Positions 1 through 64,000 of a stretch of 64,000 bases of DNA are shown here, one piece after another. The stretch is from NCBI GenBank assembly GCA_023267435.1, contig JAHFNH010000002.1:4219-68218 (forward strand), read 5' to 3'. A program made the position numbers and the translations under genes. Source of the DNA: Candidatus Nomurabacteria bacterium (GTDB lineage: Bacteria; Patescibacteriota; Minisyncoccia; Phycocordibacterales; UBA9973). Positions within the stretch are counted from its first letter, which is position 1. Every line of letters begins with the position of its first letter. Under the pieces are notes generated by a model. It ran no database searches and had not been told where the DNA came from. It saw only the letters and a list, made by a program, of their open reading frames with translations.

Positions 1-31
1 TCCTTTTCTCGAGTTAGTGTATTGTAGAATT

Positions 32-940
32 TTAAAGCCATTTTTTTAATCTAAAGAAAATAAAGGTGATGGTACTGGTTAAAAGCATTGCGCCCAATAT
101 TATATAAAAATCATTGTAAGTTTTGATAAGAGTGAAATCTGTATTCATCATAAAAATACTTGCGATAACTGTCACTGGAGTGAGGAGAAATGTGATTATT
201 GTCAGTATTCTCATTGTTTCATTTGTTTTAGAGGAAAGAAGGGAATCATTCGTTTCGCGTAGGTCTGTCAGAACATCTCGATGATTTTCCAAGATACTTT
301 TTATTTTATTATATTCACCTAGGATAGATTCAAGATAGAATGAAAATTCTGGTTCGAAGAATTTTTTTCCAGCTGTCTCGAAAGATTTCAACGTATCATA
401 ATGAAAACGTATAGATTGTCTGTAATCAATGAGATGTTTATTTAAATTAGAAATTGTTCTGACTGTCTCTGCTTCTTTACCTTCAAATATGTCGCGCTCT
501 ATTTTCTTTAGATCAGGATTAAATGAATCTAATTCTGTCATTACATTTTTATAAAGCTGTTTGATGATGTGGTAAAAAAGATGTCCCGCATGATTACCCA
601 TAGTATTTTTATCAAGCAAAGCATTCGCTTCGAATTTCTTGAAAAATTCATGCAGTGGATTTACTAATTCGTAATGTATTGTTATTAGAAAATTTTTGCC
701 GATTACGAAGTCTATTTCTTGTTCAGAAGCATTTTTTTTATGGTGATTGACAGGGAAGTGAAGAACCAAGAAGATTAAATCTTTATAAAGATCTACTTTC
801 GAGCGGACTGTTTCGGAAATAAATTCTTCGGCTACTAATTCGGGAATCGAGAATTCTTCAACTAAATGAGCAACCTCTTCTGGCGTGGGAGATTGTAAAT
901 CAACCCAGGTAATGTTGTTAAATGTGTATTTTGAAATCAT
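32..940 (-). CDS. corA: CorA-family Mg2+/Co2+ transporter
   Basis: 302 aa. The C-terminus has two TM helices bracketing 'FMMNTDF', a GMN-type motif variant; the soluble N-terminal domain is typical of CorA. Confidence 0.7.
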   Translation of the reverse strand: MISKYTFNNITWVDLQSPTPEEVAHLVEEFSIPELVAEEFISETVRSKVDLYKDLIFLVLHFPVNHHKKNASEQEIDFVIGKNFLITIHYELVNPLHEFFKKFEANALLDKNTMGNHAGHLFYHIIKQLYKNVMTELDSFNPDLKKIERDIFEGKEAETVRTISNLNKHLIDYRQSIRFHYDTLKSFETAGKKFFEPEFSFYLESILGEYNKIKSILENHRDVLTDLRETNDSLLSSKTNETMRILTIITFLLTPVTVIASIFMMNTDFTLIKTYNDFYIILGAMLLTSTITFIFFRLKKWL

Positions 941-1000
941 ATTAGTAGATTATAGCAAGAATACTTGCTTTTTTACAAATTCTCGTATAATATAGAACCT

Positions 1001-1318
1001 ATGGAATTTGCAGTTATACAAACAGGCGGAAAACAATATAAAGTCTCTAAAGGGGATCTTTTTTCCACCGAGAAAATGAAAGGGGAATATAAGAAAGGGG
1101 ACAAAGTTTCCTTTGATAAAGTTCTTCTAGTTGATGATGGGAAAGACACCACTATTGGCACTCCTTACATTTCAGGTGCGAAAGTTGATGCAGAACTTAT
1201 CGAAATCGGACGCACACGCAAGGTTATGGTTATTAAATATAAACAGAAATCTCGTTACCTCCGCCGAAATGGTCACCGCCAGCCTTACTTTAAATTTAAA
1301 ATACTTTCTATTGCTTAA
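1001..1318 (+). CDS. rplU: 50S ribosomal protein L21
   Basis: 'MEFAVIQTGGKQYKVSKGD...' matches the L21 N-terminal signature. I moved the start to the internal ATG at 1001; the ORF-track start at 965 adds a non-conserved leader. Confidence 0.85.
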   Translation: MEFAVIQTGGKQYKVSKGDLFSTEKMKGEYKKGDKVSFDKVLLVDDGKDTTIGTPYISGAKVDAELIEIGRTRKVMVIKYKQKSRYLRRNGHRQPYFKFKILSIA

Positions 1319-1328
1319 TAAATAAAAA

Positions 1329-1359
1329 ATCCTTCGCCAACTGGCGGAGGATTTTTTAT
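1329..1359 (+). terminator. Rho-independent terminator after rplU
   Basis: Hairpin atccttcgcc-aact-ggcggaggat (10 bp, one G·U) followed by TTTTTTA. Confidence 0.7.
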
Positions 1360-1454
1360 TGTACTTATACTTGACTTATAAGTAAGTTATATGATATAGT
1401 ATATCAAATAAAACTTTGATAAATCAATAACTAAAACTTATAGGAGGAAGTAAA

Positions 1455-1724
1455 ATGAAAACAAAAAATTATTTGGAAGCTTTTGGAACAATAAATTTAA
1501 CTTTAGCTATAATAGGATTATGTTTTTCGCAAATTATGTTTATTCCCAATATGGAAAGTACATCACAAAAACTTTCGGAAGTTAGCTTGCGAGAATTTGA
1601 AATGCTTATTGAATATATTGTTGCCAACTTTTCGAAAGCTTTCCTTTGCTTAATTGGAATGCTTGGAGCTATGAATGGTATGTTTTCGTTCTTTGTACGC
1701 TTCGATTGGAAAAGTCTTCACTAA
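1455..1724 (+). CDS. Small hypothetical membrane protein
   Basis: 89 aa, two hydrophobic segments, no recognisable motif. It sits in an intergenic gap, preceded by the AGGAGG at 1442. Confidence 0.35.
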   Translation: MKTKNYLEAFGTINLTLAIIGLCFSQIMFIPNMESTSQKLSEVSLREFEMLIEYIVANFSKAFLCLIGMLGAMNGMFSFFVRFDWKSLH

Positions 1725-1776
1725 TGTTTTACTAAACATCAAAGCTATTTATAGAAATATAAATAGCTTTTTTATT

Positions 1777-2406
1777 TTACCCACGATTTTTTAGGGCGTT
1801 TTTGAGAGTTTCATTATCAGAGTATTCGAGTTCGGTACCAGTAGAGAGTCCACGGCCTAATGATGAAATTTTTATATTTAATGAATCGGTAATATCTTTT
1901 AATTGTTGTCTGATATAAAAATCAGTATGGTCACCTTGAGGACTCAACGAAAAAGCTAAAATAATTTCTTGCAGATTATTTTCTTTGCCATTTTTAGCAC
2001 CTTCTTTTATTTTTTCTATAAGTTCATTTATGCGTATTCTGCTTTTGGTAGTTTTTTCAACGATTGGTACGAGTCCACCTAAGACAAAATATTTTCCATG
2101 ATAGGTGCGACTTTTTTTAATACTTTCCAAATCAGAATCTTTTTCGACAATCATTAAAGTAGACGCATCAGTCGAAGGGTTGATACATATTTCACATAAT
2201 TTTTCTTTATTTGGATTTAAAACAAAAAATTTAAAACAATCTTTACATTGCGAAACTTCTTTTTTTAAATCTAAAATAAGTTGAGATAAATTTTCTGCAT
2301 AATTTGGATTTCGAGACATTAAAAAATAAACAAAACGTTTTGCTTGTCTTTCACCGATACCAGGGAATTCTTTAAAAATTTCAGTTAATTGTTCTGAAGT
2401 GTCCAT
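1777..2406 (-). CDS. recR: Recombination protein RecR
   Basis: HhH segment 'FPGIGERQAKRFVYFL', the C4 zinc finger 'CKDC...CEIC', and a Toprim C-terminal domain. Confidence 0.85.
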   Translation of the reverse strand: MDTSEQLTEIFKEFPGIGERQAKRFVYFLMSRNPNYAENLSQLILDLKKEVSQCKDCFKFFVLNPNKEKLCEICINPSTDASTLMIVEKDSDLESIKKSRTYHGKYFVLGGLVPIVEKTTKSRIRINELIEKIKEGAKNGKENNLQEIILAFSLSPQGDHTDFYIRQQLKDITDSLNIKISSLGRGLSTGTELEYSDNETLKNALKNRG

Positions 2407-2418
2407 CTTATTAGAAAA

Positions 2419-3819
2419 TTAAAATTCACTTAAACTATCACCCATATTCGATGGAGTAAATTCGCTCAGGCTACTCTTTTCCAGATTTAAGAATGTTGTA
2501 GTTTTTTCGTCGAAGTAAAGTTCAACTTTTCCAACAGGTCCATTTCTGTGTTTTTCAACTAGAATTTCAGCGATGTTTGTTTTTTCAGATTCATCTTTAC
2601 CTTTATCTTCACGGTGAATAAACATAACAACATCCGCGTCTTGTTCAATAGAGCCTGAGTCACGAAGGTCTGAAAGTCTTGGTTTGCCTCCACGGGACTC
2701 CACGGCACGAGAAAGTTGGGAAAGAGCCAATACTGGCACGTTGAGCTCTTTGGCTAGACTCTTTAAAGATCTTGAAATTTCTGTTACTTGGTTGACCATC
2801 GAGTCGTAATTTTTGGAAGTAGTCATGAGTTGCAAGTAATCCACAACAATAAGATCTAAACCTTTTTCTGCTTTCAGTCTTCTTGCTAATGCTTTCATCC
2901 GTACAATAGAGTTTCCAGCTTGATCGTCGATATACATTTTTGCTTTTGCGAGCTTGTCTAATGAATCACGTAAATGTGAAAAATCTCTATCGGAAGATAA
3001 ATTTCCCGTACGCAAATTCCAAGCGTTCACTCGTGATTGAGCTGAGAGCATTCTATCGACTAATTGTTGAGAAGACATTTCTAAGGAAAATATTAAAACT
3101 GATTTGTCGTGCACAGTAGAAGCCATGCGAGCCATATCCAATGCTAAAGTAGTTTTACCGACACTGGGTCGTGCAGCAAGGATTATTAAATCTTGATTTT
3201 GAAGTCCAGAGAGGAGATTGTCTAAATCTCGAAAGCCGGTAGGTATTCCACGAAGCATTCCTTTTGTCTCGTGCAATTTTTCTAATCTTTCATACGCTTC
3301 AGGTAATTCATCTTTCAAGCTGACAAATTTTTGACTCTTTGGTGAAGAAACAACACTAAACATTTTTTTCTCCGCCATATCTAAAATATCATCCATGTGA
3401 TCGTCGCCTTCTTCAAAAGCGAGTTCGGAAACATAATCCGCGGCTTCGATCAAACTTCTCAATACATATTTTTTCTGAACTAGTTCAGCGTAGTGTTTGG
3501 CATTTGTAGAAGAAGGAACAATGTTTACTATTTCTGCGAGATATTGGTTGCCTCCGATATTCTCGAGTAATTTTTGTTCACCAAGTTTTGTAGACAAAGA
3601 AAGCATGTCTATCGGTTCATTTTTTGAAGATAGATCAAGCATCGCATTGAAAATTATTTTATGTTTTTCTGCATAAAAAGAATCAGGATTGATGACATCT
3701 TCTATTTCATGCATAGCTTCTTTACGAAGCATAATAGATCCAAGTACGGCTTTTTCGGATTCAATATTTTGGGGAGGAATGCGAATTTCATTTTTCTTTG
3801 TTTTTATCATTAGTGCCAT
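2419..3819 (-). CDS. dnaB: Replicative DNA helicase DnaB
   Basis: 466 aa. N-terminal DnaB domain, Walker A 'ARPSVGKTTLALDMA', and the RecA-like C-terminal motifs (IFSLEMS, LSDLRDSGSIEQDADVV). Confidence 0.85.
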   Translation of the reverse strand: MALMIKTKKNEIRIPPQNIESEKAVLGSIMLRKEAMHEIEDVINPDSFYAEKHKIIFNAMLDLSSKNEPIDMLSLSTKLGEQKLLENIGGNQYLAEIVNIVPSSTNAKHYAELVQKKYVLRSLIEAADYVSELAFEEGDDHMDDILDMAEKKMFSVVSSPKSQKFVSLKDELPEAYERLEKLHETKGMLRGIPTGFRDLDNLLSGLQNQDLIILAARPSVGKTTLALDMARMASTVHDKSVLIFSLEMSSQQLVDRMLSAQSRVNAWNLRTGNLSSDRDFSHLRDSLDKLAKAKMYIDDQAGNSIVRMKALARRLKAEKGLDLIVVDYLQLMTTSKNYDSMVNQVTEISRSLKSLAKELNVPVLALSQLSRAVESRGGKPRLSDLRDSGSIEQDADVVMFIHREDKGKDESEKTNIAEILVEKHRNGPVGKVELYFDEKTTTFLNLEKSSLSEFTPSNMGDSLSEF

Positions 3820-3924
3820 TCTAGCACAGCGATGAAATAGTCAAAAATATAAAAAGTGGGCAAAACTGTTACTAAAATGGGGAAATCATCTGCATCATAT
3901 AAAATATGTGTTATAATGGCAAAC

Positions 3925-4875
3925 ATGACAAAAAAGATATTATTATCCGGAATTCAGCCTTCAGGCAAACCACATATAGGTAATTATTTTGGAGCGATGA
4001 AACAATTTGTGGATTTGCAGGATCAATATGAAAGCTATGTCTTTATAGCTGATTATCATGCTCTGCATTCTTTAAGAAATGCAAAGGAAATGAGAGAAAA
4101 TATAATTGGTGTAATGCTTGATTATTTGGCTATTGGCCTTGATCCAGAAAAGGTGACTATTTTTAAACAGTCAGATGTTTCAGAACATACAGAGCTTTGT
4201 TGGATTTTCGATACTATTACAACTATGCCGTATCTTATGAGAGCTCACGCTTTCAAAGATGCTGAGGCAAAAAATAAAGAGATTGATGTCGGTACATTTA
4301 ATTATCCTGTTTTAATGGCAGCTGATATTTTATTATATAGTCCTGATATTGTGCCTGTTGGACAAGATCAGCAACAGCATGTCGAGATCGCTCGTGATAT
4401 TGCTCTTAAATTTAATAATACTTACGGTGATACATTTAAAATACCAGAGCATAAAATAATTAAAAACGTCGCTGTTGTTCCGGGTGTTGATGGGAGGAAA
4501 ATGTCTAAAAGCTATAAAAACACAATTCCACTTTTTGCTGATTATGAAGAAATAAAAAAGTGCGTGATGTCTATTGTGACAGATTCAAGCGGAGAGTTAC
4601 CAATAAATGTTTATTCTATTCATAAACTTTTCCGAGATGAAAAAGAATTAGAAAAAATTTACGAAGAAAAGAAAGGAAAATATAAAGAATTAAAAGAACT
4701 ACTTTTAGAGGATATAGAAAAATTTATTGCCCCGCTTCGTGAACGCAGGAAAGAATTTGAAAAGGATAAATCAAAAGTTCTAGAAATATTAAAAAAGGGA
4801 GCAGAGAAAGCTAAAAATATTTCTTCTAAAAAAATGGATTTAGTCAGAGAAAGAATAGGGGTTAAATTAGATTAA
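3925..4875 (+). CDS. trpS: Tryptophan--tRNA ligase
   Basis: Class I aaRS with HIGH-like 'PSGKPHIGNYFGA', 'KMSKS', and the conserved 'GQDQQQH' motif. Start placed at the internal Met of 'MTKKILLSGIQPSG'. Confidence 0.85.
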   Translation: MTKKILLSGIQPSGKPHIGNYFGAMKQFVDLQDQYESYVFIADYHALHSLRNAKEMRENIIGVMLDYLAIGLDPEKVTIFKQSDVSEHTELCWIFDTITTMPYLMRAHAFKDAEAKNKEIDVGTFNYPVLMAADILLYSPDIVPVGQDQQQHVEIARDIALKFNNTYGDTFKIPEHKIIKNVAVVPGVDGRKMSKSYKNTIPLFADYEEIKKCVMSIVTDSSGELPINVYSIHKLFRDEKELEKIYEEKKGKYKELKELLLEDIEKFIAPLRERRKEFEKDKSKVLEILKKGAEKAKNISSKKMDLVRERIGVKLD

Positions 4876-4893
4876 AAAAATAAATAATAAATT

Positions 4894-6225
4894 ATGCAAA
4901 ATAGAACATATATTAAAGATTTAGATAAAAAGGTTGGAGAAGAAGTTATTTTGGCTGGATGGGTAGATGTCCGTCGAGATCAGGGTAAAATGGTATTTTT
5001 TGATTTTCGCGATATGAGCGGCAAGATTCAATGTGTTACTTTGCCAGCCAGCGAAGCCATCACTCTAGCTAAAGAAATTCGTCCAGAATGGGTTTTGAAA
5101 ATTACAGGAAAAGTAAATGCTCGTCCAGAAAAAAATGTAAATAAAGAAATGCAGAATGGAACTATTGAGCTTGAAGTTTTAACTATTGAAGTTTTGGCTC
5201 AAGCTGCACCGCTTCCTTTCGATATGTCCCTCGAAGGATACAATCTAGATCTTGTTACAGAATTAGAAAATAGAGCATTAGCAATCAGACATCCAAAAAA
5301 TCAAGCAATATTTAAAATTCAAGAAACCGTCATAGATGCTTTCAGGGAATTTATGAAACAAAATAAGTTTTTTGAATTTCAGGCTCCAAGCATAGTGCCC
5401 GCTACGGCAGAAGGCGGAGCAGAAGTATTTCAAATTAATTATTTTGACAAAAAAGCTTTTCTTTCACAATCTCCACAATTATATAAACAAATAGTGATGA
5501 CAGCATTTGAAAGATGTTTTTCTGTAAACAAGGTTTTTCGCGCAGAACCTAGTACCACTACTCGTCATTTAACAGAAGTAGTTTCTCTTGATGCTGAAAT
5601 GGCATTTATTGATAGTTGGAAAGACGTGCGTGATATGGCAGAAGGTACGATTAAATATATTTTGGCACAAATAAAAGAAAGAAATGCAGAGCATTTGAAG
5701 ATTTTAAAAGTAGAACTGCCAGAAATGATAGATTATACGCCTACAATGTCATTGACTGAAGCTCATCAAAAAATATTTGAAGTTTACGGAAGAGATAATA
5801 GAGGAGATAAAGATTTAAGTTCTCAGGACGAAGTTGAAATTTGTGAAATTGTTAAAAAAGAGACTGGTTCTGATTTTGTGTTTGTTTATGGTTACCCAAC
5901 ACGTCAAAAACCATTTTATGTTTTTCCAAATGAAGAAAATCCAGAATTTAATGAAGGAGTAGACTTAGTTTGTCGTGGACGCGAGTTATTAAGTGGCGGA
6001 AGAAGAATAAATAAATACGATCAGCTTATGGATCATGTAAAAATATGGAATATGGATCCGAATAAGATAAAAATGTTCTTGGATGCATTTAAATATGGAG
6101 CTCCACCCGAAGGAGGTTTCGCTTTCGGTGCAGAACGCATCACAATGCAATTCCTAAATCTAGCAAACGTCCGCGAAGCGTGTATGTTTCCTCGTGATAT
6201 GAATAGAATTGATGAAAGTTTATAA
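4894..6225 (+). CDS. aspS: Aspartate--tRNA ligase, archaeal/short type (possibly non-discriminating)
   Basis: Class II motifs 'QSPQLYKQ', 'FRAEPSTTTRHLTEV' and 'GGFAFGAERITMQFL'; N-terminal OB fold. An AsnRS assignment cannot be excluded without a search. Confidence 0.7.
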   Translation: MQNRTYIKDLDKKVGEEVILAGWVDVRRDQGKMVFFDFRDMSGKIQCVTLPASEAITLAKEIRPEWVLKITGKVNARPEKNVNKEMQNGTIELEVLTIEVLAQAAPLPFDMSLEGYNLDLVTELENRALAIRHPKNQAIFKIQETVIDAFREFMKQNKFFEFQAPSIVPATAEGGAEVFQINYFDKKAFLSQSPQLYKQIVMTAFERCFSVNKVFRAEPSTTTRHLTEVVSLDAEMAFIDSWKDVRDMAEGTIKYILAQIKERNAEHLKILKVELPEMIDYTPTMSLTEAHQKIFEVYGRDNRGDKDLSSQDEVEICEIVKKETGSDFVFVYGYPTRQKPFYVFPNEENPEFNEGVDLVCRGRELLSGGRRINKYDQLMDHVKIWNMDPNKIKMFLDAFKYGAPPEGGFAFGAERITMQFLNLANVREACMFPRDMNRIDESL

Positions 6226-6232
6226 AAACTAA

Positions 6233-6985
6233 ATGGAAGAAATTTTAGAAAATTCTTATACAGTAAAAACAACAGGTTTTGAAGGGCCTTTTAATTTACT
6301 TTTACATTTAATCGAAGCACGAAAGCTTTTTATAAATGAAATTTCTTTATCCCAGGTAACAGAAGATTATATTCAGTATATGAAAAATTTAGGCGGATTA
6401 ACTCCCGCTGAAATTTCCAGTTTTATTGTTGTCGCAGCGACTTTGATTCTAATTAAATCTAAATCTCTTTTACCGAATATGAATCTAACTTCTGAAGAAG
6501 AGAGCGATATAAAAAATCTGGAAGACAGGTTGCGTTTATATGAACTTTATATGAGACTTTCTGGAAATGTAAAAGAAAAATTTGGAAAAAAAATAATCTT
6601 TGCACCGTTAGAAAGAAAAAATGAAACATTGGTATTTTTACCTGACGATCAAATTAATAAAGAAAGCATGATGCAATTTGCTCGTGATGCTTTGGTCAGA
6701 ATTCCTAAAAAAGTTTTTTTGCCGGAAGTAGAAATAAAAAAAGTTATCAGTATTGAAGAAATGATCGATAAATTAACAGATAGAATTCAAAATTCTTTAA
6801 AAATGAATTTTAGAGATTTTGCCGGTTCGGCAAAAAATCGAGAAGAAAAGGTAGTTGTAATTGTTGGATTTCTTGCTATGCTTGAATTAGTCAGACAGGG
6901 AATATTGAATGTGACGCAGGATGATAATTTTGACTCGATTATTATTGAAAAACAAACTTTAATAATTAACGAAGATTTTATATAA
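6233..6985 (+). CDS. scpA: Segregation and condensation protein A
   Basis: N-terminal 'FEGPFNLLLHLIEARKL' is the ScpA signature, and the gene is followed by scpB. Confidence 0.75.
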   Translation: MEEILENSYTVKTTGFEGPFNLLLHLIEARKLFINEISLSQVTEDYIQYMKNLGGLTPAEISSFIVVAATLILIKSKSLLPNMNLTSEEESDIKNLEDRLRLYELYMRLSGNVKEKFGKKIIFAPLERKNETLVFLPDDQINKESMMQFARDALVRIPKKVFLPEVEIKKVISIEEMIDKLTDRIQNSLKMNFRDFAGSAKNREEKVVVIVGFLAMLELVRQGILNVTQDDNFDSIIIEKQTLIINEDFI

Positions 6986-6989
6986 ATTT

Positions 6990-7556
6990 ATGGACTTAGA
7001 ATCAAAAATCGAAGCGATACTTTTTTGGAAAGGAGAACCTGTCTCTGTAAATTGGCTTGTCAATACTTTAAAAGTTTCAAAAGACGAGATTGCTTCAGCA
7101 ATTGTAAATCTTACAGAAAAATTATCTGGCAGGGGGATAGTGTTGCTGGCGCGCGAAGGTGAAATAACTCTCGGTACAAATCCAGAATTTTCGAGTTTAA
7201 TTGAATCAATGCAAAAAGAAGAATTAAATAAAGACCTTTCAAAATCAAGCTTGGAAACATTATCGATTGTGCTTTACAAGAATGGAGTGAGCCGAGCTGA
7301 GATCGATTATATCAGAGGAGTGAATTCAAGTTTCATATTGCGAGCCTTGTCAGTGCGTGGATTGGTAGAAAAGACAATTGATTCGAAGGATAGCCGACGT
7401 TACATTTACAAACCGACATTTGAATTATTGTCTTATATGGGAATAAAATCTACTGAAGAGTTACCTGATTTCAATGAAGTAAATAGTTCGATTGAAAGTG
7501 CAGCAGAAAATCTTGAAGAAGAATTAAAAAATGAAGCAAATGGAACAGCTGTATAA
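6990..7556 (+). CDS. scpB: Segregation and condensation protein B
   Basis: 'IEAILFWKGEPVSV' winged-helix ScpB signature, immediately downstream of scpA. Confidence 0.7.
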   Translation: MDLESKIEAILFWKGEPVSVNWLVNTLKVSKDEIASAIVNLTEKLSGRGIVLLAREGEITLGTNPEFSSLIESMQKEELNKDLSKSSLETLSIVLYKNGVSRAEIDYIRGVNSSFILRALSVRGLVEKTIDSKDSRRYIYKPTFELLSYMGIKSTEELPDFNEVNSSIESAAENLEEELKNEANGTAV

Positions 7557-8415
7557 CAAAAATTATTTTTTATTTTTTATTCTCATTATTCTTGCCCTAG
7601 AGGCAAGTTTGTTTTTTATCGGAAATAATAAATTAAATACTTCATTTCTGAACGAAGAAAATAAAATAGTACAAATACAAAATATGCTTGCCAGTGTTCC
7701 TGTTCAAGCAAAAGCATATTCTGTTTACGACATAACTTTAAATAGAGAATTATATGGCAAAGACCAAAACGAAATGCTACCATTTGCTTCTCTTGCAAAA
7801 ACCATGACAGTGCTGATAGCTCTTGCTGATCATGAGCCAGGTTCTATCTTGATTATATCTCAAAATGCTATAAATCAAGACGGAGATTATGGATTTTTTA
7901 TTAATGAAAAATGGAAGATAGAAGATCTTGCAAAGTTTACATTGGTAGGTTCTGTGAATGATGGAGCTTATGCTCTTTCTGAAAACAAATCTGATTTTAT
8001 AGAAAGAATGAATATTAAAGCTAGAAAAATTGGCATGGAAAATGCTTTATTTTTAAATTCTACCGGTTTGGATATTGATGGAGAAAAAGCAGGAGCTTAT
8101 GCATCTGCATTAGATGCTAATATCATGGCTATTTATGCTTTAAAGGCACATCCAGAAATTTTCAGTGCGACAGTATTACCTGAAATAAATTTAAAATCTG
8201 AGTCCGGTTCTAATCACGACATAAGAAATACTGATCTTGTTTTACATAAAATTCCAAATTTATATTTTTCTAAAACTGGATTTACCAGTCTAGCTGGAGG
8301 TAATCTGACTATAATTTTTAGAAACAAAGAAGGTCATATGATTGCTATAACCGTACTTGGTTCCACACTAGATGGTCGTTTTTCAGATATGGAAAAATTA
8401 GTAAATACATTATAA
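7531..8415 (+). CDS. D-alanyl-D-alanine carboxypeptidase (S11, PBP5-like)
   Basis: SxxK 'SLAK', SxN 'SVN' and KTG 'KTGFTS' motifs in canonical order, plus an N-terminal TM anchor. Confidence 0.65.
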   Translation: MKQMEQLYNKNYFLFFILIILALEASLFFIGNNKLNTSFLNEENKIVQIQNMLASVPVQAKAYSVYDITLNRELYGKDQNEMLPFASLAKTMTVLIALADHEPGSILIISQNAINQDGDYGFFINEKWKIEDLAKFTLVGSVNDGAYALSENKSDFIERMNIKARKIGMENALFLNSTGLDIDGEKAGAYASALDANIMAIYALKAHPEIFSATVLPEINLKSESGSNHDIRNTDLVLHKIPNLYFSKTGFTSLAGGNLTIIFRNKEGHMIAITVLGSTLDGRFSDMEKLVNTL

Positions 8416-8438
8416 TAATTTATTGCTATAATATCAGT

Positions 8439-9494
8439 ATGATTCTAAATCTAGTTAAAATATTTTTGCCGACAACATTAGCCTTTTTCTTGGGTATTTT
8501 GATCACACCTGTTGCTACTCATTTTTTCTATAAATATAAAATGTGGAAAAGGCATTCCAGGGGAGATGTTGTTTCAAGTGATGATTTTAAAAAGATTCAT
8601 AATAGAGAAAATGAATTAAAAACTCCCAGAGTGGGAGGTATCGTAGTCTGGGTATCAGTTTTAGTAACGACACTTTGTTTTTTTGTTGTTTCAATTTTAT
8701 TTCCATCAGATATAACTTTCAAAATGAATTTTTTAAGCAGGAATCAAACATTAATTCCTTTTTTTACTCTACTTTTGGGGTCTTTGATTGGACTTGCGGA
8801 TGACTTAATGCAAATATATGGAACCGGCAAAATATCGCATGATGATAAATCTTGGCGTAAAACAAAAGCTTTACTTGTCGGTCTACTTTCGCTTTTAGTA
8901 GCGATGTGGTTTTTCTATAAGCTTGGAATGCATGCCATTCATATTCCATTTGACGGTTTTTGGGAACTCGGAATCTTTTTCATACCCATTTTTATTGTTG
9001 TATCTTTGGCGACTTTTTCCGGAGGTGTGATCGATGGTATAGATGGACTTTCTGGAGGAGTATTGGCGTCGATTTTTTCAGCGTATGGAGCCATTGCTTT
9101 TGCGAATCACCAAATGGACTTAGCGGCCTTCTCAGGAGCGGTTACAGGGGCAATTTTGGCTTTTCTTTGGTTTAATATTCCGCCGGCAAGATTTTATATG
9201 GGAGAGACGGGTATTATGGGACTTACCATAACTCTGGCAACATTGGCATTTTTAACTGATTCAGTTCTAATTCTGCCTATTGTTGCACTGCCACTTGTAA
9301 TAACTTCATTATCTGTCATTTTACAAATTTCTTACAAAAAATTTACCGGCGGAAAAAAATTATTTAAACTCGCACCGATTCATCATCATTTTGAAGCTAT
9401 TGGTTGGCCATCTTATAAAGTCACAATGCGTTTTTGGATTTTGTCAGTTGTTTTTGCGATTATAGGCATAATTTTAGCAATTATTAGCCGATAG
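8439..9494 (+). CDS. mraY: Phospho-N-acetylmuramoyl-pentapeptide transferase
   Basis: Polytopic membrane protein with 'KTPRVGG' and the C-terminal 'APIHHHFEAIGW' signature. It lies in the dcw-type order mraY-ftsW-murG. Confidence 0.8.
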   Translation: MILNLVKIFLPTTLAFFLGILITPVATHFFYKYKMWKRHSRGDVVSSDDFKKIHNRENELKTPRVGGIVVWVSVLVTTLCFFVVSILFPSDITFKMNFLSRNQTLIPFFTLLLGSLIGLADDLMQIYGTGKISHDDKSWRKTKALLVGLLSLLVAMWFFYKLGMHAIHIPFDGFWELGIFFIPIFIVVSLATFSGGVIDGIDGLSGGVLASIFSAYGAIAFANHQMDLAAFSGAVTGAILAFLWFNIPPARFYMGETGIMGLTITLATLAFLTDSVLILPIVALPLVITSLSVILQISYKKFTGGKKLFKLAPIHHHFEAIGWPSYKVTMRFWILSVVFAIIGIILAIISR

Positions 9495-9499
9495 TAAAT

Positions 9500-10603
9500 A
9501 TGCGAGAAAAAAAACCAGATAAATTTTTATTGATAATAGTGTTTCTGTTAATTTTTATTGGAGCAGCTATGTTTATTTCTGCATCGCTCGGTATTCTCGC
9601 AAAAAATAGAGACATTTTTTATTCGATTCTTTTCAGTCAAATAGTTCTAGGTTTCGGTTTGGGATTTATTGGGATGTATTTAGCTCTAAAAATAGATTAT
9701 AAATTTTGGAGAAAAAATGCTTTTTATATTTTTTTAGGATCAATAATAGTAACAGGTTTAGTTTTTGTACCGCATGTAGGTTGGAATCACGGAGGAGCGA
9801 CTAGATGGATAAAATTAGGGCCTGTTTCATTTCAGCCTGCCGAATTGCTGAAATTCGGTTTTATTATTTATTTTGCTGCGTGGCTTTCTTGGGCAAAAAG
9901 CAGAGTACAAGATTTTAAATTTGGTATTTTGCCTTTGTGTGCAATGCTCACTATTATTGCTGTAATTCTATTGAAACAACCTGATACTAAAAGTTTTATT
10001 TTGATTACTGCCACCGGACTTTCAATGCTATTTATTTCCGGTGTTCCTGTAAAATATCTTTTTGGAGGGGGAGCAATTTTACTGGTTTTATTTGGATCTC
10101 TTGTTTTCTTTACTCCGTATTTAAGAAATCGAGTAAATACTTTTATAGATCCATCACAAGATCCTCGCGGAACATCTTATCAACTTCAACAATCACTCAT
10201 TGCGCTCGGTTCTGGCGGAATATTCGGGCGTGGTTTTGGTCAAAGCATACAAAAATTCAGTTACTTGCCAGAACCGCAAGGGGATTCTATTTTCGCAGTT
10301 ACAGGTGAAGAATTGGGCTTTGTTGGAACTGTAATAATAATATTGCTTTATTCTTTTTTTGCTTTGCGCGGATTGCGTATAGCCAATAATTCCCCGGATC
10401 TTTTTGGTAGACTTTTAGTCTCTGGAATTGTTATACTTATCACGTTGCAGTCGTTTATGAATATCGCTTCTATCACTGGGGTCTTTCCTTTGACGGGAGT
10501 GCCACTGGTGTTCATGAGCCAAGGAGGAACTTCGCTTATGATATATCTGGTGGCGATAGGAATTGTATTTCAAATATCAAAGTTTCAAAAACAAAGTGCT
10601 TAA
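9500..10603 (+). CDS. ftsW: SEDS-family peptidoglycan glycosyltransferase FtsW
   Basis: About 10 TM helices of the SEDS family; sits between mraY and murG. Confidence 0.7.
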   Translation: MREKKPDKFLLIIVFLLIFIGAAMFISASLGILAKNRDIFYSILFSQIVLGFGLGFIGMYLALKIDYKFWRKNAFYIFLGSIIVTGLVFVPHVGWNHGGATRWIKLGPVSFQPAELLKFGFIIYFAAWLSWAKSRVQDFKFGILPLCAMLTIIAVILLKQPDTKSFILITATGLSMLFISGVPVKYLFGGGAILLVLFGSLVFFTPYLRNRVNTFIDPSQDPRGTSYQLQQSLIALGSGGIFGRGFGQSIQKFSYLPEPQGDSIFAVTGEELGFVGTVIIILLYSFFALRGLRIANNSPDLFGRLLVSGIVILITLQSFMNIASITGVFPLTGVPLVFMSQGGTSLMIYLVAIGIVFQISKFQKQSA

Positions 10604-10615
10604 CAAATAAATCGC

Positions 10616-11746
10616 ATGAAAATAGTTTTTACAGGAGGTGGCACGGGCGGACATTTTTATCCGATCATTGCCGTCTCTCAAAAAGTCAATCAAATAATAG
10701 ATAATGAAAAGATAATAGGCGCGAAGCTTTATTATTTTTCTGATAGTCCTTATGATAAGGAAGCTCTTTTTGAAAATGGGCTTTTGTATGAGGAAATAAA
10801 CGCCGGAAAAATGCGTACTTATTTTTCTATAAAGAATTTTACCGACATTTTTAAAATGTTTTTCGGCGTTATCAATGCAATAATGAAATTATATTCAATC
10901 TATCCTGACGTTATTTTCGGTAAGGGTGGATACGCATCTTTTCCGACAATTCTCGCTGCTAGAATTTTAAACATACCTGTCATTATTCATGAATCAGATT
11001 CTGCACCGGGACGGGTAAATAAATGGGCGGGACGTTTTGCTAAAAGAGTGGCAGTATCATTCAACGAAGCGGCAGAATATTTTCCCAAAAATACCGTGGC
11101 TTGGATAGGTCAGCCGATAAGAACTGAAATAGAACATCCAGCTTTGCGCGAAGAAGCGCTTCAATATTTCAAATTAGAATCAGGTTTACCTGTCATTTTA
11201 ATCTTAGGAGGTTCTCAAGGAGCAGAACTTATAAATAATACTGTACTTGATGCTTTGCCAAGACTTGTAAAAAATTATCAAGTCATTCATCAGACTGGTG
11301 TTGTAAATTTTAAAATGGTTACAGGACGAGCTGATGTTGTTCTTTCTGATGATCCAAACAAATCAAGATACACCCCTGTCTCTTTTTTGAATCCTCTTGC
11401 GATGAAAATGGCTGCTGGTGCAGCGACAATCATCGTATCGAGAGCCGGTTCATTACTTTTTGAAATAGCTTCTTGGGGAGTGCCTTCAATTTTAATACCG
11501 ATAACCAAGACGAATATGGATCATCAAAGAAAAAATGCTTTCAATTATGCTCGCGCAGGCGCATGTAGCGTGGTAGAAGAAATGAATATGACTGCAAATA
11601 TTTTAAGTTCCGAAATCGAAAGAATAACAGGAGACAAGCAGACGTATGATCATATGGCTGAAAGCGCAAAAGCGTTCAACAAACCCGATGCAGCCGCTAA
11701 AATAGCCAGAGAGCTCGTAAATATCGCCCTTGGGCATGAGAAATAA
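10616..11746 (+). CDS. murG: Undecaprenyldiphospho-muramoylpentapeptide beta-N-acetylglucosaminyltransferase
   Basis: 'MKIVFTGGGTGGHFYPIIAV' is the GT28 MurG N-terminus, and there is a C-terminal 'GGSQGA' motif. Confidence 0.8.
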   Translation: MKIVFTGGGTGGHFYPIIAVSQKVNQIIDNEKIIGAKLYYFSDSPYDKEALFENGLLYEEINAGKMRTYFSIKNFTDIFKMFFGVINAIMKLYSIYPDVIFGKGGYASFPTILAARILNIPVIIHESDSAPGRVNKWAGRFAKRVAVSFNEAAEYFPKNTVAWIGQPIRTEIEHPALREEALQYFKLESGLPVILILGGSQGAELINNTVLDALPRLVKNYQVIHQTGVVNFKMVTGRADVVLSDDPNKSRYTPVSFLNPLAMKMAAGAATIIVSRAGSLLFEIASWGVPSILIPITKTNMDHQRKNAFNYARAGACSVVEEMNMTANILSSEIERITGDKQTYDHMAESAKAFNKPDAAAKIARELVNIALGHEK

Positions 11747-11748
11747 AA

Positions 11749-11778
11749 AAACACTATATTATTATAGTGTTTTTTTTG
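11749..11778. terminator. Bidirectional intrinsic terminator (murG / convergent minus-strand gene)
   Basis: Perfect hairpin aacactata-ttatt-tatagtgtt flanked by an A-run and a T-run. Confidence 0.7.
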
Positions 11779-11792
11779 ATTTAAATTATTTT

Positions 11793-12107
11793 TTACATTT
11801 TTACTACCAAAGAAATTTTTCCAAGAGTGTGTTTATTTCTAAGTAAATCATAAGGAATACTTATCCCTTTATTAATAGAAATTCTTTTTTCTTTGGAAAT
11901 ACGGCCAAGTCCTAAAGCATTAATTTTACCTTTTAAAGAGTGTTTTTTCTTCCATTCTTTAAGTTGCATTTTAGATGCATCTGTTAGATATTGAATAGCT
12001 TTTTCTTTTTCGGGTGCATTAAAGCAAAGTTCGAGTTGAGGTGCAAAAGCTACTTGTTGTCCAGATTCCTCGAAGAGGACATAATCAATAGTTAGTTTTC
12101 TGTTCAT
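11793..12107 (-). CDS. Hypothetical protein with a possible HicB-like fold
   Basis: 104 aa. The N-terminus 'TIDYVLFEESGQQVAFAPQLELCFNAPEKEKAIQ' resembles the HicB/RNaseH-like antitoxin N-domain pattern. No toxin partner is seen. Confidence 0.3.
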   Translation of the reverse strand: MNRKLTIDYVLFEESGQQVAFAPQLELCFNAPEKEKAIQYLTDASKMQLKEWKKKHSLKGKINALGLGRISKEKRISINKGISIPYDLLRNKHTLGKISLVVKM

Positions 12108-12228
12108 TTTTTTTAGTTTTTATGTTAAGTAACAATTAAATTTCTAATACAACAGTATCATGTAGTAATAAATAGGTCAATTCTTTATAATTCTTTTCCT
12201 AATCACTGAAAAATGCTAAAATATATGA

Positions 12229-13644
12229 ATGGAAAATAAAGTTGTCACAAGATTTGCCCCTTCGCCCACAGGTTTTATGCATGTGGGTAATTTGCGTACA
12301 GCTTTATATTCTTGGCTTTGGGCTAAGAAAAATAACGGCACTTTTATTTTAAGAATTGAAGATACAGACAAGGAAAGGGAAGTTGCAGGTGCTGAAGAAC
12401 ATATTATAAAAGTTTTAAAATGGGTTGGTTTGAATTGGGACGAAGGCCCGATTGTCGGCGGTCCGCAAAATTCCTACAAGCAATCAGAAAGATTAGATTT
12501 ATATAAAAAATACGCACAAACTTTAATAGATAAAGGCTTGGCTTATCCTGATCCTTACACAGCAGAGGAAGTTGAAGAATTTCGCAAAAAAGCTGAAGCA
12601 GATAAAAAAGCTTTTTTATATCGCGAACACAGGCCAGAAACTTTCGGAGTTTGGGATGGCACTAAACCTCTGCGTTTTAAAATTGAAAATATAAAACGCT
12701 ATGAATGGAATGATGTAGTTTTTGGCGATCTTTCGGCTGGACCAGAAGCATTGGACGATTTTATCTTAATTAAAAGCGATGGTTACCCGACTTATAACTT
12801 TTGTCACATTGTGGATGATATTGAAATGAATATTACTCATGTGATTCGCGGTCAAGAATACATCCCTTCTATTCCAAAATTTTTAGCTCTTTATGAAGCA
12901 TTAGGAGTGAAACCTCCAATTTTTGCCTGTTTACCTCACATTATGGGCAAAGATGGCCATAAAAAACTTGGTAAACGTGATGGAGCAAAAGATGCTTTTG
13001 AATATAAAGAAGAAGGTTATTTACCAGAAGCTTTAATAAACTTTTTAGCTTTATTGGGTTGGCATCCAAGTAGTGATCAAGAAGTGTTTACAGTCGAAGA
13101 ATTAATAAAAAGTTTTGAATTAGAAAGAATTCAAAAATCTGGAGCTCAGTGGAATGATGAAAAATTAGATTGGATAAATAAAGAACACATCAAAAAACTT
13201 TCTTCAGAAGAACTCCAGAAAAATATTTTTGAATGGCTACCGGAGAATTTGAGAATACAAAAAATTATTCCTCTTATAACAGAGAGAATTTCAAAGTTTG
13301 GAGATATTAAAAAAATGATTGAAATAGGGGAGTTAGACTTTTTGGTTAAACAGCCTGAGTATGCCAAAGAAAAATTAATTTTCAAAAACACTGCACCTGA
13401 AAAAATAAAGTCTAATTTACAACAGGCAATAAAAGCCTTAGAAAATATAGCTGAAAATGAGTTTACGTCCGAGAACGTTAAGGCTGCTTTAATGCAAATA
13501 GCTGACACACTAGAGAGTCGAGGAGAATTATTGCATCCAGTTCGTTTCGCATTGTCAGGACTGGATAAATCTCCCGATCCTTTTATTATTGCGGATATTT
13601 TAGGAAAAAATGAAACTATATCACGCTTACAAAAAGCAATTTAA
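12229..13644 (+). CDS. gltX: Glutamate--tRNA ligase
   Basis: 'RFAPSPTGFMHVGNLRTALYSWLWA...ILRIEDTD' class I GluRS signature, plus 'KLGKRDG' (KMSKS-like). Confidence 0.85.
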   Translation: MENKVVTRFAPSPTGFMHVGNLRTALYSWLWAKKNNGTFILRIEDTDKEREVAGAEEHIIKVLKWVGLNWDEGPIVGGPQNSYKQSERLDLYKKYAQTLIDKGLAYPDPYTAEEVEEFRKKAEADKKAFLYREHRPETFGVWDGTKPLRFKIENIKRYEWNDVVFGDLSAGPEALDDFILIKSDGYPTYNFCHIVDDIEMNITHVIRGQEYIPSIPKFLALYEALGVKPPIFACLPHIMGKDGHKKLGKRDGAKDAFEYKEEGYLPEALINFLALLGWHPSSDQEVFTVEELIKSFELERIQKSGAQWNDEKLDWINKEHIKKLSSEELQKNIFEWLPENLRIQKIIPLITERISKFGDIKKMIEIGELDFLVKQPEYAKEKLIFKNTAPEKIKSNLQQAIKALENIAENEFTSENVKAALMQIADTLESRGELLHPVRFALSGLDKSPDPFIIADILGKNETISRLQKAI

Positions 13645-14908
13645 TTTTTTTCTTTTAGTTATTATTTTGGTATTAATGCCAATCGTTTTTTCTTATGCGC
13701 AAACAGCGACAGAATTAAATAGTAAGATAGATCAAAAGAGCAAAGACATCGCGGCTTTGGAGCAAGAAATTAAGCAATATCAATCACAGCTTGATGATTT
13801 AGGTAAACAAAAAAGTTCCTTGAATGGTTCTTTGAAAGAACTTGATATCACTCGCAAAAAATTAATTGCTGATATTTCTGTAACTCAAAATAAAATTGAT
13901 CAAACAAATTACAAGATCGAAGATTTAAATTCTCAGATAGGCAATAAAGAAGATATTATTTCAAGTGATATTGTTGCCATAAAAGATCAAATAGTTAAGA
14001 CCAATGAGCTTGAGCTTGATTCGATAGTTGTAAACGTTCTTTCTGAAAAAAATATCAGTGATGCGTGGAATGATATAGACAATATGGCCACAGTCCGTGA
14101 AAAAATAAGACAAAAAATTGTTGAATTAAAACAAATAAAAGGAGAATTGGAAGATACAAGAAAAGAAACAACGGATGCCAGAAATCAATTGGTTTCTCTT
14201 AAGAATGAGTTGGCTGATCAGAAAAAGATAGTCGATCAAAATACTAATGATAAAAAGAAACTTTTAGCGCAAACAAAAAACAATGAAGCCAATTATCAGA
14301 AATTATTAAAAGATAGATTGGCTAAAAAAGATGCTTTTGAAAAAGATTTGCGTGATTATGAATCACAATTGAAATTTATTCTTGATCCTTCTAAGCTTCC
14401 TAGTAGCGGAGTTTTGAGCTGGCCGTTGGATAATATTTTTATAACTCAAATGTTCGGTAAAACTGAGGCCGGTAAGCGCTTATATGCCAACGGTACGCAT
14501 AATGGAATGGATTTTCGTGCTTCTGTCGGTACACCAGTGAAAGCTATGGCAGACGGTGTTGTGGCTGGTATTGGTGATACTGATGTTCAGTGTCCAGGAG
14601 TTTCTTTTGGACGTTTTACTCTCATTAAGTATGATAACGGTCTAGCAAGCACTTATGGGCACTTGTCGCTTATAAAAGTAGCCACTGGAGATAGAGTCTC
14701 TCGGGGCCAAATTGTTGGTTATAGTGGAAATACTGGATATTATACAGGACCGCATTTACATGTCTCGGTTTATGCGCGTGACGCCGTTAATTTGAAGACT
14801 TTGCCAAGTAAATCATGTCCCGGCCATGTTTTGACTCAACCAATATCTGCTGTTAATGCATATCTTGATCCGGCTTATTATCTGCCTCCTTATAATTATA
14901 AAAATTAA
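13610..14908 (+). CDS. M23-family metallopeptidase with N-terminal coiled coil (EnvC/NlpD-like)
   Basis: Signal peptide; ~230 aa coiled-coil region; C-terminal 'HNGMDF...GTPV...YGHLS...GNTGYYTGPHLH' LytM/M23 motifs. The start overlaps the gltX 3' end by 35 nt. Confidence 0.75.
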   Translation: MKLYHAYKKQFNFFLLVIILVLMPIVFSYAQTATELNSKIDQKSKDIAALEQEIKQYQSQLDDLGKQKSSLNGSLKELDITRKKLIADISVTQNKIDQTNYKIEDLNSQIGNKEDIISSDIVAIKDQIVKTNELELDSIVVNVLSEKNISDAWNDIDNMATVREKIRQKIVELKQIKGELEDTRKETTDARNQLVSLKNELADQKKIVDQNTNDKKKLLAQTKNNEANYQKLLKDRLAKKDAFEKDLRDYESQLKFILDPSKLPSSGVLSWPLDNIFITQMFGKTEAGKRLYANGTHNGMDFRASVGTPVKAMADGVVAGIGDTDVQCPGVSFGRFTLIKYDNGLASTYGHLSLIKVATGDRVSRGQIVGYSGNTGYYTGPHLHVSVYARDAVNLKTLPSKSCPGHVLTQPISAVNAYLDPAYYLPPYNYKN

Positions 14909-14959
14909 TTAACAATTTGTGTGTTGTTTTGAGCTGATGTTTGATGATATAATGTGATT

Positions 14960-15112
14960 ATGAATATAAAGAATATAGAAAATAAAGAAGGCGGATTTTT
15001 AAGAATAATCCTTTTCATAATTGTAGTTGTGTTTTTGATGAGTTATTTTCATATTACCGTAACTATGGTTTTCCATTGGTTTGTAACGATGTTCCATAAT
15101 GTTTTTTCATAA
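14960..15112 (+). CDS. Small single-pass membrane protein, truncated paralog of the next two genes
   Basis: 50 aa and not in the ORF track. 'KEGGFLRIILFIIVVVFLMSYFHITV' parallels 'KKGGISILGILFLTVILIFVLSYFNISL' in the next gene. Confidence 0.4.
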   Translation: MNIKNIENKEGGFLRIILFIIVVVFLMSYFHITVTMVFHWFVTMFHNVFS

Positions 15113-15115
15113 AAC

Positions 15116-15445
15116 ATGAAAAATAAATCAAATAAAAAAGGCGGAATAAGCATACTAGGAATATTGTTTCTAACTGTTATTTTAATTTTTGTTTTAAGTT
15201 ATTTCAATATAAGTTTGAAAGCTATTGTTGAGAATCCTAATACCCAAAATAATTTCAGTTATGCTGGTTATGTCGGTAGAAGTTTATGGAATGATTATTT
15301 ATCAAAACCAGTATCAGATGTATTAGGCGGAATTACAGTGAAAACAATTTGGGATGGTTTTATTTCAAATATGCAAAATATTCATGATGGCAAGCCTACA
15401 GACTTTCAAAAACTAGCTCCAATTGTCAAATTTAATTCAAATTGA
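15116..15445 (+). CDS. Small single-pass membrane protein (paralog family, C-terminal SNMQxIHDGKPTD motif)
   Basis: 109 aa with an N-terminal TM helix. The C-terminal 'FISNMQNIHDGKPTDFQKLAP' is shared with the downstream gene. Confidence 0.5.
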   Translation: MKNKSNKKGGISILGILFLTVILIFVLSYFNISLKAIVENPNTQNNFSYAGYVGRSLWNDYLSKPVSDVLGGITVKTIWDGFISNMQNIHDGKPTDFQKLAPIVKFNSN

Positions 15446-15475
15446 TTTTTCTATACTAGGGGTTATAATTTAAGT

Positions 15476-15676
15476 ATGAAAAGAATAGGTGATCAGAGCA
15501 GGGGATTTATCCAGGCCATGATCTCCATCGCCATAATGGTGATTATCTTTTATCTCGTTGTAAATACGGCCTTATTCAAGTTCTTTTGGAATTCTTTTGT
15601 CTCAAATATGCAAAGAATTCACGATGGTAAACCGACAGATTGGCAACTCGCTGCACCTAGAGCAGTGTTTAAATAA
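15476..15676 (+). CDS. Small single-pass membrane protein (paralog family)
   Basis: 66 aa with a TM helix. The C-terminal 'FVSNMQRIHDGKPTDWQLAAP' is nearly identical to the motif in the upstream gene. Confidence 0.5.
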   Translation: MKRIGDQSRGFIQAMISIAIMVIIFYLVVNTALFKFFWNSFVSNMQRIHDGKPTDWQLAAPRAVFK

Positions 15677-15677
15677 T

Positions 15678-15712
15678 TTGACTATTATATTTTTATATGT
15701 TAGAATTCTAAC
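15678..15712 (+). promoter_or_regulatory. Sigma70-like promoter (TTGACT-17-TAGAAT) with a 14-bp perfect palindrome GTTAGAATTCTAAC over the -10
   Basis: Read directly: TTGACT at 15678-15683, a 17-bp spacer, then TAGAAT inside the palindrome at 15699-15712. It lies upstream of the gene at 15765. Confidence 0.4.
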
Positions 15713-15764
15713 GAAGGGAAGTTAGCTCTTTTAAAAATAAATATAAACCAAAAATAAAACGAAA

Positions 15765-16601
15765 ATGAGGAAAGTAATTTTTTTGTTGTGCTTGTTAACT
15801 CAGACAGTTAGCGCGCAACACGGTAAGATGTCGGTGTCGTTTTGTTCTGGCACAGATAAAATAAATTTTAACGGAGGTGATTTTATTAATCAGGATTCAA
15901 TAAATTTTTACGATCATTCGACTGGTAAAATTACCAAATGGAAATGGGAATTCGATGGAGCGGAAAATCCTGTTCTGGAATATGACAAATTTCGTCCAGT
16001 AGTGAGTGCTAAATGGAAAAAAGATGGTCGCTATAAAGTGAAGTTAACAACTTTTAATTCAAAAGGTGATTACAGTACTTTTGGTGTAACAATCTATGTA
16101 AAATTTATTAGCACAGAACCAGAAGAAAAAAAACAGAAAAAAGATTACCTTTCTTTGTTTGTTGGTCCTACAGCTGAATTCATTTTTCCGACACAAAAAG
16201 GGAATTCAAATGAAACTTTTTTAGGTGGAATGAGTGGACTTATAATCAAACCGCATAGTAAATGGACTTCGAATATTACAGTGGGTTATTTTTTGGAACA
16301 TAATATTGGATCATCAGTATCTAAGAAATTTTCGGGATTATATACCAATATAATGGTTCCTGTATCAAAAAAGGGTCATGTAATGTTCGGACCTACATTT
16401 CGGGTCGGAAAATACGTTCAAGGGTCTACAAAAGGGTTCGCTAAGGCATTTGGGTTACAAATGAATTATTTACCTAATAAGACTTTAACACCTAAAGGAC
16501 CAATCGATATGCGATTACAGATCGCTTCAGCCGTTGAAGTTTTTAATGTCAGCGATGTTTCTGGTTCCTTAACAGTTTTATTTGATTTTGGTTTGAGATA
16601 G
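15765..16601 (+). CDS. Secreted protein with an N-terminal PKD-like domain
   Basis: Signal peptide 'MRKVIFLLCLLTQTVSAQ'. 'WKWEFDGAENP...GRYKVKLTTFNSKGDYS' follows the PKD pattern W.FGDG...G.Y.V.L. The C-terminal half is beta-rich. Confidence 0.45.
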   Translation: MRKVIFLLCLLTQTVSAQHGKMSVSFCSGTDKINFNGGDFINQDSINFYDHSTGKITKWKWEFDGAENPVLEYDKFRPVVSAKWKKDGRYKVKLTTFNSKGDYSTFGVTIYVKFISTEPEEKKQKKDYLSLFVGPTAEFIFPTQKGNSNETFLGGMSGLIIKPHSKWTSNITVGYFLEHNIGSSVSKKFSGLYTNIMVPVSKKGHVMFGPTFRVGKYVQGSTKGFAKAFGLQMNYLPNKTLTPKGPIDMRLQIASAVEVFNVSDVSGSLTVLFDFGLR

Positions 16602-16755
16602 TTAGTTTAATTTAGTTTTATTACAGAAAAGCCTTCTTTTAATTAAGAGGGCTTTTTTATTATCTTTATTATATATGCTATGTCGCAAAGATATATTGTG
16701 CGACATCCTCATAATAATTCCCCTTTAAAAAATAAAGCTATAAAACCGGCTTTTA

Positions 16756-17706
16756 TTATATTGCAGGCTCATGTTTAGTAATGCAATCATTATAAAGTTT
16801 CACTTGCCTATTATATTCGGCAGTTTCTTCTTTTAGTTTTATAATTTCTTGATTATAAACGCCAATTCTATCATTGTAGTTATTTATGTCTTTTTCGTAT
16901 TCAGGATTCGTTTTATCTAAAATGTTCTCTATAGAGCTTTTTAATGCGTTTAAATTAACTGATTCAGCATCTAACTGTATCTTTTTACTGCTTGCTTCTT
17001 CTTTTAACTTTAAATCAACTCCCGGGCAAATATTTGAGGATAAACCGAAATGTTGCACGGCGACCCAAATATTTTTTCCTTGATAAAATCCTTTCTTAAC
17101 TGATACCCCAATCTCTTTATACTGACTCTTTAAAATATTTGCGCGATGACCTGGGCTTGCCATCCAAGCATCCACCAAATCGCGATCATTTTCAAAATCA
17201 CCCATTGCAAGATTTTCGCCGATTAAAATGAAATCATACTCACTCTCCTTGCTCAAATCTTCTATTGTCGTGCCATTTGGCGAAACATGCTCGAAATATT
17301 GTTTTTGAAAAATATCATTTAATTTTATTTCAGCAGAATTGTCTAATTTTGAATTCTCAGAAAGAGATGTAAATCCATAACGTTCTCTCTGAATATTTGT
17401 CAGTAAAATAATTCCTTTTGCATCTAAAAAACCGGAATTTTCAAAAAGATAGCTTGGGCTAGATATTTCTTCTGTTTTTGTTTTTAAAAGTGGCGGAGGC
17501 GTGAATAATTCTTTTTGTTTAGCTTGTATCACCTCTTGTTTTACTTCTGTTTTAGTATCTGGCTGTACATTTTGTTTTATTTCTTCTTGATTACTATTTC
17601 CAAAATAAACTGGATTAGAAAATTGCAAAAATAAAAATCTGATGCCAAGCAACAAAAAAATTCCAATTAAAAAAGAAACTCTTATTTTTCTGTTAATTTT
17701 TTTCAT
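16756..17706 (-). CDS. Membrane-anchored CAP/SCP/PR-1 (YkwD-like) domain protein with C-terminal coiled coil
   Basis: N-terminal TM, a Pro-rich linker, and the CAP motifs 'VDAWMASPGHRANIL...YKEIGV'. Confidence 0.6.
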   Translation of the reverse strand: MKKINRKIRVSFLIGIFLLLGIRFLFLQFSNPVYFGNSNQEEIKQNVQPDTKTEVKQEVIQAKQKELFTPPPLLKTKTEEISSPSYLFENSGFLDAKGIILLTNIQRERYGFTSLSENSKLDNSAEIKLNDIFQKQYFEHVSPNGTTIEDLSKESEYDFILIGENLAMGDFENDRDLVDAWMASPGHRANILKSQYKEIGVSVKKGFYQGKNIWVAVQHFGLSSNICPGVDLKLKEEASSKKIQLDAESVNLNALKSSIENILDKTNPEYEKDINNYNDRIGVYNQEIIKLKEETAEYNRQVKLYNDCITKHEPAI

Positions 17707-17708
17707 TT

Positions 17709-18086
17709 TTATTTACAAGAACTTGAAAGCTCATAACCGGCTTTTTCAGCTTCGGCTGGTGAGTTAAAATAAATTTTATTACCATCTTTAATGGTTTTTC
17801 CAGCTGAACATCCAGAGGGATAATATTTGTGTCCATTTTTAGATGCAAAATAATTTTGGGAAGTTTTTGTAGAAATAATGCTATTTGGAGACGTATTTAG
17901 TGTAGTATTCGACAAACCAACGGTGGCATTTTCCTGGGTTGGATATTCTATTTTGATACCCGAAGATGAACTTTCTTTTGATAATCTGCCAATTCCAAAA
18001 CAGCTCAAGCCCACCAGAACAACGATAAGAATCGTCAAAGCATCCTTTCCCCCATCACTTTCTATAAATTGCTTGATTTTTTTCAC
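17709..18086 (-). CDS. Membrane-anchored protein with a C-terminal Cys motif (YYPSGC...IYFNSPAEAEKAGYE...C)
   Basis: 125 aa with one TM. The C-terminal pattern loosely resembles Ada-type metal-binding modules. It abuts the CAP protein, so probably one operon. Confidence 0.35.
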   Translation of the reverse strand: MKKIKQFIESDGGKDALTILIVVLVGLSCFGIGRLSKESSSSGIKIEYPTQENATVGLSNTTLNTSPNSIISTKTSQNYFASKNGHKYYPSGCSAGKTIKDGNKIYFNSPAEAEKAGYELSSSCK

Positions 18087-18155
18087 GGAATTGTTTATAC
18101 TCTATCTACGTTAGTTATAAAAGAATTTTACCATTAAATAATATAAAAGCAATAT

Positions 18156-18428
18156 ATGGCACATAGAAAGGCCGGCGGAACCGCCAAAAATTTAAGAGAC
18201 TCCAATCCAAAGTACCTAGGTACTAAACTTGCTGATGGCCAAAAAGCTCAGTCTGGTTCTATTATTATTCGTCAGAGAGGTACAGCTATTATGGCTGGTA
18301 CTAATGTCGGTATCGGTAAAGATCATACTCTTTTCGCTCTAAAACCAGGAACTGTAAAATTTGGTTCCAAACGAAAAACATCTTTCAATGGAAAGACTAC
18401 AGTTAAGAAAGTGGTAAACGTAATATAA
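18156..18428 (+). CDS. rpmA: 50S ribosomal protein L27
   Basis: '[29 protein letters not shown]...IIIRQRGT...GKDHTLFAL' is the canonical L27. Confidence 0.9.
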
Positions 18429-18444
18429 AAATTTCAATAAAAAA

Positions 18445-18475
18445 ATCCTCTGCTAGCTAGCAGAGGATTTTTTTA
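18445..18475. terminator. Bidirectional intrinsic terminator (rpmA / rplI)
   Basis: 24-nt perfect palindrome atcctctgctag|ctagcagaggat with an A-run upstream and a T-run downstream. Confidence 0.75.
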
Positions 18476-18916
18476 TATTTCTTCTACTTTTAGTTTAAAA
18501 GAAGATTTCTTTCCTTTTATTTGGATTGGTATTTCAAACTCCCCTATTTCTTTTATTGGTTTTTCTAAAACGATGAATTCTTCGTTGATTTCAGCTCGGT
18601 GTTCTAATTTCATCGCATCTACAATTTCTTTTTTATGAATTGCAGAAAAAAGATTTCCCTTCTCATTCGCCTTCCCTTTTATAGTGATTACTTTTCCTTT
18701 TATTTCCTCTAAATTTTTCATTAAAAGTTCTTCCTGAATTTCTCTTTCAACTACAATTTCTTTTTTTCTTTTTTCAAGATCTGATATTGCTTGAGCTGTA
18801 GCTGGTATTGCAAGTTGCCTTGGCAATAAAAAATTTGCGGCATAACCGTCGTTTACTTCTTTTATGTCGTGTCTTTTTCCAACTTTCGGAACATCTTTTG
18901 TTAAGATTACTTTCAT
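18473..18916 (-). CDS. rplI: 50S ribosomal protein L9
   Basis: 'MKVILTKDVPKVGKRHDIKEVNDGYAANFLLPRQLA' is the L9 N-domain. Confidence 0.85.
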   Translation of the reverse strand: MKVILTKDVPKVGKRHDIKEVNDGYAANFLLPRQLAIPATAQAISDLEKRKKEIVVEREIQEELLMKNLEEIKGKVITIKGKANEKGNLFSAIHKKEIVDAMKLEHRAEINEEFIVLEKPIKEIGEFEIPIQIKGKKSSFKLKVEEI

Positions 18917-18933
18917 TTTATTGATTATTTTAA

Positions 18934-20142
18934 TTAATTCTTTAATAATTCAACTGCTTTGTCTAATTGTGGATCTTTTTTCTGATCAGCATCTTTCTGT
19001 GTATACTCTACAGCATAATCTGGTGTTAACCCTTTTTCAGAGATTGAATTACCTTTTGGTGTCAACCATTTTGCTACTGTAATTTTCAAAATAGTATCTG
19101 GTGTTATGTTTACGACTTCCTGTACAGATCCCTTGCCATAACTCTTAGTACCAACTAACTTTGCTTTTCCATAGTCCTGCATAGCGCCAGCAAGAATTTC
19201 TGATGCTGAGGCTGATCCGCTATCAATCAAAATTACAAACTTTAATTGATCACTAAAAATGTTGTAACCCGCACTTCTATAATCTTTAGAAGGTTCATTG
19301 TTTCCATAATCTTCAGTCACTACAACTTTGCCTGGTGGCAAAAACCAACTAGCCATGCTTACTGCAGCATCAAGATAACCACCTGGATTTCCCCTCAAAT
19401 CAAGAAGTAGTTTGTCGCTCTTTGAATCAACAAATTTTTTCATTGCATCTTGGAAAAGACTAGCTGAGTTGGCAGAGAAACTGTAAAGTTTTATCACAAA
19501 AATTCCATCAGAACGGACTTCAGTATCAAGTGTTGGAATATTAATAGTATCACGCACAAGTTTTATTTCTCTTGGCTGTTTTTCACCATTGCGGAAAATA
19601 GTAAGTGCAACCGTTGTGCCTTTTTCACCACGGATAAGTTTTATTGCTTTTTCAATACTCAAATCAGAAGTTACTTTTGAATCAATTTTTAAAATTTTGT
19701 CTCCTGGCTTTATATTAGCTTTGTAGGCTGGACTATCTTTAAGTGGAGCTATGACTGTGAGTATTTTGTCTTTAATGCCGACTTCCATTCCCACACCGCT
19801 GAAATTTCCAGCTATACTATCTTCAAACATCTTTGCTTCGTCTGGAGAAAAGAATACGCTATATGGATCATTTAAAGAGCCCATGAGGCCTGAAATTGCC
19901 CCATAAACCCTATCTTGGTCACTTACTTTAGAAGCTCCCGGATATTTTTCATTGATAGTGTTCCAAACTTTCCAAAATGGTGAAAAATCAGCTTGTGTTT
20001 GGACAGCAGTGTCTTTGCTGGATAATTCTACTTTGCTTATTTCAGGGCGATTATGAAAACCTACATAAACTCCAAAAGCGAAAAAAATCGCAATTACCAA
20101 GATTAAGGAATCGGTTATTTTATTTTTTAAATTTTCGAACAT
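18934..20142 (-). CDS. ctpA: Carboxyl-terminal processing protease (S41) with PDZ domain
   Basis: N-terminal TM; PDZ 'GVGMEVGIKDKILTVIAPLKDSPAYKANIKPGDKI'; S41 core 'DLRGNPGGYL' with 'SASASE'. Confidence 0.8.
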   Translation of the reverse strand: MFENLKNKITDSLILVIAIFFAFGVYVGFHNRPEISKVELSSKDTAVQTQADFSPFWKVWNTINEKYPGASKVSDQDRVYGAISGLMGSLNDPYSVFFSPDEAKMFEDSIAGNFSGVGMEVGIKDKILTVIAPLKDSPAYKANIKPGDKILKIDSKVTSDLSIEKAIKLIRGEKGTTVALTIFRNGEKQPREIKLVRDTINIPTLDTEVRSDGIFVIKLYSFSANSASLFQDAMKKFVDSKSDKLLLDLRGNPGGYLDAAVSMASWFLPPGKVVVTEDYGNNEPSKDYRSAGYNIFSDQLKFVILIDSGSASASEILAGAMQDYGKAKLVGTKSYGKGSVQEVVNITPDTILKITVAKWLTPKGNSISEKGLTPDYAVEYTQKDADQKKDPQLDKAVELLKN

Positions 20143-20166
20143 GTAAAGGTGATTATATCAGATTTT

Positions 20167-21423
20167 TTAGTTAGGCAAAAGAGCGTCTTCGGTGTAAGTA
20201 TTTGCCGGATCCCAGAGCATCCATGAATCAAGTCCGACATCAGATACTGCTTTAATTTGAGCGTCAACTAATTCTTTTGTATAAATTGCTCCGAGATTGA
20301 AATCTTGAAGCCAAGGTCGGAGTTTTTTAGGATCCTGACTCATTGCTTTCATGCGCGCAACACCTTTTTCCATTGAAACTTTAATAACTTCGTATGGCTT
20401 GGTTGCGGGTTTTTTAAAATTATTCCAACCTGGCGGAAAATGCGATGGATATACCATAGGTGCAAGATAGTCTACATAAGGCGCATCATGTTCTAATTGC
20501 TGTCCGATATTTAAGTCGTCTGTATTTGTCATAGTCATGCCAAAGACATCAGCTGATAGTTTTGGTCGCGGAGTTATTTCATTTTGTTCTCCGATAAAGT
20601 GATCATGTAAATATTTAAAGAAACTTGTCATTACATCTACTTTCGCTTTGCCATTTGAAACTGGGAAATAAATATCTTTCATATTTCCATCTGCCGGAAA
20701 ACGAATGTAATCATAATTTATTTCATCGAAACCATCCGCATACGCTTCTTGTCCTAAAGCAACTACATAATCCCAGACTTTTTGTGAACCAGAATCAAGC
20801 CAGTATGTACATTGGCTTTCCTTGTTTCTTTTGATTTCTCTTTTACATTTATCGTCTTCCCAAAGAGCATTTTTATCTGTTAATTTTTTAACAGCCAGAT
20901 CTTTCCATTTTTTAGCTAAGAATGGATCTTGGAAAGTTGCAATACGGCCGATAACGTAAATATTGTTGGCGTGCAGTTCTGCTATAAAACTTTTTATATC
21001 TGTGATTCTATTTTGTGCGGAGCCAACTTCTATGAGCTTAGGATCTTTAACCGGAAAAGAAATTCTACCTGTATAATCTTTTACATCTATTACGACAGCA
21101 TTCAACTCTGTACGTTTTATAACACCCACGATTTTGTTTCTAAAAGAAGGTGTTCCGGCTACCCAAGACGACATATAAACAGCTTTGAGTGGTACAGGAG
21201 TATCTAAATGAGTCACGACAACACTATCCTCCTTACTTAAGATTGGAACGGGTATGGTCACTGGAGGTGATACGATATCTTTCGGTGGAGGTACTTCGTA
21301 ATTGGATTGAGCTTCATATTGCAGATTATCAATTTCTGGCACCACAAAATAAGCAATAACAATCAAAAGAAAACAGGCCGAAACTCCTAGCCAAAAATTT
21401 CTTTTTTTAATTATTTTCTTCAT
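20167..21423 (-). CDS. Membrane-anchored putative TIM-barrel glycoside-hydrolase-like protein (GHL/DUF4015-type)
   Basis: N-terminal TM. 'KAVYMSSWVAG...LNAVVIDVKDYTG' and alternating beta/alpha segments resemble hypothetical GH-like families. I could not verify this without a search. Confidence 0.4.
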   Translation of the reverse strand: MKKIIKKRNFWLGVSACFLLIVIAYFVVPEIDNLQYEAQSNYEVPPPKDIVSPPVTIPVPILSKEDSVVVTHLDTPVPLKAVYMSSWVAGTPSFRNKIVGVIKRTELNAVVIDVKDYTGRISFPVKDPKLIEVGSAQNRITDIKSFIAELHANNIYVIGRIATFQDPFLAKKWKDLAVKKLTDKNALWEDDKCKREIKRNKESQCTYWLDSGSQKVWDYVVALGQEAYADGFDEINYDYIRFPADGNMKDIYFPVSNGKAKVDVMTSFFKYLHDHFIGEQNEITPRPKLSADVFGMTMTNTDDLNIGQQLEHDAPYVDYLAPMVYPSHFPPGWNNFKKPATKPYEVIKVSMEKGVARMKAMSQDPKKLRPWLQDFNLGAIYTKELVDAQIKAVSDVGLDSWMLWDPANTYTEDALLPN

Positions 21424-21745
21424 TTAAATTTTCCTGATGTTTATTTACGTTATTTATGTCAGAATATTCTCTTTCTGTTTTATGTTGATTTGCGTCAAAA
21501 TTTTGATTTTCTGAAAAATTGTCGAAAGTTTCTTGTTTCTTACCTCCTACTGTCATTTTAAATTCTTTATATAAAATATAAGAAAAATACATCAAACAAA
21601 GACCTGTTAGTGTAAATAAAGTATTTTTCCAAAAATACGGAAAACCCAAGTAAGGTAGTATTGCCACCCAAGTTCCAAATATTAAAAGTATTCTTGCTTT
21701 TCGCATCTGAGTATTATACCGCGTGCACCTACAAATATGCAACAA
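21407..21745 (-). CDS. Small membrane protein (likely internal start near 21706)
   Basis: Two TM helices and an Asn/Glu-rich tail. The 5' end overlaps the upstream gene's 3' end. Confidence 0.35.
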   Translation of the reverse strand: MLHICRCTRYNTQMRKARILLIFGTWVAILPYLGFPYFWKNTLFTLTGLCLMYFSYILYKEFKMTVGGKKQETFDNFSENQNFDANQHKTEREYSDINNVNKHQENLNEENN

Positions 21746-21768
21746 TAAAATTGTTATATAATACTTTA

Positions 21769-23487
21769 CTATTTAAAATATTCTGGCGTGTTAACAGACA
21801 TCCAGTCTAGGAGTTCACGCATTATAAAAGGAGCCCCGACACCATTGGTAGATGGTCCAGCTTCCATCAGGATGGTAAAGGAATATTCTGGATTTTCGTA
21901 AGGAAAAAAACCCATCACCCAAGAGTTAACTTTATTTTTAGCGACACCGAGCTGAGCGGTACCTGTTTTAGAAGCGATATGCACATAAGGCACATTGAGC
22001 GCGACAGAAGTACCCACCAAGACACTTTGTCTCATTCCTTCATGCACGACATCGTAATCTTCTTTTTTAAAATCTATTTTTGAAATTTCATTTTCTTTTG
22101 TCGTATCTCCCAAAATAAAATGTGGAGTTACGAGTGTTCCGTAGTTTGCAATAGCTCCGACTGCTCGCACCATTTGAAGTGGTGTTACTTGAAATCCGTA
22201 TTGTCCGATGGCGGTGTGGTAAGTGTCTCCAATGCGCCATGGATCATTTTTAAATTTCTTCGCTTTCCATTCTGGGCTCGGTATCGTTCCTCCTGCTTCA
22301 TCCGGTAAATCAACATTCGTCTTTTCCCCTATCTTAAAAATATTGGCGTATTTTTCAATATTGGCGATACCAAGACCATGCTGTCCTTCGAATCCCCCGC
22401 CTATTTCATAAAAATAAACATCAGAAGATACAGCGAGAGCTTGTCGCATATCTACCCAACCTTGAGCTCTCCAGTCTTTGAAAACTGTTTTTTGATCTGG
22501 GAAATATGGGTTTTGAATCGAGATGGATCCTGTAGATAAAATCTTTTTTAAAGGATCGATAACTCCTTCATTGAGCGCGCCTAAGGCGAAAAATGGTTTG
22601 ACTATCGAACCTGGTGTATAGAGTCCAGAGAGAGTTCTGTCCATAAAAACGTTCCTTTTGTCTGTTAAATAACTTTTTATTGTCGCTGTGTCTTTTCCTT
22701 GTGAAAGAACTTCAGAATCATATTCAGGGAAACTGACTGATGTGACTATTTCTCCAGTTTTTACATTCATAATTACGCCGGCACCGCCTTTAAATGAATT
22801 GCTTTCAGATAATTTTTTTATTAAAGTGAATAATTGAGCCTGAATTCTAGAATCAAGTGTTGTTACTAGTTCTGTGCCATGTTGCGGAGCGTTGATTGTA
22901 TTTTCTGACTGAACTTTTTTGCGTGCATCTGTTTCAACAATTTTAGTTCCATTTTCTCCTTGAAGCTTGTCATTATATTCTTTTTCAAGCCCATCTTTTC
23001 CCTTAAATTCACTTTGCCAGTAATTTCCAGATTTGTCTTTAGCGGGATAAGTCACATAACCTAAAAGATGTGAAAAGCCTGGCGTCAAATATGCGCGAGT
23101 GGAAAAATCAGCACTTTCTTCTGTTTGCGCAGGTGAATCCCCCGCTTTTTTATTCCAGGCCAATTCTACTTTATTTCTGTCATAGATTATACCCCTGTCA
23201 GCAAAAATAATTTGTTTTTCCAGACTATTATTTTCGCTTCTATCAAAATACGTTTTACCTTTTTGTATTTGGAGATATATGAGTCGCACTGAGAACATTC
23301 CAGCGCAAACAAAAAAGAATATGCTTAGAAACAAGATGGTTCTTTTAGAAATTGGTTTTTCGATTCTTCCTTCAAACTGTTGTCTATCAAAATTTTGAAA
23401 ATTTTTTGAATCTAAAAAAATTTCGTCCGGTTCCACGAAAGAATTGATATTTTTTATTCTATTTTTTTTGATTATTCTACGGATCAT
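21769..23487 (-). CDS. mrdA: Class B penicillin-binding protein (PBP2/FtsI-type transpeptidase)
   Basis: N-terminal TM, SxxK 'GSIVKPF', 'SSDVYF', KTG 'SKTGTAQ'. The gene is adjacent to small mre-like membrane genes. Confidence 0.8.
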   Translation of the reverse strand: MIRRIIKKNRIKNINSFVEPDEIFLDSKNFQNFDRQQFEGRIEKPISKRTILFLSIFFFVCAGMFSVRLIYLQIQKGKTYFDRSENNSLEKQIIFADRGIIYDRNKVELAWNKKAGDSPAQTEESADFSTRAYLTPGFSHLLGYVTYPAKDKSGNYWQSEFKGKDGLEKEYNDKLQGENGTKIVETDARKKVQSENTINAPQHGTELVTTLDSRIQAQLFTLIKKLSESNSFKGGAGVIMNVKTGEIVTSVSFPEYDSEVLSQGKDTATIKSYLTDKRNVFMDRTLSGLYTPGSIVKPFFALGALNEGVIDPLKKILSTGSISIQNPYFPDQKTVFKDWRAQGWVDMRQALAVSSDVYFYEIGGGFEGQHGLGIANIEKYANIFKIGEKTNVDLPDEAGGTIPSPEWKAKKFKNDPWRIGDTYHTAIGQYGFQVTPLQMVRAVGAIANYGTLVTPHFILGDTTKENEISKIDFKKEDYDVVHEGMRQSVLVGTSVALNVPYVHIASKTGTAQLGVAKNKVNSWVMGFFPYENPEYSFTILMEAGPSTNGVGAPFIMRELLDWMSVNTPEYFK

Positions 23488-23747
23488 TTTGGATAAAATT
23501 TTAATTTCTTTTTTAAGAATTCAAGTAATATTAAAATCAAAACAGAAATAATTAAAGATACAAAAACAGAATGAAAGAACCTTATTTCTTTTACTCCAAA
23601 AAGAAGATCAGAAATTAAAAATAATAAGACAGCTTCCCAAAAGAAAGAAAACAAAATCATGCCTAAAATTGATAAAACAAAAAATACCCAAAAAGGCATA
23701 AATAGGGCTGAAAATAGAAGTATAATAAAAGCTAAAATTCTAAGCAT
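23484..23747 (-). CDS. Small polytopic membrane protein (possible MreD-like)
   Basis: 87 aa, entirely hydrophobic, immediately upstream of PBP2 as in mreCD-mrdA operons. It is short for a canonical MreD. Confidence 0.3.
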   Translation of the reverse strand: MLRILAFIILLFSALFMPFWVFFVLSILGMILFSFFWEAVLLFLISDLLFGVKEIRFFHSVFVSLIISVLILILLEFLKKKLKFYPK

Positions 23748-23785
23748 TACATTCCTATATTACACGCTTAGTATAAAAAAACAAA

Positions 23786-24085
23786 CTAAAAGATTCGACG
23801 CCATATAAAACGCACAAGAAAGAAAATTATTACAGCTAAAAGTCCATAAAATACAAGTTTATTATTAAAGCCTATTTGTTTTCTGAATCCATCGATTACA
23901 TTCGCAGTCATTGTGATGGGTTTGGCAATAAAATCTGGAGTATTTCTTGTTACTATGTTTTGAATATTTTGTATAGAGTCTAAACTGGAAGAATTTTCAG
24001 CTCGAGCTATTTCGTTTAAAAATCTTGCAGGATAAAAGGAGGATAAAAGAATAAATATTACTAAAATAATTTTTTCTTTTCTCAT
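23786..24085 (-). CDS. Hypothetical bitopic membrane protein
   Basis: 99 aa with hydrophobic segments at both the N- and C-termini. Confidence 0.3.
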   Translation of the reverse strand: MRKEKIILVIFILLSSFYPARFLNEIARAENSSSLDSIQNIQNIVTRNTPDFIAKPITMTANVIDGFRKQIGFNNKLVFYGLLAVIIFFLVRFIWRRIF

Positions 24086-24194
24086 ATAGATATTTTACCA
24101 TAAAATTAATAGTTAAAAATAATAGTTGTTAACACTAAAAAACACCCATTTTATTGAGCGTTTTTTAGTGTTTAGAATATTAAGTTAATTTGGT

Positions 24195-24668
24195 TTATCT
24201 TGTTACAGAGATCGCTGCGCCGAGTTCAGCATTTGGAGCTGCTACGGTTACGCGATTATTTGCTGATTTCATAATAGTATAACAAACACCAACTGCGCTA
24301 CACACACCATTAGGGTCAGATGGCATAGATACTATATATTTTTCTGCAGCAGTAAGAACATTTAAATCAACAGTTGCACCACAAACTATTATACCGTTAC
24401 TTTTACAGATTTCTGTTGCAGCACCAGTAATGAATGCAGGTAATGCTCCGCCATTATCAATAGCATACTGATAAGTAGCATTCAAGATAGTGTTGACATC
24501 AGATCGTCTCTGAGCATTTCTTGATTCAGCTAATTGTTTGGCTGGGTTGATGGCTATAATGACGATTGCCGCTAAGATGGCGATCATCGCTATCACCAAC
24601 AAAACTTCCAAGAGAGTGAATCCTTTTTGTTGCTTAAATTTATTTTGAAACAAATTAAACATTTTCAT
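24195..24668 (-). CDS. Type IV pilin (prepilin-type N-terminal cleavage/methylation)
   Basis: 'KGFTLLEVLLVIAMIAILAAIV' prepilin signature, a conserved E5, and a C-terminal Cys pair. Confidence 0.7.
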   Translation of the reverse strand: MKMFNLFQNKFKQQKGFTLLEVLLVIAMIAILAAIVIIAINPAKQLAESRNAQRRSDVNTILNATYQYAIDNGGALPAFITGAATEICKSNGIIVCGATVDLNVLTAAEKYIVSMPSDPNGVCSAVGVCYTIMKSANNRVTVAAPNAELGAAISVTR

Positions 24669-24776
24669 ATGATTTTTTTTTATTAATAATAATTACTCTT
24701 CTAATACTTTAATCATAACAAGCATATTTTTTATGCACAAATATTTTATGGGGATAAAGTGGATAAATAAAAGTTT

Positions 24777-25187
24777 TTAAGAAACTTCCTGCCATGATGT
24801 CACATTGATCGATGGATTTATCTGGTCGATAGTTATTAAAATTTTTCTAACGACGGTTCCAACTGTTCCAGTTGATGTGATTGTCCTGTTTTCAGCTCCA
24901 TTATCTACAACATCATAAGTACAAGAGTCTGGCCCAATACTTATAGTATTAGTGCCGACGAATGCTGTTGAATTTCTTATCTCTTGTAGAGCGGATTCAG
25001 CACACAAATTGGCTAAAGATTTAGCTTTACTTGATTCTTCTATGATAAAACCTGTTTTAGAAGATCCGAGTCCTATAAGTAAAACTGAACTGGCTATCGC
25101 TATAGCCACGGCGCCAAAAACTAAGACGGCGAACATCGTCACAAACCCTTTTTCATTATTAAATTTATTTTTTCTAAATAATTTCAT
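24777..25187 (-). CDS. PilX-N-like minor pilin / pilus assembly protein
   Basis: 'EKGFVTMFAVLVFGAVAIAIAS' is a PilX_N-style hydrophobic N-terminus, and the gene is in the pilus cluster. Confidence 0.4.
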   Translation of the reverse strand: MKLFRKNKFNNEKGFVTMFAVLVFGAVAIAIASSVLLIGLGSSKTGFIIEESSKAKSLANLCAESALQEIRNSTAFVGTNTISIGPDSCTYDVVDNGAENRTITSTGTVGTVVRKILITIDQINPSINVTSWQEVS

Positions 25188-25202
25188 AAATTTTTCACTT
25201 AA

Positions 25203-25733
25203 TTAGTGATGCAAAGTAGCACTTCCATAAAACGTTCGCGAATAATTATATTCATTCCTACTGCTTGGATTTAAATAAGACAAAGTAAAAGAAATCCCTA
25301 CAGTGCCAGGCGTTAATGGGCGTGATAAATTCTCAAACGATAGACTAGAAGCCGAAACTTGCAAGTTATTTGTTAAAGATATTGCAGGATCAAATCCTTC
25401 TCTTATTCTAATTTCATTTCCTGATAAACTGAAAACTGTTGGATCTTTCAATGGATTAACAACACTGAGCGATAAAGAAACGTCATTTATTCCAGTTGAA
25501 GGAGAATTAATACTATTTGCATTGCGGATAGTCTGAGTCATAAGTTGCATTATTTGAGTTCCCTCCCCATCTACTTCGGATATAACTTGGTTTTTAATTC
25601 TTGATTCTAAAAAAGTAGAAAGCATCATAGATATGGCTAGAAGCATAATAGCTGACAAACTGATATATAAAATCAATTCGACTAAAGTATAGCCTTTATC
25701 TTCTTTTAAATATTTTTTGAAATTATTTTTCAT
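25203..25733 (-). CDS. Pseudopilin (prepilin-type N-terminal domain)
   Basis: 'DKGYTLVELILYISL' prepilin motif. Confidence 0.6.
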   Translation of the reverse strand: MKNNFKKYLKEDKGYTLVELILYISLSAIMLLAISMMLSTFLESRIKNQVISEVDGEGTQIMQLMTQTIRNANSINSPSTGINDVSLSLSVVNPLKDPTVFSLSGNEIRIREGFDPAISLTNNLQVSASSLSFENLSRPLTPGTVGISFTLSYLNPSSRNEYNYSRTFYGSATLHH

Positions 25734-25743
25734 ATTTTTTTAT

Positions 25744-26181
25744 TTAAAACGGCTTCCAATTTGTCAGATAAGTAGTTAAAACAACATTGCCAGTTCTTTG
25801 TAGATTTTGTTGCCAATCAACCGTAGATTTTATTAATTTTGTATTCGCATCAACGGTTGAAATATTTATTGTTCGAGTGAATATGCCATTTGTATCTGGT
25901 GTCACATCAAGTGTCCACTGACTCGCAACTTTTGTAAGACCATACGATCCGTCTGTTAAATTTGCAAAATTTTCATCTCGAATATTTCTAACAGCTTCAA
26001 GCCCTTCTTCAGACAAAAATACCGCTTGTGAATGTTTTCCGCCTAAAGATGAAGTTTCTTCGCCGAGACTTAAAATACCAACTAAAGACATTATTAATGT
26101 TGAAAAAATTACCGCAGTCAATAAAACCTCAATGAGGCTGAAACCAGAATTATTATTAATATGTAAGCGCCCCTTTTTCAT
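25744..26181 (-). CDS. Pseudopilin (prepilin-type N-terminal domain)
   Basis: 'NSGFSLIEVLLTAVIFS' prepilin motif. Confidence 0.6.
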   Translation of the reverse strand: MKKGRLHINNNSGFSLIEVLLTAVIFSTLIMSLVGILSLGEETSSLGGKHSQAVFLSEEGLEAVRNIRDENFANLTDGSYGLTKVASQWTLDVTPDTNGIFTRTINISTVDANTKLIKSTVDWQQNLQRTGNVVLTTYLTNWKPF

Positions 26182-26596
26182 TGATTGATATTGTACGAAT
26201 ATTTCCAGCAGTTGATAATGTTAAGATACCGGCACTATTTGGAAATCCATCTAATTTTGAAAAAACTATTTCTGTCAGACCAGTTGCAGAAATAATTGCG
26301 GGCATGTCAGATACTTCGTCGAAATCTACATCTCTAGTGGCGAAACCAGCACCCTTGAATAAGGTTATAGTGTCACTAGCAATATTTACACCCCAAGTAG
26401 AATCTCCATCGACTGCTTCAGACAATACTTGAGCTCTTCTTAAATTTTCCACGATAGTTCCGATAGTAGTATCGACATTATTACGGATTTGATAATCCTG
26501 ATAGATCGGAGCTGAGATACCAAAAATTAGAACAATGACGGATATAGATAAAATGACTTCGATCAATGTAAAACCTTTTGAGAAATTTTTGATCAT
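26156..26596 (-). CDS. Pseudopilin (prepilin-type N-terminal domain)
   Basis: 'SKGFTLIEVILSISV' prepilin motif. Confidence 0.65.
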   Translation of the reverse strand: MIKNFSKGFTLIEVILSISVIVLIFGISAPIYQDYQIRNNVDTTIGTIVENLRRAQVLSEAVDGDSTWGVNIASDTITLFKGAGFATRDVDFDEVSDMPAIISATGLTEIVFSKLDGFPNSAGILTLSTAGNIRTISINEKGALTY

Positions 26597-26607
26597 ATTT
26601 TTATAAT

Positions 26608-27789
26608 TTACCTTACAATCACATTAGTAACAGGGATGCTTGGTGCAATTTCCTTATTCATTCCCCCTATCAAGCTATAAATAGGCATTATTATGGATAA
26701 TGCCACAGCCATGACTCCAAACCATACGAAAATCAGAAGAATCGGTTCGAGTGCCACAGTTAAGTTTTTGATAGTATTATCTGATTTATTTTCAAAAGCT
26801 TCACCAATATTTTTTAAAACACCTGACAAATTTCCAGATTGTTCTCCGACGACGATCATTTGCACTATTGTGCTTGGAATCATTTTGTTTGTATTATGGA
26901 AAAGCAAAAAAGATTTTTGTAAAGAATTACCTTCTTCTACATGTTTTCTTATGCTTCCATATAATTTTTTATAATTTTCAAGATTAGTCGAATCATAAAG
27001 TACAGAAAGTGAATCATTCAAAGATACGCCAGCGCTTAGTAGATTGCCTAAGATATATCCGAATCTGGATATTTCTATTTCTCTCATTAATTTTTTAATT
27101 CCTGGAATAGAAAATAAAAAGGCTTGGCCTATGAATTTTGTCTGTTGGTTATAAAAAATAAAATAACTTACTAGGATTATAAAAAATAATAAAGCTGGAA
27201 TAAAAATCAATCCATAATTTACCAAGAATGAACTGAAAGCAATAAATATTTTTGTTATAAGAGGAAGCTGAACATTCAATTCTGTGAATACTGGAATTAG
27301 TTTCGGCAAGATAAACCAAAAAATTCCAATCGCGACAATCAGTGTGACTGACAAAACTAAAATCGGATATGCCATAGCGCTCTGTATTCGCGATAATGCA
27401 ACTCTATCTTTTTGCTGTTGCACAGCTATAGCGTTTAAGTTGGCGCCGAGTTGTCCTGATTTCTCCCCTATTTTTATAAGCGTTATAGTAGACGCGCTGA
27501 AAATTCCAGCTTCTTTAAGAGCCTGCCAAAGCGGTGCACCTTGTTCTACTTCGTTCTTTACGTCTAAAATTATTCTTCTGATTTTTTTAGAACGTATTCC
27601 ACTGGTGATTATTCCTAAAGATTCTGTTATACCTACACCTGCATTTACAAGCATGGCTAAGTTTTCAATAAAATAATTTCTCTCTTCTCCGAGATTAATT
27701 TTTGAAAAAATATTTAATTTCTTCTTTTTATTTTTTTTCATAAATATTTTGAGCATGAATTGGAGAAGCGACTCGGAGCAATTCTTCAA
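26608..27789 (-). CDS. pilC: Type IV pilus / T2SS platform protein (GspF/PilC family)
   Basis: Two GspF repeats and 3 TM helices. It overlaps pilB, so the true start is likely the internal Met 'MKKNKKKK'. Confidence 0.75.
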   Translation of the reverse strand: MKNCSESLLQFMLKIFMKKNKKKKLNIFSKINLGEERNYFIENLAMLVNAGVGITESLGIITSGIRSKKIRRIILDVKNEVEQGAPLWQALKEAGIFSASTITLIKIGEKSGQLGANLNAIAVQQQKDRVALSRIQSAMAYPILVLSVTLIVAIGIFWFILPKLIPVFTELNVQLPLITKIFIAFSSFLVNYGLIFIPALLFFIILVSYFIFYNQQTKFIGQAFLFSIPGIKKLMREIEISRFGYILGNLLSAGVSLNDSLSVLYDSTNLENYKKLYGSIRKHVEEGNSLQKSFLLFHNTNKMIPSTIVQMIVVGEQSGNLSGVLKNIGEAFENKSDNTIKNLTVALEPILLIFVWFGVMAVALSIIMPIYSLIGGMNKEIAPSIPVTNVIVR

Positions 27790-29443
27790 GTGTTGTGATT
27801 CCAGCTTTTACTTTTTCTAATCCATCTTGAAATAAAGATTTTGAACCTTGGCTTTTTGCTAAATCCCAAATTTGTTTAGCAGAAGGATTTTTTAGAACTA
27901 AATCATGAATTTCGGGCGTAATGTGAATAATTTCAAAAAGAGCAGTTCTTCCATGATAGCCTGTATTGTCACAAGATTTGCAACCTGCGCCTTTATAAAG
28001 AATCATTCCTTTATCCATATATTCTCCTGTAAAGAATTTTTTTATATCATTTTCCTTAGACTCATCGACTACGCGACATTTGTCGCAAATTTTTTGTACT
28101 AGGCGTTGAGCAACGATTAATTCTAATGTTGAAGCTAAAAGAAACGGACTGATGCCAAGGTCGATAAATCTAGGTATCGCAGTGGCTGCATCATTTGAGT
28201 GAAAAGTTGATAATAAAAGATGGCCTGTCAAAGCTGCTCCGATGGCTATTTGAGCTGTTTCTTCATCGCGAACTTCTCCGACTAAAATAATATTTGGATC
28301 TTGTCTGACAATAGATTGCAGTCCTTTTGCAAAAGTAAGATTGGTTAGTGGATTTACTTGGACTTGGTTTATGCCTGGAATTTTATATTCTACCGGATCT
28401 TCTATTGTTGTTATGTTAACCTCAGAATTATTCAACACTTTTAATATTGAATAAACTGTAGTGGTTTTTCCAGATCCAGTCGGACCAGTGACTACGATCA
28501 TCCCAAATGGTTTTTTTGAGGCTTCCATTATCATAGCTTGATGATCTGAAGAAAGTCCTATGTCGCTGAGTGAGAAGCTTCGAATATTTTCTGAAAGTAT
28601 GCGAATAGCTATTTTTTCTCCATCGAGTGTTGGCAATATCGAAACTCTCATATTGATTGTTTCGCCATTTTTAACATAACGGATAGCGCCGTCTTGCGCT
28701 GAAAAATGTTCGTCTGTTCGCAAATATGCTTGAACTTTAATTCTGTTTAATATGTTTTCATAATATTTTTTAGAAAAACGTCCCACTTCGCGCAATATTC
28801 CATCAATACGAAAACGCACAACAACTTCATTTTCCTGAGGTTCGAAATGTATGTCTGAACTCGAATATTGGAGAGCATCATTAAATATTTCTTCTATGAT
28901 CTCCGGAGCGATACCCCGACCGGAATTTATTATTTCGATAAAGCGAGCTTTGAGTGATCGTTTGTATTGCTTTAGAGCTGTATCGATATCTTCGGGCAAG
29001 GAATAATTTAATTCAATTATTTTTTTAGTAAAAAACTGTTTTAATACTGAGGCATTTTTTTTCAATTCTTTTGGATTGTCTGTAGTAATTATTACAGTTT
29101 TATCATTTCCTTTAATAAAAATAACCCTATGTTTTTTTGCTATTTCTTCTGGAATTTCTAACACTTGTTCTGAAGTTACCGGTTTGGAACCTAGGTTAAA
29201 ATAAGGGACATCAAACCATAAAGCTATAGATTCACCTAAAGTATTATTATTAATAATTCCCTTCATTAATAAATATTCAATAACAGATATATTGTTTTTA
29301 TTGGAAAATTCCTTAGCTTTTTTAAGTTCGATAGGCGTGATATGTTTATCGCGCAATAAAACATCTTCAATAAATAACTCTCCCTCTGAATTATCATTAT
29401 TAGTTTTCATATTATTATTAAGGATATCACAGAACTTTCCCAT
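27728..29443 (-). CDS. pilB: Type IV pilus assembly ATPase (GspE/PilB family)
   Basis: Walker A 'GPTGSGKTTT', Asp box, Walker B, a His box, and the tetracysteine 'CDKC...CKSC'. Confidence 0.85.
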   Translation of the reverse strand: MGKFCDILNNNMKTNNDNSEGELFIEDVLLRDKHITPIELKKAKEFSNKNNISVIEYLLMKGIINNNTLGESIALWFDVPYFNLGSKPVTSEQVLEIPEEIAKKHRVIFIKGNDKTVIITTDNPKELKKNASVLKQFFTKKIIELNYSLPEDIDTALKQYKRSLKARFIEIINSGRGIAPEIIEEIFNDALQYSSSDIHFEPQENEVVVRFRIDGILREVGRFSKKYYENILNRIKVQAYLRTDEHFSAQDGAIRYVKNGETINMRVSILPTLDGEKIAIRILSENIRSFSLSDIGLSSDHQAMIMEASKKPFGMIVVTGPTGSGKTTTVYSILKVLNNSEVNITTIEDPVEYKIPGINQVQVNPLTNLTFAKGLQSIVRQDPNIILVGEVRDEETAQIAIGAALTGHLLLSTFHSNDAATAIPRFIDLGISPFLLASTLELIVAQRLVQKICDKCRVVDESKENDIKKFFTGEYMDKGMILYKGAGCKSCDNTGYHGRTALFEIIHITPEIHDLVLKNPSAKQIWDLAKSQGSKSLFQDGLEKVKAGITTLEELLRVASPIHAQNIYEKK

Positions 29444-29496
29444 ATAAAATCAATTAATGTGGATAATATAAAAATATAATGCGAATTTCGTTTATT

Positions 29497-30981
29497 CTAT
29501 TCTACGTGAACTTGTATATCAGTGCGTTCTTTTTTTAACTTAAGAAAAAGTGCGGCAAATGATCCAATAAATATTATTATTGCAGCGACTATAAAGACAT
29601 AATCATAAGCGTCTATTTGAGCCTTCAGAGTTATAAGTGAAATATATTTTTGTATATCAAATGGAGTATGACTGTTTAGTTTACTGAAGCTGTTTATAGT
29701 GAGCATATTTGTTTTTATTCTATTATTTAAAATTGTCGCGAAGATAGCTATGCCGAATGCGCCGGAAATATTTCGTACTAATGCGAGGATAGACGAAGCA
29801 ATACCTATTTCACTTTGAGGTACAGCTGAGGCGATTATGTTTGTACGCTGAGCCATACCGAATCCTAGTCCGAACGCCATGATTGATAAAGGAATGATAA
29901 TATCGAGTGCGGTTGATTTTGGATCAAGATAGGAAAACATGAAAATACCTATCGCTGCTACGAGAGTACTGGCAAATATTACGTATCGAGATTGCACTTT
30001 CCCTGTCAGATAACCACCGAGCGGTGCAGCAAACATCATGGCGGCAGCCATCGGCATAAAAAGATACCCTGATTCAGCAGCATTGTATCCCAAGAAAGTC
30101 TGAGCAAAAACTGGAATAAGAAAAACACCTCCCATCATTCCCATGAATACAATAAAGTTATTGAGAAGTGCGTTGACGAATGCTGGAATTTTGAAAAACT
30201 TAAGATCCACAATCGGTTCAGGAACTTTTTGTTCAATTTTTATGAAAAGACCTAGAAGTACAATAGTTGAGAAATAACACACGAAGCTGCCTATTGAAAA
30301 CCATCCCCAATCAGCTCCTTTGTCTAGAACTAATACCAAAGCAGAAAGCATACCTCCTAAAGTTATAGCTCCCCACCAGTCGAAGAATTTAGTTTTTACT
30401 TCCGAGCGAGATTCATTGATAAATTTAAGTGCCATGTATATACCCAATATTCCAATCGGTAAATTAACTAAGAAGACAGATCGCCATCCGAAAGTATCAA
30501 TCAACGGTCCGCCCAATAATGGCCCAAAAACTGTCGCAGCGGCAAACGATGATGACCATATTCCGAGTGCTTGCGCACGTTCCTTTCCTTCTTTAAAAGT
30601 TACGGCGATTATCGCCATGGCTGTGGGATAATCCGCTGATCCAGCAATAGCTTGGATTATGCGAAAGACAATCATAGATGAAAGATTCCAAGCAAAACCA
30701 GCGAGCACTGATCCTAAAATAAAAATAGAAAATCCTATTATGTAAACTTTTTTTCTTCCGATTGTATCTCCGAGTTTACCCCAGATAGGAACGAAAACAG
30801 CATTCGCTAAAATATAGGCTGTAGCGATCCATCCAGCCGAAGAAACAGTGATACTGAAATCATTAATTATTTTTGGTAATGCTAAGTTAACAATAGTTTG
30901 GTCAAGTCTGCCTAGAAAAGTACCTATGATAACGGTAAGTAAAATCCACCAGCGTAGATTGTTTTTAGGTTGTGTATTCAT
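29497..30981 (-). CDS. MFS transporter, DHA2 (EmrB/QacA) family, 14 TM
   Basis: 494 aa with 'GRLDQTIVNLALP' motif A. Confidence 0.8.
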   Translation of the reverse strand: MNTQPKNNLRWWILLTVIIGTFLGRLDQTIVNLALPKIINDFSITVSSAGWIATAYILANAVFVPIWGKLGDTIGRKKVYIIGFSIFILGSVLAGFAWNLSSMIVFRIIQAIAGSADYPTAMAIIAVTFKEGKERAQALGIWSSSFAAATVFGPLLGGPLIDTFGWRSVFLVNLPIGILGIYMALKFINESRSEVKTKFFDWWGAITLGGMLSALVLVLDKGADWGWFSIGSFVCYFSTIVLLGLFIKIEQKVPEPIVDLKFFKIPAFVNALLNNFIVFMGMMGGVFLIPVFAQTFLGYNAAESGYLFMPMAAAMMFAAPLGGYLTGKVQSRYVIFASTLVAAIGIFMFSYLDPKSTALDIIIPLSIMAFGLGFGMAQRTNIIASAVPQSEIGIASSILALVRNISGAFGIAIFATILNNRIKTNMLTINSFSKLNSHTPFDIQKYISLITLKAQIDAYDYVFIVAAIIIFIGSFAALFLKLKKERTDIQVHVE

Positions 30982-31037
30982 ATGATTTAGTTTATAGCCT
31001 AGCTACGAATTTACTAATTCGAATCACGCTTGGCGCT

Positions 31038-31682
31038 TTATTTTGTATAAATCGTAACTTTTGCAGACATACCATTTTTAAGTTCTGGATATAGAGCGAC
31101 ATTGAAACGAACTTTCACGTCAAATTTTTTAATAGGACGTTTGTCAGAAATAGAAAATATTACTCCAGTATTGTTTGCAGTGGGGCTTACATTTTCAACA
31201 ACACCAAAGTATGTCTTACCAGTAAATGCATCTACGGTAAAACTGGCTTGTTGACCAGGTTTTATGTTTTCCAATCCTTTATTTTCATCAATTGATCCGA
31301 TTACACGCATATCTTCATTGTGTATCATTGAGACTACAGTTTCTCCAGGAGTAAAAAATTCACCTATATTATTTTTAACACTTATGACTGTGCCATTTTG
31401 TTTTGAAGTGACAATTGTGGTTCCTACTAATGCAACAGGAGTATTTGTTGATATTGTGTCCCCTTCTTTAATATAAAGTGCGTTCAGTGTGCCAGCCATA
31501 TTTGTTGAAAGGTTTATAACAGGAGCATTGATCTCTGAATTTTCAATAAATAAAGTACCGTGGTTTGTTTGCCAAAAAATAAATCCTCCTAAAACTAGAA
31601 AGATGGTAACAATACCGATAATACTTTGCGTGATTGGTTTTTTTAATATATTTTCTTTTTTTGTGTTTTGTTCTTCGTGCAT
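31038..31682 (-). CDS. HlyD/EmrA-family membrane fusion protein (short)
   Basis: N-terminal TM, a biotin-lipoyl-like segment 'AGTLNALYIKEGDTIS', and a beta-barrel domain. Confidence 0.6.
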   Translation of the reverse strand: MHEEQNTKKENILKKPITQSIIGIVTIFLVLGGFIFWQTNHGTLFIENSEINAPVINLSTNMAGTLNALYIKEGDTISTNTPVALVGTTIVTSKQNGTVISVKNNIGEFFTPGETVVSMIHNEDMRVIGSIDENKGLENIKPGQQASFTVDAFTGKTYFGVVENVSPTANNTGVIFSISDKRPIKKFDVKVRFNVALYPELKNGMSAKVTIYTK

Positions 31683-31699
31683 ATTATTTTAAATAAAAA

Positions 31700-32785
31700 T
31701 TATTTTGATAAAAGTTCAATTACCGGAATATTCGGTGTAGCAACTTGTCCAGTTGTTATTAATATATTAGTTATTGTTCCATCTACTGGAGCTACAATAA
31801 GAGTATTGTTGTAAGCACCTTGAGCTATTTGAAGCGCACCTTGAGTACTTTCGACTTGTGCCTTGGCCATTGTTAAATCTTCAGAACGAGCTCCAGCTAC
31901 TTTTTGATCCAAGACAGCTTGTGCTGCATCAATAGCTCCTTGAGCGGTTGCGATAGTTTGAGTTTGATTTTGCAAAGCTGAATTATATGCATTGTAATAA
32001 GTTAAATAATTAGCAGATTGAGTGTTTGGAATTGAAATTGTCCAAGTGGTATTTATATTGGAAACAAAATTATCCGGGAATTTAATATAAAGTCCATGAG
32101 TACCAAGAGGCACAGCTACAGCACCGACGACACCATTTCCTTTTTCAAGTCCAGAGATATTAAAATAACTTCCGTTCCCCATTGTGTATACTGAAACACT
32201 ATAAGTGCCTTCTTCAGTTCCAGTATAAGTGCCGGAAATTGTCGGTGAAGCTTGAGTTGTCGTTCCATTTATTAAAGGAATAGCGACAAGTCCGGAATTA
32301 AGCGTTGCGGAAAGTGTATTTGCAACTAAAACTTTTTGCGAAGCTACAGTATTGTTATAGGAACTTTTTGCATTATTTAAGGCAACTCTGGCTATTTCTA
32401 TGTCAGGTGTCGAAGTGCCGTTTATTAATTTATCATAAGCTGTCTGCGCTGATGTGTAAGCGCCTTTGGCTTGATTGATCGCACCTAGGGTGTTTTCAGC
32501 GTCTAGGCTCGCTAAAATTGTTCCAGCTTTAACTTTATCGCCAATTTTAACTAGTACATTTTTAATTCGTCCTCCCATTGGAAAAGCCAGAGTTAAATCC
32601 TGCACAGCTGTATTACTATTTTTAATATTAGAATCTGTTAATTCTGTTGTAATTTTTTTAGATCTTTCCGTCTTTGTTTTATTATAAATATTCGAACTTA
32701 TTATACCTATAACAAGAGCAATAATAAGTGCGACACTTATTGAGATCTTTGGGTTTGCAAGTATTTGGGTTAATTTTTGTTTCAT
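31700..32785 (-). CDS. HlyD-family membrane fusion protein with a long Thr/Asn/Gly-rich insert
   Basis: TM; lipoyl-like 'GRIKNVLVKIGDKVKAGTILASLD'; coiled-coil; C-terminal 'LIVAPVDGTITNI'. Confidence 0.55.
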   Translation of the reverse strand: MKQKLTQILANPKISISVALIIALVIGIISSNIYNKTKTERSKKITTELTDSNIKNSNTAVQDLTLAFPMGGRIKNVLVKIGDKVKAGTILASLDAENTLGAINQAKGAYTSAQTAYDKLINGTSTPDIEIARVALNNAKSSYNNTVASQKVLVANTLSATLNSGLVAIPLINGTTTQASPTISGTYTGTEEGTYSVSVYTMGNGSYFNISGLEKGNGVVGAVAVPLGTHGLYIKFPDNFVSNINTTWTISIPNTQSANYLTYYNAYNSALQNQTQTIATAQGAIDAAQAVLDQKVAGARSEDLTMAKAQVESTQGALQIAQGAYNNTLIVAPVDGTITNILITTGQVATPNIPVIELLSK

Positions 32786-32789
32786 ATTT

Positions 32790-33224
32790 TTAATCTTTAA
32801 TTAATATATTAAGTATTTTAGTAAATTGTTTTCTTTCAGCATCATTTAATTTTGAAAGCATTTTTGTAAATACAGTGAATTTCTTTTCGTGAATCGATTT
32901 AAAGAATTTCCAGGCTGTTGGAGTCAACGCTACTCGTATACTTCTTCTGTCTTTATCATTTGAAACACGAGTGATGAGTTTCTTTTTTTGCATTATCTCC
33001 ACAATAGCTGTGGCAGAAGGCGGGGTTATTTTTAAATGATTTGCGATATCTTTCATCGAAGGTTCACCTTTTTCAGCGATATATGTCAGGGTATCGATAT
33101 GCGATATGGGACACTTTAGGTCTTCAGCCTCTTTTCGCAACATATCCGAAAACTTACGGCGGAAGGCGAAAAGTGTTTTTTCTAAAGAAAGCTCATCCCC
33201 TCTTAATGTAGGTTGTTTTTTCAT
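32790..33224 (-). CDS. MarR-family transcriptional regulator
   Basis: A winged HTH of the MarR type. It is the first gene of the marR-MFP-MFP-MFS operon. Confidence 0.8.
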   Translation of the reverse strand: MKKQPTLRGDELSLEKTLFAFRRKFSDMLRKEAEDLKCPISHIDTLTYIAEKGEPSMKDIANHLKITPPSATAIVEIMQKKKLITRVSNDKDRRSIRVALTPTAWKFFKSIHEKKFTVFTKMLSKLNDAERKQFTKILNILIKD

Positions 33225-33344
33225 ATTTTATATTTAATTAACTAATAGTTAGTTAGGCTAACAATCTAACATAATATATTTAAAAAGGCAAATAAAAAAG
33301 CACTGAACATCGTAATGAGAGGTGTGCTTTAATACTATTAAATA

Positions 33345-33800
33345 TTACTTACTTTCTAATACTTTAAGTACCCTAAGTTTGTCTTCTTCCGTCATTCTTT
33401 CCAAAAGAAGATTGTTTTTATCTTTAGTATATTTGTTTAATACCCAAAAAATAAAATTAGGGTCATCAGATAAGCAATTATTACTTTCTATAAAATTAAT
33501 ATCTTCCATTAAGGCATTAATTAATTTTGTAATAAATTCGTCCGATCTTAATACTTCTTCTTTTACAAATTCAGGTGAAATTACACCGACACTCAACTGT
33601 AAGGATTTAACATTAAGAATTACAAGAGTTTTTGTTTTAAGGTCAGACCAATCTGGGCTTTCGGTTTGATTCAAAATATCCTCTAACTTTTTATACATAT
33701 TGCTTATCCAATAATTAAAATTTTGTTCATGTTCTTTGGAAAGAGAACTAAAGACTTCTCTTGTTTTCCATACATGTGGTGTTTCATTTTTTTCTTCCAT
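33345..33800 (-). CDS. Hypothetical protein (island cassette 1, minus-strand arm)
   Basis: 151 aa, no recognisable motif. Driven by the palindromic promoter at 33865 and carries the conserved leader. Confidence 0.4.
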   Translation of the reverse strand: MEEKNETPHVWKTREVFSSLSKEHEQNFNYWISNMYKKLEDILNQTESPDWSDLKTKTLVILNVKSLQLSVGVISPEFVKEEVLRSDEFITKLINALMEDINFIESNNCLSDDPNFIFWVLNKYTKDKNNLLLERMTEEDKLRVLKVLESK

Positions 33801-33864
33801 AATATTAGATTTTTATATTGATTAAGAACTTTTGTTTATTTTTCCTTATACTACAAACAAATCA

Positions 33865-33876
33865 TTGACTTGTCAA
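33865..33876. promoter_or_regulatory. Palindromic shared -35 element TTGACTTGTCAA (bidirectional promoter 1)
   Basis: Plus strand: TTGACT-17-TATTGT. Minus strand: TTGACA-17-TAGTAT. Confidence 0.55.
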
Positions 33877-33950
33877 TGGGTTCGTGATATTGTTTGGTTA
33901 AATAGATTTCAGAAAACTAACCGAGCCTAGCTCATTAAAAAACAAAAAAT

Positions 33951-34274
33951 ATGAAAAATCTGTTACAGGAACTTTTATTAACTCATCAAAGTGTGAGAGG
34001 AGTTCAATTAAAAATTGTAAAACTTGCCGTTAATCGCTTAAACAGGTTATGTAAAAGAAAAATAGAATTTTCTGTACATGAAGATATAGAAGATAATTAT
34101 TATTGGATTTTTATTCCCAATAAAGTAGCTTTTGTTAAAAAAGTTAAACAACTTAATGAACAAATAAGAAAAGAATTAAAAGATGCGGATGCTAAATTTA
34201 ATCTCAGCTTTATGCCTCAAGCTACTAAAAGAAACATTCTCGATAGAAATGTAAACAAAGAAATTGTTTTTTAA
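33951..34274 (+). CDS. Hypothetical protein (cassette 1, plus-strand arm)
   Basis: 107 aa. Its conserved leader contains GAGCCTAGCTC. Confidence 0.4.
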   Translation: MKNLLQELLLTHQSVRGVQLKIVKLAVNRLNRLCKRKIEFSVHEDIEDNYYWIFIPNKVAFVKKVKQLNEQIRKELKDADAKFNLSFMPQATKRNILDRNVNKEIVF

Positions 34275-34293
34275 GAAAAATTATTTTTCAAAA

Positions 34294-34321
34294 AGCTCCA
34301 CAGAAATGTGGTGCTTTTTTA
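34294..34321 (+). terminator. Intrinsic terminator
   Basis: agctccaca-gaaa-tgtggtgct (one mismatch) followed by TTTTTT. Confidence 0.55.
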
Positions 34322-34395
34322 TTTATACTTACTCTAAACTTTAAAGATATTTCAGACAAATAAAAAAGCCTCCCCTTGCGGTTCGGCTTAATTGA

Positions 34396-34788
34396 CTAAA
34401 AAATATCTGTGTAATTATAAGAAGTGTTATTAGATGAATTTATTTCACCTGTACCTCCACATTTTCTACATTCAGAAATATAATATGGATCACCTCCACC
34501 TCCACCACACCTTTTGCATTTTTTCGCTTTCTTTTTATTGTCATAAAAACCATCTTCTATGTTCAATAATTTTTTTGTATTAAGAAGTTCGTGGTCATAA
34601 GGCAAAAAAGTACAAACTCTGTTATAGAATATCAAACTATTTTGCTGTTCTTTCCATGCATTAGTTAGAGCGTCAGAAGAACCAGCTATTACTATCCTTG
34701 GCATTAAAGGAGAATGGCTTGATTGTAACATTGCCATTACACCACCAGATTTATCGGATGTGATTAGAAGAATTGTGTATATTTCCAT
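34396..34788 (-). CDS. Hypothetical protein with two DnaJ-type CxxCxGxG zinc-finger repeats (cassette 2, minus-strand arm)
   Basis: 'CKRCGGGG...CRKCGGTG' at the C-terminus. The N-terminal 'ILLITSDKSGG...RIVIAGSSDALTNAW' looks like a small alpha/beta fold. Confidence 0.45.
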   Translation of the reverse strand: MEIYTILLITSDKSGGVMAMLQSSHSPLMPRIVIAGSSDALTNAWKEQQNSLIFYNRVCTFLPYDHELLNTKKLLNIEDGFYDNKKKAKKCKRCGGGGGDPYYISECRKCGGTGEINSSNNTSYNYTDIF

Positions 34789-34851
34789 TTGTATATAGTA
34801 TTTAATTGTTTAAGGACTCTGTTTATTTAACTTCACATTACCAAAAATTTG

Positions 34852-34863
34852 TTGACATGTCAA
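34852..34863. promoter_or_regulatory. Palindromic shared -35 element TTGACATGTCAA (bidirectional promoter 2)
   Basis: A perfect 12-bp palindrome. Plus strand: TTGACA-17-TAATGT. Minus strand: TTGACA-17-TAATGT through the 'cattaccaaa' block. Confidence 0.55.
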
Positions 34864-34906
34864 TTAGTCTATGTTAATGTTTAGTAAACCAAATAAAACT
34901 TGTACA

Positions 34907-35344
34907 ATGACAACAATAGAAAATTTAATCCTAGTCGGTGAAATTGAAAAACTCTTCAATGCTGACGCAAAAGCTAAAAAATATATTAAGGATGCAAAAT
35001 TCATATTAGTCTCTACAGATAATGTAAAGTACAAAATGATAATGCATTTAGCAAGCTATCCGTATGAATATCACTCCCAGGCGGTATTAAAATATATGGA
35101 AGACAACAATTTAAATGAAATCTATTCTTACGGTGGTGCTAAAATTGTATTAGGTACGATAGATGACGTATTGTGTCACGGAAAATCATACGCATTAAAA
35201 ACTGCCAATGATGAAAAGCTTACAGAAGTAGTAAAAAGTATTTGGCCAAATGCCGAATTAGAAATTATGACTTCTGGTGTAAAAGTTAAAGAGGCTATGC
35301 TTTTTCCAAAAGAACGAATTCAGTATTTTGCTGAACATCCTTAA
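34907..35344 (+). CDS. Hypothetical protein (cassette 2, plus-strand arm)
   Basis: Start moved to 34907 (MTTIENL) because the ORF-track start at 34871 lies inside the -10 element. Confidence 0.4.
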   Translation: MTTIENLILVGEIEKLFNADAKAKKYIKDAKFILVSTDNVKYKMIMHLASYPYEYHSQAVLKYMEDNNLNEIYSYGGAKIVLGTIDDVLCHGKSYALKTANDEKLTEVVKSIWPNAELEIMTSGVKVKEAMLFPKERIQYFAEHP

Positions 35345-35386
35345 GGTGATTTTAATTTATTAAATACGCTATTACAAAAACAAAAA

Positions 35387-35417
35387 ACTTGTCTGAATAT
35401 TCAGACAAGTTTTTTTA
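35387..35417. terminator. Bidirectional intrinsic terminator
   Basis: Perfect hairpin acttgtctga-atat-tcagacaagt flanked by an A-run and a T-run. Confidence 0.75.
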
Positions 35418-35422
35418 ATTTT

Positions 35423-35929
35423 TTAATTCAAAGGTTCTTTGTTTCTAATTAGTCTCAAGATCATTCTTATTGATTTAACTTGTTCATCAGAAAGAGAAAC
35501 CTGATATGATCCTACATTACATCTCTTTTGACCATTAAAATCTCGATATACATTCCCACATTTATCTTTAGACATCAAAGGCAGAATACCAAATCCAACA
35601 AGAGTTAGACTATGGCTATCAAGTAAAATCTTTTTACTTCCGTTATCATGAAGCATTTTATGTAAAAGAAATTTTACAATGTACTCAATATTACTACTGT
35701 GGTGCTCGATATTGTCATTGCAACCATAAAAAAATAATTGATTATTATTATCTCTCTTTATATGCAGAAGCGAACCCTGACTTTTGTAAAAAGTTAAGAT
35801 TTCATCAATTCCAAAAGTATTAATAAAATTATTAAATAATTTTACAATTTGATCATTTATTTCCTGAGGTCTTTTTTTATCGATTTTTGCAAAATCAATT
35901 GGCCTACTAAAATCTAGTTGTGATTCCAT
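35423..35929 (-). CDS. Hypothetical protein (cassette 3, minus-strand arm)
   Basis: 168 aa, no recognisable motif. Confidence 0.4.
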   Translation of the reverse strand: MESQLDFSRPIDFAKIDKKRPQEINDQIVKLFNNFINTFGIDEILTFYKSQGSLLHIKRDNNNQLFFYGCNDNIEHHSSNIEYIVKFLLHKMLHDNGSKKILLDSHSLTLVGFGILPLMSKDKCGNVYRDFNGQKRCNVGSYQVSLSDEQVKSIRMILRLIRNKEPLN

Positions 35930-35991
35930 TTTTATATATATTAAATTGTTTACGAACTCCGTTTATTTAACCTTAAACTACCAAAAAATTC

Positions 35992-36003
35992 TTGACCTGT
36001 CAA
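35992..36003. promoter_or_regulatory. Palindromic shared -35 element TTGACCTGTCAA (bidirectional promoter 3)
   Basis: Plus strand: TTGACC-17-TATTGT. The minus-strand -10 lies in the 'aaactaccaaaaa' block. Confidence 0.55.
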
Positions 36004-36107
36004 TGTTTTTGTGATATTGTTTGTTTAAATTTGTTGAGACAAAATCTCGTTAAACAAAACCTATATATCCCCCAACAATATTGTTTAATCCTTAAAAACT
36101 AAATATC

Positions 36108-36644
36108 ATGAAAAAACTATCAATGCTTTTATATCAAACTCAGGGCATTATCAAATTTTGTGAAGAAATAAATGCTGAATTAGTGAGATTGAAATTAACA
36201 AGAAAAACAACAGGTGGTTATCTGACCATCGTTGAACGCGATACAGGAGCTATTGTGTTAACAATCCTTATTGGAACACTCCAATTTGAAAGGACGGCAA
36301 AACATCGCAGATTATCCATTGAACAAGCAAAGAGGGTGTTTGATGAAAAACTTTCTTCCTCATTCCAAAACAGAAATATCGAACAAGGGAAATCGGCAGG
36401 AGCTGTTTCAGGAGAGAAATTTATCTATTCATTTTCCGGTCACTGTGAAGAAATAAATGAAGTTGTTTCCATACTTTCGTGTATTGAAAACGAACAATAT
36501 TTAAATCCTGAGTTTCAGGCAAATTTACGGCAAGGTGAAGATCCCAAGCCAATGGATGTAATCCTGAAAAAAATGGACCTTGAATCAAAATTTATGATGG
36601 TTTCTGGTATTCGCAGTTTTATCAGCAAAATATTTGTTTGGTAA
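36108..36644 (+). CDS. Hypothetical protein (cassette 3, plus-strand arm; GC noticeably higher than neighbours)
   Basis: 178 aa with a long 113-nt leader. Confidence 0.4.
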   Translation: MKKLSMLLYQTQGIIKFCEEINAELVRLKLTRKTTGGYLTIVERDTGAIVLTILIGTLQFERTAKHRRLSIEQAKRVFDEKLSSSFQNRNIEQGKSAGAVSGEKFIYSFSGHCEEINEVVSILSCIENEQYLNPEFQANLRQGEDPKPMDVILKKMDLESKFMMVSGIRSFISKIFVW

Positions 36645-36664
36645 GTTCTTTGGTAAAAATTAGA

Positions 36665-36696
36665 AAGCCACTGGTGAAAATCAGTGGCTTTTTTTA
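36665..36696. terminator. Bidirectional intrinsic terminator
   Basis: aagccactg-gtgaaaat-cagtggctt followed by TTTTTTT. Confidence 0.75.
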
Positions 36697-37959
36697 TTTA
36701 ATTACTGCATTCGTTCCTGCCACAAAACCCGTCGTCCAGCATATTTGCAGACTATATCCTCCAGATGGACGGTCTATGTTTAATAAATCTCCAATTATAT
36801 AAAGATTTGGATATAATCTGGAACGCATAGTTTTGAAATCAATTTCATTTAACGCTACACCTCCGCTAGAAACTATTGCTTTATCTAAACCCAAAAGTTT
36901 ATCGATATTTATTGGAATTCCTTTTAATAAAGAAATTAATTTTATGCGTTCTTCACGAGTCACACTATTGCATTGAATTTCTGGATCAATGCCGGATAAT
37001 TCCACTACAACTGGTACGACAGATGATAAAATCAAACCAGCTAAACAATTTTTAAATTTCTTTTTATCATTTTCTTTAAATATTTCTAAAAGCTTTAGAT
37101 TAAGTTTTTCTTGATCGAAATTTGGTAAAAGATCTAATTTTATTACCACATCGCCATAGCCTAACAATCCACCTATATCTTTGCTCATATTTAAAATAGT
37201 GGGTCCACTGACGCCGACATGGGTAAATAGAATTTTACCTGTTTTTGAAATAGGACGTTTTTTGATAAATTGTTTTACATCATCCAAGTAAACAGTGAGT
37301 TTTACATTATCAAGACTGACTCCAGCTAATTTTTTAATCCATTTATCTTTCGTAGCGAGTGGCACAAGCGAAGGTATCGGTTCGATGATTGTATGCCCGA
37401 TATTTTTTAGCCATTTGAATGCGTCCCCTGTCGAACCTGTTTCTGGATGAGATTTACCTCCAGTAGCGACGATAATAGAACGAGCATAAATTATTTTATC
37501 TACAATTTTTACACCAATGATATTTTTATTTTCTATAACAAAATCAACAACTGGAGAATTTGATAATATTGTTACTTTTTCTTTTTTAATATATTCCACC
37601 ATAACATTCCAAACGGATTGAGATTTATTACTAACAGGGAAAACTCTTTGTCCTGGTTCTATTTTTGTTTCCATATTTCTGTTATGGAAAAAATCCAATG
37701 TTTCCTTTACGCTATATTGTGAAAAAGCTGAAAATAAGAATTTTCCGTCGTCTTTGAATTTTTCCAGAAGTTTCCTGTTGTCGAATTCTGCATTGGTGAC
37801 ATTACATCTGCCTCCGCCTGTAATAAGGAGTTTCTTGCCTAGAGAGTCATTTTTCTCAATTAAAATAACTTTTGCGCCGAGTTCAGCTGCTCGTCCTGCC
37901 GCCATCATTCCAGACGGTCCGCCTCCTATTATAACCACATCCCAAACATTTTCTTTCAT
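36694..37959 (-). CDS. HI0933/YhiN-family FAD-dependent flavoprotein
   Basis: 'DVVIIGGGPSGMMAAGRAAELGAKVILIEKNDSLGKKLLITGGGRCNVTN' is the signature of this family. Confidence 0.7.
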   Translation of the reverse strand: MKENVWDVVIIGGGPSGMMAAGRAAELGAKVILIEKNDSLGKKLLITGGGRCNVTNAEFDNRKLLEKFKDDGKFLFSAFSQYSVKETLDFFHNRNMETKIEPGQRVFPVSNKSQSVWNVMVEYIKKEKVTILSNSPVVDFVIENKNIIGVKIVDKIIYARSIIVATGGKSHPETGSTGDAFKWLKNIGHTIIEPIPSLVPLATKDKWIKKLAGVSLDNVKLTVYLDDVKQFIKKRPISKTGKILFTHVGVSGPTILNMSKDIGGLLGYGDVVIKLDLLPNFDQEKLNLKLLEIFKENDKKKFKNCLAGLILSSVVPVVVELSGIDPEIQCNSVTREERIKLISLLKGIPINIDKLLGLDKAIVSSGGVALNEIDFKTMRSRLYPNLYIIGDLLNIDRPSGGYSLQICWTTGFVAGTNAVIK

Positions 37960-38078
37960 TTTTATATGTTAGCACAAAAAATTTAAAGAAAATAAATAGA
38001 TTGACATATCGTATGTTTTATGATATCATCTCTATCAGAAATAGAATTGTTGTTTAACATAATATAAAAACCAAAAAA

Positions 38079-38513
38079 ATGAAAACTTTAATTATTTTAG
38101 ATAATTTAATAGGATTACAAAATTCCTTAATTATCGCTTGTGTTTGTATTGCAGTTGGCTTCGTTGTCTTTATTTATTTATTTTTGCTTTTTAAAGCAGC
38201 GTCATCAGCTCCATTGAAACCACTTATAACCAAACCGCGCAAAACGGTTGGACTTCCGGAATTACCGGATGGAACAAATCTGATCATTTTAGACAATAAA
38301 GAAGATTTGCCGATCGCACAAGATATTAAAGATTACAATATTGGTTTGAAAAAAAATGTTCTTGAAAATACTTTCTATCTTGCTAATTTTGGCAAAGAGA
38401 AATTGGAAGTAAATCAGGTTTATATCGTCAAACTGATAGGTAGTGGCAAGATCCATACTTTATGCAAAGTTGAAATTATGTTCAGCCCGGAGTACAACAC
38501 ACATCTAAATTAA
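38079..38513 (+). CDS. Hypothetical membrane-anchored protein
   Basis: 144 aa with one TM. Confidence 0.35.
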   Translation: MKTLIILDNLIGLQNSLIIACVCIAVGFVVFIYLFLLFKAASSAPLKPLITKPRKTVGLPELPDGTNLIILDNKEDLPIAQDIKDYNIGLKKNVLENTFYLANFGKEKLEVNQVYIVKLIGSGKIHTLCKVEIMFSPEYNTHLN

Positions 38514-38581
38514 GTTTTAAAGAACCAATCGTTAATAATGATTGGTTCTTTTATTTTTATATATAATGCTATAATAAAAAA

Positions 38582-39142
38582 ATGAAAAAACTTGCCAGTA
38601 AAATGTCTTTTTTAAAAACAATGGTGTGTGATTTCAAAGTAGCTGCTGTCGCCAGCAGTTCGTCTTATGTTGTTAATCGCGTTATTAGTAAAATTGACGA
38701 TGGTTTGAATTTGATTATTGAACAAGGTTCTGGAGATGGAGTTATGACTAAAGCTTTGCTTACAAAGCTTTCCCCTGATGGAGCTTTAATCCTAATAGAA
38801 ACTAATCCAGAATTTGTAAAACAATTAAAAAAAATTGAAGACAAAAGAATCACAATATTTTTTGGTACTGTCCAAGATTTTTATAAAAAAATAGATGCAA
38901 ATCATTCTAAAGCAGATCTTGTCATATCCAGCATCCCCTTTTCTTTTCTAAAAACATCAGAAAGAGATGAAGTAATTAAAAAAAGTTTCGAAGTGCTTTC
39001 TGATTCTGGAAGTATGGTTATTTTTCATCAATACAGTCTCCTAATGCACAAATATGTTAAAAAATATTTCAAACATGTTTCAATCTTTTTTGAACCTAGA
39101 AATGTGATGCCGTGTTTTATAATTTTCGGTAAGAAAAAATAA
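38582..39142 (+). CDS. Class I SAM-dependent methyltransferase
   Basis: Motif I 'IIEQGSGDGVMT', an acidic residue after beta2 'LIETNPEF', and motif IV 'VISSIPF'. Confidence 0.55.
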   Translation: MKKLASKMSFLKTMVCDFKVAAVASSSSYVVNRVISKIDDGLNLIIEQGSGDGVMTKALLTKLSPDGALILIETNPEFVKQLKKIEDKRITIFFGTVQDFYKKIDANHSKADLVISSIPFSFLKTSERDEVIKKSFEVLSDSGSMVIFHQYSLLMHKYVKKYFKHVSIFFEPRNVMPCFIIFGKKK

Positions 39143-39146
39143 AAAA

Positions 39147-39176
39147 AGACTTATTTAAACAATAAGTCTTTTTTTA
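39147..39176. terminator. Bidirectional intrinsic terminator
   Basis: agacttatt-taaac-aataagtct followed by TTTTTTT. Confidence 0.7.
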
Positions 39177-39179
39177 TTT

Positions 39180-39743
39180 TTATATTTTTCCGATTAAATC
39201 AACACCTGGCGTTAAAACATCTTTGCCTGGCTCCCAGTTTGCTGGGCAGACATTTCCTTTATGTTCTCTTACGAATTTAGCCGCTTCTAATTTTCTAACC
39301 ATTTCCTTTGCACTTCGGCCAATGTTATTGTCATGAATTTCTATTGTCTTTAAAACTCCATCTGGATCAATAATAAAAGTCCCTCTTAAGGCCAATCCTT
39401 CAGTTTCAATATAAGTCCCAAATGCTCTAGAAATATTACCTGTCGGATCAGCCAGCATTGGATATTGTATTTTACCTATAGCAGGAGAAGTATCATGCCA
39501 AGCTTTATGCGCGAAAGCTGTATCAGTACTAATACTCATAATCTCTCCTCCTAATTTTTTTATTTCTTCGTAATGTACGGTTGCATCTTCTAATTCTGTC
39601 GGACAAACGAAAGTAAAATCTGCAGGATAAAAAATTAGTACTACCCATTTGCTTTTATAATCAGAAAGCTTGATTTTCTTTATCTCATTATTTTGATACG
39701 CATCCAGCTCAAAATCTGGAACAATTGAATTTATATTTATCAT
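39180..39743 (-). CDS. Peroxiredoxin (typical 2-Cys, AhpC/TSA family)
   Basis: 'FYPADFTFVCPTE' peroxidatic Cys motif and a resolving Cys near the C-terminus 'GNVCPANW'. Confidence 0.85.
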   Translation of the reverse strand: MININSIVPDFELDAYQNNEIKKIKLSDYKSKWVVLIFYPADFTFVCPTELEDATVHYEEIKKLGGEIMSISTDTAFAHKAWHDTSPAIGKIQYPMLADPTGNISRAFGTYIETEGLALRGTFIIDPDGVLKTIEIHDNNIGRSAKEMVRKLEAAKFVREHKGNVCPANWEPGKDVLTPGVDLIGKI

Positions 39744-39826
39744 AGTATTATTATACTCCCAATTTCTTAGATTGTAATCAATCTGTAGAAATTGCAGTCC
39801 TTTAGGGCTAATAAAAAGTATTAAAT

Positions 39827-41056
39827 CTATAAGCGTTCTTTTTCTTCTTCTTCTATTCTTTCTAGTGCTAAGATAAAAGCTGCACGGCGCAGATCTGTTT
39901 TGAGCGAGTTTGCTTTTTCGTAAATTTCCAACGCCTCGTTAACCATGATTGTTTTTAATTTCGCAAAAACATCAATTTCATTCCAATGCTCGCCTTTTAG
40001 ATTTTGTTCCCATTCAAAAGTTGAGACCGTAACTCCTCCGGCATTTGCAAGGATATCTGGAATAACTGAAATACCGCGTCCAAACAAAATATCATCAGCT
40101 TCTGGAGTAGTTGGGCCGTTAGCAAGCTCCATGACAAGTTTCGTTTTTATATCATTAGCATTTTTCTCTGTAATCTGGCTTTCCATTGCGGCAGGAATAA
40201 GAACATCGCATTCCAGGATTAGAAGTTCATTGTTGGATATTTTTCTAGATCCCGGGAATCCTTCAATTTTTCCATTTACTTTTTTATACTCGTTTAGTGC
40301 ATTTATATCAATTCCATCTTCTTTTAAAATTGCTCCATCTACTTCTGAGATAGCTATTATTTTATGTCCATTTTGAAATAAAATATTTGCAGCATTTCCC
40401 CCAACATTTCCAAATCCTTGAATTACAATCTTACAAGATTCGGGTAAATGTAATTTACTGCGAAGTGTATCAAAAACATAAAATCCTCCGAGTCCTGTAG
40501 CTGGACCCCTGCCTTCTGATCCGCCAGCTTCTATCGGTTTTCCAGTAAATGTCGCATTTGTTTTATCGCCAGTAATTTTTACATATTCATCAGCCATCCA
40601 AGCCATAATTTCCGGAGTCGTATTCATATCAGGCGCTGGCACGTCTATTTTTGGACCAATATCTCTTGCCATCATTTTTACCCAACCACGTGAAAGTTTT
40701 TCTATTTCACCTTTTGATAATTCTCTTGGGTCAACAGTCACACCGCCTTTACCACCACCCATCGGAATGTTTACCACAGCGCATTTGAGCGCCATCCAAA
40801 ATGCCAACGCTTTAACTTCATTAATATCAGTATCTTTGTGGTATCTAATACCACCTTTGTATGGACCACGGGCATTATTGTATTGAACACGATAACCCTC
40901 AAAAACCTTTAAAGAGCCATTATCCATAGTTATTGGAATAGATATTCTAATTTCACGTTCTGGTTGTGTTAGAAGTGAAATAAATTCAGGGTTAAATTGT
41001 TTTACTTTTGTAGCTCTTTCGAGCTGATTCATTGCATTTTGAAATGGATTATTCAT
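39827..41056 (-). CDS. gdhA: Glutamate dehydrogenase (Glu/Leu/Phe/Val dehydrogenase family)
   Basis: 'GPYKGGIRYH', the 'GGGKGG' active-site region, and the Rossmann 'GFGNVG'. Confidence 0.85.
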   Translation of the reverse strand: MNNPFQNAMNQLERATKVKQFNPEFISLLTQPEREIRISIPITMDNGSLKVFEGYRVQYNNARGPYKGGIRYHKDTDINEVKALAFWMALKCAVVNIPMGGGKGGVTVDPRELSKGEIEKLSRGWVKMMARDIGPKIDVPAPDMNTTPEIMAWMADEYVKITGDKTNATFTGKPIEAGGSEGRGPATGLGGFYVFDTLRSKLHLPESCKIVIQGFGNVGGNAANILFQNGHKIIAISEVDGAILKEDGIDINALNEYKKVNGKIEGFPGSRKISNNELLILECDVLIPAAMESQITEKNANDIKTKLVMELANGPTTPEADDILFGRGISVIPDILANAGGVTVSTFEWEQNLKGEHWNEIDVFAKLKTIMVNEALEIYEKANSLKTDLRRAAFILALERIEEEEKERL

Positions 41057-41141
41057 AGATATTTTTATTAATTATTTTAATAGAAATATCATATACTTTC
41101 TTTATGAAGCTGCCATGAAGATAAATTTAAAAATAAAAAAG

Positions 41142-43514
41142 TTAAATAACTTTTAAAGTTTGTAGTTTGTCGTTGGGGTTTAGTAATTTCATTTTGAAAA
41201 ACCAATGACTAATACTATATTGAGCAAGAGCGTAAAGAATAGTGAGCGGTATTATTTCTATAATATTATGTAATGATGCGCTTTCTAGATTGTAAAAATT
41301 AGCGATGAATGGGATTTTAAAGAAAAGAATAATAAATATAAATTCAACTACAATAAGCAGGAAAAATTGTTTTTTCTTGTTTTTTGTAGTTGGTCTACCA
41401 AATACGTTGGGTGTATACATAAAAAATATAACTCCTAGAATAATGAACGAGAGTACCACAAGACTTGTCGGACCATGGTTTTTCATATACTCAAAGCTTT
41501 CATAAAATGCAAAAATAGCGACCAGTGCCTGAGGAATAGCCGATATGAGTGTAAAAGGAATTACTTTTCGCAAAAAAGATTTATTATAATCCACGACACT
41601 ATTTTTAATAGGTCGAATAATCCAATAAAAAACAAGAAGTGATGGCAGGCCTACAGTAAAATAATTAATAAAAGTTATATTGAGTGGAGTAAATGGAAAT
41701 GAATGACTTGTTATCGCGACAATTATAAAAAAGAAAAAAGTTACGAATACTTGATTGAAAATAACACTAGCGCATATTTCAAGATTTTGAATTATACTAT
41801 CAGCAAGTTTTACGCCATTTGGCAGATCAGAGAAACTATTTTTTACCAATACCACTGAAGCAACTTGTCGAGTAGCTTGCGCACCGTCAAATAAGGCAAT
41901 ACCTAGATCGGCTTTTTTAATAGCTAGTGCGTCGTTTGCACCGTCACCTACCATTGCTGTAAAACCATCTTGTTTTAAGATTTCAATTATTTTTTCTTTT
42001 TGTTCAGGTTTTATTCTCGCAAATATAGTATATTTATGAATATTTTTTAAGAAATCAATATATGTCCAAGTTTCTAATTCAGCACCCGTTATAACATTTT
42101 GATAGTTATTTATACCAACTGCAGCAGCGACAGCTTGAACAGTTTTAGGATTATCACCGGAAATAATTCTGATTGTTACACCTCGTGCTTGAAAGAATTG
42201 TATGGCTTCTTTAACTCCTTCGCGAAGATTGTTGTTGAGTACAAATATAGATATGGCCTTCAATTTAATTCCGGAAAGATTTTTAGGTAAAACATTTAAA
42301 TCCGATCCGACAAAACAGATAAGTCGTTTACCGATTTTTGCTTCAGTTTCTATGAATTTTTGTACCCATGCTTTGTCTTCTTCTTTTGATAAATATGGCA
42401 AGAAAAGATCGGGTGCTCCAGCCAATACGACACGCTCGCCAAAATCATCCTTTATATGAACAGCTCCAAACTGGAGCGATGAAGAAAAAGTCAGATCATC
42501 TATCGTGGTGCCTAAATACTCGCTTGTAAACATTTTCTTTATAGCTCTAATAGTTTGAGATGAATCCCCTGTACTTTTAATGTATGCAGCGATAGATTCT
42601 TTGACAAATTTTTCACTTAGATCTGATATATTATGCATATGTTCAACGATCAAGTTATTATCGGTCAATGTTCCAGTCTTATCCATACAAAGATTTTTAA
42701 TTCTGCCAATTTTCTCAGTAGCGTTTATTTCTTGAAGCAATACATTTCTGCGATAAAGATGAGTTGCACCATATGAATAAACAAGTGTAACAATCACCAC
42801 CATACCTTGTGGTAAAAGAGCACTCGTTAACGCTCCTATATTTCGGATAATATCTACTGTAGATTCATGAATTAAAAAACCTCTACCGATAACAAAAAGA
42901 ATTATGAGCATAAGCACATAACCGGTGTATTTAATAACCATACTGATAGATTCCTGAATTGGACTTTGTATTAAAGAATATTTTTTTATATCCTTTGTCA
43001 TAAGAGAAATTCTACTTTCAGCAAATATTTTTTCAACTTCCAAAACGCCTAATCCTGATGTGATAATACTTCCAGCTAGTACATGATCATTAGGTTTCTT
43101 TAGAAATGTCGTAGGTTCACCTGTAATTAGTGCTTCATTTACTCCAAATCCATGCGAAGACGCCAAGATACCATCACAAGGTACTTGGTCTCCTGTTTTG
43201 AGTTTAATTTTATCTTTTTCTTTTATTTCTTCAATAAGAACAACTGATTCGGTACCGTTTTTGTTAATTCTGATTACTCTGGGAGCAGCCAGTAATTGCA
43301 ATTTTTCAAGAGTTAACCATGCATTAATTTCCTGAACACATCCAATGATGATATTTAATAAAGCAATTAATCCAAGAAACATTCCTTCTTGAGTGTCTCC
43401 AAATGTCGTAAGGAGAATTACAACAGAAAAAATAATTCCATTTACAAGAAGGAAGACATTACGATAAATAATATTTATAACAGTATTTAGTTTACTTAAA
43501 CGGATTTTGTCCAC
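41142..43514 (-). CDS. P-type cation-transporting ATPase (no N-terminal metal-binding domain; P2-like)
   Basis: 'DKTGTLT' phosphorylation site, 'GDGANDALAIKKADLGIA', and ten predicted TM helices. It starts at GTG. Confidence 0.8.
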   Translation of the reverse strand: MDKIRLSKLNTVINIIYRNVFLLVNGIIFSVVILLTTFGDTQEGMFLGLIALLNIIIGCVQEINAWLTLEKLQLLAAPRVIRINKNGTESVVLIEEIKEKDKIKLKTGDQVPCDGILASSHGFGVNEALITGEPTTFLKKPNDHVLAGSIITSGLGVLEVEKIFAESRISLMTKDIKKYSLIQSPIQESISMVIKYTGYVLMLIILFVIGRGFLIHESTVDIIRNIGALTSALLPQGMVVIVTLVYSYGATHLYRRNVLLQEINATEKIGRIKNLCMDKTGTLTDNNLIVEHMHNISDLSEKFVKESIAAYIKSTGDSSQTIRAIKKMFTSEYLGTTIDDLTFSSSLQFGAVHIKDDFGERVVLAGAPDLFLPYLSKEEDKAWVQKFIETEAKIGKRLICFVGSDLNVLPKNLSGIKLKAISIFVLNNNLREGVKEAIQFFQARGVTIRIISGDNPKTVQAVAAAVGINNYQNVITGAELETWTYIDFLKNIHKYTIFARIKPEQKEKIIEILKQDGFTAMVGDGANDALAIKKADLGIALFDGAQATRQVASVVLVKNSFSDLPNGVKLADSIIQNLEICASVIFNQVFVTFFFFIIVAITSHSFPFTPLNITFINYFTVGLPSLLVFYWIIRPIKNSVVDYNKSFLRKVIPFTLISAIPQALVAIFAFYESFEYMKNHGPTSLVVLSFIILGVIFFMYTPNVFGRPTTKNKKKQFFLLIVVEFIFIILFFKIPFIANFYNLESASLHNIIEIIPLTILYALAQYSISHWFFKMKLLNPNDKLQTLKVI

Positions 43515-43644
43515 GGATGATACGAATTAAGAATAGGATAACAGCTAAGACAAGAAGAATATGAATAAATCCACCTAAAACATGAAATCCAATAAAACCA
43601 ACAACCCATAAAACAAATAAGATAATTGCAATTAATGTAAGCAT
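43495..43644 (-). CDS. lmo0937-family small membrane protein
   Basis: 50 aa, 'MLTLIAIILFVLWVVGFIGFHVLGGFIHILLVLAVILFLIRIIRG', found by manual translation. Its 3' end overlaps the ATPase start by 20 nt in another frame. Confidence 0.4.
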
Positions 43645-43682
43645 ATAAATATAATATTAGATAATAAATTATTAATAAAAAA

Positions 43683-43868
43683 TTACTTTTTGGTTTTTTC
43701 CTTGATTACTTTGGTATTTTTAAAATACTCTACAACACCCCAAATTAGAGCTATAACACCTATAATTTTTAAAACAAAACCTATAACACCTATACTGACC
43801 AGAATATTTAGTCCTAGACAAATTCCGGCAGTTATTAATAAAACTTGATAAGAAGGCGATTTTTTCAT
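43683..43868 (-). CDS. Small two-TM membrane protein
   Basis: 61 aa, hydrophobic. Confidence 0.3.
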   Translation of the reverse strand: MKKSPSYQVLLITAGICLGLNILVSIGVIGFVLKIIGVIALIWGVVEYFKNTKVIKEKTKK

Positions 43869-43957
43869 ATTTTTAAATTAAAATTAACTAATAATAAATG
43901 TTGCATAAATTATAACATATTTGCGCAAACTGACATATTTTTTTAGGGATAATTTAT

Positions 43958-43993
43958 AAAAAACAAAAAGCCATATCTGTATAAGATATGGCT
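43958..43993 (-). terminator. Intrinsic terminator (minus strand)
   Basis: agccatatc/gatatggct 9-bp stem with a T-run on the minus strand. Confidence 0.65.
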
Positions 43994-44005
43994 TTAAAAC
44001 TAATT

Positions 44006-44497
44006 TTAACTAACAATTTTTTTACCTAAAACAATATACATCCTATCTGGTATATGAGTAACTGAATGGTTTGAACTATTAAGGTGTCCTTCATTATTCT
44101 CTGATACGAAATATGGGACAGCTGCATGTTTCCAATAATCTTCAAGAGACAATATTCTATTTGGAGACAAAATCCAAGAATCTTTTGGTAATTCTTTATT
44201 ATTATTTAAAAATAATAAAGCGATACCTTTTACTCCAGTAAGAATATATCCTTCATCTTTAGCTTCCAATAGGAATTTATATGTAGGACATATTTCTTGC
44301 TTTACTTTAAAAATAAAGAAATCAATTTTTCCTTCAAAATCTTGTTCCAGGGGGAAATTTTGATCATTCACGCCATTCGTAATTGAGCGTAAATTTTTTC
44401 CGTGTTTTTCAATAAATTCGTTTATTGAAAAACCAGGTTCAACGCGTAATGTAATATTTTTTATACATTCGAGCGAGTATCTTTCTAGTAGATTCAT
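44006..44497 (-). CDS. Hypothetical protein
   Basis: 163 aa ORFan with its own terminator. Confidence 0.4.
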   Translation of the reverse strand: MNLLERYSLECIKNITLRVEPGFSINEFIEKHGKNLRSITNGVNDQNFPLEQDFEGKIDFFIFKVKQEICPTYKFLLEAKDEGYILTGVKGIALLFLNNNKELPKDSWILSPNRILSLEDYWKHAAVPYFVSENNEGHLNSSNHSVTHIPDRMYIVLGKKIVS

Positions 44498-44575
44498 TTT
44501 ATGTAGGTTTTAAGTTGTTTAAGAACTAAATAGTTTATTTAATTTAAAAATAACAATAAAAAATATGTTTGTCAA

Positions 44576-44929
44576 TTAGAAACCTGAAGCTCGAGTCGTC
44601 GCGTCTAAATCTATTTCTCTAGCATAATCTTTAGTTGTTATGAGCTCTTTTAAGAGCACATATAGATCTGTTAGTTCAGAGTTTACCTTATTAGATTCTA
44701 AAAATATTCCAAGCTCTGGAGTAATTCTTTGTTTGGTTATAATTTCTTCTATTTTTTCAGCTTCTGTTCCATTAAAAAATGTTTGGTAGTTTTTCAAAGT
44801 ATCTTCGATATTGTATTTAGTTTTGTATAACTCATCCGATTTTAACAACTCTAAATTACCTAATGAAAGCATTTTGCTCACACTTTGATAATGAGATAAT
44901 AGTTTTCTTACCAATTCTTGATCTGTCAT
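44576..44929 (-). CDS. Hypothetical protein
   Basis: 117 aa ORFan. Confidence 0.35.
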   Translation of the reverse strand: MTDQELVRKLLSHYQSVSKMLSLGNLELLKSDELYKTKYNIEDTLKNYQTFFNGTEAEKIEEIITKQRITPELGIFLESNKVNSELTDLYVLLKELITTKDYAREIDLDATTRASGF

Positions 44930-44974
44930 ACAGAAAACTATTCTAACATTTTTAAATAAAAATTACCGCAATAA

Positions 44975-45008
44975 AAAATAAAAAAACACCTAACATAATA
45001 TCAGGTGT
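44975..45008 (-). terminator. Intrinsic terminator (minus strand)
   Basis: aacacct/aggtgtt stem with a T-run on the minus strand. Confidence 0.6.
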
Positions 45009-45021
45009 TTTTAATGCTTAC

Positions 45022-45510
45022 TTAAATTTTTGACAATAAAAATTTGTAACAATTTTCAATGATTTCGGTGTCCTTTACACTATTGAAAGAAATTCCCTCC
45101 GTGCTGATGTAAAAATGAAAAGAATGTTCATTATCAACAATCCCCTTATTAAACAAAAATACGGAGATTTTTTTAACTGAGCCGTTCATTGAATCTTCCC
45201 CATTTTTGCCGATCTTAATTGTGGTCATCATATACTTATTTTTATTCTCGTCAAAGAAAGAATAAGTGCGAGCGCATGGACCCATTCCGTCAGGTATTTT
45301 TCCATTTTTTTCAACATAAGTTAAAAATTTTTCAAATTTTTCTTTACCTACAAGGATTTGTGGTTGTGGTCCAGAAGTATTGATATCAATACTAGGTTTT
45401 TTAATGTTTATGTGGGTATTATCAGCAGAAACATTTTGGTCTTCTTTTTGTGAACAATTTGTCAAAACAAGAGACATAAAAATTACGATTGAAATTAAGA
45501 TTCTTCTCAT
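45022..45510 (-). CDS. Putative lipoprotein
   Basis: Signal peptide ending 'VLTNCS' (lipobox-like). Confidence 0.4.
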   Translation of the reverse strand: MRRILISIVIFMSLVLTNCSQKEDQNVSADNTHINIKKPSIDINTSGPQPQILVGKEKFEKFLTYVEKNGKIPDGMGPCARTYSFFDENKNKYMMTTIKIGKNGEDSMNGSVKKISVFLFNKGIVDNEHSFHFYISTEGISFNSVKDTEIIENCYKFLLSKI

Positions 45511-45697
45511 TGTGTTTATTTTTTGGTTTAGTTTATGTATTTGTTAGGTCATTTCTAGTTCCTTAAAGAAACAGAAATAACCCAACAAATCAAAACCAAA
45601 ATTTAATGTAAAGAACTTTTACTTTTCATATAGTATAATATATACATTGATTTGTCAAATAATAATCATTTATATAGATGAAATATATTCATTGTTG

Positions 45698-45735
45698 GTA
45701 AAAAACAAAAAAACACCCCTGATAATAAGGGATGT
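45698..45735 (-). terminator. Intrinsic terminator (minus strand)
   Basis: aacacccc/gggatgtt stem (one mismatch) with a T-run on the minus strand. Confidence 0.55.
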
Positions 45736-46179
45736 TTAATTACTGATTAGATTCAAAATATCATTTGATAACTCTGGGTCATCGATGTATCTTAAATCTC
45801 TGATCAACCTGGTTTTGTAGTTTTCAATGATTTTTTGCGGTGTTTTTAAAAAAGCGACAAAAGTTTCTTGCTCTCTTAAAAACAATTCTCTGTATCTTAG
45901 ATCATTTTGAAGCCTTCGTCCTATAATATAATCTTCTTCACTCGTTTGATTATCAAAATACTCGGCTGAAGTAGGAATTTCATAAAGAGAATGATCTTCA
46001 TCATAAAATTCTTCTGAGCTTAAATAATCTTTGAGTTCCCCACTTGCTTCGTTCCATGCTTTATGTGCCTCGTCTACTACTTTTTGTTTAAAGTAAGGTT
46101 CAAGTAAAACATAATACAAAGTTACAAACATAATTATAAAATACAAAACTGTCGATACCTCTTGTAATATAAAAAACAT
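45736..46179 (-). CDS. Hypothetical membrane-anchored acidic protein
   Basis: 147 aa with an N-terminal TM. Confidence 0.4.
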   Translation of the reverse strand: MFFILQEVSTVLYFIIMFVTLYYVLLEPYFKQKVVDEAHKAWNEASGELKDYLSSEEFYDEDHSLYEIPTSAEYFDNQTSEEDYIIGRRLQNDLRYRELFLREQETFVAFLKTPQKIIENYKTRLIRDLRYIDDPELSNDILNLISN

Positions 46180-46262
46180 AGTTGCCTCCTTTTTTAAAGT
46201 TTAACTAATTCTATTTAAAGATTACCATAATAATGGTATTAGTCAATGAAGTTTGTGTGAAT

Positions 46263-46296
46263 AAAAAAACCCCCTCATAACATATATAAGGGGGTT
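46263..46296 (-). terminator. Intrinsic terminator (minus strand)
   Basis: aaccccct/agggggtt stem with a T-run on the minus strand. Confidence 0.7.
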
Positions 46297-46324
46297 GGAC
46301 ACTAGAGAGAAACGGCAACAACTT

Positions 46325-46630
46325 TCATTGGTCTTTGAGTAGTTCTTTCATGGAATTGATTTGTAAAAAAGGTATAAGTTCAATTTTTAAAGCCACCTCT
46401 ATCTTACTTATTTCAATCAAAGAAAAATTATGTGACCCTGAAGTCCAGTATGAAAGTTTTCTGGGAGTAGTCTTTAATTTATTCGCCATTGTTTTTTCGT
46501 CAATTTTATTTTGACTCATGTAATGGTTTATTAAAGAAGCAATATTCGAGGAATGTGCGGTTTGAACGCATCCTACTTGGTCTTTTTTAGCTTCTGCTAA
46601 TATGTTTTCAAAACGAGTGCTGTTGTTCAT
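46325..46630 (-). CDS. Small protein with a C-terminal XRE-like helix-turn-helix
   Basis: 'KTMANKLKTTPRKLSYWTSGSHNFSLIEISKIEVAL' follows an XRE HTH pattern. Transcribed from promoter 4 (TTGACTCGTCAA). Confidence 0.4.
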   Translation of the reverse strand: MNNSTRFENILAEAKKDQVGCVQTAHSSNIASLINHYMSQNKIDEKTMANKLKTTPRKLSYWTSGSHNFSLIEISKIEVALKIELIPFLQINSMKELLKDQ

Positions 46631-46701
46631 TTTTGCAGGTTTTTAGTGTTAGACATTTATTTCAAGTAACTAAATCTTTTTATCACATTACCAAATATCC
46701 G

Positions 46702-46713
46702 TTGACTCGTCAA
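46702..46713. promoter_or_regulatory. Palindromic -35 element TTGACTCGTCAA (promoter 4, minus strand only)
   Basis: Minus strand: TTGACG-17-TAATGT. There is no -10 on the plus side. Confidence 0.5.
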
Positions 46714-46721
46714 TGTTGAAA

Positions 46722-46758
46722 TAAAAAAGCACCTCAGTTATATCGAGATGCTTTTTAT
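46722..46758 (-). terminator. Intrinsic terminator (minus strand)
   Basis: gcacctc/gagatgc stem (one mismatch) flanked by an A-run and a T-run. Confidence 0.5.
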
Positions 46759-46772
46759 TTAATTCTTTGTGA

Positions 46773-47324
46773 TCAACTTATTAATTTTTCAATAAATTCT
46801 TTTTTGAAAACAATTGCGTAATCACGATTTTCAAACCAATGATCTGTGGCTTCAAATGGTCTTAAAACTGGAATTTTATCGCTAAATATTTGATATTCAA
46901 AACAAAGAATATTTAAATACTTTTCATCATTAATTGGTGTCGCCATCGAACCAAAAAAGTTGATTGTATTTAATTTATTTGGATTATGAATACCTCCTAT
47001 TTCATTCCACCATTTTGATTTTAACTCTATTAATATTTCACGATCTTCCAATATTGCCCTTGCGCAAAATACATCAAGTGGAATATGTTTCTCATCTATT
47101 ACTTGCTGTCTGAATTCTAATCCAGTAACAAATCGTTTTTTAACAGGAATAAAACACGTATCATCAAGTGTAAAAGGAATGTGCCAAATAAAATTCATTA
47201 ATTGGTATTGTTTTAAAATAAAGAAATCTCCATACTCATCAGTAATCTTATTACTAAAAGTAAAAGGTTTGTCTGTATTGATAACTATTTTTTTCATTTT
47301 ATTAAGTTTTAGAGTATTTATCAA
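46773..47324 (-). CDS. Hypothetical protein
   Basis: 183 aa ORFan. Confidence 0.4.
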   Translation of the reverse strand: MINTLKLNKMKKIVINTDKPFTFSNKITDEYGDFFILKQYQLMNFIWHIPFTLDDTCFIPVKKRFVTGLEFRQQVIDEKHIPLDVFCARAILEDREILIELKSKWWNEIGGIHNPNKLNTINFFGSMATPINDEKYLNILCFEYQIFSDKIPVLRPFEATDHWFENRDYAIVFKKEFIEKLIS

Positions 47325-47429
47325 AGATCTATGCTTGTTTGTATAATAAAATTATTATACACAAAAGTCAATTTCTGACCTAAAGTTTTACTACTAGACA
47401 AGACCTAGTCGATTAAAATAAGGTTTAAA

Positions 47430-48092
47430 TTACCAAGCCATTTTCTCCCCTTTGAACCAAAATTGTCCAGTTTCAACTTTTGATATAGCTAAATCATAAA
47501 TATAACCAGCTGATTCTTCGGTGGTCATAGGTGCGTCACTACCACCCATATCTGTTTTTACCCAGCCAGGGTGATATGAGGATACAGTTATTTTATCTTT
47601 CAAGTGAATAGCCAGTGTTCGAGTATACATATTGAGTGCAGTTTTTGAAATTCTGTAACTTGGATATTCATCGTCATCTATTTCTTGAGTCTTAGCCAGA
47701 GATCCAGCCGAAGACGCAGCATTTAATATATGAGCTCCAATACTAAGAACAGAAATAATTTGTTCTGTAAAAGTAATAGTTCCAATTAAATTTACTTCAA
47801 GTGTTTTTCTTAAATTTTCTATATTTACTGTGTTGAAATTTCTATCAACAAGAATTCCAGCATTATTAATTAAAATATCTATTTTTTTATTTAAAAATTT
47901 AATTTCATTAACACACTCTGTGATACTTTCCGAGTTTGATAAATCTATCTTAACAATTTTTAGATTGTCACTTTTAATATCAGAATTTCCATCAGTAGAA
48001 GTTCCGATCACATAATGACCTTCTTTTAAAAACTTTTCTGTCAGAGCTTTTCCTATTCCTCTACTAACTCCTGTTATTAATACTGTTTTCAT
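47430..48092 (-). CDS. Short-chain dehydrogenase/reductase (SDR)
   Basis: 'TGVSRGIGKA' cofactor site, 'NNAG', and catalytic 'YRISKTALN'. Confidence 0.8.
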   Translation of the reverse strand: MKTVLITGVSRGIGKALTEKFLKEGHYVIGTSTDGNSDIKSDNLKIVKIDLSNSESITECVNEIKFLNKKIDILINNAGILVDRNFNTVNIENLRKTLEVNLIGTITFTEQIISVLSIGAHILNAASSAGSLAKTQEIDDDEYPSYRISKTALNMYTRTLAIHLKDKITVSSYHPGWVKTDMGGSDAPMTTEESAGYIYDLAISKVETGQFWFKGEKMAW

Positions 48093-48159
48093 AATTATGT
48101 ATTATATCAAAAATTGTTTCTGGATGTTGAACATACGGAAACATATTACCAAAGATTCG

Positions 48160-48171
48160 TTGACTCGTCAA
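48160..48171. promoter_or_regulatory. Palindromic shared -35 element TTGACTCGTCAA (bidirectional promoter 5)
   Basis: Plus strand: TTGACT-17-TATTGT, with a leader containing GAGCAATTGCTC (48217-48228). Minus strand -10 lies in 'cattaccaaag'. Confidence 0.55.
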
Positions 48172-48245
48172 TGTTTTTGTGATATTGTTCAGGTAAATAA
48201 TTTCTGAGTATAAACCGAGCAATTGCTCATTAAAAATATAATATT

Positions 48246-48911
48246 ATGAGAAGAGAAAGAATTAATAACTTTATGGAACTTTATTTCCCTGGAATTAAGG
48301 AGTGGCATTCGAAGCCGATTTTTAAATTTTATTTTGAATTTGAATTTAATGGAGTAAAAAATATATCTGCAACAGCCTATTTTTTCTGCATTCATCATGT
48401 TACAGATGTTTACAACGATGAATGGGAAATAAAATCTGATGATATATTTTTAGATCTCATGGGTAAAATTTATTTATTAAAAAATATTACAACTAATTAT
48501 GATATGGAAATAATATTTAATGGGTATCAAAGAAGTTTTAAATATTTTTACGAAGAAGAAAAAGTGCAAATTGGTTACAGTATAAATAGCAAAAGTGGGA
48601 CGAATTTAAAACCATTTGATACCTTTGACATTCCGAAATCTAAATGGAAATTAGTTAAACTCTTATTAGAAATAACTGAACTCCCTAAAGGATCTGAACC
48701 AGAAGAAATAAGAAAATTACTTATAGGAGAAAAGTTTCCTCTCAGTACTTGTTGTAATCTGGCTTATAGAAAGGATGGGTGTATTTTTATTCCACGAGGA
48801 GATGTTGTTGAAACATTAGAAAAATCTGGGAAAAATGAAAGTGCTGATTATTATCATAATCAAAATAAAGATTATATTTCTTTCAATTCCGGGTGCTATA
48901 AATTATTATAA
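48246..48911 (+). CDS. Hypothetical protein
   Basis: 221 aa ORFan whose leader is conserved with the gene at 33951. Confidence 0.4.
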   Translation: MRRERINNFMELYFPGIKEWHSKPIFKFYFEFEFNGVKNISATAYFFCIHHVTDVYNDEWEIKSDDIFLDLMGKIYLLKNITTNYDMEIIFNGYQRSFKYFYEEEKVQIGYSINSKSGTNLKPFDTFDIPKSKWKLVKLLLEITELPKGSEPEEIRKLLIGEKFPLSTCCNLAYRKDGCIFIPRGDVVETLEKSGKNESADYYHNQNKDYISFNSGCYKLL

Positions 48912-48923
48912 AAAAAGCCAAAA

Positions 48924-48956
48924 AGCTGATAACTATATCGTTGTCAGCTTTTTTTA
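48924..48956 (+). terminator. Intrinsic terminator (plus strand)
   Basis: agctgataac/gttgtcagct stem (one mismatch) followed by TTTTTTT. Confidence 0.65.
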
Positions 48957-48962
48957 TTTCTT

Positions 48963-48995
48963 AAAAATAAAAAAACGCCCAACATTGTTGGACGT
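48963..48995 (-). terminator. Intrinsic terminator (minus strand)
   Basis: cgcccaaca/tgttggacg stem with a T-run on the minus strand. Confidence 0.55.
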
Positions 48996-49018
48996 TAATT
49001 GTGATTTTGTTTCAAGAT

Positions 49019-49519
49019 TTATTCAGATGGCACTATAAACTTGTGCAGTTCATCTATGTTTATCATAAGATATTTGTATTGTTTGCAAAACGTAATACTT
49101 TTAATAAATTTCTCTTTATTAAGGAGAATCTTAATAGCTTCAGACAAAGACCCACTAAGATAATCAAGGCTTTTTAGTTCATCGATTGTACCGCTACTGC
49201 TTAGTAAAACATTTTCAATATCTTCAAGGTAAGCCTGAGCACTGTCTACTTTCTTTAAATCAATTGCTTCATAGACTGAGTCAGATTTCAAACGATTAGC
49301 ATTAGATTTAAATAATTCTAATTGTTTTTTTAAATCTTTATTGGTTTTCTTGTAAGTTTTAAGCCAATTTTTAAACTCAGGAGAATCAACTGATAAAGTT
49401 TTTTTCTTGTAGTTTAATTGTGTTAAAGAATCCTGGGCAACCAATGAAGTCTCCTGGGAATAAACCATCTTTACATACAATGTAAGACAGATTACGAAAA
49501 ATAGTTTTATCGCTTTCAT
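49019..49519 (-). CDS. Secreted hypothetical protein (coiled-coil)
   Basis: Start placed at 'MKAIKLFFVICLTLYVKMVYSQ' (signal peptide). The ORF-track start at 49585 would span the upstream inverted repeat. Confidence 0.4.
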   Translation of the reverse strand: MKAIKLFFVICLTLYVKMVYSQETSLVAQDSLTQLNYKKKTLSVDSPEFKNWLKTYKKTNKDLKKQLELFKSNANRLKSDSVYEAIDLKKVDSAQAYLEDIENVLLSSSGTIDELKSLDYLSGSLSEAIKILLNKEKFIKSITFCKQYKYLMINIDELHKFIVPSE

Positions 49520-49547
49520 ATTTATATAGTTTAGAATTGTTAGATTG

Positions 49548-49600
49548 ATTGATTTAGTTACTTTAGTCTCCGTGTAGAAGTTCAAAGTAACTAAATCAAT
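49548..49600. repeat. Perfect 17-bp inverted repeat attgatttagttacttt / aaagtaactaaatcaat with a 19-nt spacer
   Basis: Read directly. It lies 29-82 nt upstream of the 49519 start codon. Confidence 0.6.
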
Positions 49601-49715
49601 AACAACTAAAACCTAATATCAAAGATCTATAACCAATGAAAGTATAGCATATTATATTAAAAAGTCAATAGATAAAATCCTTATAAAATAAGGCTAATTA
49701 AGACAATTAAACAAA

Positions 49716-50471
49716 TTAATTACTCTTCGAGTCCCCTTTCAATGTAGCAAAAGCTTCTTGCACTGTAGTCATAAACTGAGCTGGGAAGATAATTGTTGAA
49801 TTCTTTTCAGTTGCTATTTCAGACATTGTTTGAAGTGTTCGAAGTTGTAATGCCACTGGATGAGCAGCAATAAGATCTGCTGCTTGTCCCAATTTCTCAG
49901 CAGCCTGGAATTCACCTTCAGCTGCGACAATTTTCGCACGACGTTCACGTTCTGCTTCGGCTTCTTTTGCCATGGCTCGTTGCATATTGTCAGGTAAAGT
50001 AATGTCTTTTATTTCGACTGCTGTTACCTGAGCTCCCCATGGTTCTGTATGGGAATCGATTACATCTTTGATTTGAATATTAATATCACTTGTTTGTGAA
50101 AGTAGTTGATCAAGAGAAAAACGGCCTACTACGTTTCGCACTGTCGTCTGACTGATTTGGTTAACAGCATCATAAACATTTTCAATTGCCACGACAGACT
50201 TTTGAGGATCAACAATGTGATAATACGCTACTGCAGCAATATCTATCGAAACATTATCTTTAGTAATAATTTTCTGTGACGGAATATTCATAGTAATTGT
50301 ACGTAAAGTGACTTTAGTCATACGTTCAAAAACTGGAACTAGAATAATAAGTCCAGGGCCACGCACTCCTGTGCATTTACCAAGGAAAAATATAACACCT
50401 CGGTCATATTCTTTGACCACTTTTAGTGATAATGAAAGCAATACTACTATTAATATGATTATGTATAACAT
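49716..50471 (-). CDS. SPFH/Band-7 (stomatin/prohibitin-like) protein
   Basis: N-terminal TM, '[12 protein letters not shown]', and an Ala/Glu-rich coiled coil '[22 protein letters not shown]'. Confidence 0.8.
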
Positions 50472-50791
50472 AAAGTGAGTATAGCACTTTCAGCTACTTC
50501 TTCAAATTTTTCTTGATTATCCATCAATTCATCAGGGACTTTCCAGTAACACATTGAAATAACTTTGCCGTCTGTTCTTTTGTAATTAAATTTATTCCAG
50601 CCTAAAGATGCGAGTTTATCAGCTAGTTCCCCTTTTGCTTTAAAATAAACTTGATTATCAATAATTAAAGAAAAAGGTATTCCTTTAGAATAAATACACC
50701 AGCCACCCATCATAGCTCGTGAAGTTATATGAGAGAGATTATTCATGAGGTCATAAACGACATAATCATGATATGAGGTATCTTTTTTCAT
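50459..50791 (-). CDS. TfoX N-terminal-domain-like protein
   Basis: '[26 protein letters not shown]' fits the TfoX_N pattern. It overlaps the SPFH gene by 13 nt, so the two are an operon. Confidence 0.4.
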
Positions 50792-50887
50792 TTTTTAATT
50801 ATAACAAATTTCCGAATTTCGCAAGGAACATTCTTGTAAATTAGAGTAGTAATCTTATAAGTTTTTTTATCTTGTTTTTCGTGCTAT

Positions 50888-51046
50888 TTAAAAAACAGCA
50901 ATACTTATAATTAACATTATAACAAAACTTAAAAATGAATTTAATAAAATTTGACTAAAACCATGTCCAGTAGAAAATCCAATCATTATAGATATAATAG
51001 CAAGAATTATAAATAACTTATTATTTTGTTTTTTATTATTTTCCAT
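50888..51046 (-). CDS. Small membrane protein
   Basis: 52 aa, 'MENNKKQNNKLFIILAIISIMIGFSTGHGFSQILLNSFLSFVIMLIISIAVF', found by manual translation of an intergenic gap. Confidence 0.3.
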   Translation of the reverse strand: MENNKKQNNKLFIILAIISIMIGFSTGHGFSQILLNSFLSFVIMLIISIAVF

Positions 51047-51092
51047 ATAATTTATATTATATCACATATCGTTAATACAAAAGTCTTACTCG

Positions 51093-51707
51093 TTAAACTT
51101 TTTTTTGAAGTTCAGAATCAAACCAAATAGCCTTCTTTTTTCCTATTAATCTAGAAAATATAGCGATTCTCTCTCTGCGCTTTAGGCTAAACACTTTTTC
51201 TATTTCTATAGTTTTTAATCTATGAGATTGTTCTTCACTAATACAATTACCATTATGTGTACAAATTTTTTCAACTTTAATCACCCCTCTTTTTTTATAA
51301 TATTTTTTTGAGCATTCAATATCACAAAATAGTGTATTTGGAGCTCTGCTATATAAAGACTTGTTACAATTTAAACAAAACATAAACGAACGAATATTAT
51401 TAACTCTTTGTTTCTTTTCTTCCCTTTTTATTTTTATCCAACATTCTATGCATAATGAATAATAGGTGTCTCTTCCACATGTACTACATTTATAAATTGG
51501 TCTGTATTCAGTGTTTTGAGTTATAGGTTTTACATAAAAATTATTTTTTATCTTTAAAATTCTTTCATATGCGTTATAAACTAACGTAAAAGAAGAATCA
51601 TTACCACCTTTGTCTGGGTGGGTTTTCTTTGCTTTTTCAAGGTATGCTTTTTTAATTTCTTCTAATGATGAGTACTGTGACACACCTAGAATTTCATAAT
51701 CATTCAT
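51093..51707 (-). CDS. J-domain protein with Cys-rich (zinc-ribbon-like) C-terminal region
   Basis: 'DYEILGVSQYSSLEEIKKAYLEKAKKTHPDKGG' with the HPD motif. Cys pairs follow: CSTC...CIEC, CLNC...CDIEC. Confidence 0.6.
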   Translation of the reverse strand: MNDYEILGVSQYSSLEEIKKAYLEKAKKTHPDKGGNDSSFTLVYNAYERILKIKNNFYVKPITQNTEYRPIYKCSTCGRDTYYSLCIECWIKIKREEKKQRVNNIRSFMFCLNCNKSLYSRAPNTLFCDIECSKKYYKKRGVIKVEKICTHNGNCISEEQSHRLKTIEIEKVFSLKRRERIAIFSRLIGKKKAIWFDSELQKKV

Positions 51708-51710
51708 AAA

Positions 51711-52460
51711 TTATTTCTTCTTTAAAATATTTAATACTGTTGACACTTCATCAATAAATTGTGCGTTTGCGGGCTTTAATTCATGAGGCATAAATTTAGT
51801 TCTTAAAATATTTTTAGTTGAATATCTTTCTTTTTTCATTGGAAGCAATGGACCACGTCCGTTATGATAAAGTTGCCATAGTGCTTCATGAATACCTTCT
51901 AAAAGGATACAAAATTTTTCCAATTCACTAATATTAACTTTATCAAAAAGAATTTTAACTTCTTCATTGGTAGAATATTTCTTATGTCCGAACTGGTGTC
52001 TTATTGGACGATATATATTTTCATAAATTTTCTGTTGTTTTGAAATAAATTTTTTAAATTTTCTAAAATCATCATCAGTTGGCTCATAAAAACTTTCCAT
52101 ATATTTTTTTAAATAGCTATTCATTTTATCAGTTTTTTTATCTTCATTGTTTACCCATCTTTTTTTAAATGATTTTTTAGAAAAAAGAGATTTATTATTT
52201 TCAACAACTTTAAATAAAGTATGGATGTTGTGCTTGGATTCATTATCAAAAATCCTTCCAATTGTTATGAAAGTTGAATTTTGAAAACCACTAAGAACTG
52301 TATTCCAAAATGTCGGAGTTCTATTCATGGTACTAAGGATATGTTTATTTTTATTAACAATAACATGAATTGCTAACTCCATATATAGATATTTAGAAAG
52401 AAGAATAACTTCATTTCTAAAAATATTTAATTCTAGTAAGAATTTTTCTTCCGAAGACAT
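51711..52460 (-). CDS. Hypothetical all-alpha protein with an Rx4H (HEPN-like) motif
   Basis: 'YRPIRHQFGHKK' matches R-x4-H. It is co-oriented with, and 3 nt from, the J-domain gene. Confidence 0.3.
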   Translation of the reverse strand: MSSEEKFLLELNIFRNEVILLSKYLYMELAIHVIVNKNKHILSTMNRTPTFWNTVLSGFQNSTFITIGRIFDNESKHNIHTLFKVVENNKSLFSKKSFKKRWVNNEDKKTDKMNSYLKKYMESFYEPTDDDFRKFKKFISKQQKIYENIYRPIRHQFGHKKYSTNEEVKILFDKVNISELEKFCILLEGIHEALWQLYHNGRGPLLPMKKERYSTKNILRTKFMPHELKPANAQFIDEVSTVLNILKKK

Positions 52461-52641
52461 AGAACTATTTTACCATTTTTTAATTTTTGTAAACTAAAAA
52501 ATATATTTTATTAAGCATTTTAAGTGCGTGGACCTAATTCAAACTGGCTAGCATCCTCTGTCTCAGATACTCCAAGACTTTGCAGTATAAAGGTTTCAGG
52601 ATGATTCTTAGTATACCATTTTGACGCTCTTCGGAATAACT

Positions 52642-53163
52642 TTAAAAACAGAAATTAATGAAAGAAACCAAAATTAGTGCTAACCCAACAAATGCAGCAA
52701 TAAACACATAATTTAATATCGAATCAATAAATTTAACTCTGATTATTCTTGGTTTAATTTCTGTATCATTAACTAAACCAACGAACTCATCTGCGTATTT
52801 CTTCATGGCTTCTTCCTCCTTCTCTAGAATTGCCTTTTTAATCTTTGCCGCATCATCTTGGTAGTCATAAATTAAATTAGATGTTGAAATTGTGGAATTT
52901 ACTAGAGAATGTTTGAGGCTGAAAGCCAAATAAAGTATGGAACCAATCATTAACAACTCACCAAATAAAAATAATTCTAAATTTTCTATGAATTGAAAAG
53001 CAGTAAATCCAAATCCAGCAATAAGACCGAGAATACCCATAAGTGTATTCGCAAGTGAAATAACCTGCTGAACCTCACTATTTTCTCTCTCAGCAAGTTT
53101 TTCTCTTATGGCAATACTGAACTGAGCTCTGTTTGTTAAATTTTTTATTTGTTCTTCATTCAT
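52642..53163 (-). CDS. Hypothetical membrane protein
   Basis: 173 aa with three or four TM segments. Confidence 0.4.
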   Translation of the reverse strand: MNEEQIKNLTNRAQFSIAIREKLAERENSEVQQVISLANTLMGILGLIAGFGFTAFQFIENLELFLFGELLMIGSILYLAFSLKHSLVNSTISTSNLIYDYQDDAAKIKKAILEKEEEAMKKYADEFVGLVNDTEIKPRIIRVKFIDSILNYVFIAAFVGLALILVSFINFCF

Positions 53164-53208
53164 GACCTTTTGCTATGCTCCGCGGACTCCGAACTTACCT
53201 CAACTTTG

Positions 53209-53279
53209 CTGGGAGACATGGACTCGAACCATGATTCACGGCTTCAAAGGCCGCTGTCCTACCATTAGACGATCTCCCA
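53209..53279 (-). tRNA. tRNA-Gln (anticodon UUG)
   Basis: Manual fold: acceptor TGGGAGA/TCTCCCA (7 bp), D-stem GTCT/GGAC, anticodon stem GCGGC/GCCGT with loop CTTTGAA, T-arm CATGG-TTCGAGT-CCATG, discriminator G. No encoded CCA. Confidence 0.8.
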
Positions 53280-53285
53280 ATTTTA

Positions 53286-53522
53286 TTATAACTTTAACTT
53301 CAATGCTCTCTTTCCTTTGGCTGTTTTGTAATATCTTTCCATATTAAATGCTTCGTACTTGTCATTATATGCTTCAGAATACAAAATTCCAAACGGAACA
53401 CGAGACTTAGTAGATCTAACTCTGCCTGAATTATGATACTTAAGTCGCTCTTCTATATCTTGGGTACAACCAATATATAAGTTACCATCTTTCTCGCTTT
53501 TTAATACATAAACATAATGCAT
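53286..53522 (-). CDS. GIY-YIG nuclease-family protein (small, YhbQ-like)
   Basis: 'YVYVLKSEKDGNLYIGCTQDIEERLKYHNSG' is the GIY-YIG core. Confidence 0.75.
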   Translation of the reverse strand: MHYVYVLKSEKDGNLYIGCTQDIEERLKYHNSGRVRSTKSRVPFGILYSEAYNDKYEAFNMERYYKTAKGKRALKLKL

Positions 53523-53530
53523 ATATATTA

Positions 53531-53600
53531 TGTCCTACCATTAGCCTCGCCCGTAGGTTGGAGCCTACTGGCTACGGCCGAGGGACAATCTTCCCAATAA
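53531..53600 (-). repeat. Degenerate partial copy of the tRNA-Gln 5' half carrying a GC-rich nested hairpin
   Basis: The minus strand reads TTGGGAAGAT...CTAATGGTAGGACA and matches the tRNA 5' end and D-loop. The ~40-nt insert CCCTCGGCCGTAGCCAGTAGGCTCCAACCTACGGGCGAGG forms two nested stems. Confidence 0.5.
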
Positions 53601-53615
53601 AGCCCTCAAAACCTT

Positions 53616-54683
53616 TTAATCTTTACTTATTATCTCAATAAGTGCAAGTTCTAAAGGTAATTCTGATACAAACGCTCTATCTATGTTTTGGTACGCTTCG
53701 AGCAATACCGAAAGCTGTGCTGACCTGAGCATTCCTATCTTATCCTTTTTTACCAATTCTTTCAAGAAGTCTAAGTCCGCACTAGATAATACACCAGTCA
53801 TTTCTTCTTCGAGTTTTGGCGCGTATTTCAAAATTATTGCCATGCGGAATTTTTGAATGATTAGTTTTAGATACAATTTCATATCCAAATTCTCACCAGA
53901 TGCTTTTTGGACAGCCATGATTCCCTCTTCTAAATTTTTATCTGCTATTGCAGAAATAAAATTATTTACTAAAGTTGTTTTTGGCGCACCAGTTATTTTT
54001 TCTACATCTTCTCTTTTTATTACGCCTCCACGGCGTATCGCCGAAGAGGCGATTTTTCCAGAAGAGAAGTTTAAAACTTTCTGCAAAGCGCCTTCAGTAT
54101 CACGAAAAGATCCATCGCCTAATATTGCGATGAGTTCTGCAGATCCGGCATCAAGTTCAAAACCTTCTTTCTCGGCAATATCTAAAATAACATTTTTTAA
54201 AATAATGTCAGATGGTTTTCTAAAAGTAAAAACCTGACATCGAGAAACAATTGTCTCAGGAACTTTGTGTAATTCTGTGGTAGCTAAAATAAATATGACG
54301 TGTGCTGGTGGTTCTTCTAAAGTTTTCAATAATGCACCCCAAGCATCTTTGGAAAGCATATGTACCTCATCGATAATATAAACTTTGTATTTTGAGTCGA
54401 AAGGAAGAGTGCGCACACCATCACGTAGAGTTCGAATATCTTCGATTCCTCTGTTTGAAGCGGCATCTATCTCATATAAGTCATTTTCGGAAACTCCGAT
54501 CTGTGTGGCGAAGATTCTAGCGACAGAAGTCTTACCTGTACCGCGAGAACCGACAAAAAGGTACGCATGAGAGACCTTTCCAGTGTCTACGGAGCTTTCC
54601 AACACTTTTACGATATGATCTTGTCCTAGCACCTCTTTGAAGGTTTTAGGACGATATTTGCGGTATAAAGCTAAATCGTGCAT
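53616..54683 (-). CDS. dnaX: DNA polymerase III subunit gamma/tau (short form)
   Basis: 'YRPKTFKEVLGQDHIV', Walker A 'GSRGTGKTS', and 'SRCQ' in the sensor region. Confidence 0.85.
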   Translation of the reverse strand: MHDLALYRKYRPKTFKEVLGQDHIVKVLESSVDTGKVSHAYLFVGSRGTGKTSVARIFATQIGVSENDLYEIDAASNRGIEDIRTLRDGVRTLPFDSKYKVYIIDEVHMLSKDAWGALLKTLEEPPAHVIFILATTELHKVPETIVSRCQVFTFRKPSDIILKNVILDIAEKEGFELDAGSAELIAILGDGSFRDTEGALQKVLNFSSGKIASSAIRRGGVIKREDVEKITGAPKTTLVNNFISAIADKNLEEGIMAVQKASGENLDMKLYLKLIIQKFRMAIILKYAPKLEEEMTGVLSSADLDFLKELVKKDKIGMLRSAQLSVLLEAYQNIDRAFVSELPLELALIEIISKD

Positions 54684-54790
54684 TGGTTTATTCTAGCAAA
54701 TTTCCCCTGAAAATTCAAAAGATTTTAAGAGTCGTGGGTTCCCTTTCCTATTTTTTCTGAGGGCGAAGGCTCAGAAATCTTTTTGAATTT

Positions 54791-55813
54791 TTAAAGGTTT
54801 AAAAATTCATTAATTAATTTTTCTATTTGTTTGGCATTTTCTGCTTCCATAAGTTTTACTCGCAATTCCTTTGCACCGTCAAAGCCATTGCAATATGCTT
54901 TATAGTGCTTTTTCATAATTGCGAAATTTTTCTCTTTGCCAAGTTTTTTTTCAAAAAGTTTTGTATGTTCTATTAAGACTTTTAATTTTTCTTTTATTGT
55001 CGGCGTTGTTTTTCTTTTACCATCAAAAAGCCATGGGTTACCAAAAATTCCTCTGCCAATCATCACTCCATCACATCCGTATTTTTTAATTTTTTCTTTA
55101 GCATCAGTTAGATCTACAACATCACCATTGCCGATGATTAAAATATTTTTGTTTATTTTATTTCGTAGTTCAACAATTTTTGGCATCAAATCCCAATGAG
55201 CTGGAACGAGAGACATCTCTTTACGAGTACGCAAATGCACTGTGAGTGCTACGATATCTTCTTTAAGTAATTCTGGTATCCAAGTATCAATTTCATTTTT
55301 ATTGTAACCAATGCGCGTCTTTACAGAGACAGGTAAATTCCCTGCTCCTTCTTTCGCAGCGCGTATTATATCTATTGCGAGTTTTGGATCACGCATTGAG
55401 GCTGCACCGGAGCGTTGTTTTTCAATAGACCTGTCTGGACAACCCATATTTATATCAATTCCATCAAAACCAAGTTTGGCACAAAGTTTAACTGCGTTTT
55501 TTATATTCTTTGGATTGGATCCAAAAATCTGCGCCACTATCGGATGTTCATTTTTACTAAATTTTAAATCAATAATGAGCTTTTTGCGTGCTTCCGGATG
55601 AGCTAGACCATCGGCTGAAACAAATTCAGTCCAAAAAACATCTGGTCCGCCATTTATTTTTCCATGACGCGAATATTTAGCGATTATCTGCCTAAAAGCA
55701 TAATCAGTCACATCCGCCATGGGAGCCAAGCAAAAGAATGGCTTGTTTAATTTTTGCCAGAAATTTTTATTTTGGAGTTTCATTTTGGAATTTGTAATAG
55801 ACTTTATTGCCAA
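54791..55813 (-). CDS. tRNA-dihydrouridine synthase
   Basis: 'CLAPMADVTDYAFR' Dus signature and a TIM-barrel FMN site. Confidence 0.8.
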   Translation of the reverse strand: MAIKSITNSKMKLQNKNFWQKLNKPFFCLAPMADVTDYAFRQIIAKYSRHGKINGGPDVFWTEFVSADGLAHPEARKKLIIDLKFSKNEHPIVAQIFGSNPKNIKNAVKLCAKLGFDGIDINMGCPDRSIEKQRSGAASMRDPKLAIDIIRAAKEGAGNLPVSVKTRIGYNKNEIDTWIPELLKEDIVALTVHLRTRKEMSLVPAHWDLMPKIVELRNKINKNILIIGNGDVVDLTDAKEKIKKYGCDGVMIGRGIFGNPWLFDGKRKTTPTIKEKLKVLIEHTKLFEKKLGKEKNFAIMKKHYKAYCNGFDGAKELRVKLMEAENAKQIEKLINEFLNL

Positions 55814-56669
55814 ACCTTAAATCAATATACAAAAGTGAAGGACCTTTTTTATCAAAATAAGATTTCAACGGTTCCACTGTCATAACTGCTTGTAAATTTT
55901 CAGCTAATTTTTCAAAATCCGCATCAGACTTGAAAATTATTTTAGGCGCATTTGTTAAAACAGGATCAGATGAAAGATAAAATTCCATATCTCCATCTTC
56001 TTTTGCCAAGAATGCAGACAATTTTATGTTCATACCCTCAAGTGTGTTTTTAAATGAAGTAATTTTTTCAAAACTATCAGGCATAAAATAAGATCCGGAT
56101 GGATTATCGATACTCTGTTTTATTTTACCGAAAAATCTGAAATAAACATTACCAGAAAAATATGGCGCTTCGTCGAAAATATATCCGGCATTATCCATAA
56201 AATAGCATTTGTTGTCTTTGGGATTTGAATTATCCGCAGGTATGTCATTTCCACACCAAGTGTATTTATTTTCTCTTTCTGTTATATCCACAACAAGATT
56301 GCTGAAATTTTCCTTGTAAACATTAAAAGATTTTATGCGAGGAATACTAGAAAGTTGTTTTTTTATTTTCTTTTCTGGATAAAGAAAAACATTATGTTTG
56401 GAAAAGAGGTAAAAATAATTTCCGTTTAATGCAAGATTTACATTGTCTTTAATGCTTTGCGGATCCAAAATATTAGCACCACGAATTTCTACTGATTTAA
56501 TAGAAAGAGAGGAAATTTTAGAAAGAAAACTTAAACCTGTTACGAAAATTAAAAATCCAAAGACACAAAGAAGTATTTTATTTCTTGTAGCACGTCGCCT
56601 CTTTTTTTTAAGTTCTTCTAAATGCGGAGTCTTTAAAACACTTCGTTCTTTTGGTTTCATTTTAAGCAA
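55767..56669 (-). CDS. ftsQ: Cell division protein FtsQ/DivIB-like (POTRA)
   Basis: Basic N-terminus, one TM, then a POTRA-like 'IKSVEIRGANILDPQSIKDNV...' segment. It overlaps the dus gene. Confidence 0.55.
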   Translation of the reverse strand: MLKMKPKERSVLKTPHLEELKKKRRRATRNKILLCVFGFLIFVTGLSFLSKISSLSIKSVEIRGANILDPQSIKDNVNLALNGNYFYLFSKHNVFLYPEKKIKKQLSSIPRIKSFNVYKENFSNLVVDITERENKYTWCGNDIPADNSNPKDNKCYFMDNAGYIFDEAPYFSGNVYFRFFGKIKQSIDNPSGSYFMPDSFEKITSFKNTLEGMNIKLSAFLAKEDGDMEFYLSSDPVLTNAPKIIFKSDADFEKLAENLQAVMTVEPLKSYFDKKGPSLLYIDLRFGNKVYYKFQNETPK

Positions 56670-57927
56670 TAAATTCTTTTCCGCCCATATATTTCTTTAA
56701 CACTTCTGGAATTTTTACAGAACCATCAGCTTGCTGGTAATTCTCGATAAGAGCCGCAGGTAAACGAGTAGTAGCACAAGCGGTATTATTTAAAGAGTGC
56801 GCAAAACGTAACTTACCATCATCATCTTTATATCTAATACTCAAACGACGAGTTTGAAAATCATGAAAGTAACTCGATGAATGTGTTTCTCGATATTTAT
56901 TCTGTGAAGGCATCCAAGCTTCTATATCATATTTTTTAACTTGACCTAGTCCTAAATCTCCACCACAGTTTAATACTACATGATATGGTATTTTTAACGT
57001 TTGCATTAGATACTCCACATGTGCTGTGATTTCTTCATGCCATTTCACTGATTCTTCATGTGAGGCTTCAGTGAGAATAACTTGTTCAATTTTAAAAAAT
57101 TCGTGTACACGAATTATTCCTTTAACATCTTTACCATGTTTTCCAGCTTCTGCGCGAAAACAAGGAGAAAAAGAAATAAATTTTTTCGGAAGATCTTTTT
57201 TGTCTAAAATTTCATTCATATAATATCCCATAGTGGCAACTTCTGCAGTTCCAGCTAAATACTCATTTTCACCAACTTTGTATAAATCTTCTTCTGATTG
57301 TGGAAGCATCCCAGTTCCAATAAGAGATTCTTTACGTACAAGTGATGGCACAATCATTGGTGTATAACCTTTTTCTATAAAATAATTTAAAAAGTATTGC
57401 CATAACGCAAAAAATAAAGTAGCTCCATCATTCTTTATGAAATAACCTCGGAATCCAGATACTTTTATTCCTCTTTCAAAATCAACCATATTTAAATTTT
57501 CCATCAACTCTACGTGATTTTTAGGCACAAAAGAAAACTGTGGTTTTTCTCCCCAAACACGAATTTCTAAATTTTGTTCATCGCTATCTCCATCTGGTAC
57601 AGATATGTCAGGAATATTAGGTACCTGGATCATAATTTTTTGCCATTCTTCGGTAATTGTTTTTAATTTTTCTTCTTTCGCTTTAATATCGTCTTTCACG
57701 ATACGCATTTCTTCAATGAGCTGGATTTTTAGAGCCGGATCTTGATCACGAGCAATGTCATTGGAAACTCTATTGACTTCGCTCCTTAATTCCTCGACTT
57801 CTTTCAAGACTATTAAACGCTCATCATCGAGCGTAACTAATTTTTGTATATCAATATCAACGCGTTTCTTTTTAGCGCCAGCTTGCACTATTTCTTTATT
57901 TTCACGAATAAATTTTATGTCTAACAT
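56662..57927 (-). CDS. serS: Serine--tRNA ligase
   Basis: N-terminal coiled coil plus class II motifs 'FRAEAG' and 'GYYMNE'. Start placed at 'MLDIKFIREN' (57927). Confidence 0.85.
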   Translation of the reverse strand: MLDIKFIRENKEIVQAGAKKKRVDIDIQKLVTLDDERLIVLKEVEELRSEVNRVSNDIARDQDPALKIQLIEEMRIVKDDIKAKEEKLKTITEEWQKIMIQVPNIPDISVPDGDSDEQNLEIRVWGEKPQFSFVPKNHVELMENLNMVDFERGIKVSGFRGYFIKNDGATLFFALWQYFLNYFIEKGYTPMIVPSLVRKESLIGTGMLPQSEEDLYKVGENEYLAGTAEVATMGYYMNEILDKKDLPKKFISFSPCFRAEAGKHGKDVKGIIRVHEFFKIEQVILTEASHEESVKWHEEITAHVEYLMQTLKIPYHVVLNCGGDLGLGQVKKYDIEAWMPSQNKYRETHSSSYFHDFQTRRLSIRYKDDDGKLRFAHSLNNTACATTRLPAALIENYQQADGSVKIPEVLKKYMGGKEFIA

Positions 57928-58062
57928 GCTTGCCATTATAACATAATGGCTTATATACACAAAAGTTGTTCCCTAAAGGGACTTCATTTAGCAAAATGAC
58001 CTACTGAGTCGTTTTCAACAGATTGATTACAATCTAAGAAAACGGGAGTATAATATACAAAT

Positions 58063-58923
58063 ATGGAAATAAGAAAATTATCAAAAGATAAATTTCCGAA
58101 GGCCTTGTTAGAAATTCCTCAGCCTCCCGAGGATCTTTGGATTATAGGAGATTTACCCGACCAAGACCTTATTTATTTATGCGTCGTCGGTTCTCGTAAA
58201 TTTACTTCGTATGGAAAAGAAGTATGTGAAAAATTAGTGGCGGGTTTGAAAGGCTACCCGATAGCAATTGTCTCCGGTTTTGCGATGGGCATCGATACTA
58301 TTGCTCATAAGAAAGCGATGGAAGTCGGACTCAAAACTTTAGTTTTCCCTGGTTCCGGACTTTCGAAAGAAGCGATGTATCCGAAAACAAATGTTCAGCT
58401 GATGGAGGAAGTCGTTAGAAATGGCGGATGCTTGATTTCAGAATTTGAACCAGACTTCAAAGCAACGCAGTGGAGCTTCCCAATGCGCAACAGACTTATG
58501 GCGGGTATTTCTAAAGCTGTGCTTGTGATAGAGGCTGAAGAAAAATCCGGCACGCTCATCACTGCTCGCCTCACTACCGAATACAATCGTGATCTACTCG
58601 CAGTGCCAGGATCAATTTATTCTCCAAATTCAAAAGGAACAAATAGATTAATCCGCCAAGGCGCGACACCGATAACTTGCGTGGAAGATGTTTTAGAAGC
58701 ACTCGGTTTCGAATTAGAAAAAGATGAAGACAAGCAGATGAAACTCTTTGCGGATTTATCTCCAGAAGAAAAAAAGGTTATTGAATTATTGCGTGAACCA
58801 ATAGAAAGAGATGAATTAGTCAGAGCAATGAAAATGCAAATCTCCGCCGCGAATTCCCTGCTTTCCGTAATGGAAATAAAAGGACTCATAAAAGAAGAAT
58901 TAGGAGAAATTCGATTGGCGTAA
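58063..58923 (+). CDS. dprA: DNA processing protein DprA (Smf)
   Basis: 'VVGSRKFTSYG...IVSGFAMGIDTIAHK...FPMRNRLMAGIS...VIEAEEKSGTLITA' is the DprA Rossmann signature. Confidence 0.8.
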   Translation: MEIRKLSKDKFPKALLEIPQPPEDLWIIGDLPDQDLIYLCVVGSRKFTSYGKEVCEKLVAGLKGYPIAIVSGFAMGIDTIAHKKAMEVGLKTLVFPGSGLSKEAMYPKTNVQLMEEVVRNGGCLISEFEPDFKATQWSFPMRNRLMAGISKAVLVIEAEEKSGTLITARLTTEYNRDLLAVPGSIYSPNSKGTNRLIRQGATPITCVEDVLEALGFELEKDEDKQMKLFADLSPEEKKVIELLREPIERDELVRAMKMQISAANSLLSVMEIKGLIKEELGEIRLA

Positions 58924-59086
58924 TTTGCCAAAAAATTATGTTTCGTGTAATACTGGTACTTAATGAATCCCGTTAGAAGCCGCGGTCGCAGTTTTAAACG
59001 GTATTTAATTAAGAGATTATTATTTTAAATTAAATTATTAGCAGATAAAGGTTTTTAAAAAAGACCGCGACCTGCTTCTAAACGGG

Positions 59087-61294
59087 ATGAAACTATTAAT
59101 TGTGGAATCACCTTCAAAAGCAAAGACTATTGAGAAATATCTCGATGGCGCATTTACCGTGCGCGCATCTGTCGGACATATTCGCGATTTACCAAAATCA
59201 AATAAACTTGCTATTGATATTCCCGCTGGATTCGTGCCTCATTATGAAATATCAAAAGGTAAAGAAAAAGTCGTCCACGAACTCCAAAGCCTCGCAGAAA
59301 AAGCAACAGAAATAATGTTGGCGACAGACCCCGACCGCGAAGGAGAAGCTATCGCTTGGCATATCGAAGAATTATTGAAACAAGATAAAAAAGTAAAAGC
59401 TCCGATGCAACGCGTGGCTTTTCATGAAATCACTAAAGAAGCCGTGGAAGAAGCTTTGAAGCACCCTCGTGCAATAGATACTGATTTACGCAAAGCTCAA
59501 GAAGCTCGCAGAGTACTAGACAGGCTCGTGGGTTATGATTTGTCAGGTTTAATTTGGAAAAAAGTTCGCTACGGACTTTCAGCAGGACGCGTGCAATCCC
59601 CAGCTCTCCGCATAATCATGGAACGCGAAAGAGAAATTCGCGCATTTATTCCAGAAAAATATTGGAGACTCTACGGACTTTTTGAAACTCTAAAAAAAGA
59701 AAAAATATCTTTAGAATGTTCCAAAGAACCAAGAGACAAAGAACTTGTTGATAAAATTCTTCATGAAGGCAAGAATGGTAATTGGAAAATTTCTGGAGTA
59801 AAAGAATCAGAACAAAAGCGTTCACCTCGTGCGCCTTTTACCACTTCCACTTTGCAACAGACAGCGAGTTCTCGTCTGGGATACTCACCTTCTCGCACAA
59901 TGCAAATAGCGCAGAAGCTTTATGAAGCTGGACATATCACATACATGAGAACAGATAGTACAAATTTGTCTGTAGCAGCTCAAACACAAATCGTCGCACT
60001 GATTGAAAAAGAATACGGTGGAAAATATGCGGAAGCGAGAGTTTATAAAACAAAATCAAAAAATGCGCAGGAAGCTCACGAAGCTATTCGTCCAACACAT
60101 GTCGAACATTTTGAAGCTGGTAGTGATGATCAACAAAAACTTTATAGACTTATCTGGGAACGTGCAGTTTCTTCACAGATGACTGATGCGAAACTTTTAA
60201 AAACAAAAGTCACCGCAAATATCGAAAGTCACGAAGACTTGCCTGATTTTTCCATTGTCGGCTCAAGAGTTCTTTTTTCTGGCTGGCTCGAAGTAGACAA
60301 AGATGCGCGCGGAGATGATGTAGAACTTCCAGAAGTAAAAGAAGGTGAAAAATTAAAACTGTTGGAATTATTAAGTGAAGAGAAATTTACCGAACCACCA
60401 AACAGATATTCTGAAGCAGGACTTGTGAAAGAACTAGAATCCCGTGATATCGGTAGACCTTCGACTTACGCTGCTATTATGCGCACTTTGGAAGACAGAG
60501 AATATGTTCGAAAAGAAGGTAAGACATTATTCCCGACTGATACCGGTGAAGTCGTCTCTGATTTCTTGGAAAATAATTTCCCTACATATATTTCAGATAC
60601 ATTCACCGCAGAGATGGAAGATAAACTCGATGAAATTTCTCGTGGTGAACGCGAATATGAAAAAACATTGAAAGATTTCTATGGTCCATTCTTAAAAGAA
60701 GTTAAAGAAAAAGATAAACTAGAAAAAGCGACAAATCTCGGTGAAGCACCGGAAGATATAAAATGTCCAAAGTGTGGAGGTAAAATGATAATAAAATTAT
60801 CAAAAAATGGTAAATTTTATTCTTGTGCAAATTATCCAGATTGTGAAGGAGCATTGAAACTAGATGGTACGGAAATGGCTGGTCCAAAAGAAACTGGTGA
60901 AATGTGTCCAAAATGCGGAGATAAAAAAGGAAAATCTGGTGGAGGAAAACTTGTTGTGCGAGAAGGTAAATTCGGCACATTCATCTCCTGCTCTCGTTAT
61001 CCAAAATGTAAATTTATCAAACAAGATGAAGAAGAAGTAAAAAGAAAAATGACTGATGTCACCTGTCCAACTTGTAAAAATGGCAAGATGATGGAACGCC
61101 GCGGAAGATTTGGAATATTTTATTCTTGTTCCAATTACCCTGATTGTAAAAATGCTATAAAAGCAAAACCCACCGGCCGCATCTGCGAACTCTGCCAATC
61201 GCTCATGATGGAAGGCACAAAAACAATTCCTGAGCGTTGTTCAAACAAAGCTTGCAAGAATCACAATCCACATAAACTAAATAAAATGGAATAA
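59087..61294 (+). CDS. topA: DNA topoisomerase I
   Basis: Toprim N-terminus 'LLIVESPSKAKTIEKYLDG...VGHIRDLP', the active-site Tyr region, and three C-terminal C4 zinc ribbons. Confidence 0.9.
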   Translation: MKLLIVESPSKAKTIEKYLDGAFTVRASVGHIRDLPKSNKLAIDIPAGFVPHYEISKGKEKVVHELQSLAEKATEIMLATDPDREGEAIAWHIEELLKQDKKVKAPMQRVAFHEITKEAVEEALKHPRAIDTDLRKAQEARRVLDRLVGYDLSGLIWKKVRYGLSAGRVQSPALRIIMEREREIRAFIPEKYWRLYGLFETLKKEKISLECSKEPRDKELVDKILHEGKNGNWKISGVKESEQKRSPRAPFTTSTLQQTASSRLGYSPSRTMQIAQKLYEAGHITYMRTDSTNLSVAAQTQIVALIEKEYGGKYAEARVYKTKSKNAQEAHEAIRPTHVEHFEAGSDDQQKLYRLIWERAVSSQMTDAKLLKTKVTANIESHEDLPDFSIVGSRVLFSGWLEVDKDARGDDVELPEVKEGEKLKLLELLSEEKFTEPPNRYSEAGLVKELESRDIGRPSTYAAIMRTLEDREYVRKEGKTLFPTDTGEVVSDFLENNFPTYISDTFTAEMEDKLDEISRGEREYEKTLKDFYGPFLKEVKEKDKLEKATNLGEAPEDIKCPKCGGKMIIKLSKNGKFYSCANYPDCEGALKLDGTEMAGPKETGEMCPKCGDKKGKSGGGKLVVREGKFGTFISCSRYPKCKFIKQDEEEVKRKMTDVTCPTCKNGKMMERRGRFGIFYSCSNYPDCKNAIKAKPTGRICELCQSLMMEGTKTIPERCSNKACKNHNPHKLNKME

Positions 61295-61368
61295 AAAAGT
61301 GTCCCCTAAAGGGACTGCGATTTCTACAATCTTTGAAGATTAAGAAATCGGGAGTATAATATCTATCT

Positions 61369-62838
61369 ATGACAGACGTAAAGCAAATATTTAATTCAAT
61401 ACAAGGAAAAGTTCCAAAGAAAGACGAGGAGCTAATCATTAAAGCTTACGAATTTTCTAAAAAAGCACATGAAGGACAGAAACGAATGAGTGGTGAACCA
61501 TATTTCATTCACGTTTTTGAAACTGCGAAACTTATTGCGAAGCTCGGCATGGATGCCAAGACTATTGCGGCTGGACTTTTGCACGATGTATTAGAAGATA
61601 CACTCATAAAAGAATCTGAAATGGAAAAAGAATTCGGAAAAGATATCGTCTTCTTGGTAAGGGGTGTGACGAAACTCGGAACCTTAAAATATCGCGGACA
61701 TGAAAGACATGTAGAGAGTCTGCGTAAATTTTTCGTTGCTATAGCAAACGACCTCCGTGTAGTTATCATAAAATTCGCTGATAGAATGCACAATCTCAGT
61801 ACACTGCAACACGTACGAGAAGATAAAAGAAAAAGAATAGCCATAGAATCAATCGAGGTTTACGCTCCCCTGGCGAATCGTCTCGGAATGGGAAAATTAA
61901 AAGGTGAAATAGAAGACGCGGCTTTTCCTTACGCTTATCCGGAAGAATACGCACAAGTAGAAGAATTGATAAAAGGAAAAAAAGAATTGTATGAAAAATA
62001 TTTAACTGAAGTCCGCAATGATCTCGAAAAAGAATTAAAGAAAAATAAAATAAAATATGTCGAGATTGATTACCGAATGAAGCATAAATACAGTCTTTAC
62101 AAAAAACTTGTTCAGCATGATATGGATATAGATAAGATTTATGACATCGTCGCTTTGCGCGTCGTTGTGGAGACTGTCGAAGATTGTTATCGAGTTCTTG
62201 GTTTAGTGCATTCTATATGGAAACCACTACCAGGTAGAATTAAAGATTATATTGCAGTACCAAAACCAAACGGTTATCGTTCGATTCATACCACTATCTT
62301 TACTGGTTCCGGTGGAATTGCCGAGATACAAATACGAACGAGAGAAATGCATGCTGAAGCGGCTTATGGTATCGCTGCGCACTTCGCATACAAAGAACAA
62401 GGCGATAAAAAAGCCCAAGATGATAAATCGAAATTTAAGTGGATTAAAGATCTGAAAGATTTAAAACATATTCCGGAAGATCCATCGAAGTTTATTGAGA
62501 ATTTAAAAATGGACGTTTTTAATGATCGCATCTTCGTTTTCACTCCCGAAGGAGATGTTGTAGATTTACCAGAAGGCTCTAGCCCGATTGATTTCGCTTA
62601 TACAATTCATTCCGATATAGGAAATCATATTGCAAGCGCAAAAGTAAGCGGTAAAATGACACCAATCAGTACGAAATTGCACAATGGCGATATTGTAGAA
62701 ATAGTAACCAAAAAAGACGCTCACCCATCAAATAAATGGCTGGAGTATACTAAGACAACCTTAGCGAAAAAACATATTAGAATCTACGGTGAAAAACATA
62801 GTCTGCTTTCTATTTTGAAATCTTTCGGTCAAAAATAA
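61369..62838 (+). CDS. rel: Short RelA/SpoT-homolog (p)ppGpp synthetase/hydrolase (HD + synthetase + TGS)
   Basis: HD motif 'LLHDVLEDT', synthetase motif 'GYRSIHTTI', and a TGS domain at the C-terminus. There is no ACT domain. Confidence 0.85.
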   Translation: MTDVKQIFNSIQGKVPKKDEELIIKAYEFSKKAHEGQKRMSGEPYFIHVFETAKLIAKLGMDAKTIAAGLLHDVLEDTLIKESEMEKEFGKDIVFLVRGVTKLGTLKYRGHERHVESLRKFFVAIANDLRVVIIKFADRMHNLSTLQHVREDKRKRIAIESIEVYAPLANRLGMGKLKGEIEDAAFPYAYPEEYAQVEELIKGKKELYEKYLTEVRNDLEKELKKNKIKYVEIDYRMKHKYSLYKKLVQHDMDIDKIYDIVALRVVVETVEDCYRVLGLVHSIWKPLPGRIKDYIAVPKPNGYRSIHTTIFTGSGGIAEIQIRTREMHAEAAYGIAAHFAYKEQGDKKAQDDKSKFKWIKDLKDLKHIPEDPSKFIENLKMDVFNDRIFVFTPEGDVVDLPEGSSPIDFAYTIHSDIGNHIASAKVSGKMTPISTKLHNGDIVEIVTKKDAHPSNKWLEYTKTTLAKKHIRIYGEKHSLLSILKSFGQK

Positions 62839-62841
62839 ATT

Positions 62842-63834
62842 TTAGACACTAAAATTAGAAATATCGTAGAGATTCGCGTCGTCACTTTCTATTTCATCTT
62901 TTGTTCGATCATCAATAGGCGCTTCTAGTTTTTCTTCTGATGAAGTTTCTGAGGCAGGAACATTTTGAGCAATATAATTCTCAAGCATCTGCTCAGGCAT
63001 TTTTTGTGCACCTGTCTTGTTTATTAAATCTAAAATAGCTCGCAAATCTTCCGTTGAAAAGAAATCGATTTTAATCTGCCCGCCTAATTCTTTTCGGTCT
63101 ATATGCACGCGAGTGCCGAGTTTGTCTTGAAATTCTTCTTCGAGTTCGGTTATTTCCGGATCAGGCATAAACTCTTTCTTGCGAACACGATCAAAGGCTA
63201 TTTTTCTAGCCAATCTTTCCGCTTCACGCACGGTTATCTTTTTGAATAATATTTCTTTAAACAAAACGATCTGTTCTTCTGGATGATCTGCAAGCATCAA
63301 TATCGGTCGAGTATGTCCTTCGGTAATTCTGCCTTCAGAAAGAGCGTCAAGAATTTCATTTGGTAATGAAAGTATGCGCAGTGAGTTTGAAACATATTCT
63401 CGACTGCGTCCCATTTTTTTAGCAATTTCATTATGAGTAAATTTAAATTCACTCGCTAAGCGAAAAAAAGCTCTAGCGCGATCAACAGAATTCAAATCCT
63501 CGCGTTGCAAGTTTTCTATAATAGCAAGCTCAAGCTTCATCATAGAAGTATCACCTGTTCTTATGATCGCTGGCACTTGAGCGACTCCAGCGATCTTGGC
63601 AGCACGCAGTCTGCGTTCTCCGGCAATGAGTTCATATTCAGTCACAAGTCCTCCGTCTTCTTTTTCCACTTCCATGCGAGAAACTGTCAGTGGCTGAAGC
63701 ACTCCATATTGTTTTATAGAATCAGCCAAATCTTGAAGACGCGCTTCTTCGAATTCCCTTCTTGGTTGGTAAGGGTTTGGTTTAATTTTGTCTGTGTCGA
63801 TCCAGAAAATTGAATTGGAATAAATGTTAGACAT
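62842..63834 (-). CDS. parB: ParB/Spo0J-family partition protein
   Basis: ParB N-terminal box 'KIKPNPYQPRREF...VLQPLTV' and HTH 'FTHNEIAKKMGRSREYVSNSLRIL'. Confidence 0.75.
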   Translation of the reverse strand: MSNIYSNSIFWIDTDKIKPNPYQPRREFEEARLQDLADSIKQYGVLQPLTVSRMEVEKEDGGLVTEYELIAGERRLRAAKIAGVAQVPAIIRTGDTSMMKLELAIIENLQREDLNSVDRARAFFRLASEFKFTHNEIAKKMGRSREYVSNSLRILSLPNEILDALSEGRITEGHTRPILMLADHPEEQIVLFKEILFKKITVREAERLARKIAFDRVRKKEFMPDPEITELEEEFQDKLGTRVHIDRKELGGQIKIDFFSTEDLRAILDLINKTGAQKMPEQMLENYIAQNVPASETSSEEKLEAPIDDRTKDEIESDDANLYDISNFSV

Positions 63835-63908
63835 GGCACTATTTTAGCATATTTTTAAAAAGTAAAAAATTGATTTTGTGATTAATTTAGGGTAAAATTC
63901 TGTTTAAT

Positions 63909-63992
63909 GCCCAGATGGCGGAATTGGTAGACGCGATGGACTCAAAATCCATTGATGGCAACATCATGAGAGTTCGATTCTCTCTCTGGGCA
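63909..63992 (+). tRNA. tRNA-Leu (anticodon CAA), class II with long variable arm
   Basis: Acceptor GCCCAGA/TCTGGGC, anticodon stem ATGGA/TCCAT with loop CTCAAAA, variable arm GATG...CATC, T-arm GAGAG-TTCGATT-CTCTC. Confidence 0.8.
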
Positions 63993-64000
63993 CATATTAT

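Follow-up and report, generated by a model that had tools for sequence, protein, structure and literature searches.

Conserved genes for two small membrane proteins beside an EnvC-like M23 peptidase gene in Patescibacteria: candidate cell-envelope factors

Directly behind the gene of a secreted cell wall peptidase, the chromosome of a Candidatus Nomurabacteria bacterium carries three consecutive reading frames for very small, apparently membrane-bound proteins. Are these real genes, how are they related to each other, and is their position next to the peptidase gene a clue to what they do? The organism belongs to the Patescibacteria, a vast bacterial radiation whose members have tiny genomes. 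To our knowledge, many of the regulators described in model bacteria have yet to be found there, and the control of cell wall hydrolases and of cell division is essentially unknown. The locus was analysed within a window, i.e. the whole stretch of DNA under study, of 64,000 nucleotides, to which all coordinates refer. An earlier note on the same DNA had described the reading frames as one diverging tandem family of membrane micro-proteins. It had suggested that they might be membrane regulators of the peptidase, bacteriocin-like peptides with immunity partners or phase-variable surface proteins.

Three small genes and their families

The three open reading frames are located on the forward strand. 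ORF1 (14960-15112) starts with ATG, ends with TAA and encodes a micro-protein of 50 amino acids. The mechanically called frame begins at a GTG codon at 14954, but homologs and the predicted promoter favour the ATG at 14960. ORF2 (15116-15445, 109 amino acids), the core family member, begins 3 nt past the ORF1 stop codon. ORF3 (15476-15676, 66 amino acids) is an accessory paralog, in which a transmembrane (TM) module is followed by the C-terminal motif (…FWNSFVSNMQRIHDGKPTDWQLAAP). ORF1 was missing from the ORF track used for the earlier note, and its homolog in the related locus L001 is likewise uncalled.

Pairwise comparison of the C-termini of ORF2 and ORF3 yielded 19 of 32 residues in common (E=3e-13). 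The N-terminal TM segment that ORF1 and ORF2 were said to share was recovered as well (13 of 37 residues, E=2e-7). Profile-profile alignment of the ORF1 and ORF2 families gave a probability of 97% (E=1.2e-10) over the N-terminal 37 columns, and the matched columns comprise the basic leader, a G-F/I pair, the TM helix and the motif YF(N/H)I(S/T). The ORF3 and ORF2 families were aligned end to end with hhalign (99.2% probability, E=7e-20), leaving a central gap of about 40 residues. Within the six-frame translation of the whole window, the motif NMQxIHDGKP occurs in ORF2 and ORF3 only. By these comparisons, the paralogy of the three ORFs is modular: ORF3 corresponds to ORF2 minus about 40 central residues, while ORF1 shares the TM module alone with ORF2. 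All three ORFs are in one frame, and read-through or fusion was considered for this reason. It was rejected, as the distance from ORF1 to ORF2 in the other loci is not divisible by three.

A lack of homologs with the C-terminal motif would have counted against the earlier note, but there are hundreds of them. For ORF2, 135 relatives were found with a word-indexed search and 236 representative clusters at 50% identity with an exhaustive search, nearly all of them about 100-115 amino acids in length. All named sources of this family are Patescibacteria (Paceibacterota, Minisyncoccia, Nomurabacteria and a few others). Related loci were gathered with an alignment (A2) that is tighter than the broad ORF2 alignment (A1), and gene order was compared by tblastn in a set of 58 non-redundant loci. 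ORF1 is present in 49 of these. A profile built from the ORF1 homologs recovered in the related loci detected 366 database clusters with lengths of 44-67 amino acids.

ORF3 is much rarer, being present in 4 of the 58 loci and as a pseudogene in a fifth. Homologs of the ORF3 of the window were found only in L006, L030 and L060 (one homolog in the database, those in L030 and L060 via tblastn); they are 46-62% identical to it and have an intact TM module. In L008, which is closely related to L006, ORF3 is disrupted by a GGA to TGA change and a 1-nt deletion, from which it follows that the gene is dispensable.

Pairwise dN/dS values range from 0.05 to 0.28 for ORF1 and from 0.07 to 0.29 for ORF2, and a value of 0.15 was obtained for ORF3 (window versus L006). 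ORF1 and ORF2 are real, conserved genes under purifying selection. The earlier note had called ORF1 truncated. It does lack the C-terminal motif, but it forms a conserved family of its own of about 48 amino acids, and the 366 clusters together with the invariant residues G12, F13, I17 and W40 indicate that it is not a decayed copy. In the distant loci L064 and L066, which have no ORF1 gene, the ORF2 homologs (29-38% identity) have an ORF1-like N-terminus, GF(L/I)KLII. These N-termini are compatible with an origin of ORF1 by partial duplication of ORF2 in one sub-lineage.

Based on these results, we regard ORF2 as the ancestral member and ORF1 as an old partial paralog that has kept the N-terminal module (basic residues, G-F/I, TM helix, YF(N/H)I(S/T)). 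ORF3 is a rare, dispensable paralog with an internal deletion and a predicted promoter of its own. Together, ORF1 and ORF2 constitute a conserved, vertically inherited two-gene unit that is confined to the Paceibacteria/'Nomurabacteria' branch within the Patescibacteria. This description, taken as a whole, is close to certain. The reading frames are thus paralogous and located as reported in the earlier note. The notion of one diverging tandem family has to give way to a conserved ORF1-ORF2 operon with an optional, separately transcribed ORF3.

A fixed chromosomal site with predicted promoters

The gene order in the 58 loci is MraY-FtsW-MurG-GltX-M23-ORF1-ORF2, followed by a gap of variable content, a gene for a 125-amino-acid protein (reverse strand), L27, L9 (reverse), an S41 protease (reverse) and, further on, a penicillin-binding protein (PBP, reverse). 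The site of ORF1-ORF2 is hence fixed at the 3' edge of a block of peptidoglycan synthesis genes. Envelope genes are dense nearby and comprise those for an S11 carboxypeptidase, MraY, FtsW, MurG, the M23 peptidase, a CAP/YkwD protein, a CtpB-like S41 protease and the PBP.

GltX, a glutamyl-tRNA synthetase (12229-13644, forward strand), was identified by the Pfam families of its homologs in related loci and by the tblastn synteny of the 58 loci. The upstream transcription unit begins with this gene, whose 3' end extends 35 nt into the start of the M23 gene. The M23 gene (13610-14908, forward strand) encodes a secreted EnvC-like peptidase of the M23 (LytM) type, with a signal peptide, a coiled coil of about 230 amino acids (matches over residues 30-250) and a C-terminal M23 domain (Peptidase_M23, E=1.5e-24), which are the features of an EnvC-like M23/LytM protein. 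Residues 45-387, nearly the full length, align to the PDB chain 8tzk_E, deposited as 'Peptidase M23', and the protein also matches the EnvC chain 8hd0_E. The identification of this neighbour in the earlier note was hence correct.

Downstream, a variable spot (15677-17708, unstranded) separates the small-protein genes from the gene of the 125-amino-acid protein. In the window it contains a secreted PKD-like protein (15765-16601, forward strand), which is unique to the window, and a CAP/YkwD-like protein recognised by Pfam and NCBIfam (16756-17706, reverse strand). The former had been labelled a secreted PKD-domain protein, but the PKD label is based on Pfam matches below threshold only (23.0 bits against a cut-off of 27, and 22.0 against 23.5). 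Elsewhere the spot is occupied by an integrase (L003), by a histidine kinase and phage-like genes (L006) or by a CAP gene (L064), and ORF3 is counted among its occupants too. The 125-amino-acid protein (17709-18086, reverse strand) is membrane-anchored, has a Cys-containing C-terminal domain with only weak matches to sunset and Ada_Zn, and forms the downstream syntenic boundary, beyond which L27 follows. Its gene was matched by tblastn in 53 of the 58 loci. The distance between it and the end of ORF2 is below 200 bp in 35 of these 53 and 0.36-2.9 kb in the rest.

The arrangement in the window could be taken for a single inserted island composed of ORF3, the PKD-like gene and the CAP gene, with the duplicated 3' end of ORF2 as an att-like repeat. 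This reading was ruled out. Homologs of ORF3 occur without PKD-like and CAP genes in L008, L030 and L060, the homologs share 46-62% of their residues with the ORF3 of the window and keep the TM module, and the CAP gene recurs at the variable spot in L064.

A promoter is predicted upstream of ORF1 (14924-14953, forward strand), with a -35-like TTGTTT (14924-14929), a spacer of 18 nt and the extended -10 element TGATATAAT (14945-14953), which ends 6 nt ahead of the ATG. The layout of TTGCC or TTGTT followed by TGGTAAAAT, 6 nt and ATG recurs ahead of ORF1 in most of the 49 loci with this gene. In the loci L017, L028, L032, L057 and L062, which lack ORF1, the -10 box is found 6 nt (7 nt in L032) before the ATG of ORF2. 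The box thus stands before whichever of the two genes opens the unit.

ORF3 has a predicted promoter of its own (15442-15469, forward strand), in which TTGATT, overlapping the ORF2 stop codon, is separated by 16 nt from a TATAAT that ends 6 nt before the ATG. Within the region 13400-18200, this site shares the top score of 10 out of 12 matches. Every ORF3 homolog is preceded by TTGACA-17-TAAAAT-6-ATG or by TATTAT-6/7-ATG. A conserved (TGn)TAnAAT box at a distance of 6 nt is therefore found before both ORF1 and ORF3, and this short distance implies leaderless mRNAs for the two genes. The layout is not special to the small genes, which had been considered: 16 of the 67 larger genes in the window have it, including MraY and GltX, where TGCTAAAAT stands 6 nt before the ATG. 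Judged by promoter layout, the region would be divided into the transcription units GltX-M23, ORF1-ORF2 and ORF3. ORF2 has no Shine-Dalgarno sequence; its translation is presumably coupled to that of ORF1.

Protein anatomy and candidate functions

The ORF1 protein is extremely hydrophobic. A short basic N-terminus and the invariant G-F pair lead into a TM helix at about residues 11-29, and a second hydrophobic helix (34-49) bears the invariant Trp. The AF2 model (mean pLDDT 78) has helices at 11-29 and 34-49, with a break at 30-33. ORF2 consists of a basic N-terminus, a TM helix (13-29), a helical, aromatic-rich domain of about 75 amino acids and a tail with the motif NMxRIxDGxPTD. In alignment A1, the residues N46, Y49, W58, Y61, P65, W79, F82 and G92 are nearly invariant. 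The AF2 model of the monomer features the TM helix 13-29, a break at 30-40 and helices at 41-70 and 73-91. Its mean pLDDT is 73 and rises to 90 over residues 81-100, which include the C-terminal motif. Since four Lys residues precede the TM helix, the positive-inside rule points to an N-in/C-out orientation, by which the helical domain and the tail would be exposed on the outer face of the membrane. The earlier view of the three ORFs as membrane proteins agrees with these features.

Scans of ORF1-3 against Pfam, NCBIfam and PHROGs returned nothing above noise, and Pfam searches with every member of the alignments A1 and A3 (50 members of the ORF2 family and 46 of the ORF1 family) yielded sub-threshold TM noise only. 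A PDB profile search and a Foldseek search against the PDB revealed no analog, and no paper on either family was found in the literature. The ORF1 and ORF2 families correspond to no entry of Pfam, NCBIfam, PHROGs or the PDB.

As the most plausible explanation, we propose that ORF2, with its ectodomain and tail on the outer face, may serve as an accessory subunit of the cell wall remodelling machinery. Its most likely partner would be the adjacent secreted EnvC-like M23 endopeptidase, which ORF2 might tether or modulate. The common TM module could bring ORF1, and ORF3 in loci that have it, together with ORF2 in the membrane. Transcription of ORF1 would begin at or beside its ATG, and ORF2 would be translated by coupling or by re-initiation 3 nt past the ORF1 stop codon. 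Known precedents exist, as EnvC-type or coiled-coil hydrolases depend on membrane partners, e.g. FtsEX (PMC7668044) or SweC and SweD (PMC6705773). We assign the explanation as a whole, function included, a probability of roughly 0.4. The envelope or M23 function of ORF1-ORF2, considered on its own, is a tentative assignment.

The M23 gene is located upstream of ORF2, adjacent to the small genes, in 55 of the 58 loci. This adjacency is no stronger evidence than that of GltX or L27, because the whole region is syntenic in the clade, and guilt by association with M23 is weakened accordingly. In favour of a partnership, the adjacency survives in the distant loci L064, where GltX is absent, and L066, where GltX is lost or displaced and the gap between the M23 gene and ORF2 is 2 nt. 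Against it, ORF2 directly follows GltX, with no M23 gene there, in five loci (L029 and L057 among the 58, and L067-L069 with distant homologs), and a GTPase gene follows ORF2 in L065 and L068. The predicted promoter of ORF1-ORF2 means that co-expression with M23 is not required, and no sequence or structural analog anchors the function. The link between ORF2 and M23 is frequent, not obligatory.

The same observations leave a serious alternative, albeit a somewhat unlikely one, namely that these are lineage-specific generic membrane proteins unrelated to peptidoglycan and M23, acting for example in membrane homeostasis or as accessories to a transporter or an insertase. Their position would then result from a gene order frozen in small genomes with few rearrangements. 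The collinearity of the block from GltX via L27 and L9 to the S41 protease in nearly all loci is in line with this reading, as are the five loci without an adjacent M23 gene, the promoter of the unit and the lack of a domain indicative of cell wall binding in the Pfam and NCBIfam scans. It is weakened by the persistence of the M23-ORF2 adjacency in L064 and L066, and by the finding that ORF2 is still located beside the FtsW-MurG block in L069.

The N-termini raise another possibility. Like type IV prepilins and Flp mini-pilins, the ORF1-3 proteins have a short basic leader ending in Gly, a Phe or Ile and a hydrophobic helix of about 20 residues, and ORF1 is in the size range of Flp-type mini-pilins. 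They might be cut by the prepilin peptidase PilD after the leader Gly, which would produce very short subunits of pilin or pseudopilin type or set free hydrophobic peptides. G12-F13 does not vary within the ORF1 family, close homologs of ORF2 conserve the Gly ahead of the TM helix to at least 90%, and the genome has a type IV pilus cluster (24195-29443). However, ORF1-3 are unlinked to this cluster and lack the prepilin signature. The true pilins of the window read KG|FTLLE, SG|FSLIE and KG|FTLIE, i.e. G|F(T/S)L(I/L)E, whereas ORF1 (GG|FLRIIL), ORF2 (GG|ISILGI) and ORF3 (RG|FIQAMI) all lack the Glu at +5. ORF1-3 do not match the N_methyl/prepilin models (PF07963, TIGR02532) of Pfam and NCBIfam at E<=1, nor does any of the 50 ORF2 and 46 ORF1 family members. 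As positive controls, the true pilins match N_methyl at 7.6e-8, 2.5e-5 and 5.9e-5. Processing by PilD is thus improbable.

Even less credit is given to an autolysis module in which ORF1 and ORF2, as a pair of holin-like or membrane-permeabilising proteins, control the release or activity of M23. Small single-pass membrane proteins, one of them as hydrophobic as ORF1, do adjoin a peptidoglycan hydrolase here, but the latter has its own signal peptide, and the conserved ectodomain of ORF2 does not fit a holin. No phage genes are present at the locus, which is chromosomal and part of the core. No PHROG holin was matched, and Pfam Phage_holin_2_1 was matched by only 2 of the 50 family members (E=0.15).

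The bacteriocin and immunity reading of the earlier note is contradicted by the data and has very little left in its favour. It draws on the small size and hydrophobicity of the proteins, on the 'GG' ahead of the hydrophobic part and on the fact that M23 enzymes can be bacteriolysins. Class II double-glycine leaders comprise 15-30 residues, with hydrophobic residues at -4, -7 and -12, an invariant GG and the pattern LSxxELxxIxGG. The leaders found here have about 10-12 residues and K or N instead of a hydrophobic residue at -4, and in ORF2 and ORF3 the second Gly varies. In addition, a constant position, vertical inheritance and purifying selection characterise the locus across 58 genomes, neither a C39 or ABC exporter nor an immunity gene is encoded nearby, and no phage, plasmid or viral-contig (IMG/VR) relatives of the small proteins were found. 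Phase-variable surface micro-proteins or chance ORFs, for which the tandem arrangement alone speaks, can practically be dismissed given hundreds of homologs with intact frames and low dN/dS, no slippery repeats or homopolymer tracts in or upstream of the genes, and a copy number that is stable at one ORF1 and one ORF2 across the 58 genomes.

Taken together, we regard ORF1 and ORF2 as candidate cell-envelope factors rather than as toxins or switchable surface proteins. A more far-reaching form of the proposal is that the two make up a hitherto unrecognised type of membrane tether or regulator of a catalytically competent EnvC-type M23 enzyme, replacing FtsEX (with SweCD-like co-factors) in Paceibacteria. 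The NMxRIxDGxPTD helix would dock on the coiled coil, and ORF3 would act as a competing or modulating decoy with the docking motif alone. No FtsEX was seen in the 64-kb window. We consider this extended form unlikely.

The analysis defines two unannotated families of about 48 (ORF1) and 107 amino acids (ORF2) beside FtsW-MurG-M23 genes, the former short enough to escape gene calling. These micro-proteins belong to the conserved core of the Patescibacteria genomes of this branch and are concrete, testable candidates for lineage-specific envelope factors. Should their function be unrelated to the cell wall, the families would still be cleanly defined and the annotation corrected, which is of modest general interest.

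Comparison with known systems

With its coiled coil and LytM domain, the neighbouring M23 protein has the architecture of EnvC from the EnvC-FtsEX system. The metal-binding motifs of E. coli EnvC are degenerate, whereas HxxxD (HNGMD) and HxH (HLH) are both retained in the translation of the M23 gene. Since these motifs are intact, the protein is probably a hydrolase itself and not only an activator.

FtsB/DivIC and FtsL are bitopic proteins of about 100 amino acids. ORF2 is similar to them in size, in its presumed N-in single-pass topology, in its all-helical ectodomain and in the location of its gene in or near the division and cell wall (dcw) cluster. Unlike these proteins, ORF1-3 and the 50 ORF2 and 46 ORF1 family members match no DivIC, FtsL or FtsB model (E<=1). 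The leucine-zipper coiled coil of FtsB/DivIC and FtsL is continuous with the TM helix, whereas the AF2 monomer of ORF2, with a mean pLDDT of only 73, breaks at residues 30-40 and continues as a helix-turn-helix. A separate small gene is located upstream of the PBP gene, at the usual position of FtsL.

Another comparison can be drawn with two small membrane proteins of Bacillus subtilis, SweD and SweC (YqzD/YqzC), which are co-factors of the hydrolase complex FtsEX-CwlO (PMC6705773). They have masses of 13 and 16 kDa, are encoded in one operon and each have an N-terminal TM segment, by which they are believed to associate; a coiled-coil peptidoglycan hydrolase requires them for its function (PMC6705773). 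The proposed arrangement of ORF1, ORF2 and a coiled-coil M23 enzyme would be similar in functional logic only, as there is no detectable sequence relationship and the window has no visible FtsEX. [quoted passage not shown] In kind, ORF1 and ORF2 resemble other small bitopic accessory proteins of envelope machineries.

Accessory genes downstream of ORF2

The interval between ORF2 (15116-15445, + strand) and a conserved gene for a membrane-anchored protein of 125 aa (17709-18086, - strand) constitutes a hot spot of accessory genes. The 125-aa gene forms the downstream boundary in 53 of the 58 related loci. Only weak domain matches were obtained for its product, namely to the 'sunset domain' and the Ada Zn-binding domain, and its C-terminal module contains Cys. 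The hot spot lies at 15677-17708 in the window, 5389-6369 in the related locus L003, 6260-10900 in L006 and 4316-5898 in L064. Its contents in various genomes include an integrase gene, genes for a HisKA_7TM kinase, Phage_rep_O and a D12 methylase, as well as genes coding for CAP-domain proteins and for a secreted protein rich in Lys.

In the window, this interval harbours a gene for a secreted protein of 278 aa (15765-16601, + strand), for which PKD matches were exclusively sub-threshold. The C-terminal half of the protein is beta-rich and terminates in LFDFGLR. Since neither a homolog in any of the 58 related loci nor a relative in the PDB was found, the gene looks like a strain-specific acquisition.

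Shared reading frame and a decayed ORF3 homolog

ORF1 (14960-15112), ORF2 and ORF3 (15476-15676) share one reading frame in the window (14960-15676). This appears to be coincidental, because the spacing between ORF1 and ORF2 is not divisible by three in other genomes. The ORF3 homolog of locus L008 (4354-4560) is a pseudogene: compared with the near-identical copy of L006, codon 10 is changed from GGA to an in-frame TGA, and a single nucleotide is deleted close to the 3' end. Both ORF1 and ORF2 are intact in the same genome.

Gene overlap and promoter layout

The 3' end of GltX (12229-13644) overlaps the start of the gene for the EnvC-like M23 peptidase (13610-14908) by 35 nt (13610-13644). 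A comparable overlap of 32-35 nt was observed in many related loci, e.g. at 3515-3549 in L001, and on the basis of this recurrent arrangement, translation of the tRNA synthetase appears to be linked to that of the cell-wall hydrolase.

An extended -10 box (TGnTAnAAT) ending 5-8 nt upstream of the start codon was found for 16 of the 67 window ORFs of at least 100 aa, with 6 nt as the commonest distance among these 16 genes. Examples are located at 8439 (MraY), 12229 (GltX), 38582, 39743 (- strand) and 62842-63834 (- strand). This layout suggests that genes of this Paceibacteria genome are commonly expressed from leaderless mRNAs.

Further window genes and labels of related loci

A type IV pilus cluster (24195-29443, - strand) encodes at least three pilins together with PilC (T2SSF) and PilB (T2SSE). 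Its pilins, which have canonical N-termini (G|F(T/S)L(I/L)E), served as the positive control for the prepilin test. A gene for a HEPN AbiU2-family protein (51711-52460, - strand; E = 7e-17) is a putative abortive-infection or defence gene and adjoins a gene for a DnaJ-domain protein.

Among the related loci, a complete Patescibacteria-type locus (L052) is located on a 268-kb contig (JAMPXW010000002.1) deposited as 'Burkholderiales bacterium', probably a mis-binned or mislabelled MAG. The Paceibacteria-type locus also occurs in several TPA MAGs labelled 'Saccharibacteria'.

Follow-up and report, generated by a model that had tools for sequence, protein, structure and literature searches.

Gene content of the variable interval

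The 64-kb window (the whole stretch of DNA analysed here) belongs to a Nomurabacteria-like Patescibacterium, a host with an ultra-small genome, and contains an accessory region at 33.3-53.2 kb that forms the larger part of a 29.5-kb variable interval. The region holds 27 ORFs of at least 60 amino acids (33345 to 53163), 21 of them minus-strand and 6 plus-strand, and 17 have no match in a Pfam search, in line with the original prediction of about 25 genes, mostly minus-strand and mostly without a recognisable family. The Pfam-annotated genes include HI0933, SAM-MTase, AhpC/Prx, GDH, P-type ATPase, SDR, Band7, TfoX_N, a DnaJ/Zn-ribbon protein and HEPN_AbiU2, and Pfam agrees with each enzyme originally named from the sequence (peroxiredoxin, glutamate dehydrogenase, HI0933 flavoprotein, SDR and P-type ATPase). 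The predicted contrast with tightly packed flanks is also seen, with longer spacers (median 119 nt versus 20.5 nt) and shorter genes (median 173 versus 316 amino acids). The GC and codon-usage comparison that had been proposed gives a divided answer: GC in coding sequence is slightly lower than in the flanks (31.2% versus 35.0%), but synonymous codon usage is like that of the host (z = 1.3 for the unannotated genes and 0.0 for the enzymes). The GC shift is small; amino-acid composition (z = 2.2) and spacers account for most of it, and foreign codon usage is not its cause.

To the left of the region, the variable interval also includes two minus-strand gene sets identified by Pfam: a type IV pilus cluster at 24195-29443 (PilB ATPase, PilC and five pseudopilins; T2SSE, T2SSF and N_methyl), and an Emr-like efflux operon at 29497-33224 (marR, two HlyD-type genes and an MFS transporter), which lies outside the island as first drawn. 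Position 33224 had been given as the end of marR and the edge of the island; it is the start of this minus-strand gene (32790-33224), and marR lies inside the variable interval, which, by comparison with the closest genomes, extends over 24.1-53.6 kb and is about 50% bigger than that island.

The region itself can be divided into several blocks. The leftmost (block A, 33345-36644, both strands) consists of three tandem units (g33345/g33951, g34396/g34871 and g35423/g36108), each a divergent pair of unrelated small genes with a shared bidirectional promoter between them and terminators closing the unit; there is no paralogy among the block A proteins. Block B (36694-43514, both strands) contains the HI0933 flavoprotein, a 144-amino-acid membrane ORF, a SAM-MTase, the peroxiredoxin, the glutamate dehydrogenase and the P-type ATPase, the enzymes being placed by Pfam. 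Block C (43683-49585, both strands) contains nine small genes without a Pfam match and the SDR gene (47430-48092), most with their own terminator. It includes a lipoprotein-like gene (45022-45510), an Xre-type HTH gene (g46325, 46325-46630; HTH_3 in its homologues), a PADLOC match to the PDC-M64 HTH, and g44576, a match to the Abi_C N-domain whose homologues contain Abi_C. On the minus strand at 49716-50791 follow TfoX_N and Band7/SPFH genes (Pfam) that overlap by 13 nt and therefore probably form a two-gene operon. The tRNA-proximal block (51093-53163, minus strand) comprises a J-domain/Zn-ribbon protein (51093-51707) and HEPN_AbiU2 (51711-52460), 3 nt apart and both assigned by Pfam, and a 173-amino-acid membrane protein (52642-53163); PADLOC has no match in this block.

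Shared promoter and intrinsic terminators

Five intergenic stretches of the region carry a homologous back-to-back promoter, TTGACnnGTCAA, with its leader, a feature that the original prediction had not mentioned. The promoter is a palindromic double -35 element that occurs five times in the region and once in 2.1 Mb of related loci, and a repeat search recovers the promoter/leader modules as repeat family D1. The copies, all on the plus strand, lie at 33812-33895 (palindrome TTGACTTGTCAA at 33865), 34799-34882 (TTGACATGTCAA at 34852), 35939-36022 (TTGACCTGTCAA at 35992; 79% identical to the second copy over 84 nt), 46684-46717 (TTGACTCGTCAA at 46702; the minus-strand half only, upstream of the HTH gene g46325) and 48107-48190 (TTGACTCGTCAA at 48160; between the minus-strand SDR gene and the plus-strand g48246).

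Terminator-like sites are enriched in the region (23, versus 7.9 +/- 3.1 in shuffled sequence), while the 20 kb to its left has 13 versus 10.1 in shuffles. Strong terminators, defined per gene as a hairpin with dG <= -12 and a T run within about 100 nt, follow 15 of 27 region genes and 3 of 43 flank genes (Fisher p = 1e-5). About 13 distinct strong hairpins are present, close to the earlier count of at least 14, and four are bidirectional: 34290-34319, 34366-34389, 35382-35415 (bidirectional), 36663-36692 (bidirectional), 38519-38551, 39137-39180 (bidirectional), 43967-43995, 44982-45012, 45706-45742, 46268-46296, 46725-46755, 48920-48953 (bidirectional) and 48974-48996. The hairpins show no sequence relationship to one another and thus do not form a repeat family. 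The claim that almost every gene has its own terminator thus stands as an enrichment but fails for the tRNA-proximal 49.7-53.2 kb and for the ATPase-GDH-Prx run, where the per-gene scan finds none.

tRNA-Gln and the adjacent GIY-YIG gene

The region does adjoin a tRNA 3' end, as predicted: tRNA-Gln(UUG) (53208-53279; ARAGORN, Rfam 64 bits) is on the minus strand, so that its 3' end faces the region, and the first ORF is 45 nt away. No repeat of this end had been seen by eye, and no copy exists anywhere in the 64-kb window at <= 3 mismatches in 22 or 16 nt. There is no integrase or transposase in the region by Pfam or a crude motif scan, there are no tblastn matches to phage or plasmid records, and the few PHROGs matches are weak or concern the J-domain, all of them to unknown-function families or HTH regulators. 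Among 150 interval proteins of relatives no recombinase family recurs in a survey of the 25 most frequent of 168 Pfam families and a crude motif regex. Two relatives, L099 and L157, carry duplicates of the tRNA-Gln 3' end (15-19 nt, 170-220 nt downstream); site-specific insertion at tRNA-Gln therefore does occur in the clade.

A stand-alone GIY-YIG nuclease gene of 78 amino acids (53286-53522, minus strand; Pfam E = 1.9e-15), absent from the original prediction, lies between dnaX and tRNA-Gln. Just upstream of it, at 53523-53592 on the minus strand, is a copy of tRNA-Gln positions 1-25, split after about position 11 by a 40-nt GC-rich hairpin; the exact 14-mer CTAATGGTAGGACA from the tRNA 5' part occurs twice in the window versus 0 expected. 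This module of partial tRNA and nuclease gene aligns with the same module in L123. GIY-YIG homologues are found inside the hot spot in eight other loci and never upstream of dnaX; the gene is not at this position in L001, L007, L004 and L005.

Comparison with related loci

The interval is a hot spot between dus-dnaX-tRNA-Gln(UUG) on one side and a 99-amino-acid ORF, an 87-amino-acid membrane protein, PBP2 and CtpA on the other. The right anchor, dnaX (DNA polymerase III gamma/tau; 53616-54683, minus strand), is identified by Pfam and synteny and is followed by dus, ftsQ-like, serS, dprA, topA, relA/spoT and parB; this flank is syntenic, at 48-84% amino acid identity, in L001, L007, L004, L005 and most of L081-L160. 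The left anchor (21769-24085, minus strand) comprises the 99-amino-acid ORF (23786-24085), the membrane protein (23484-23747) and PBP2 (21769-23487, supported by Pfam), with CtpA and others next to it. It is found in L007, L089, L092, L093, L113 and L134, with tblastn matches in L007, L089, L093 and L134 and PBP2 67-75% identical in L007, L089, L093, L113 and L134. In these six relatives dnaX and the left anchor are separated by 0.95, 0.95, 1.8, 2.9, 5.1 and 5.35 kb, versus 29.5 kb in the window.

Both flanks are syntenic among 46 related loci, and the interval content is different in every genome; content and order are clearly not conserved, and the region is genuine accessory DNA, as first proposed. 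The 409 interval ORFs (370 from the 46 relatives and 39 from the window) fall into 314 clusters, of which 265 are singletons. In none of the 46 loci does the interval contain any of the 17 unannotated genes or the ATPase, SDR, Band7, TfoX or AbiU2 gene, and the 17 small proteins are undetected there even at phmmer E = 0.05. Within the roughly 10 kb past dnaX read for each relative, to which every absence refers, the efflux operon is not in the interval and the pilus cluster is not in those intervals that are closed; L007 has a MacA/ABC/MacB set in place of the efflux operon (HlyD gene only 30% identical), and a pilin homologue is in the L003 hot spot. The compositional signature is repeated in 33 relatives: interval GC is lower (38.8 versus 41.0%, p = 3e-6), genes are shorter (171 versus 317 amino acids, p = 3e-5) and spacers longer (p = 0.008). 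In about 41 of 46 loci tRNA-Gln adjoins dnaX or is close to it; in relatives it does not mark a fixed edge but lies within the variable zone, often inverted (9 loci) or with variable genes on both sides, including between dnaX and the tRNA. Since Dus and DnaX of the closest available relatives share only about 71-78% identity with those of the window, the turnover is one between genera or families, not strains, and old rearrangement, not recent transfer, could lie behind part of the differences.

Homologues of the region's genes have diverse distributions. HI0933 (44-47% identical, adjoining dnaX in L120 and L131), the peroxiredoxin (81% in the L099 hot spot), glutamate dehydrogenase (44-47%, adjoining PBP2 in L101 and L129) and the P-type ATPase (a closely spaced series of homologues in Patescibacteria, reaching 60-73% in Paceibacterota, Taylorbacteria and Sungbacteria) are clade-typical genes, and the GDH-ATPase pair is also adjacent at another place in L183. 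In L106 a homologue of the J-domain protein (57%) is found 1 kb beyond tRNA-Gln, next to a partner that is unrelated. The small genes had been called ORFans. However, they are not orphans in the strict sense, as all nine tested belong to sparse families: an exhaustive HMMER search finds from 2 to 41 representatives, clustered at 50%, for each of the eight small proteins of 43.7-48.9 kb, and g35423 has two homologues, 60-65% identical, in other samples with different neighbours. Small-gene homologues (44-65% identity) are in other organisms, and those whose context was read sit singly in unrelated places. AlphaFold2 models of the g46773 and g48246 families reach pLDDT 93.9 and 90.9, and neither has a fold match in the PDB.

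Origin of the variable interval

We consider it likely that 24.1-53.6 kb is the 29.5-kb mosaic filling of a gene-turnover hot spot common to Nomurabacteria-like Patescibacteria and not one integrated element. Such a filling would have accumulated gene by gene or in small blocks, since the hot spots of other genomes also contain Prx, GDH, HI0933 and the DnaJ-Zn protein, and small-gene homologues are scattered singly. Its content would be of three kinds: 'shell' genes typical of the clade, which shift position within these genomes (HI0933, Prx, the GDH-ATPase pair and, probably, the operons for pilus and efflux); some 17 small genes of sparse unannotated families, two with high-confidence predicted folds; and defence-flavoured pieces (HEPN AbiU2 with the J-domain protein, the Abi_C N-domain and the Xre-type HTH). 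The small genes would be transcribed autonomously, each unit having a promoter and a terminator to itself, and five of these genes or gene pairs would use the homologous back-to-back promoter with its shared leader. Gene gain and loss may proceed through recombination between incoming DNA and the conserved flanks, like that in MGE-free hot spots of transformable bacteria; the window carries genes for DprA and a type IV pilus as well as a TfoX-like gene. The GIY-YIG nuclease, recurrent next to tRNA-Gln, may contribute to turnover by breaking DNA, and selection may tolerate insertions here because operons stay unbroken.

The original prediction implied a single island at a tRNA attachment site, that is, a classical integrative island or prophage remnant inserted by a tyrosine integrase at the tRNA-Gln 3' end, with integrase and distal att repeat since lost. 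Adjacency to that end, slightly lower GC and the insertion footprints in L099 and L157 would fit such an origin, but the lack of an integrase and of any att repeat within 3 mismatches across 64 kb, the absent phage-family signal, host-like codons, components that differ in history and homologue context, and a tRNA that is no fixed edge in relatives make it quite improbable. Host-like codons are compatible with an old, vertically inherited and fast-evolving interval shaped by differential loss, local rearrangement and divergence past recognition, as are the presence of HI0933, Prx and GDH in the same interval of other clade members, the smooth within-phylum series for the ATPase and a GC drop due largely to amino-acid composition and spacers. 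This we regard as unlikely, because flanking core proteins are 60-84% identical and yet 0 of 17 small proteins is detectable in related intervals, because homologues at 44-65% in other organisms and unrelated contexts fit movement better than in-place decay, and because most clusters are singletons and the interval, in the six relatives where it is closed, is smaller by a factor of 5 to 30.

The source is a metagenome-derived 312-kb contig, and repeats such as tRNAs are common misjoin points, so foreign contigs might have been joined to a Patescibacteria scaffold at the tRNA and at marR. That the locus is such an assembly or binning chimera is hardly credible: independent Logan contigs (run SRR14366756) match 39771-49965 at 100% identity and also cover the g35423 region, the independent contig that matches block C at 100% being L161; codon usage and the GC1/2/3 pattern match the flanks; clade-typical genes lie inside the region; and relatives have the same kind of interval in the same place.

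Comparison with known systems

tRNA-associated genomic and pathogenicity islands are integrase-mediated, for example at selC, leuX and pheV in Enterobacteria. Like them, the region lies directly 3' of a tRNA, has lower GC, is rich in genes without a known function and is missing in relatives; it differs in having no integrase or tRNA 3'-end direct repeat, mosaic content, host-like codons, and variable genes that straddle the tRNA in relatives. Phage 'morons', described by Hendrix and colleagues, are autonomous promoter-ORF-terminator units inserted between genes. The single small genes resemble them in having a near-consensus promoter and a strong intrinsic terminator and in leaving neighbours undisturbed, but they are outside any prophage, have no link to phage structural or mobility functions and no phage or plasmid record matches, and several share one common promoter and leader. 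Integron cassette arrays also combine unrelated small ORFs of unknown function with a recurring structured intergenic sequence and adjoin a fixed chromosomal site. Here, by contrast, IntI integrase, attI and attC are all missing, and what recurs is a promoter/leader at the 5' end in place of a recombination site at the 3' end; the units alternate in orientation and are terminated individually.

The hot spot as demonstrated here, with its variability and anchors, lack of integrase and att, host-like codons, terminator enrichment, shared promoter and homologue distribution, is of an ordinary kind and well documented at this locus, namely an MGE-free hot spot. Hot spots of this type, with recombining core genes on either side, are an established phenomenon: MGEs are missing from about half of all hot spots, and a tRNA or tmRNA gene is present in 29% (Oliveira, Touchon, Cury and Rocha 2017, PMC5635113). 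The likeness lies in rapid turnover of accessory genes packed into one interval between syntenic core genes, with no integrase, transposase, prophage or ICE, a tRNA in the spot, and DNA-uptake genes in the host lineage. Those hot spots were defined in species pangenomes, whereas ours is defined across genera or families, at 54-78% amino acid identity in the flanks, and in an ultra-small Patescibacterium. Genomic islands are reported to be common in Patescibacteria (PMC12455944), the same phylum, also as accessory lower-GC regions in streamlined genomes. Those islands were called on MAGs by composition-based software, whereas this locus is defined by synteny across 46 relatives and has as specific features the tRNA-Gln/GIY-YIG association and the shared promoter. 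The same study reports that transfers are mostly within Patescibacteria (PMC12455944), which fits the within-phylum homologues seen here.

A variable interval between conserved flanks

The window carries an unusually large filling (24.1-53.6 kb) of a hot spot of gene turnover that is found across the clade. The closest relatives, identified by a DnaX scan of genomes, are Candidatus Nomurabacteria/Paceibacterota MAGs, and the DnaX proteins of these related loci are 78% (L001 and L007) or 48-57% (L002-L006) identical to that of the window. L001 is record MFUV01000010 and L007 is JBAZKU010000001; an identical entry for the window's own DnaX is not on record, probably owing to a different start call. 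All window proteins were compared by tblastn with the DnaX-anchored genome loci and with 80 Dus-anchored metagenome loci; the relatives are distant, the nearest having 71-78% identity in flank proteins, and the comparison reaches about 10 kb past dnaX in each of them. Dus, dnaX and tRNA-Gln are kept throughout the clade, and the order ftsQ-like, serS, dprA, topA, relA, parB is retained beyond them. On the far side synteny restarts in six loci (L007, L089, L092, L093, L113 and L134), in the order small ORF, 87-aa membrane protein, PBP2, small ORF, CtpA. The matching genes of the window are on the minus strand at 23786-24085 (the 99-aa ORF), 23484-23747 (the membrane protein) and 21769-23487 (PBP2), and continue leftwards. 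The distance from dnaX to this left anchor is 0.95 kb in both L092 and L093, 1.8 kb in L089, 2.9 kb in L134, 5.1 kb in L113, 5.35 kb in L007 and 29.5 kb in the window; both flanks are thus conserved and syntenic across the clade, and turnover of the content between them is high.

The accessory nature of the 33.3-53.2 kb island, as originally predicted, is borne out by this comparison with related genomes, since no two genomes are alike in the interval while the flanks remain syntenic. The 409 interval ORFs (370 from 46 relatives and 39 from the window's own interval) fall into 314 protein clusters, 265 of them singletons, and a Pfam survey of 150 interval ORFs returned 168 families, each present in at most two loci. 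GC content of the interval is below that of the adjacent core in 31 of 33 relatives (p = 3e-6); in the same 33, interval genes are about half as long as core genes (p = 3e-5) and the spacers between them are longer (p = 0.008). Low GC, short genes and long spacers are therefore a general signature across relatives and not peculiar to the window, and it is the recurrence of this signature together with differing content that identifies a clade-wide hot spot.

The left boundary, which had been placed at marR, has to be moved. The 87-aa and 99-aa ORFs, conserved beside PBP2 in relatives, are the true left edge, so that the variable interval extends past marR and takes in the Emr-like operon and the pilus cluster, both of which are missing from the interval in relatives with a closed interval. 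In the window the two anchor ORFs (23484-24085, minus strand) have PBP2 on one side and the pilin genes on the other; the type IV pilus cluster (24195-29443) is complete, and the efflux operon (MarR, two HlyD-type proteins and an MFS transporter; 29497-33224) likewise falls within the variable interval. The L007 interval has MscL and a MacA/ABC/MacB set in place of the pilus and efflux genes.

Gene content and architecture of the island

With a GC content of about 32-37%, the window is rich in AT. Its right flank holds housekeeping genes (dus, dnaX, ftsQ-like, serS, dprA, topA, relA/spoT and parB), and the left flank PBP2, a DUF4015 protein and CtpA. The tRNA-Gln(UUG) gene, assigned with Rfam among the bases, occupies 53208-53279 on the minus strand; an Rfam scan of the window returned two tRNAs and nothing else. 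The nearest island ORF begins 45 nt from the tRNA 3' end (53208), which places the island immediately 3' of the tRNA, as had been claimed. The span from 33345 to 53163 contains 27 ORFs of 60 aa or longer. The minus strand carries 21 of them and the plus strand six, and 17 of the 27 have no Pfam match, in agreement with the original description of mostly family-less, predominantly minus-strand genes. The stress and redox enzymes named there are also upheld by Pfam: an AhpC-type peroxiredoxin, glutamate dehydrogenase (GDH), an HI0933 flavoprotein, an SDR and a P-type ATPase, alongside which a SAM-dependent methyltransferase, Band7, TfoX_N, a J-domain/Zn-ribbon protein and HEPN_AbiU2 are recognized. 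Median spacer length is 119 nt in the island versus 20.5 nt in the flanks, and median gene length is 173 aa versus 316 aa. The only plus-strand genes within 16.7-58 kb are the six of the island, which thus breaks up an otherwise uniformly minus-strand stretch.

The terminator richness of these genes holds up as well. A terminator scan found 23 sites in the island versus 7.9 +/- 3.1 in shuffled sequences, and 13 versus 10.1 in the 20 kb to its left. Strong terminators, taken to be hairpins with dG <= -12 kcal/mol and a T run behind them, are predicted for 15 of 27 island genes versus 3 of 43 in the flanks (Fisher p = 1e-5). There are about 13 distinct hairpins, four of which would act bidirectionally for convergent gene pairs. 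Their sequences are unrelated, which rules out a repeat or MITE family.

The compositional shift is modest: GC of the coding sequences is lower in the island (31.2%) than in the flanks (35.0%), but synonymous codon usage is host-like. For the unannotated genes the codon distance from the flanks is not significant (z = 1.29; an equal distance is reached by 12% of subsets drawn at random from the core), and the annotated enzymes cannot be told from the flanks (z = 0.01). The amino-acid composition of the unannotated set deviates somewhat (z = 2.2), with Ala and Gly lower and Asn, Leu, Lys, Tyr and Cys higher, and island coding sequences keep the host pattern GC1 > GC2 > GC3. There is no sign in the island of a compositionally foreign donor.

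Several of the recognizable genes are typical of the clade. A peroxiredoxin 81% identical to that of the island lies 6 kb past tRNA-Gln in L099, and in L106 the tRNA is followed, at 1 kb, by a J-domain/Zn-ribbon protein (57%); homologues of GDH (44-47%) adjoin PBP2 in L101 and L129, and those of HI0933 (44-47%) adjoin dnaX in L120 and L131. Homologues of the P-type ATPase form a continuous series with a top identity of 73% and, where named, come from Paceibacterota, Taylorbacteria, Sungbacteria and Minisyncoccia. GDH and the ATPase are neighbours in the window (39827-43514) and also, in swapped order, at an unrelated locus on a 51%-GC Patescibacteria contig (L183, 8711-12349; 63% and 71% amino-acid identity, respectively). 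Since the adjacency is repeated there, the two genes appear to be a conserved pair that relocates as a unit.

Small unannotated genes and defence-like proteins

The small island genes are real proteins of sparse families and not the orphans they had been called. An exhaustive HMMER search found homologues for all eight proteins of 43.7-48.9 kb, in families of 2, 5, 7, 12, 16, 18, 31 and 41 representatives (homologues clustered at 50%, own entry excluded), and g35423 (island genes are named by their lower coordinate) has two homologues at 60-65% identity. Where the context is readable, each homologue stands singly among unrelated chromosomal genes on other low-GC contigs. The empty result of a concatenated query, which would have made them true ORFans, was a false negative; both HMMER and a single-protein query recovered the proteins plus homologues. 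The 2551-aa query, which joined 17 proteins, gave zero matches in a word-indexed search despite the presence of identical proteins in the collection, and it missed homologues of 30-65% identity there; such negatives are unreliable. A metagenome scan with g44006 found no relatives. Paralogy among the cassette proteins was rejected, as there was no BLASTP match and just two borderline Smith-Waterman z-scores of about 5. Confident folds are predicted for the g46773 and g48246 families (pLDDT 93.9 and 90.9), and neither predicted fold has a match in the PDB by Foldseek.

Some island genes resemble parts of defence systems, although no complete known defence system is recognized in the island. HEPN_AbiU2 (Pfam E = 7e-17) lies 3 nt from the J-domain gene; neither has a PADLOC match, and the partner of the L106 J-domain gene is unrelated, so the two were rejected as a conserved two-gene system. 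The 117-aa protein g44576 (44576-44929, minus strand) aligns only with the N-terminal 100 residues of larger proteins of 247-248 aa, which carry an Abi_C (abortive infection) domain C-terminally; judging from this alignment, it may be a truncated remnant of an Abi_C protein. The Xre-type HTH protein g46325 has a PADLOC match to PDC-M64B/C.

A GIY-YIG nuclease and a split copy of tRNA-Gln

Two features are new observations, beyond the original prediction: a GIY-YIG/tRNA-Gln module, and a promoter and leader shared by unrelated genes. A 78-aa GIY-YIG nuclease gene (53286-53522, minus strand) is inserted between dnaX and tRNA-Gln, beyond the coordinates first given for the island. Positions 1-25 of tRNA-Gln are duplicated directly upstream of this gene, in a copy that is interrupted by a 40-nt GC-rich hairpin, and the intact tRNA-Gln follows 6 nt after the ORF; the module as a whole spans 53286-53592 on the minus strand. 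The same module occurs in L123 (12490-12900), with 76% amino-acid identity and inverted relative to dnaX. This arrangement resembles the outcome of a homing-type insertion in which the tRNA gene was rebuilt. Eight other loci have GIY-YIG homologues in their hot spot, and none is found in the approximately 10 kb upstream of dnaX in the compared loci.

Partial duplicates of tRNA-Gln lie 40-220 nt away from it in several relatives; these are copies of the 5' half (13-29 nt; L002, L004, L100 and L157) or of the 3' end (15-19 nt; L099 and L157). In nine loci (L001, L095, L100, L123, L126, L129, L134, L150 and L159) tRNA-Gln is inverted relative to dnaX, and variable genes often flank it on both sides. 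The inversions and partial duplicates are traces that repeated insertion or recombination has left at tRNA-Gln. Taken together with the variable genes on both sides, they mark the tRNA as part of the hot spot and prone to recombination, not as a fixed border.

A shared promoter and leader

A repeat search revealed an 84-nt family in four island spacers, with its core in a fifth. The core is a perfect palindrome, TTGACnnGTCAA, at 33865, 34852, 35992, 46702 and 48160, and the modules around it span 33812-33895, 34799-34882, 35939-36022, 46684-46717 and 48107-48190. These five are the only exact sites, all within island spacers; with one mismatch allowed the window has 13 matches versus 1.57 +/- 1.49 expected, both strands of each palindrome being counted. 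In 2.1 Mb of related loci the palindrome occurs once, where the L134 hot spot begins. It can be read as a pair of -35 hexamers that overlap back to back, with an extended -10 located 17 nt beyond each (TGaTATTGT on the plus strand; TGgTAATGT or TGgTAATAT on the minus strand). Like the terminators, the promoters are predictions from sequence. A general sigma-70 promoter scan is uninformative in such AT-rich DNA and showed no enrichment (102 versus 107.7 expected), and a scan of viral contigs with the promoter motif gave 12 matches, judged to be at chance level for 17 specified bases.

Four of the elements lie between divergent gene pairs (g33345/g33951, g34396/g34871, g35423/g36108 and SDR/g48246); the fifth, with its right half deleted, is upstream of the HTH gene g46325. 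Four minus-strand genes also have in common a leader, AAATAAAC-N-GTYCnTAAACAA, whose 4 window matches are all in the island and which has no match in the relatives. Homologues of g44006 and g35423 from other samples retain parts of the promoter and leader. By these predicted signals, block A (33345..36644) consists of three tandem units, each comprising a minus-strand gene, a bidirectional promoter, a plus-strand gene and a terminator. The proteins behind the shared promoter are unrelated to each other; the promoter and leader may reflect control by one regulator, descent of the cassettes from one source, or the two together. In a rather improbable reading, the palindrome could be the operator of one regulator, for example the Xre-type protein g46325, whose own gene carries the element, in which case the cassettes would form one regulon.

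Origin of the interval

The position of the island 3' of a tRNA, which it shares with integrase-mediated tRNA islands, had implied an origin of that type. However, the recombinase, att repeat and foreign codon usage of such islands are all lacking. No integrase, recombinase or transposase family of Pfam occurs in the 27 island ORFs, a crude regular expression found no recombinase motif in the window or in the relatives' hot-spot ORFs, and the codon distance is within the null. Also, when a 22-mer and a 16-mer of the tRNA-Gln 3' end were searched for with as many as 3 mismatches, the tRNA itself was the sole match in the 64 kb, which agrees with the initial failure to see a direct repeat at the far boundary by eye. 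A phage origin was likewise rejected: PHROGs gave no structural, replication or lysis family in the island, its few matches being weak ones to HTH proteins, J-domain matches and weak ones to families of unknown function, and tblastn of the 17 small proteins found nothing in 50,697 phage records or in plasmid records. The island differs from an integron in that IntI and attC sites are absent and in that the only recurring intergenic element is the promoter plus leader, the terminator hairpins being unrelated.

The best-supported interpretation is a gene-turnover hot spot free of mobile genetic elements, a type of locus known from Oliveira et al. (PMC5635113). Genomic islands are reported to be frequent in Patescibacteria (PMC12455944), so the category of feature is a known one. 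Such an interval would have been filled piecemeal, by relocated clade genes and by autonomous small-gene cassettes. The lineage has DprA, a type IV pilus and a TfoX-like gene, and incoming DNA presumably recombines with the conserved flanks, perhaps stimulated by breaks that the GIY-YIG nuclease makes at the tRNA. A further-reaching and rather improbable proposal is that these Patescibacteria maintain a cassette pool of their own on a shared promoter chassis, captured via GIY-YIG/tRNA-Gln recombination as an integrase-free counterpart of the integron. Unrelated ORFs would each sit on one chassis (a back-to-back extended -10 promoter with the overlapping -35 boxes of TTGACnnGTCAA, the shared leader and a private terminator) and be captured at a single chromosomal hot spot, where the homing-type nuclease would target and rebuild the adjacent tRNA-Gln gene and thereby drive recombination.

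The genomes of Patescibacteria still acquire and shed genes although they are tiny and streamlined, and the hot spot is a clean, synteny-defined example: one interval beside dnaX/tRNA-Gln takes most of the local gene flux across the clade, with no recognizable mobile-element machinery. The GIY-YIG/tRNA-Gln module may account for the site being recombinogenic, the shared promoter and leader could define a regulon, and the locus supplies proteins of unknown function and fold that are predicted to fold confidently. For annotation, our analysis cautions that unannotated genes beside a tRNA do not imply an integrase-borne island, and that apparent 'ORFans' can arise from search sensitivity.

Other features of the window

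Independent Logan contigs (run SRR14366756) match 39771-49965 at 100% identity. Cumulative GC skew has its maximum near 16.7 kb and its minimum near 58 kb, coinciding exactly with the switches in gene orientation (plus to minus and minus to plus, respectively); since these extremes are only 41 kb apart, they reflect the transcribed strand and not an origin and terminus. Finally, the listed ATG of g34871 (34871-35344, plus strand) sits 8 nt past the -35 box of its own promoter, and translation probably begins at Met13 (34907) instead.

What the first reader, a model, noticed from the sequence alone, without database searches (positions are those of the whole stretch)
33345..36700. Tandem array of three divergent two-gene ORFan cassettes with conserved leaders and bidirectional terminators
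Three cassettes lie in tandem at 33.3-36.7 kb. The gene pairs are 33345-33800(-)/33951-34274(+), 34396-34788(-)/34907-35344(+) and 35423-35929(-)/36108-36644(+). The last two cassettes end in perfect bidirectional terminators (35387-35417 and 36665-36696); the first is followed by a plus-strand terminator at 34294-34321 and a short GC stem before 34396. The three minus-strand genes share a conserved 5' leader, AAATAAACA(A/G)A(A/G)GT(T/C)C(T/G)TAA(T/A)CAAT, between the -10 and the ATG. A ~70-bp block at 34801-34870 is roughly 80% identical to 35941-36010. The six encoded proteins have no recognisable family. The one exception is a pair of DnaJ-type CxxCxGxG zinc-finger repeats, CKRCGGGG and CRKCGGTG, at the C-terminus of 34396-34788. 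The gene at 36108 has visibly higher GC than its neighbours. The modular arrangement suggests recurrent insertion of, or recombination between, cassettes at a shared promoter unit. It may be a variable or defence-type locus of unknown function.
Basis: partly seen in the sequence, partly recalled or inferred. Interest (0 to 1): 0.7.

Follow-up and report, generated by a model that had tools for sequence, protein, structure and literature searches.

The report
Reused two-way promoter driving unrelated genes
Six small, unrelated genes in an ultra-small (CPR) bacterium sit in alternating orientation and share a reusable two-way promoter-plus-leader module and two-way terminators; the module is used genome-wide and in related genomes, so this is a compact run of independent accessory genes, not a dedicated defence locus.

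Summary
The described anatomy is real. Three head-to-head gene pairs (33345-36644) each share a quasi-palindromic promoter core. The core is TTGACnnGTCAA with TGnTAWTGT at 17-bp spacing on both strands. The pairs are separated by strong terminators.

It is not a self-contained locus. The same promoter plus a leader without a Shine-Dalgarno (SD) sequence drives about 18 genes in this 64-kb window (12 strict matches against 0.18 expected). It also occurs in related Paceibacteria-type CPR genomes, where a few leader families recur upstream of unrelated genes. Housekeeping genes instead carry leaderless-type TGnTATAAT promoters.

The six proteins are unrelated to each other. Homologs of P1, P3 and P5 are scattered, unlinked and lack the partner gene elsewhere. 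P6 is not an ORFan: it has 191 relatives and a GlcG/HbpS-like fold. I found no defence, phage or integron signal.

Best reading: six autonomous, insulated single-gene units built from a lineage-wide reusable promoter-leader module ("promoter propagation"). Alternating orientation lets neighbours share promoters and terminators. The functions of five proteins and of the leaders remain unknown.

Novelty: new variant of a known kind. Interest: about 0.4.

The parts
33290..33331 (-). Intrinsic terminator of P1 (stem AAAGCAC...GTGCTTT followed by a T-run on the minus strand); the weakest of the set
   Evidence: Sequence; RNAfold dG -6.7
33345..33800 (-). P1, 151 aa, lineage-restricted protein of unknown function
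   Evidence: ORF; homologs P0005 and P0006 at 52-54% identity; pN/pS 0.44; no family hit
33801..33950 (.). Module 1: two-way promoter (core 33848-33893, palindrome 33865-33876), type-A leader towards P1 and type-B hairpin leader towards P2
33951..34274 (+). P2, 107 aa, no homolog found
   Evidence: the homolog search had incomplete recall
34293..34324 (+). Intrinsic terminator of P2
   Evidence: dG -14.6
34358..34389 (-). Intrinsic terminator of P3
   Evidence: I2; dG -10.1
34396..34788 (-). P3, 130 aa, unknown N-terminal domain plus two CxxCxGxG zinc-finger repeats
   Evidence: homolog P0003 at 67% identity with the motifs conserved; pN/pS 0.34
34789..34906 (.). Module 2: two-way promoter (core 34835-34880, palindrome 34852-34863 = TTGACATGTCAA), type-A leader towards P3 and a short ~20-nt leader towards P4
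   Evidence: (D1, I1)
34907..35344 (+). P4, 145 aa (annotated publicly as 157 aa from 34871, which lies inside the -10 box), no homolog found
35382..35415 (.). Perfect two-way intrinsic terminator shared by P4 and P5
   Evidence: (I15); dG -18.0/-18.5; an independent assembly (L001) breaks here
35423..35929 (-). P5, 168 aa, lineage-restricted protein of unknown function
   Evidence: homolog P0001 at 60% identity; pN/pS 0.32; AF2 model unusable
35930..36107 (.). Module 3: two-way promoter (core 35975-36020, palindrome 35992-36003), type-A leader towards P5 and a composite ~81-nt leader towards P6 (hairpin unit TTGAGAcaaaaTCTCG plus a second leader unit)
   Evidence: 74.5% identity over 137 nt to the L066 module; distal 47 nt 81% identical to the L033 leader
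36108..36644 (+). P6, 178 aa, member of a broad uncharacterised family with a GlcG/HbpS-like (DUF336) fold
   Evidence: redox/haem gene context of a homolog
36662..36693 (.). Two-way intrinsic terminator shared by P6 and the flavoprotein gene 36694-37959(-)
   Evidence: dG -20.2/-15.3
44498..44575 (-). Non-palindromic class-II promoter with a type-A leader, driving ORFan 44006-44497 outside the array
46685..46713 (-). One-sided copy of the module (palindrome 46702-46713 intact, no plus-side -10 box), driving the 101-aa gene 46325-46630
48143..48188 (.). Fourth two-way module (palindrome 48160-48171) between the SDR-like (short-chain dehydrogenase) gene 47430-48092(-) and ORFan 48246-48911(+), which has a type-B hairpin leader

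Best explanation
The segment is a compact run of six autonomous single-gene transcription units in the chromosome of a Paceibacteria-type CPR bacterium. It is not a multi-gene system.

Promoters. Each head-to-head junction holds two overlapping, divergent sigma-70-type promoters arranged as a quasi-palindrome of about 46 bp: ACATTAcCA-N8-TTGACnnGTCAA-N8-TGnTAATGT. The two -35 hexamers abut and are crossed, so each lies in the first 6 bp of the partner's 17-bp spacer. The predicted start sites are about 60 bp apart.

Leaders. Each promoter is followed by an SD-less leader of 20-80 nt. The leaders come from a small set of families that recur across this lineage upstream of unrelated genes.

Terminators. 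Each tail-to-tail junction is a two-way intrinsic terminator, or two facing terminators, that insulates the units.

Why it looks this way. This promoter-leader design is the lineage's generic expression signal for leadered, mostly lineage-specific accessory genes. Housekeeping genes use leaderless-type extended -10 promoters instead. Alternating orientation is simply the most economical packing, because neighbours share one promoter region and one terminator.

The module behaves as a reusable unit (promoter propagation): it stays put or is copied while the genes under it differ.

Shown: the sequence architecture, its statistics, its recurrence, and the lack of relatedness and linkage among the genes. 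Inferred: actual start sites, mutual exclusion of RNA polymerase at the crossed -35 boxes, a role of the leaders in SD-independent translation or mRNA stability, and recombination or gene replacement as the way the arrays arise.
For: Promoter geometry:
- On both strands of all three junctions, TTGACn and TGnTAnnnT sit at exactly 17-bp spacing.
- The strict pattern occurs 12 times in the window against 0.18 expected (0 of 100 shuffles reach 12).
- All four divergent class-II/class-II gene pairs in the window have the identical palindromic geometry. Class-II promoters without a divergent class-II partner lack the palindrome.

Two promoter classes:
- 13 of 76 genes, mostly housekeeping or operon-first, have TGnTAnnnT ending 5-9 nt before the start codon, against 1.14 expected (P about 1e-10).
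- 18 mostly small ORFan genes have the -35 box 47-148 nt upstream of the start.

Recurrence:
- The degenerate pattern finds 34 loci in GTDB genomes, about 20 of them in CPR MAGs, with up to 7 per MAG.
- Leader families A, B, D, E and F recur there upstream of unrelated proteins.
- The whole cassette-3 module is 74.5% identical over 137 nt to a module in L066 that has different genes on both sides.
- The cassette 2 and 3 half-modules are 84% identical, which meets the published mobile-promoter criterion (PMC3488235).

Genes are independent:
- No paralogy among them.
- Homologs are scattered and partner genes are not conserved.
- A P1 homolog sits in a ~10-kb run of about 17 small genes that mostly alternate in strand, next to an IS element.
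- The genes are real: pN/pS is 0.32-0.44.

Insulation and setting:
- Terminators are strong and two-way.
- The setting is chromosomal, among dnaB, topA, relA, serS and dnaX.
Against: - No transcript data: start sites, terminator function and promoter strength are predictions from consensus.
- The palindrome is kept intact at 46702 even though only one promoter is used there. That could mean it has a function beyond two -35 boxes, although this copy looks like a recent duplicate of the 48160 module.
- The leaders are conserved well beyond what a promoter needs, and their function is unexplained.
- Only 64 kb of the 312-kb source contig and 8-kb pieces of related genomes were available. 'Genome-wide' is therefore an extrapolation.
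- No syntenic sister genome could be compared, so gain or loss of units at this site was not observed directly.
- Homolog searches for P2 and P4 had incomplete recall, so they may have relatives and a recognisable function.
Confidence: 0.65

Rival explanations
1. Operator or regulon. The TTGACnnGTCAA palindrome is mainly the binding site of a dimeric regulator. That regulator co-controls a dispersed regulon of accessory genes, and the conserved leaders add a shared post-transcriptional layer. One candidate is the small protein encoded at 46325-46630, which I judged helix-turn-helix-like by eye and which sits behind a module copy.
For: A perfect 12-bp palindrome sits at five sites in the window and in many CPR loci. 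It is retained at 46702, where only one promoter is used and the gene driven is the candidate regulator. Leader type follows lineage rather than gene: P3 and P5 have leader A here, and their homologs both have leader C elsewhere. That pattern suits co-evolution with a trans-acting factor.
Against: The palindrome occurs only where two class-II promoters diverge (4 of 4), plus one probable remnant. Non-divergent class-II promoters with the same leaders lack it. Both half-sites sit at exactly 17 bp from an extended -10 box, so two -35 hexamers explain them fully. No regulator was identified: 46325-46630 has no NCBIfam hit, and the adjacent MarR gene has a different candidate operator (sequence).
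Confidence: 0.15
2. Actively mobile promoter-bearing repeat. The module is a non-autonomous, MITE-like transposable element that inserts between genes and brings outward-facing promoters.
For: It is quasi-palindromic (38-nt arms, 71% complementary, I1) and present in multiple copies per genome and across genomes. An IS (rve) transposase flanks the related array. It fits the broad mobile-promoter concept (PMC3488235).
Against: No terminal inverted repeats beyond the promoter elements themselves and no target-site duplications were seen. The two arms carry different leader families in varying combinations. Copies are only 53-84% identical, so they are old and not recently transposed. Leaders run right up to the start codons, as expected for functional 5' UTRs.
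Confidence: 0.1
3. Tandem duplication and divergence. One ancestral divergent gene pair was triplicated, and the coding regions diverged beyond recognition while the regulatory DNA was preserved.
For: Three similar units lie in tandem. P1, P3 and P5 all start with Met-Glu and are 130-168 aa. The cassette 2 and 3 half-modules are 84% identical.
Against: There is no sequence or profile similarity among P1, P3 and P5 or among P2, P4 and P6. P6 belongs to a distinct, widespread family with its own fold. Homologs of the single genes occur alone elsewhere. Module copies in other genomes are as similar as local ones.
Confidence: 0.05
4. Dedicated functional island: a defence system, toxin-antitoxin-like gene pairs, or an integron-like cassette array.
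For: Small ORFans, low GC content (0.26-0.32) and modular repeats; weak PHROG hits to the P3 zinc finger.
Against: No PADLOC hit at a meaningful E-value. No viral relatives. Partner genes are not conserved. Each gene has its own promoter and the genes alternate in orientation, unlike promoterless, co-oriented integron cassettes. The inter-cassette hairpins are plain terminators with flanking A and T runs. P6 has a ligand-binding fold and a redox gene context elsewhere.
Confidence: 0.05

Closest known systems
Putative mobile promoters / promoter propagation (Matus-Garcia, Nijveen and van Passel 2012, PMC3488235; PMC3575422)
   Same: Highly similar 50-100-nt upstream regions sit in front of non-homologous genes, within one genome and across genera. 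The cassette 2 and 3 half-modules meet the published threshold (84% over ~77 nt).
   Different: Here the unit is two-way, with crossed -35 boxes, and it is coupled to a small set of interchangeable leader families. Most copies are older (53-78% identical), below the published cut-off. The lineage (CPR) was not in that survey.
Bidirectional promoters of E. coli type (bioRxiv 10.1101/2020.01.31.928960; PMC12825309)
   Same: A pseudo-symmetrical sequence drives divergent transcription. Competition between RNA polymerases is expected when both directions are strong.
   Different: Those promoters share the -10 element, with start sites 10-23 bp apart (most often 18). Here the symmetry centre is the pair of -35 hexamers, each promoter has its own extended -10 box, and start sites are about 60 bp apart.
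Overlapping divergent promoters of classical operon pairs, such as tetA/tetR-type arrangements (from my own knowledge; not checked in a paper here)
   Same: Two sigma-70 promoters on opposite strands have overlapping recognition regions.
   Different: Classical cases pair a regulator with its target and contain operator sites. Here the pairs are unrelated genes, no regulator is evident, and the same module is reused many times.
Bidirectional intrinsic terminators between convergent genes (known from term-seq-type studies; from my own knowledge, the papers found were not read)
   Same: A perfect GC-containing hairpin flanked by an A-run and a T-run can terminate transcripts from both strands.
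   Different: Nothing unusual; the examples here are ordinary and strong.
Phage 'morons' (autonomous promoter-gene-terminator units; from my own knowledge)
   Same: Each gene is a self-contained unit with its own promoter and terminator, inserted among unrelated genes.
   Different: The context here is chromosomal, with no phage genes or viral relatives.
GlcG/HbpS-like (DUF336) proteins: HbpS, PduO C-terminal domain, EfgA, ORFY (applies to P6 only)
   Different: Only 10-15% sequence identity and no Pfam match. P6 has an extra N-terminal helix and a C-terminal helical extension. The ligand is unknown.

Membership tests
Putative mobile promoter (PMP) family, as defined in PMC3488235 | Upstream regions align over at least 50 nt at 80% identity or more | tested here: met
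   Cassette 2 against cassette 3 half-modules: 84% over ~77 nt, 79% over 84 nt ungapped. All other pairs are 53-78%, below the cut-off.
Putative mobile promoter (PMP) family, as defined in PMC3488235 | Downstream and upstream coding sequences are not homologous | tested here: met
   No BLASTP or hhalign similarity among the six proteins.
Bidirectional promoter of E. coli type (shared -10 element) | One -10 region serves both strands; divergent start sites are about 10-23 bp apart | tested here: not met
   Each direction has its own -10 box (for example 34835-34840 and 34875-34880). Predicted start sites are ~60 bp apart (definition from PMC12825309).
Overlapping divergent sigma-70 promoters | Consensus-like -35 and -10 elements at 16-18-bp spacing on both strands, with overlapping recognition regions | tested here: met
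   TTGACn-17-TGnTAnnnT on both strands at all three junctions.
Overlapping divergent sigma-70 promoters | Mapped transcription start sites in both directions | not testable with these tools
   No transcriptome data are available.
Integron gene-cassette array | Promoterless, co-oriented cassettes separated by attC sites, next to an integrase gene and attI | tested here: not met
   The genes alternate in strand and each has its own promoter. The inter-unit hairpins are terminators with A/T runs. No integrase was looked for specifically beyond the family scans of selected ORFs.
Known anti-phage defence systems (PADLOC-DB v2) | A significant match of at least one protein to a defence-system model | tested here: not met
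   The best E-values are 0.014-0.028 on short stretches.
Conserved two-gene module (toxin-antitoxin-like or effector-immunity-like) | The two genes stay adjacent in other genomes | tested here: not met
   Neighbours of the P1, P3 and P5 homologs are unrelated to P2, P4 and P6. The P6 homologs examined had no P5 relative among the fetched loci.
GlcG/HbpS-like (DUF336) superfamily (P6) | The characteristic fold | tested here: met
GlcG/HbpS-like (DUF336) superfamily (P6) | Sequence-level match to the Pfam family | tested here: not met
   No Pfam hit for P6 or for 60 relatives, and no PDB sequence hit.
GlcG/HbpS-like (DUF336) superfamily (P6) | Ligand (haem, corrinoid or aldehyde) binding | not testable with these tools
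   There is only a contextual hint: a homolog lies next to cytochrome b5, DoxX and VKOR genes.
DnaJ (Hsp40) chaperone (P3) | CxxCxGxG zinc-finger repeats | tested here: inconclusive
   Two repeats are visible and conserved in the homolog. PF00684 scores 13.4 bits against a cut-off of 32.7, and TIGR02349 gives E = 5.7e-4 on 38 residues.
DnaJ (Hsp40) chaperone (P3) | J domain and four zinc-finger repeats | tested here: not met
   No J-domain match and only two repeats. P3 is not a DnaJ.
Rfam cis-regulatory RNA families (leaders) | A match at the gathering score | tested here: not met
   Only tRNAs pass at gathering. Permissive scans give only sub-threshold terminator-like hits.

The most novel reading that the evidence does not exclude
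The crossed -35 palindrome and the handful of conserved leader families form a lineage-specific expression system for fast-evolving accessory genes in Paceibacteria. It would be separate from the leaderless housekeeping regime. A dedicated factor (a regulator, a sigma variant or an RNA-binding protein) would read the palindrome and/or the leaders. The crossed promoters would force mutually exclusive expression of the two genes of each pair. New genes would be plugged into this system by recombination at the modules.
Probability: 0.15. Interest if true: 0.7.

Novelty: new variant of a known kind. Interest (0 to 1): 0.4.

Why it matters
Almost nothing is known about how CPR/Patescibacteria express their genes, and the held literature had nothing on it.

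If the two-regime picture holds, it gives a simple sequence rule for several tasks. The picture is leaderless extended -10 promoters for core genes, and a reusable -35-containing two-way promoter with stock leaders for lineage-specific genes. The rule could be used to:
- separate core from accessory transcription units in these genomes;
- correct start-codon calls (several were wrong here);
- obtain ready-made strong promoters, leaders and terminators for the emerging genetics of these organisms.

It also offers a concrete example of how new or acquired genes get expressed in a streamlined genome. For the array itself the message is deflationary: it should not be carried forward as a candidate defence locus.

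Tried and rejected
- Paralogy among the six proteins: none by BLASTP or hhalign. The only hhalign match was the translated leader in over-called N-termini.
- Pfam, PADLOC, PHROGs, NCBIfam and PDB sequence searches for P1-P5: nothing significant.
- AF2 of P5 with a 2-sequence alignment: pLDDT 42, unusable, so no fold search was done.
- Concatenating the two proteins of each pair to save capped searches worked only partly. Self-hits for P2, P3, P5 and P6 were missed (against 48). The search also missed the whole P6 family that exhaustive HMMER later found. 'No homolog' for P2 and P4 is therefore weak evidence.
- The afdb50 fold library was unavailable. The P6-family alignment was too diverse for the viral locus scan.
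- Phage origin: no relatives of P1, P3 or P5 in IMG/VR and none of P2 or P4 in INPHARED. The module pattern gave 2 unrelated viral hits.
- The metagenome pattern scan returned mostly unrelated promoters. Only L052, L066 and L074 were true relatives.
- RNA structure in leader A: none. Leader B: a 4-bp hairpin without covariation. Rfam: no match.
- My early idea that an independent assembly broke at the repeated promoter module was wrong. It breaks in the palindromic terminator.
- The adjacent MarR gene as the palindrome-binding regulator: rejected, because its own upstream region carries a different palindrome (GTTAGGCTAAC).

Full report
**1. What is in the sequence**

The six ORFs exist as described: 33345-33800(-), 33951-34274(+), 34396-34788(-), 34907-35344(+), 35423-35929(-) and 36108-36644(+). 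I call them P1 to P6.

The three head-to-head intergenic regions share an 84-nt block (33812-33895, 34799-34882, 35939-36022). Copies 2 and 3 are 79% identical without gaps.

The tail-to-tail regions carry terminators:
- a perfect 17+17-nt palindrome at 35382-35415 (RNAfold dG about -18 on either strand);
- a 14-bp stem at 36662-36693 (dG -20/-15);
- two facing one-way terminators at 34293-34324(+) and 34358-34389(-);
- a weaker terminator for P1 at about 33290-33331.

The array makes six consecutive strand switches. The window as a whole has 20 switches in 75 gene junctions.

**2. Anatomy of the shared block**

Its centre is the 12-bp palindrome TTGACnnGTCAA (33865, 34852, 35992). On both strands TTGACn is followed after exactly 17 bp by an extended -10 box, TGnTAWTGT or a close variant.

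The two -35 hexamers abut and are crossed: each lies in the first six bases of the partner's spacer. The two promoters therefore overlap by 12 bp, and the predicted start sites are about 60 bp apart. For cassette 2 they fall near 34828 on the minus strand and 34887 on the plus strand.

Predicted leaders are about 40 nt on the minus side. On the plus side they are about 50, 20 and 81 nt. None has a Shine-Dalgarno (SD) sequence.

**3. The module is not specific to the array**

The same palindrome and promoter occur in two more places:
- at 48160, between an SDR-like (short-chain dehydrogenase) gene and an ORFan;
- at 46702, where only the minus side is used.

The strict one-strand pattern TTGAC-N15-TGnTAnnnT occurs 12 times in the window against 0.18 expected. 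None of 100 shuffles reached 12.

A simple gene map shows two regimes.
- Class I: 13 of 76 genes have TGnTAnnnT ending 5-9 nt before the start codon and no -35 box. These include gltX, dnaX, the flavoprotein gene and several operon-first genes. This is the signature of leaderless mRNAs. The expected number is 1.14 (P about 1e-10).
- Class II: 18 genes, nearly all small and without family matches, have the -35 box 47-148 nt upstream of the start (mostly 73-87 nt). The six array genes are 6 of these 18.

All four divergent class-II/class-II pairs in the window have exactly the palindromic geometry. Class-II promoters without such a partner (1371, 12180, 15678, 38001, 44575) have no palindrome. 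Two -35 boxes therefore explain the palindrome.

**4. Organism and recurrence elsewhere**

The window is chromosomal, with dnaB, topA, relA/spoT, serS, gltX, dnaX, PBP2 and pilB. A syntenic dnaX-serS block is 66-81% identical at protein level to a 'Candidatus Paceibacterota' MAG (L009). The source is therefore a Paceibacteria-type CPR bacterium, and the source contig is 311,840 bp.

A degenerate promoter pattern found 34 loci among GTDB species genomes. About 20 were in CPR MAGs, with up to seven in one MAG. In those loci the similarity extends far beyond the search pattern.

A few leader families recur upstream of unrelated proteins:
- Family A, the finding's 'conserved leader' (...AGTTCTTAAACAATTTAAATA...): four window genes, including 44006(-) outside the array, plus L006, L020, L033 and L066.
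- Family B (...TTCAGAgTATAAACC-GAGC-loop-GCTC-ATTTAAAAC...): window 33951(+) and 48246(+), plus L009, L012, L022 and L029.
- Further families D, E and F.

The entire cassette-3 module consists of leader A, the crossed core and the hairpin leader TTGAGAcaaaaTCTCG. It is 74.5% identical over 137 nt to a module in L066 whose two flanking genes are unrelated to P5 and P6.

Type-A half-modules are 53-78% identical both within and between genomes. Only cassettes 2 and 3 stand out, at 84%. So this is an old, conserved element family with one recent local copying or conversion event.

The last 47 nt of the cassette-3 plus leader is 81% identical to a different leader in L033. That leader is thus a composite of two units, which is a trace of recombination in the regulatory DNA.

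Leader type follows lineage rather than gene. P3 and P5 both have leader A here, while their homologs in other metagenomes both have a third type, C.

**5. The genes**

The six proteins are not paralogs. All six are singleton clusters at 90% identity, seen only on the source contig.

| Protein | Homologs found | Context of the homologs |
|---|---|---|
| P1 | two, 52-54% identical | a ~10-kb run of about 17 small genes that mostly alternate in strand, next to an rve-type IS |
| P3 | one, 67% identical | alone between a metallo-beta-lactamase-fold gene and an S1-domain gene |
| P5 | one, 60% identical | between a holB-like gene and frr |
| P2, P4 | none | not applicable |

None of the homologs has a relative of the window partner gene beside it. 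pN/pS of 0.32-0.44 shows that P1, P3 and P5 are real, moderately constrained genes.

No Pfam, PADLOC, PHROG, NCBIfam or PDB sequence match is significant for P1-P5. The only signal is the sub-threshold DnaJ-type zinc-finger motif in P3. No relatives were found in viral collections.

P6 differs from the rest:
- An exhaustive phmmer search found 191 relatives at E <= 1e-3.
- A 60-sequence alignment gave a confident model (pLDDT 87).
- One homolog lies between VKOR and cytochrome b5 plus DoxX genes. That fits a haem or redox-linked ligand-binding role.

The word-index search had missed this whole family. The negative results for P2 and P4 should therefore be read with caution.

**6. Interpretation**

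The array is best explained as six autonomous, insulated single-gene units that use the lineage's stock promoter-leader module. Alternating orientation is the most compact packing, because each promoter region and each terminator serves two genes. The mostly alternating run of small genes around the P1 homolog shows the same packing in another genome.

The module behaves as a reusable unit, which matches the published concept of promoter propagation. The cassette 2 and 3 pair meets that study's criterion of at least 80% identity over at least 50 nt before non-homologous genes (PMC3488235).

The geometry differs from the described E. coli-type bidirectional promoters. Those share the -10 element and have start sites 10-23 bp apart (PMC12825309).

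Because the crossed -35 boxes lie inside each other's spacers, two polymerases probably cannot occupy a module at once. The paired genes may therefore compete for transcription. This is inference only.

The leaders are unstructured and A/U-rich (family A) or carry a tiny hairpin without covariation (family B). They match no Rfam family. A role in SD-independent translation initiation, mRNA stability or binding of a lineage-specific factor is plausible but untested.

**7. Rivals**

- A regulator-operator reading of the palindrome is not excluded. The palindrome is intact at the one-sided copy at 46702. However, its strict association with divergent promoter pairs argues against this reading.
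- A MITE-like transposon is unlikely. The arms differ, the copies are old, and no target duplications were seen.
- Tandem duplication with divergence is contradicted by the lack of any paralogy and by P6's separate family.
- Defence, toxin-antitoxin and integron readings fail their defining tests.

**8. Verdict**

The locus, however, is an ordinary cluster of lineage-specific genes dressed in a generic expression module.

The more interesting result lies beyond the finding's borders. These CPR genomes show a two-regime promoter architecture and a family of reusable two-way promoter-leader modules, including one structured leader (see the side observations). I could not find this described in the held literature.

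Noticed in passing
whole window; e.g. 8439(+), 12229(+), 18934-20142(-), 36694-37959(-), 38582(+), 49716-50471(-), 53616-54683(-), 62842-63834(-): Housekeeping and operon-first genes carry TGnTATAAT-like boxes ending 5-9 nt before the start codon and have no -35 box. This is the leaderless-mRNA signature: 13 of 76 genes against 1.14 expected. Shine-Dalgarno motifs are rare throughout the window.
   Followed up: partly
window 49520-49640(-); L020:2208, L029:1499 and 4895, L066:103, L074:4480: A ~125-nt 'family F' leader forms a 23-bp hairpin. Ten pairs show compensatory changes on both sides across 6 sequences. 92.8% of cells are paired, against 79% in shuffles and at most 54% with slid partners, and many G-U pairs are specific to the sense strand. 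It is a candidate structured 5'-UTR element with no Rfam match.
   Followed up: partly
window 49019-49585(-) and 34871-35344(+): Probable start-codon over-calls. The 49019 gene most likely starts at Met23 (MKAIKLFF..., which looks like a signal peptide), with the family-F leader upstream. The public 157-aa form of P4 starts inside the predicted -10 box. The database proteins P0001 and P0003 likewise have N-termini that are translated leader.
   Followed up: partly
window 43500-53300: A second low-GC (0.27-0.30) stretch of mostly single-gene, mostly minus-strand ORFans ends at tRNA-Gln (53208-53279) and a small GIY-YIG-like gene (53286-53522). It contains module copies at 46702 and 48160, a small protein that looks helix-turn-helix-like (46325-46630), and a protein with an apparent J-domain and Cys-rich region (51093-51707). 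It looks like an accessory island.
   Followed up: no
window 36108-36644(+); L078:10001-10528: P6 belongs to an uncharacterised family of ~150-195-aa proteins. Its consensus is GGYLTI..D..TG...IG..P.EK...S.EKA.RLF....H.SSWQSR.P....GGAI....I.SFSG..E..DEA, and it has a GlcG/HbpS-like fold. The family has no Pfam model. One homolog is flanked by VKOR, cytochrome b5 and DoxX genes.
   Followed up: yes
L028:~3930-4160 and L034:~7530-7760: Two MAGs deposited as different species (Paceibacterota JAVHNX01 and Minisyncoccia JBAQFC01) share an almost identical ~190-nt module, including the start of the downstream gene, with only 2 substitutions. This could be recent transfer or closely related genomes.
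   Followed up: no
window 33252-33262: The palindrome GTTAGGCTAAC lies just upstream of the MarR-like gene (32790-33224), which heads an HlyD/efflux operon. It is a likely MarR operator and is unrelated to the TTGACnnGTCAA palindrome.
   Followed up: no
window 24195-26596(-): A run of four or five small genes with weak N-terminal similarity to each other lies next to pilB (27728-29443). They are probably type IV pilin-like paralogs.
   Followed up: no
L038:~9990-10100 and L039:~2200-2300: A third leader type, 'C' (TTGATTGGTTTTCAGAG-hairpin-GATAACCAATTAAATA), is shared by the P3 and P5 homologs from two different metagenomes. The flanking ATTGGTT and AACCAAT could pair.
   Followed up: no
L001 (= window 35386-39779): An independent short-read assembly of the same strain is 100% identical and ends inside the perfect palindromic terminator at 35382-35415. 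This is probably an assembly break caused by the hairpin.
   Followed up: yes
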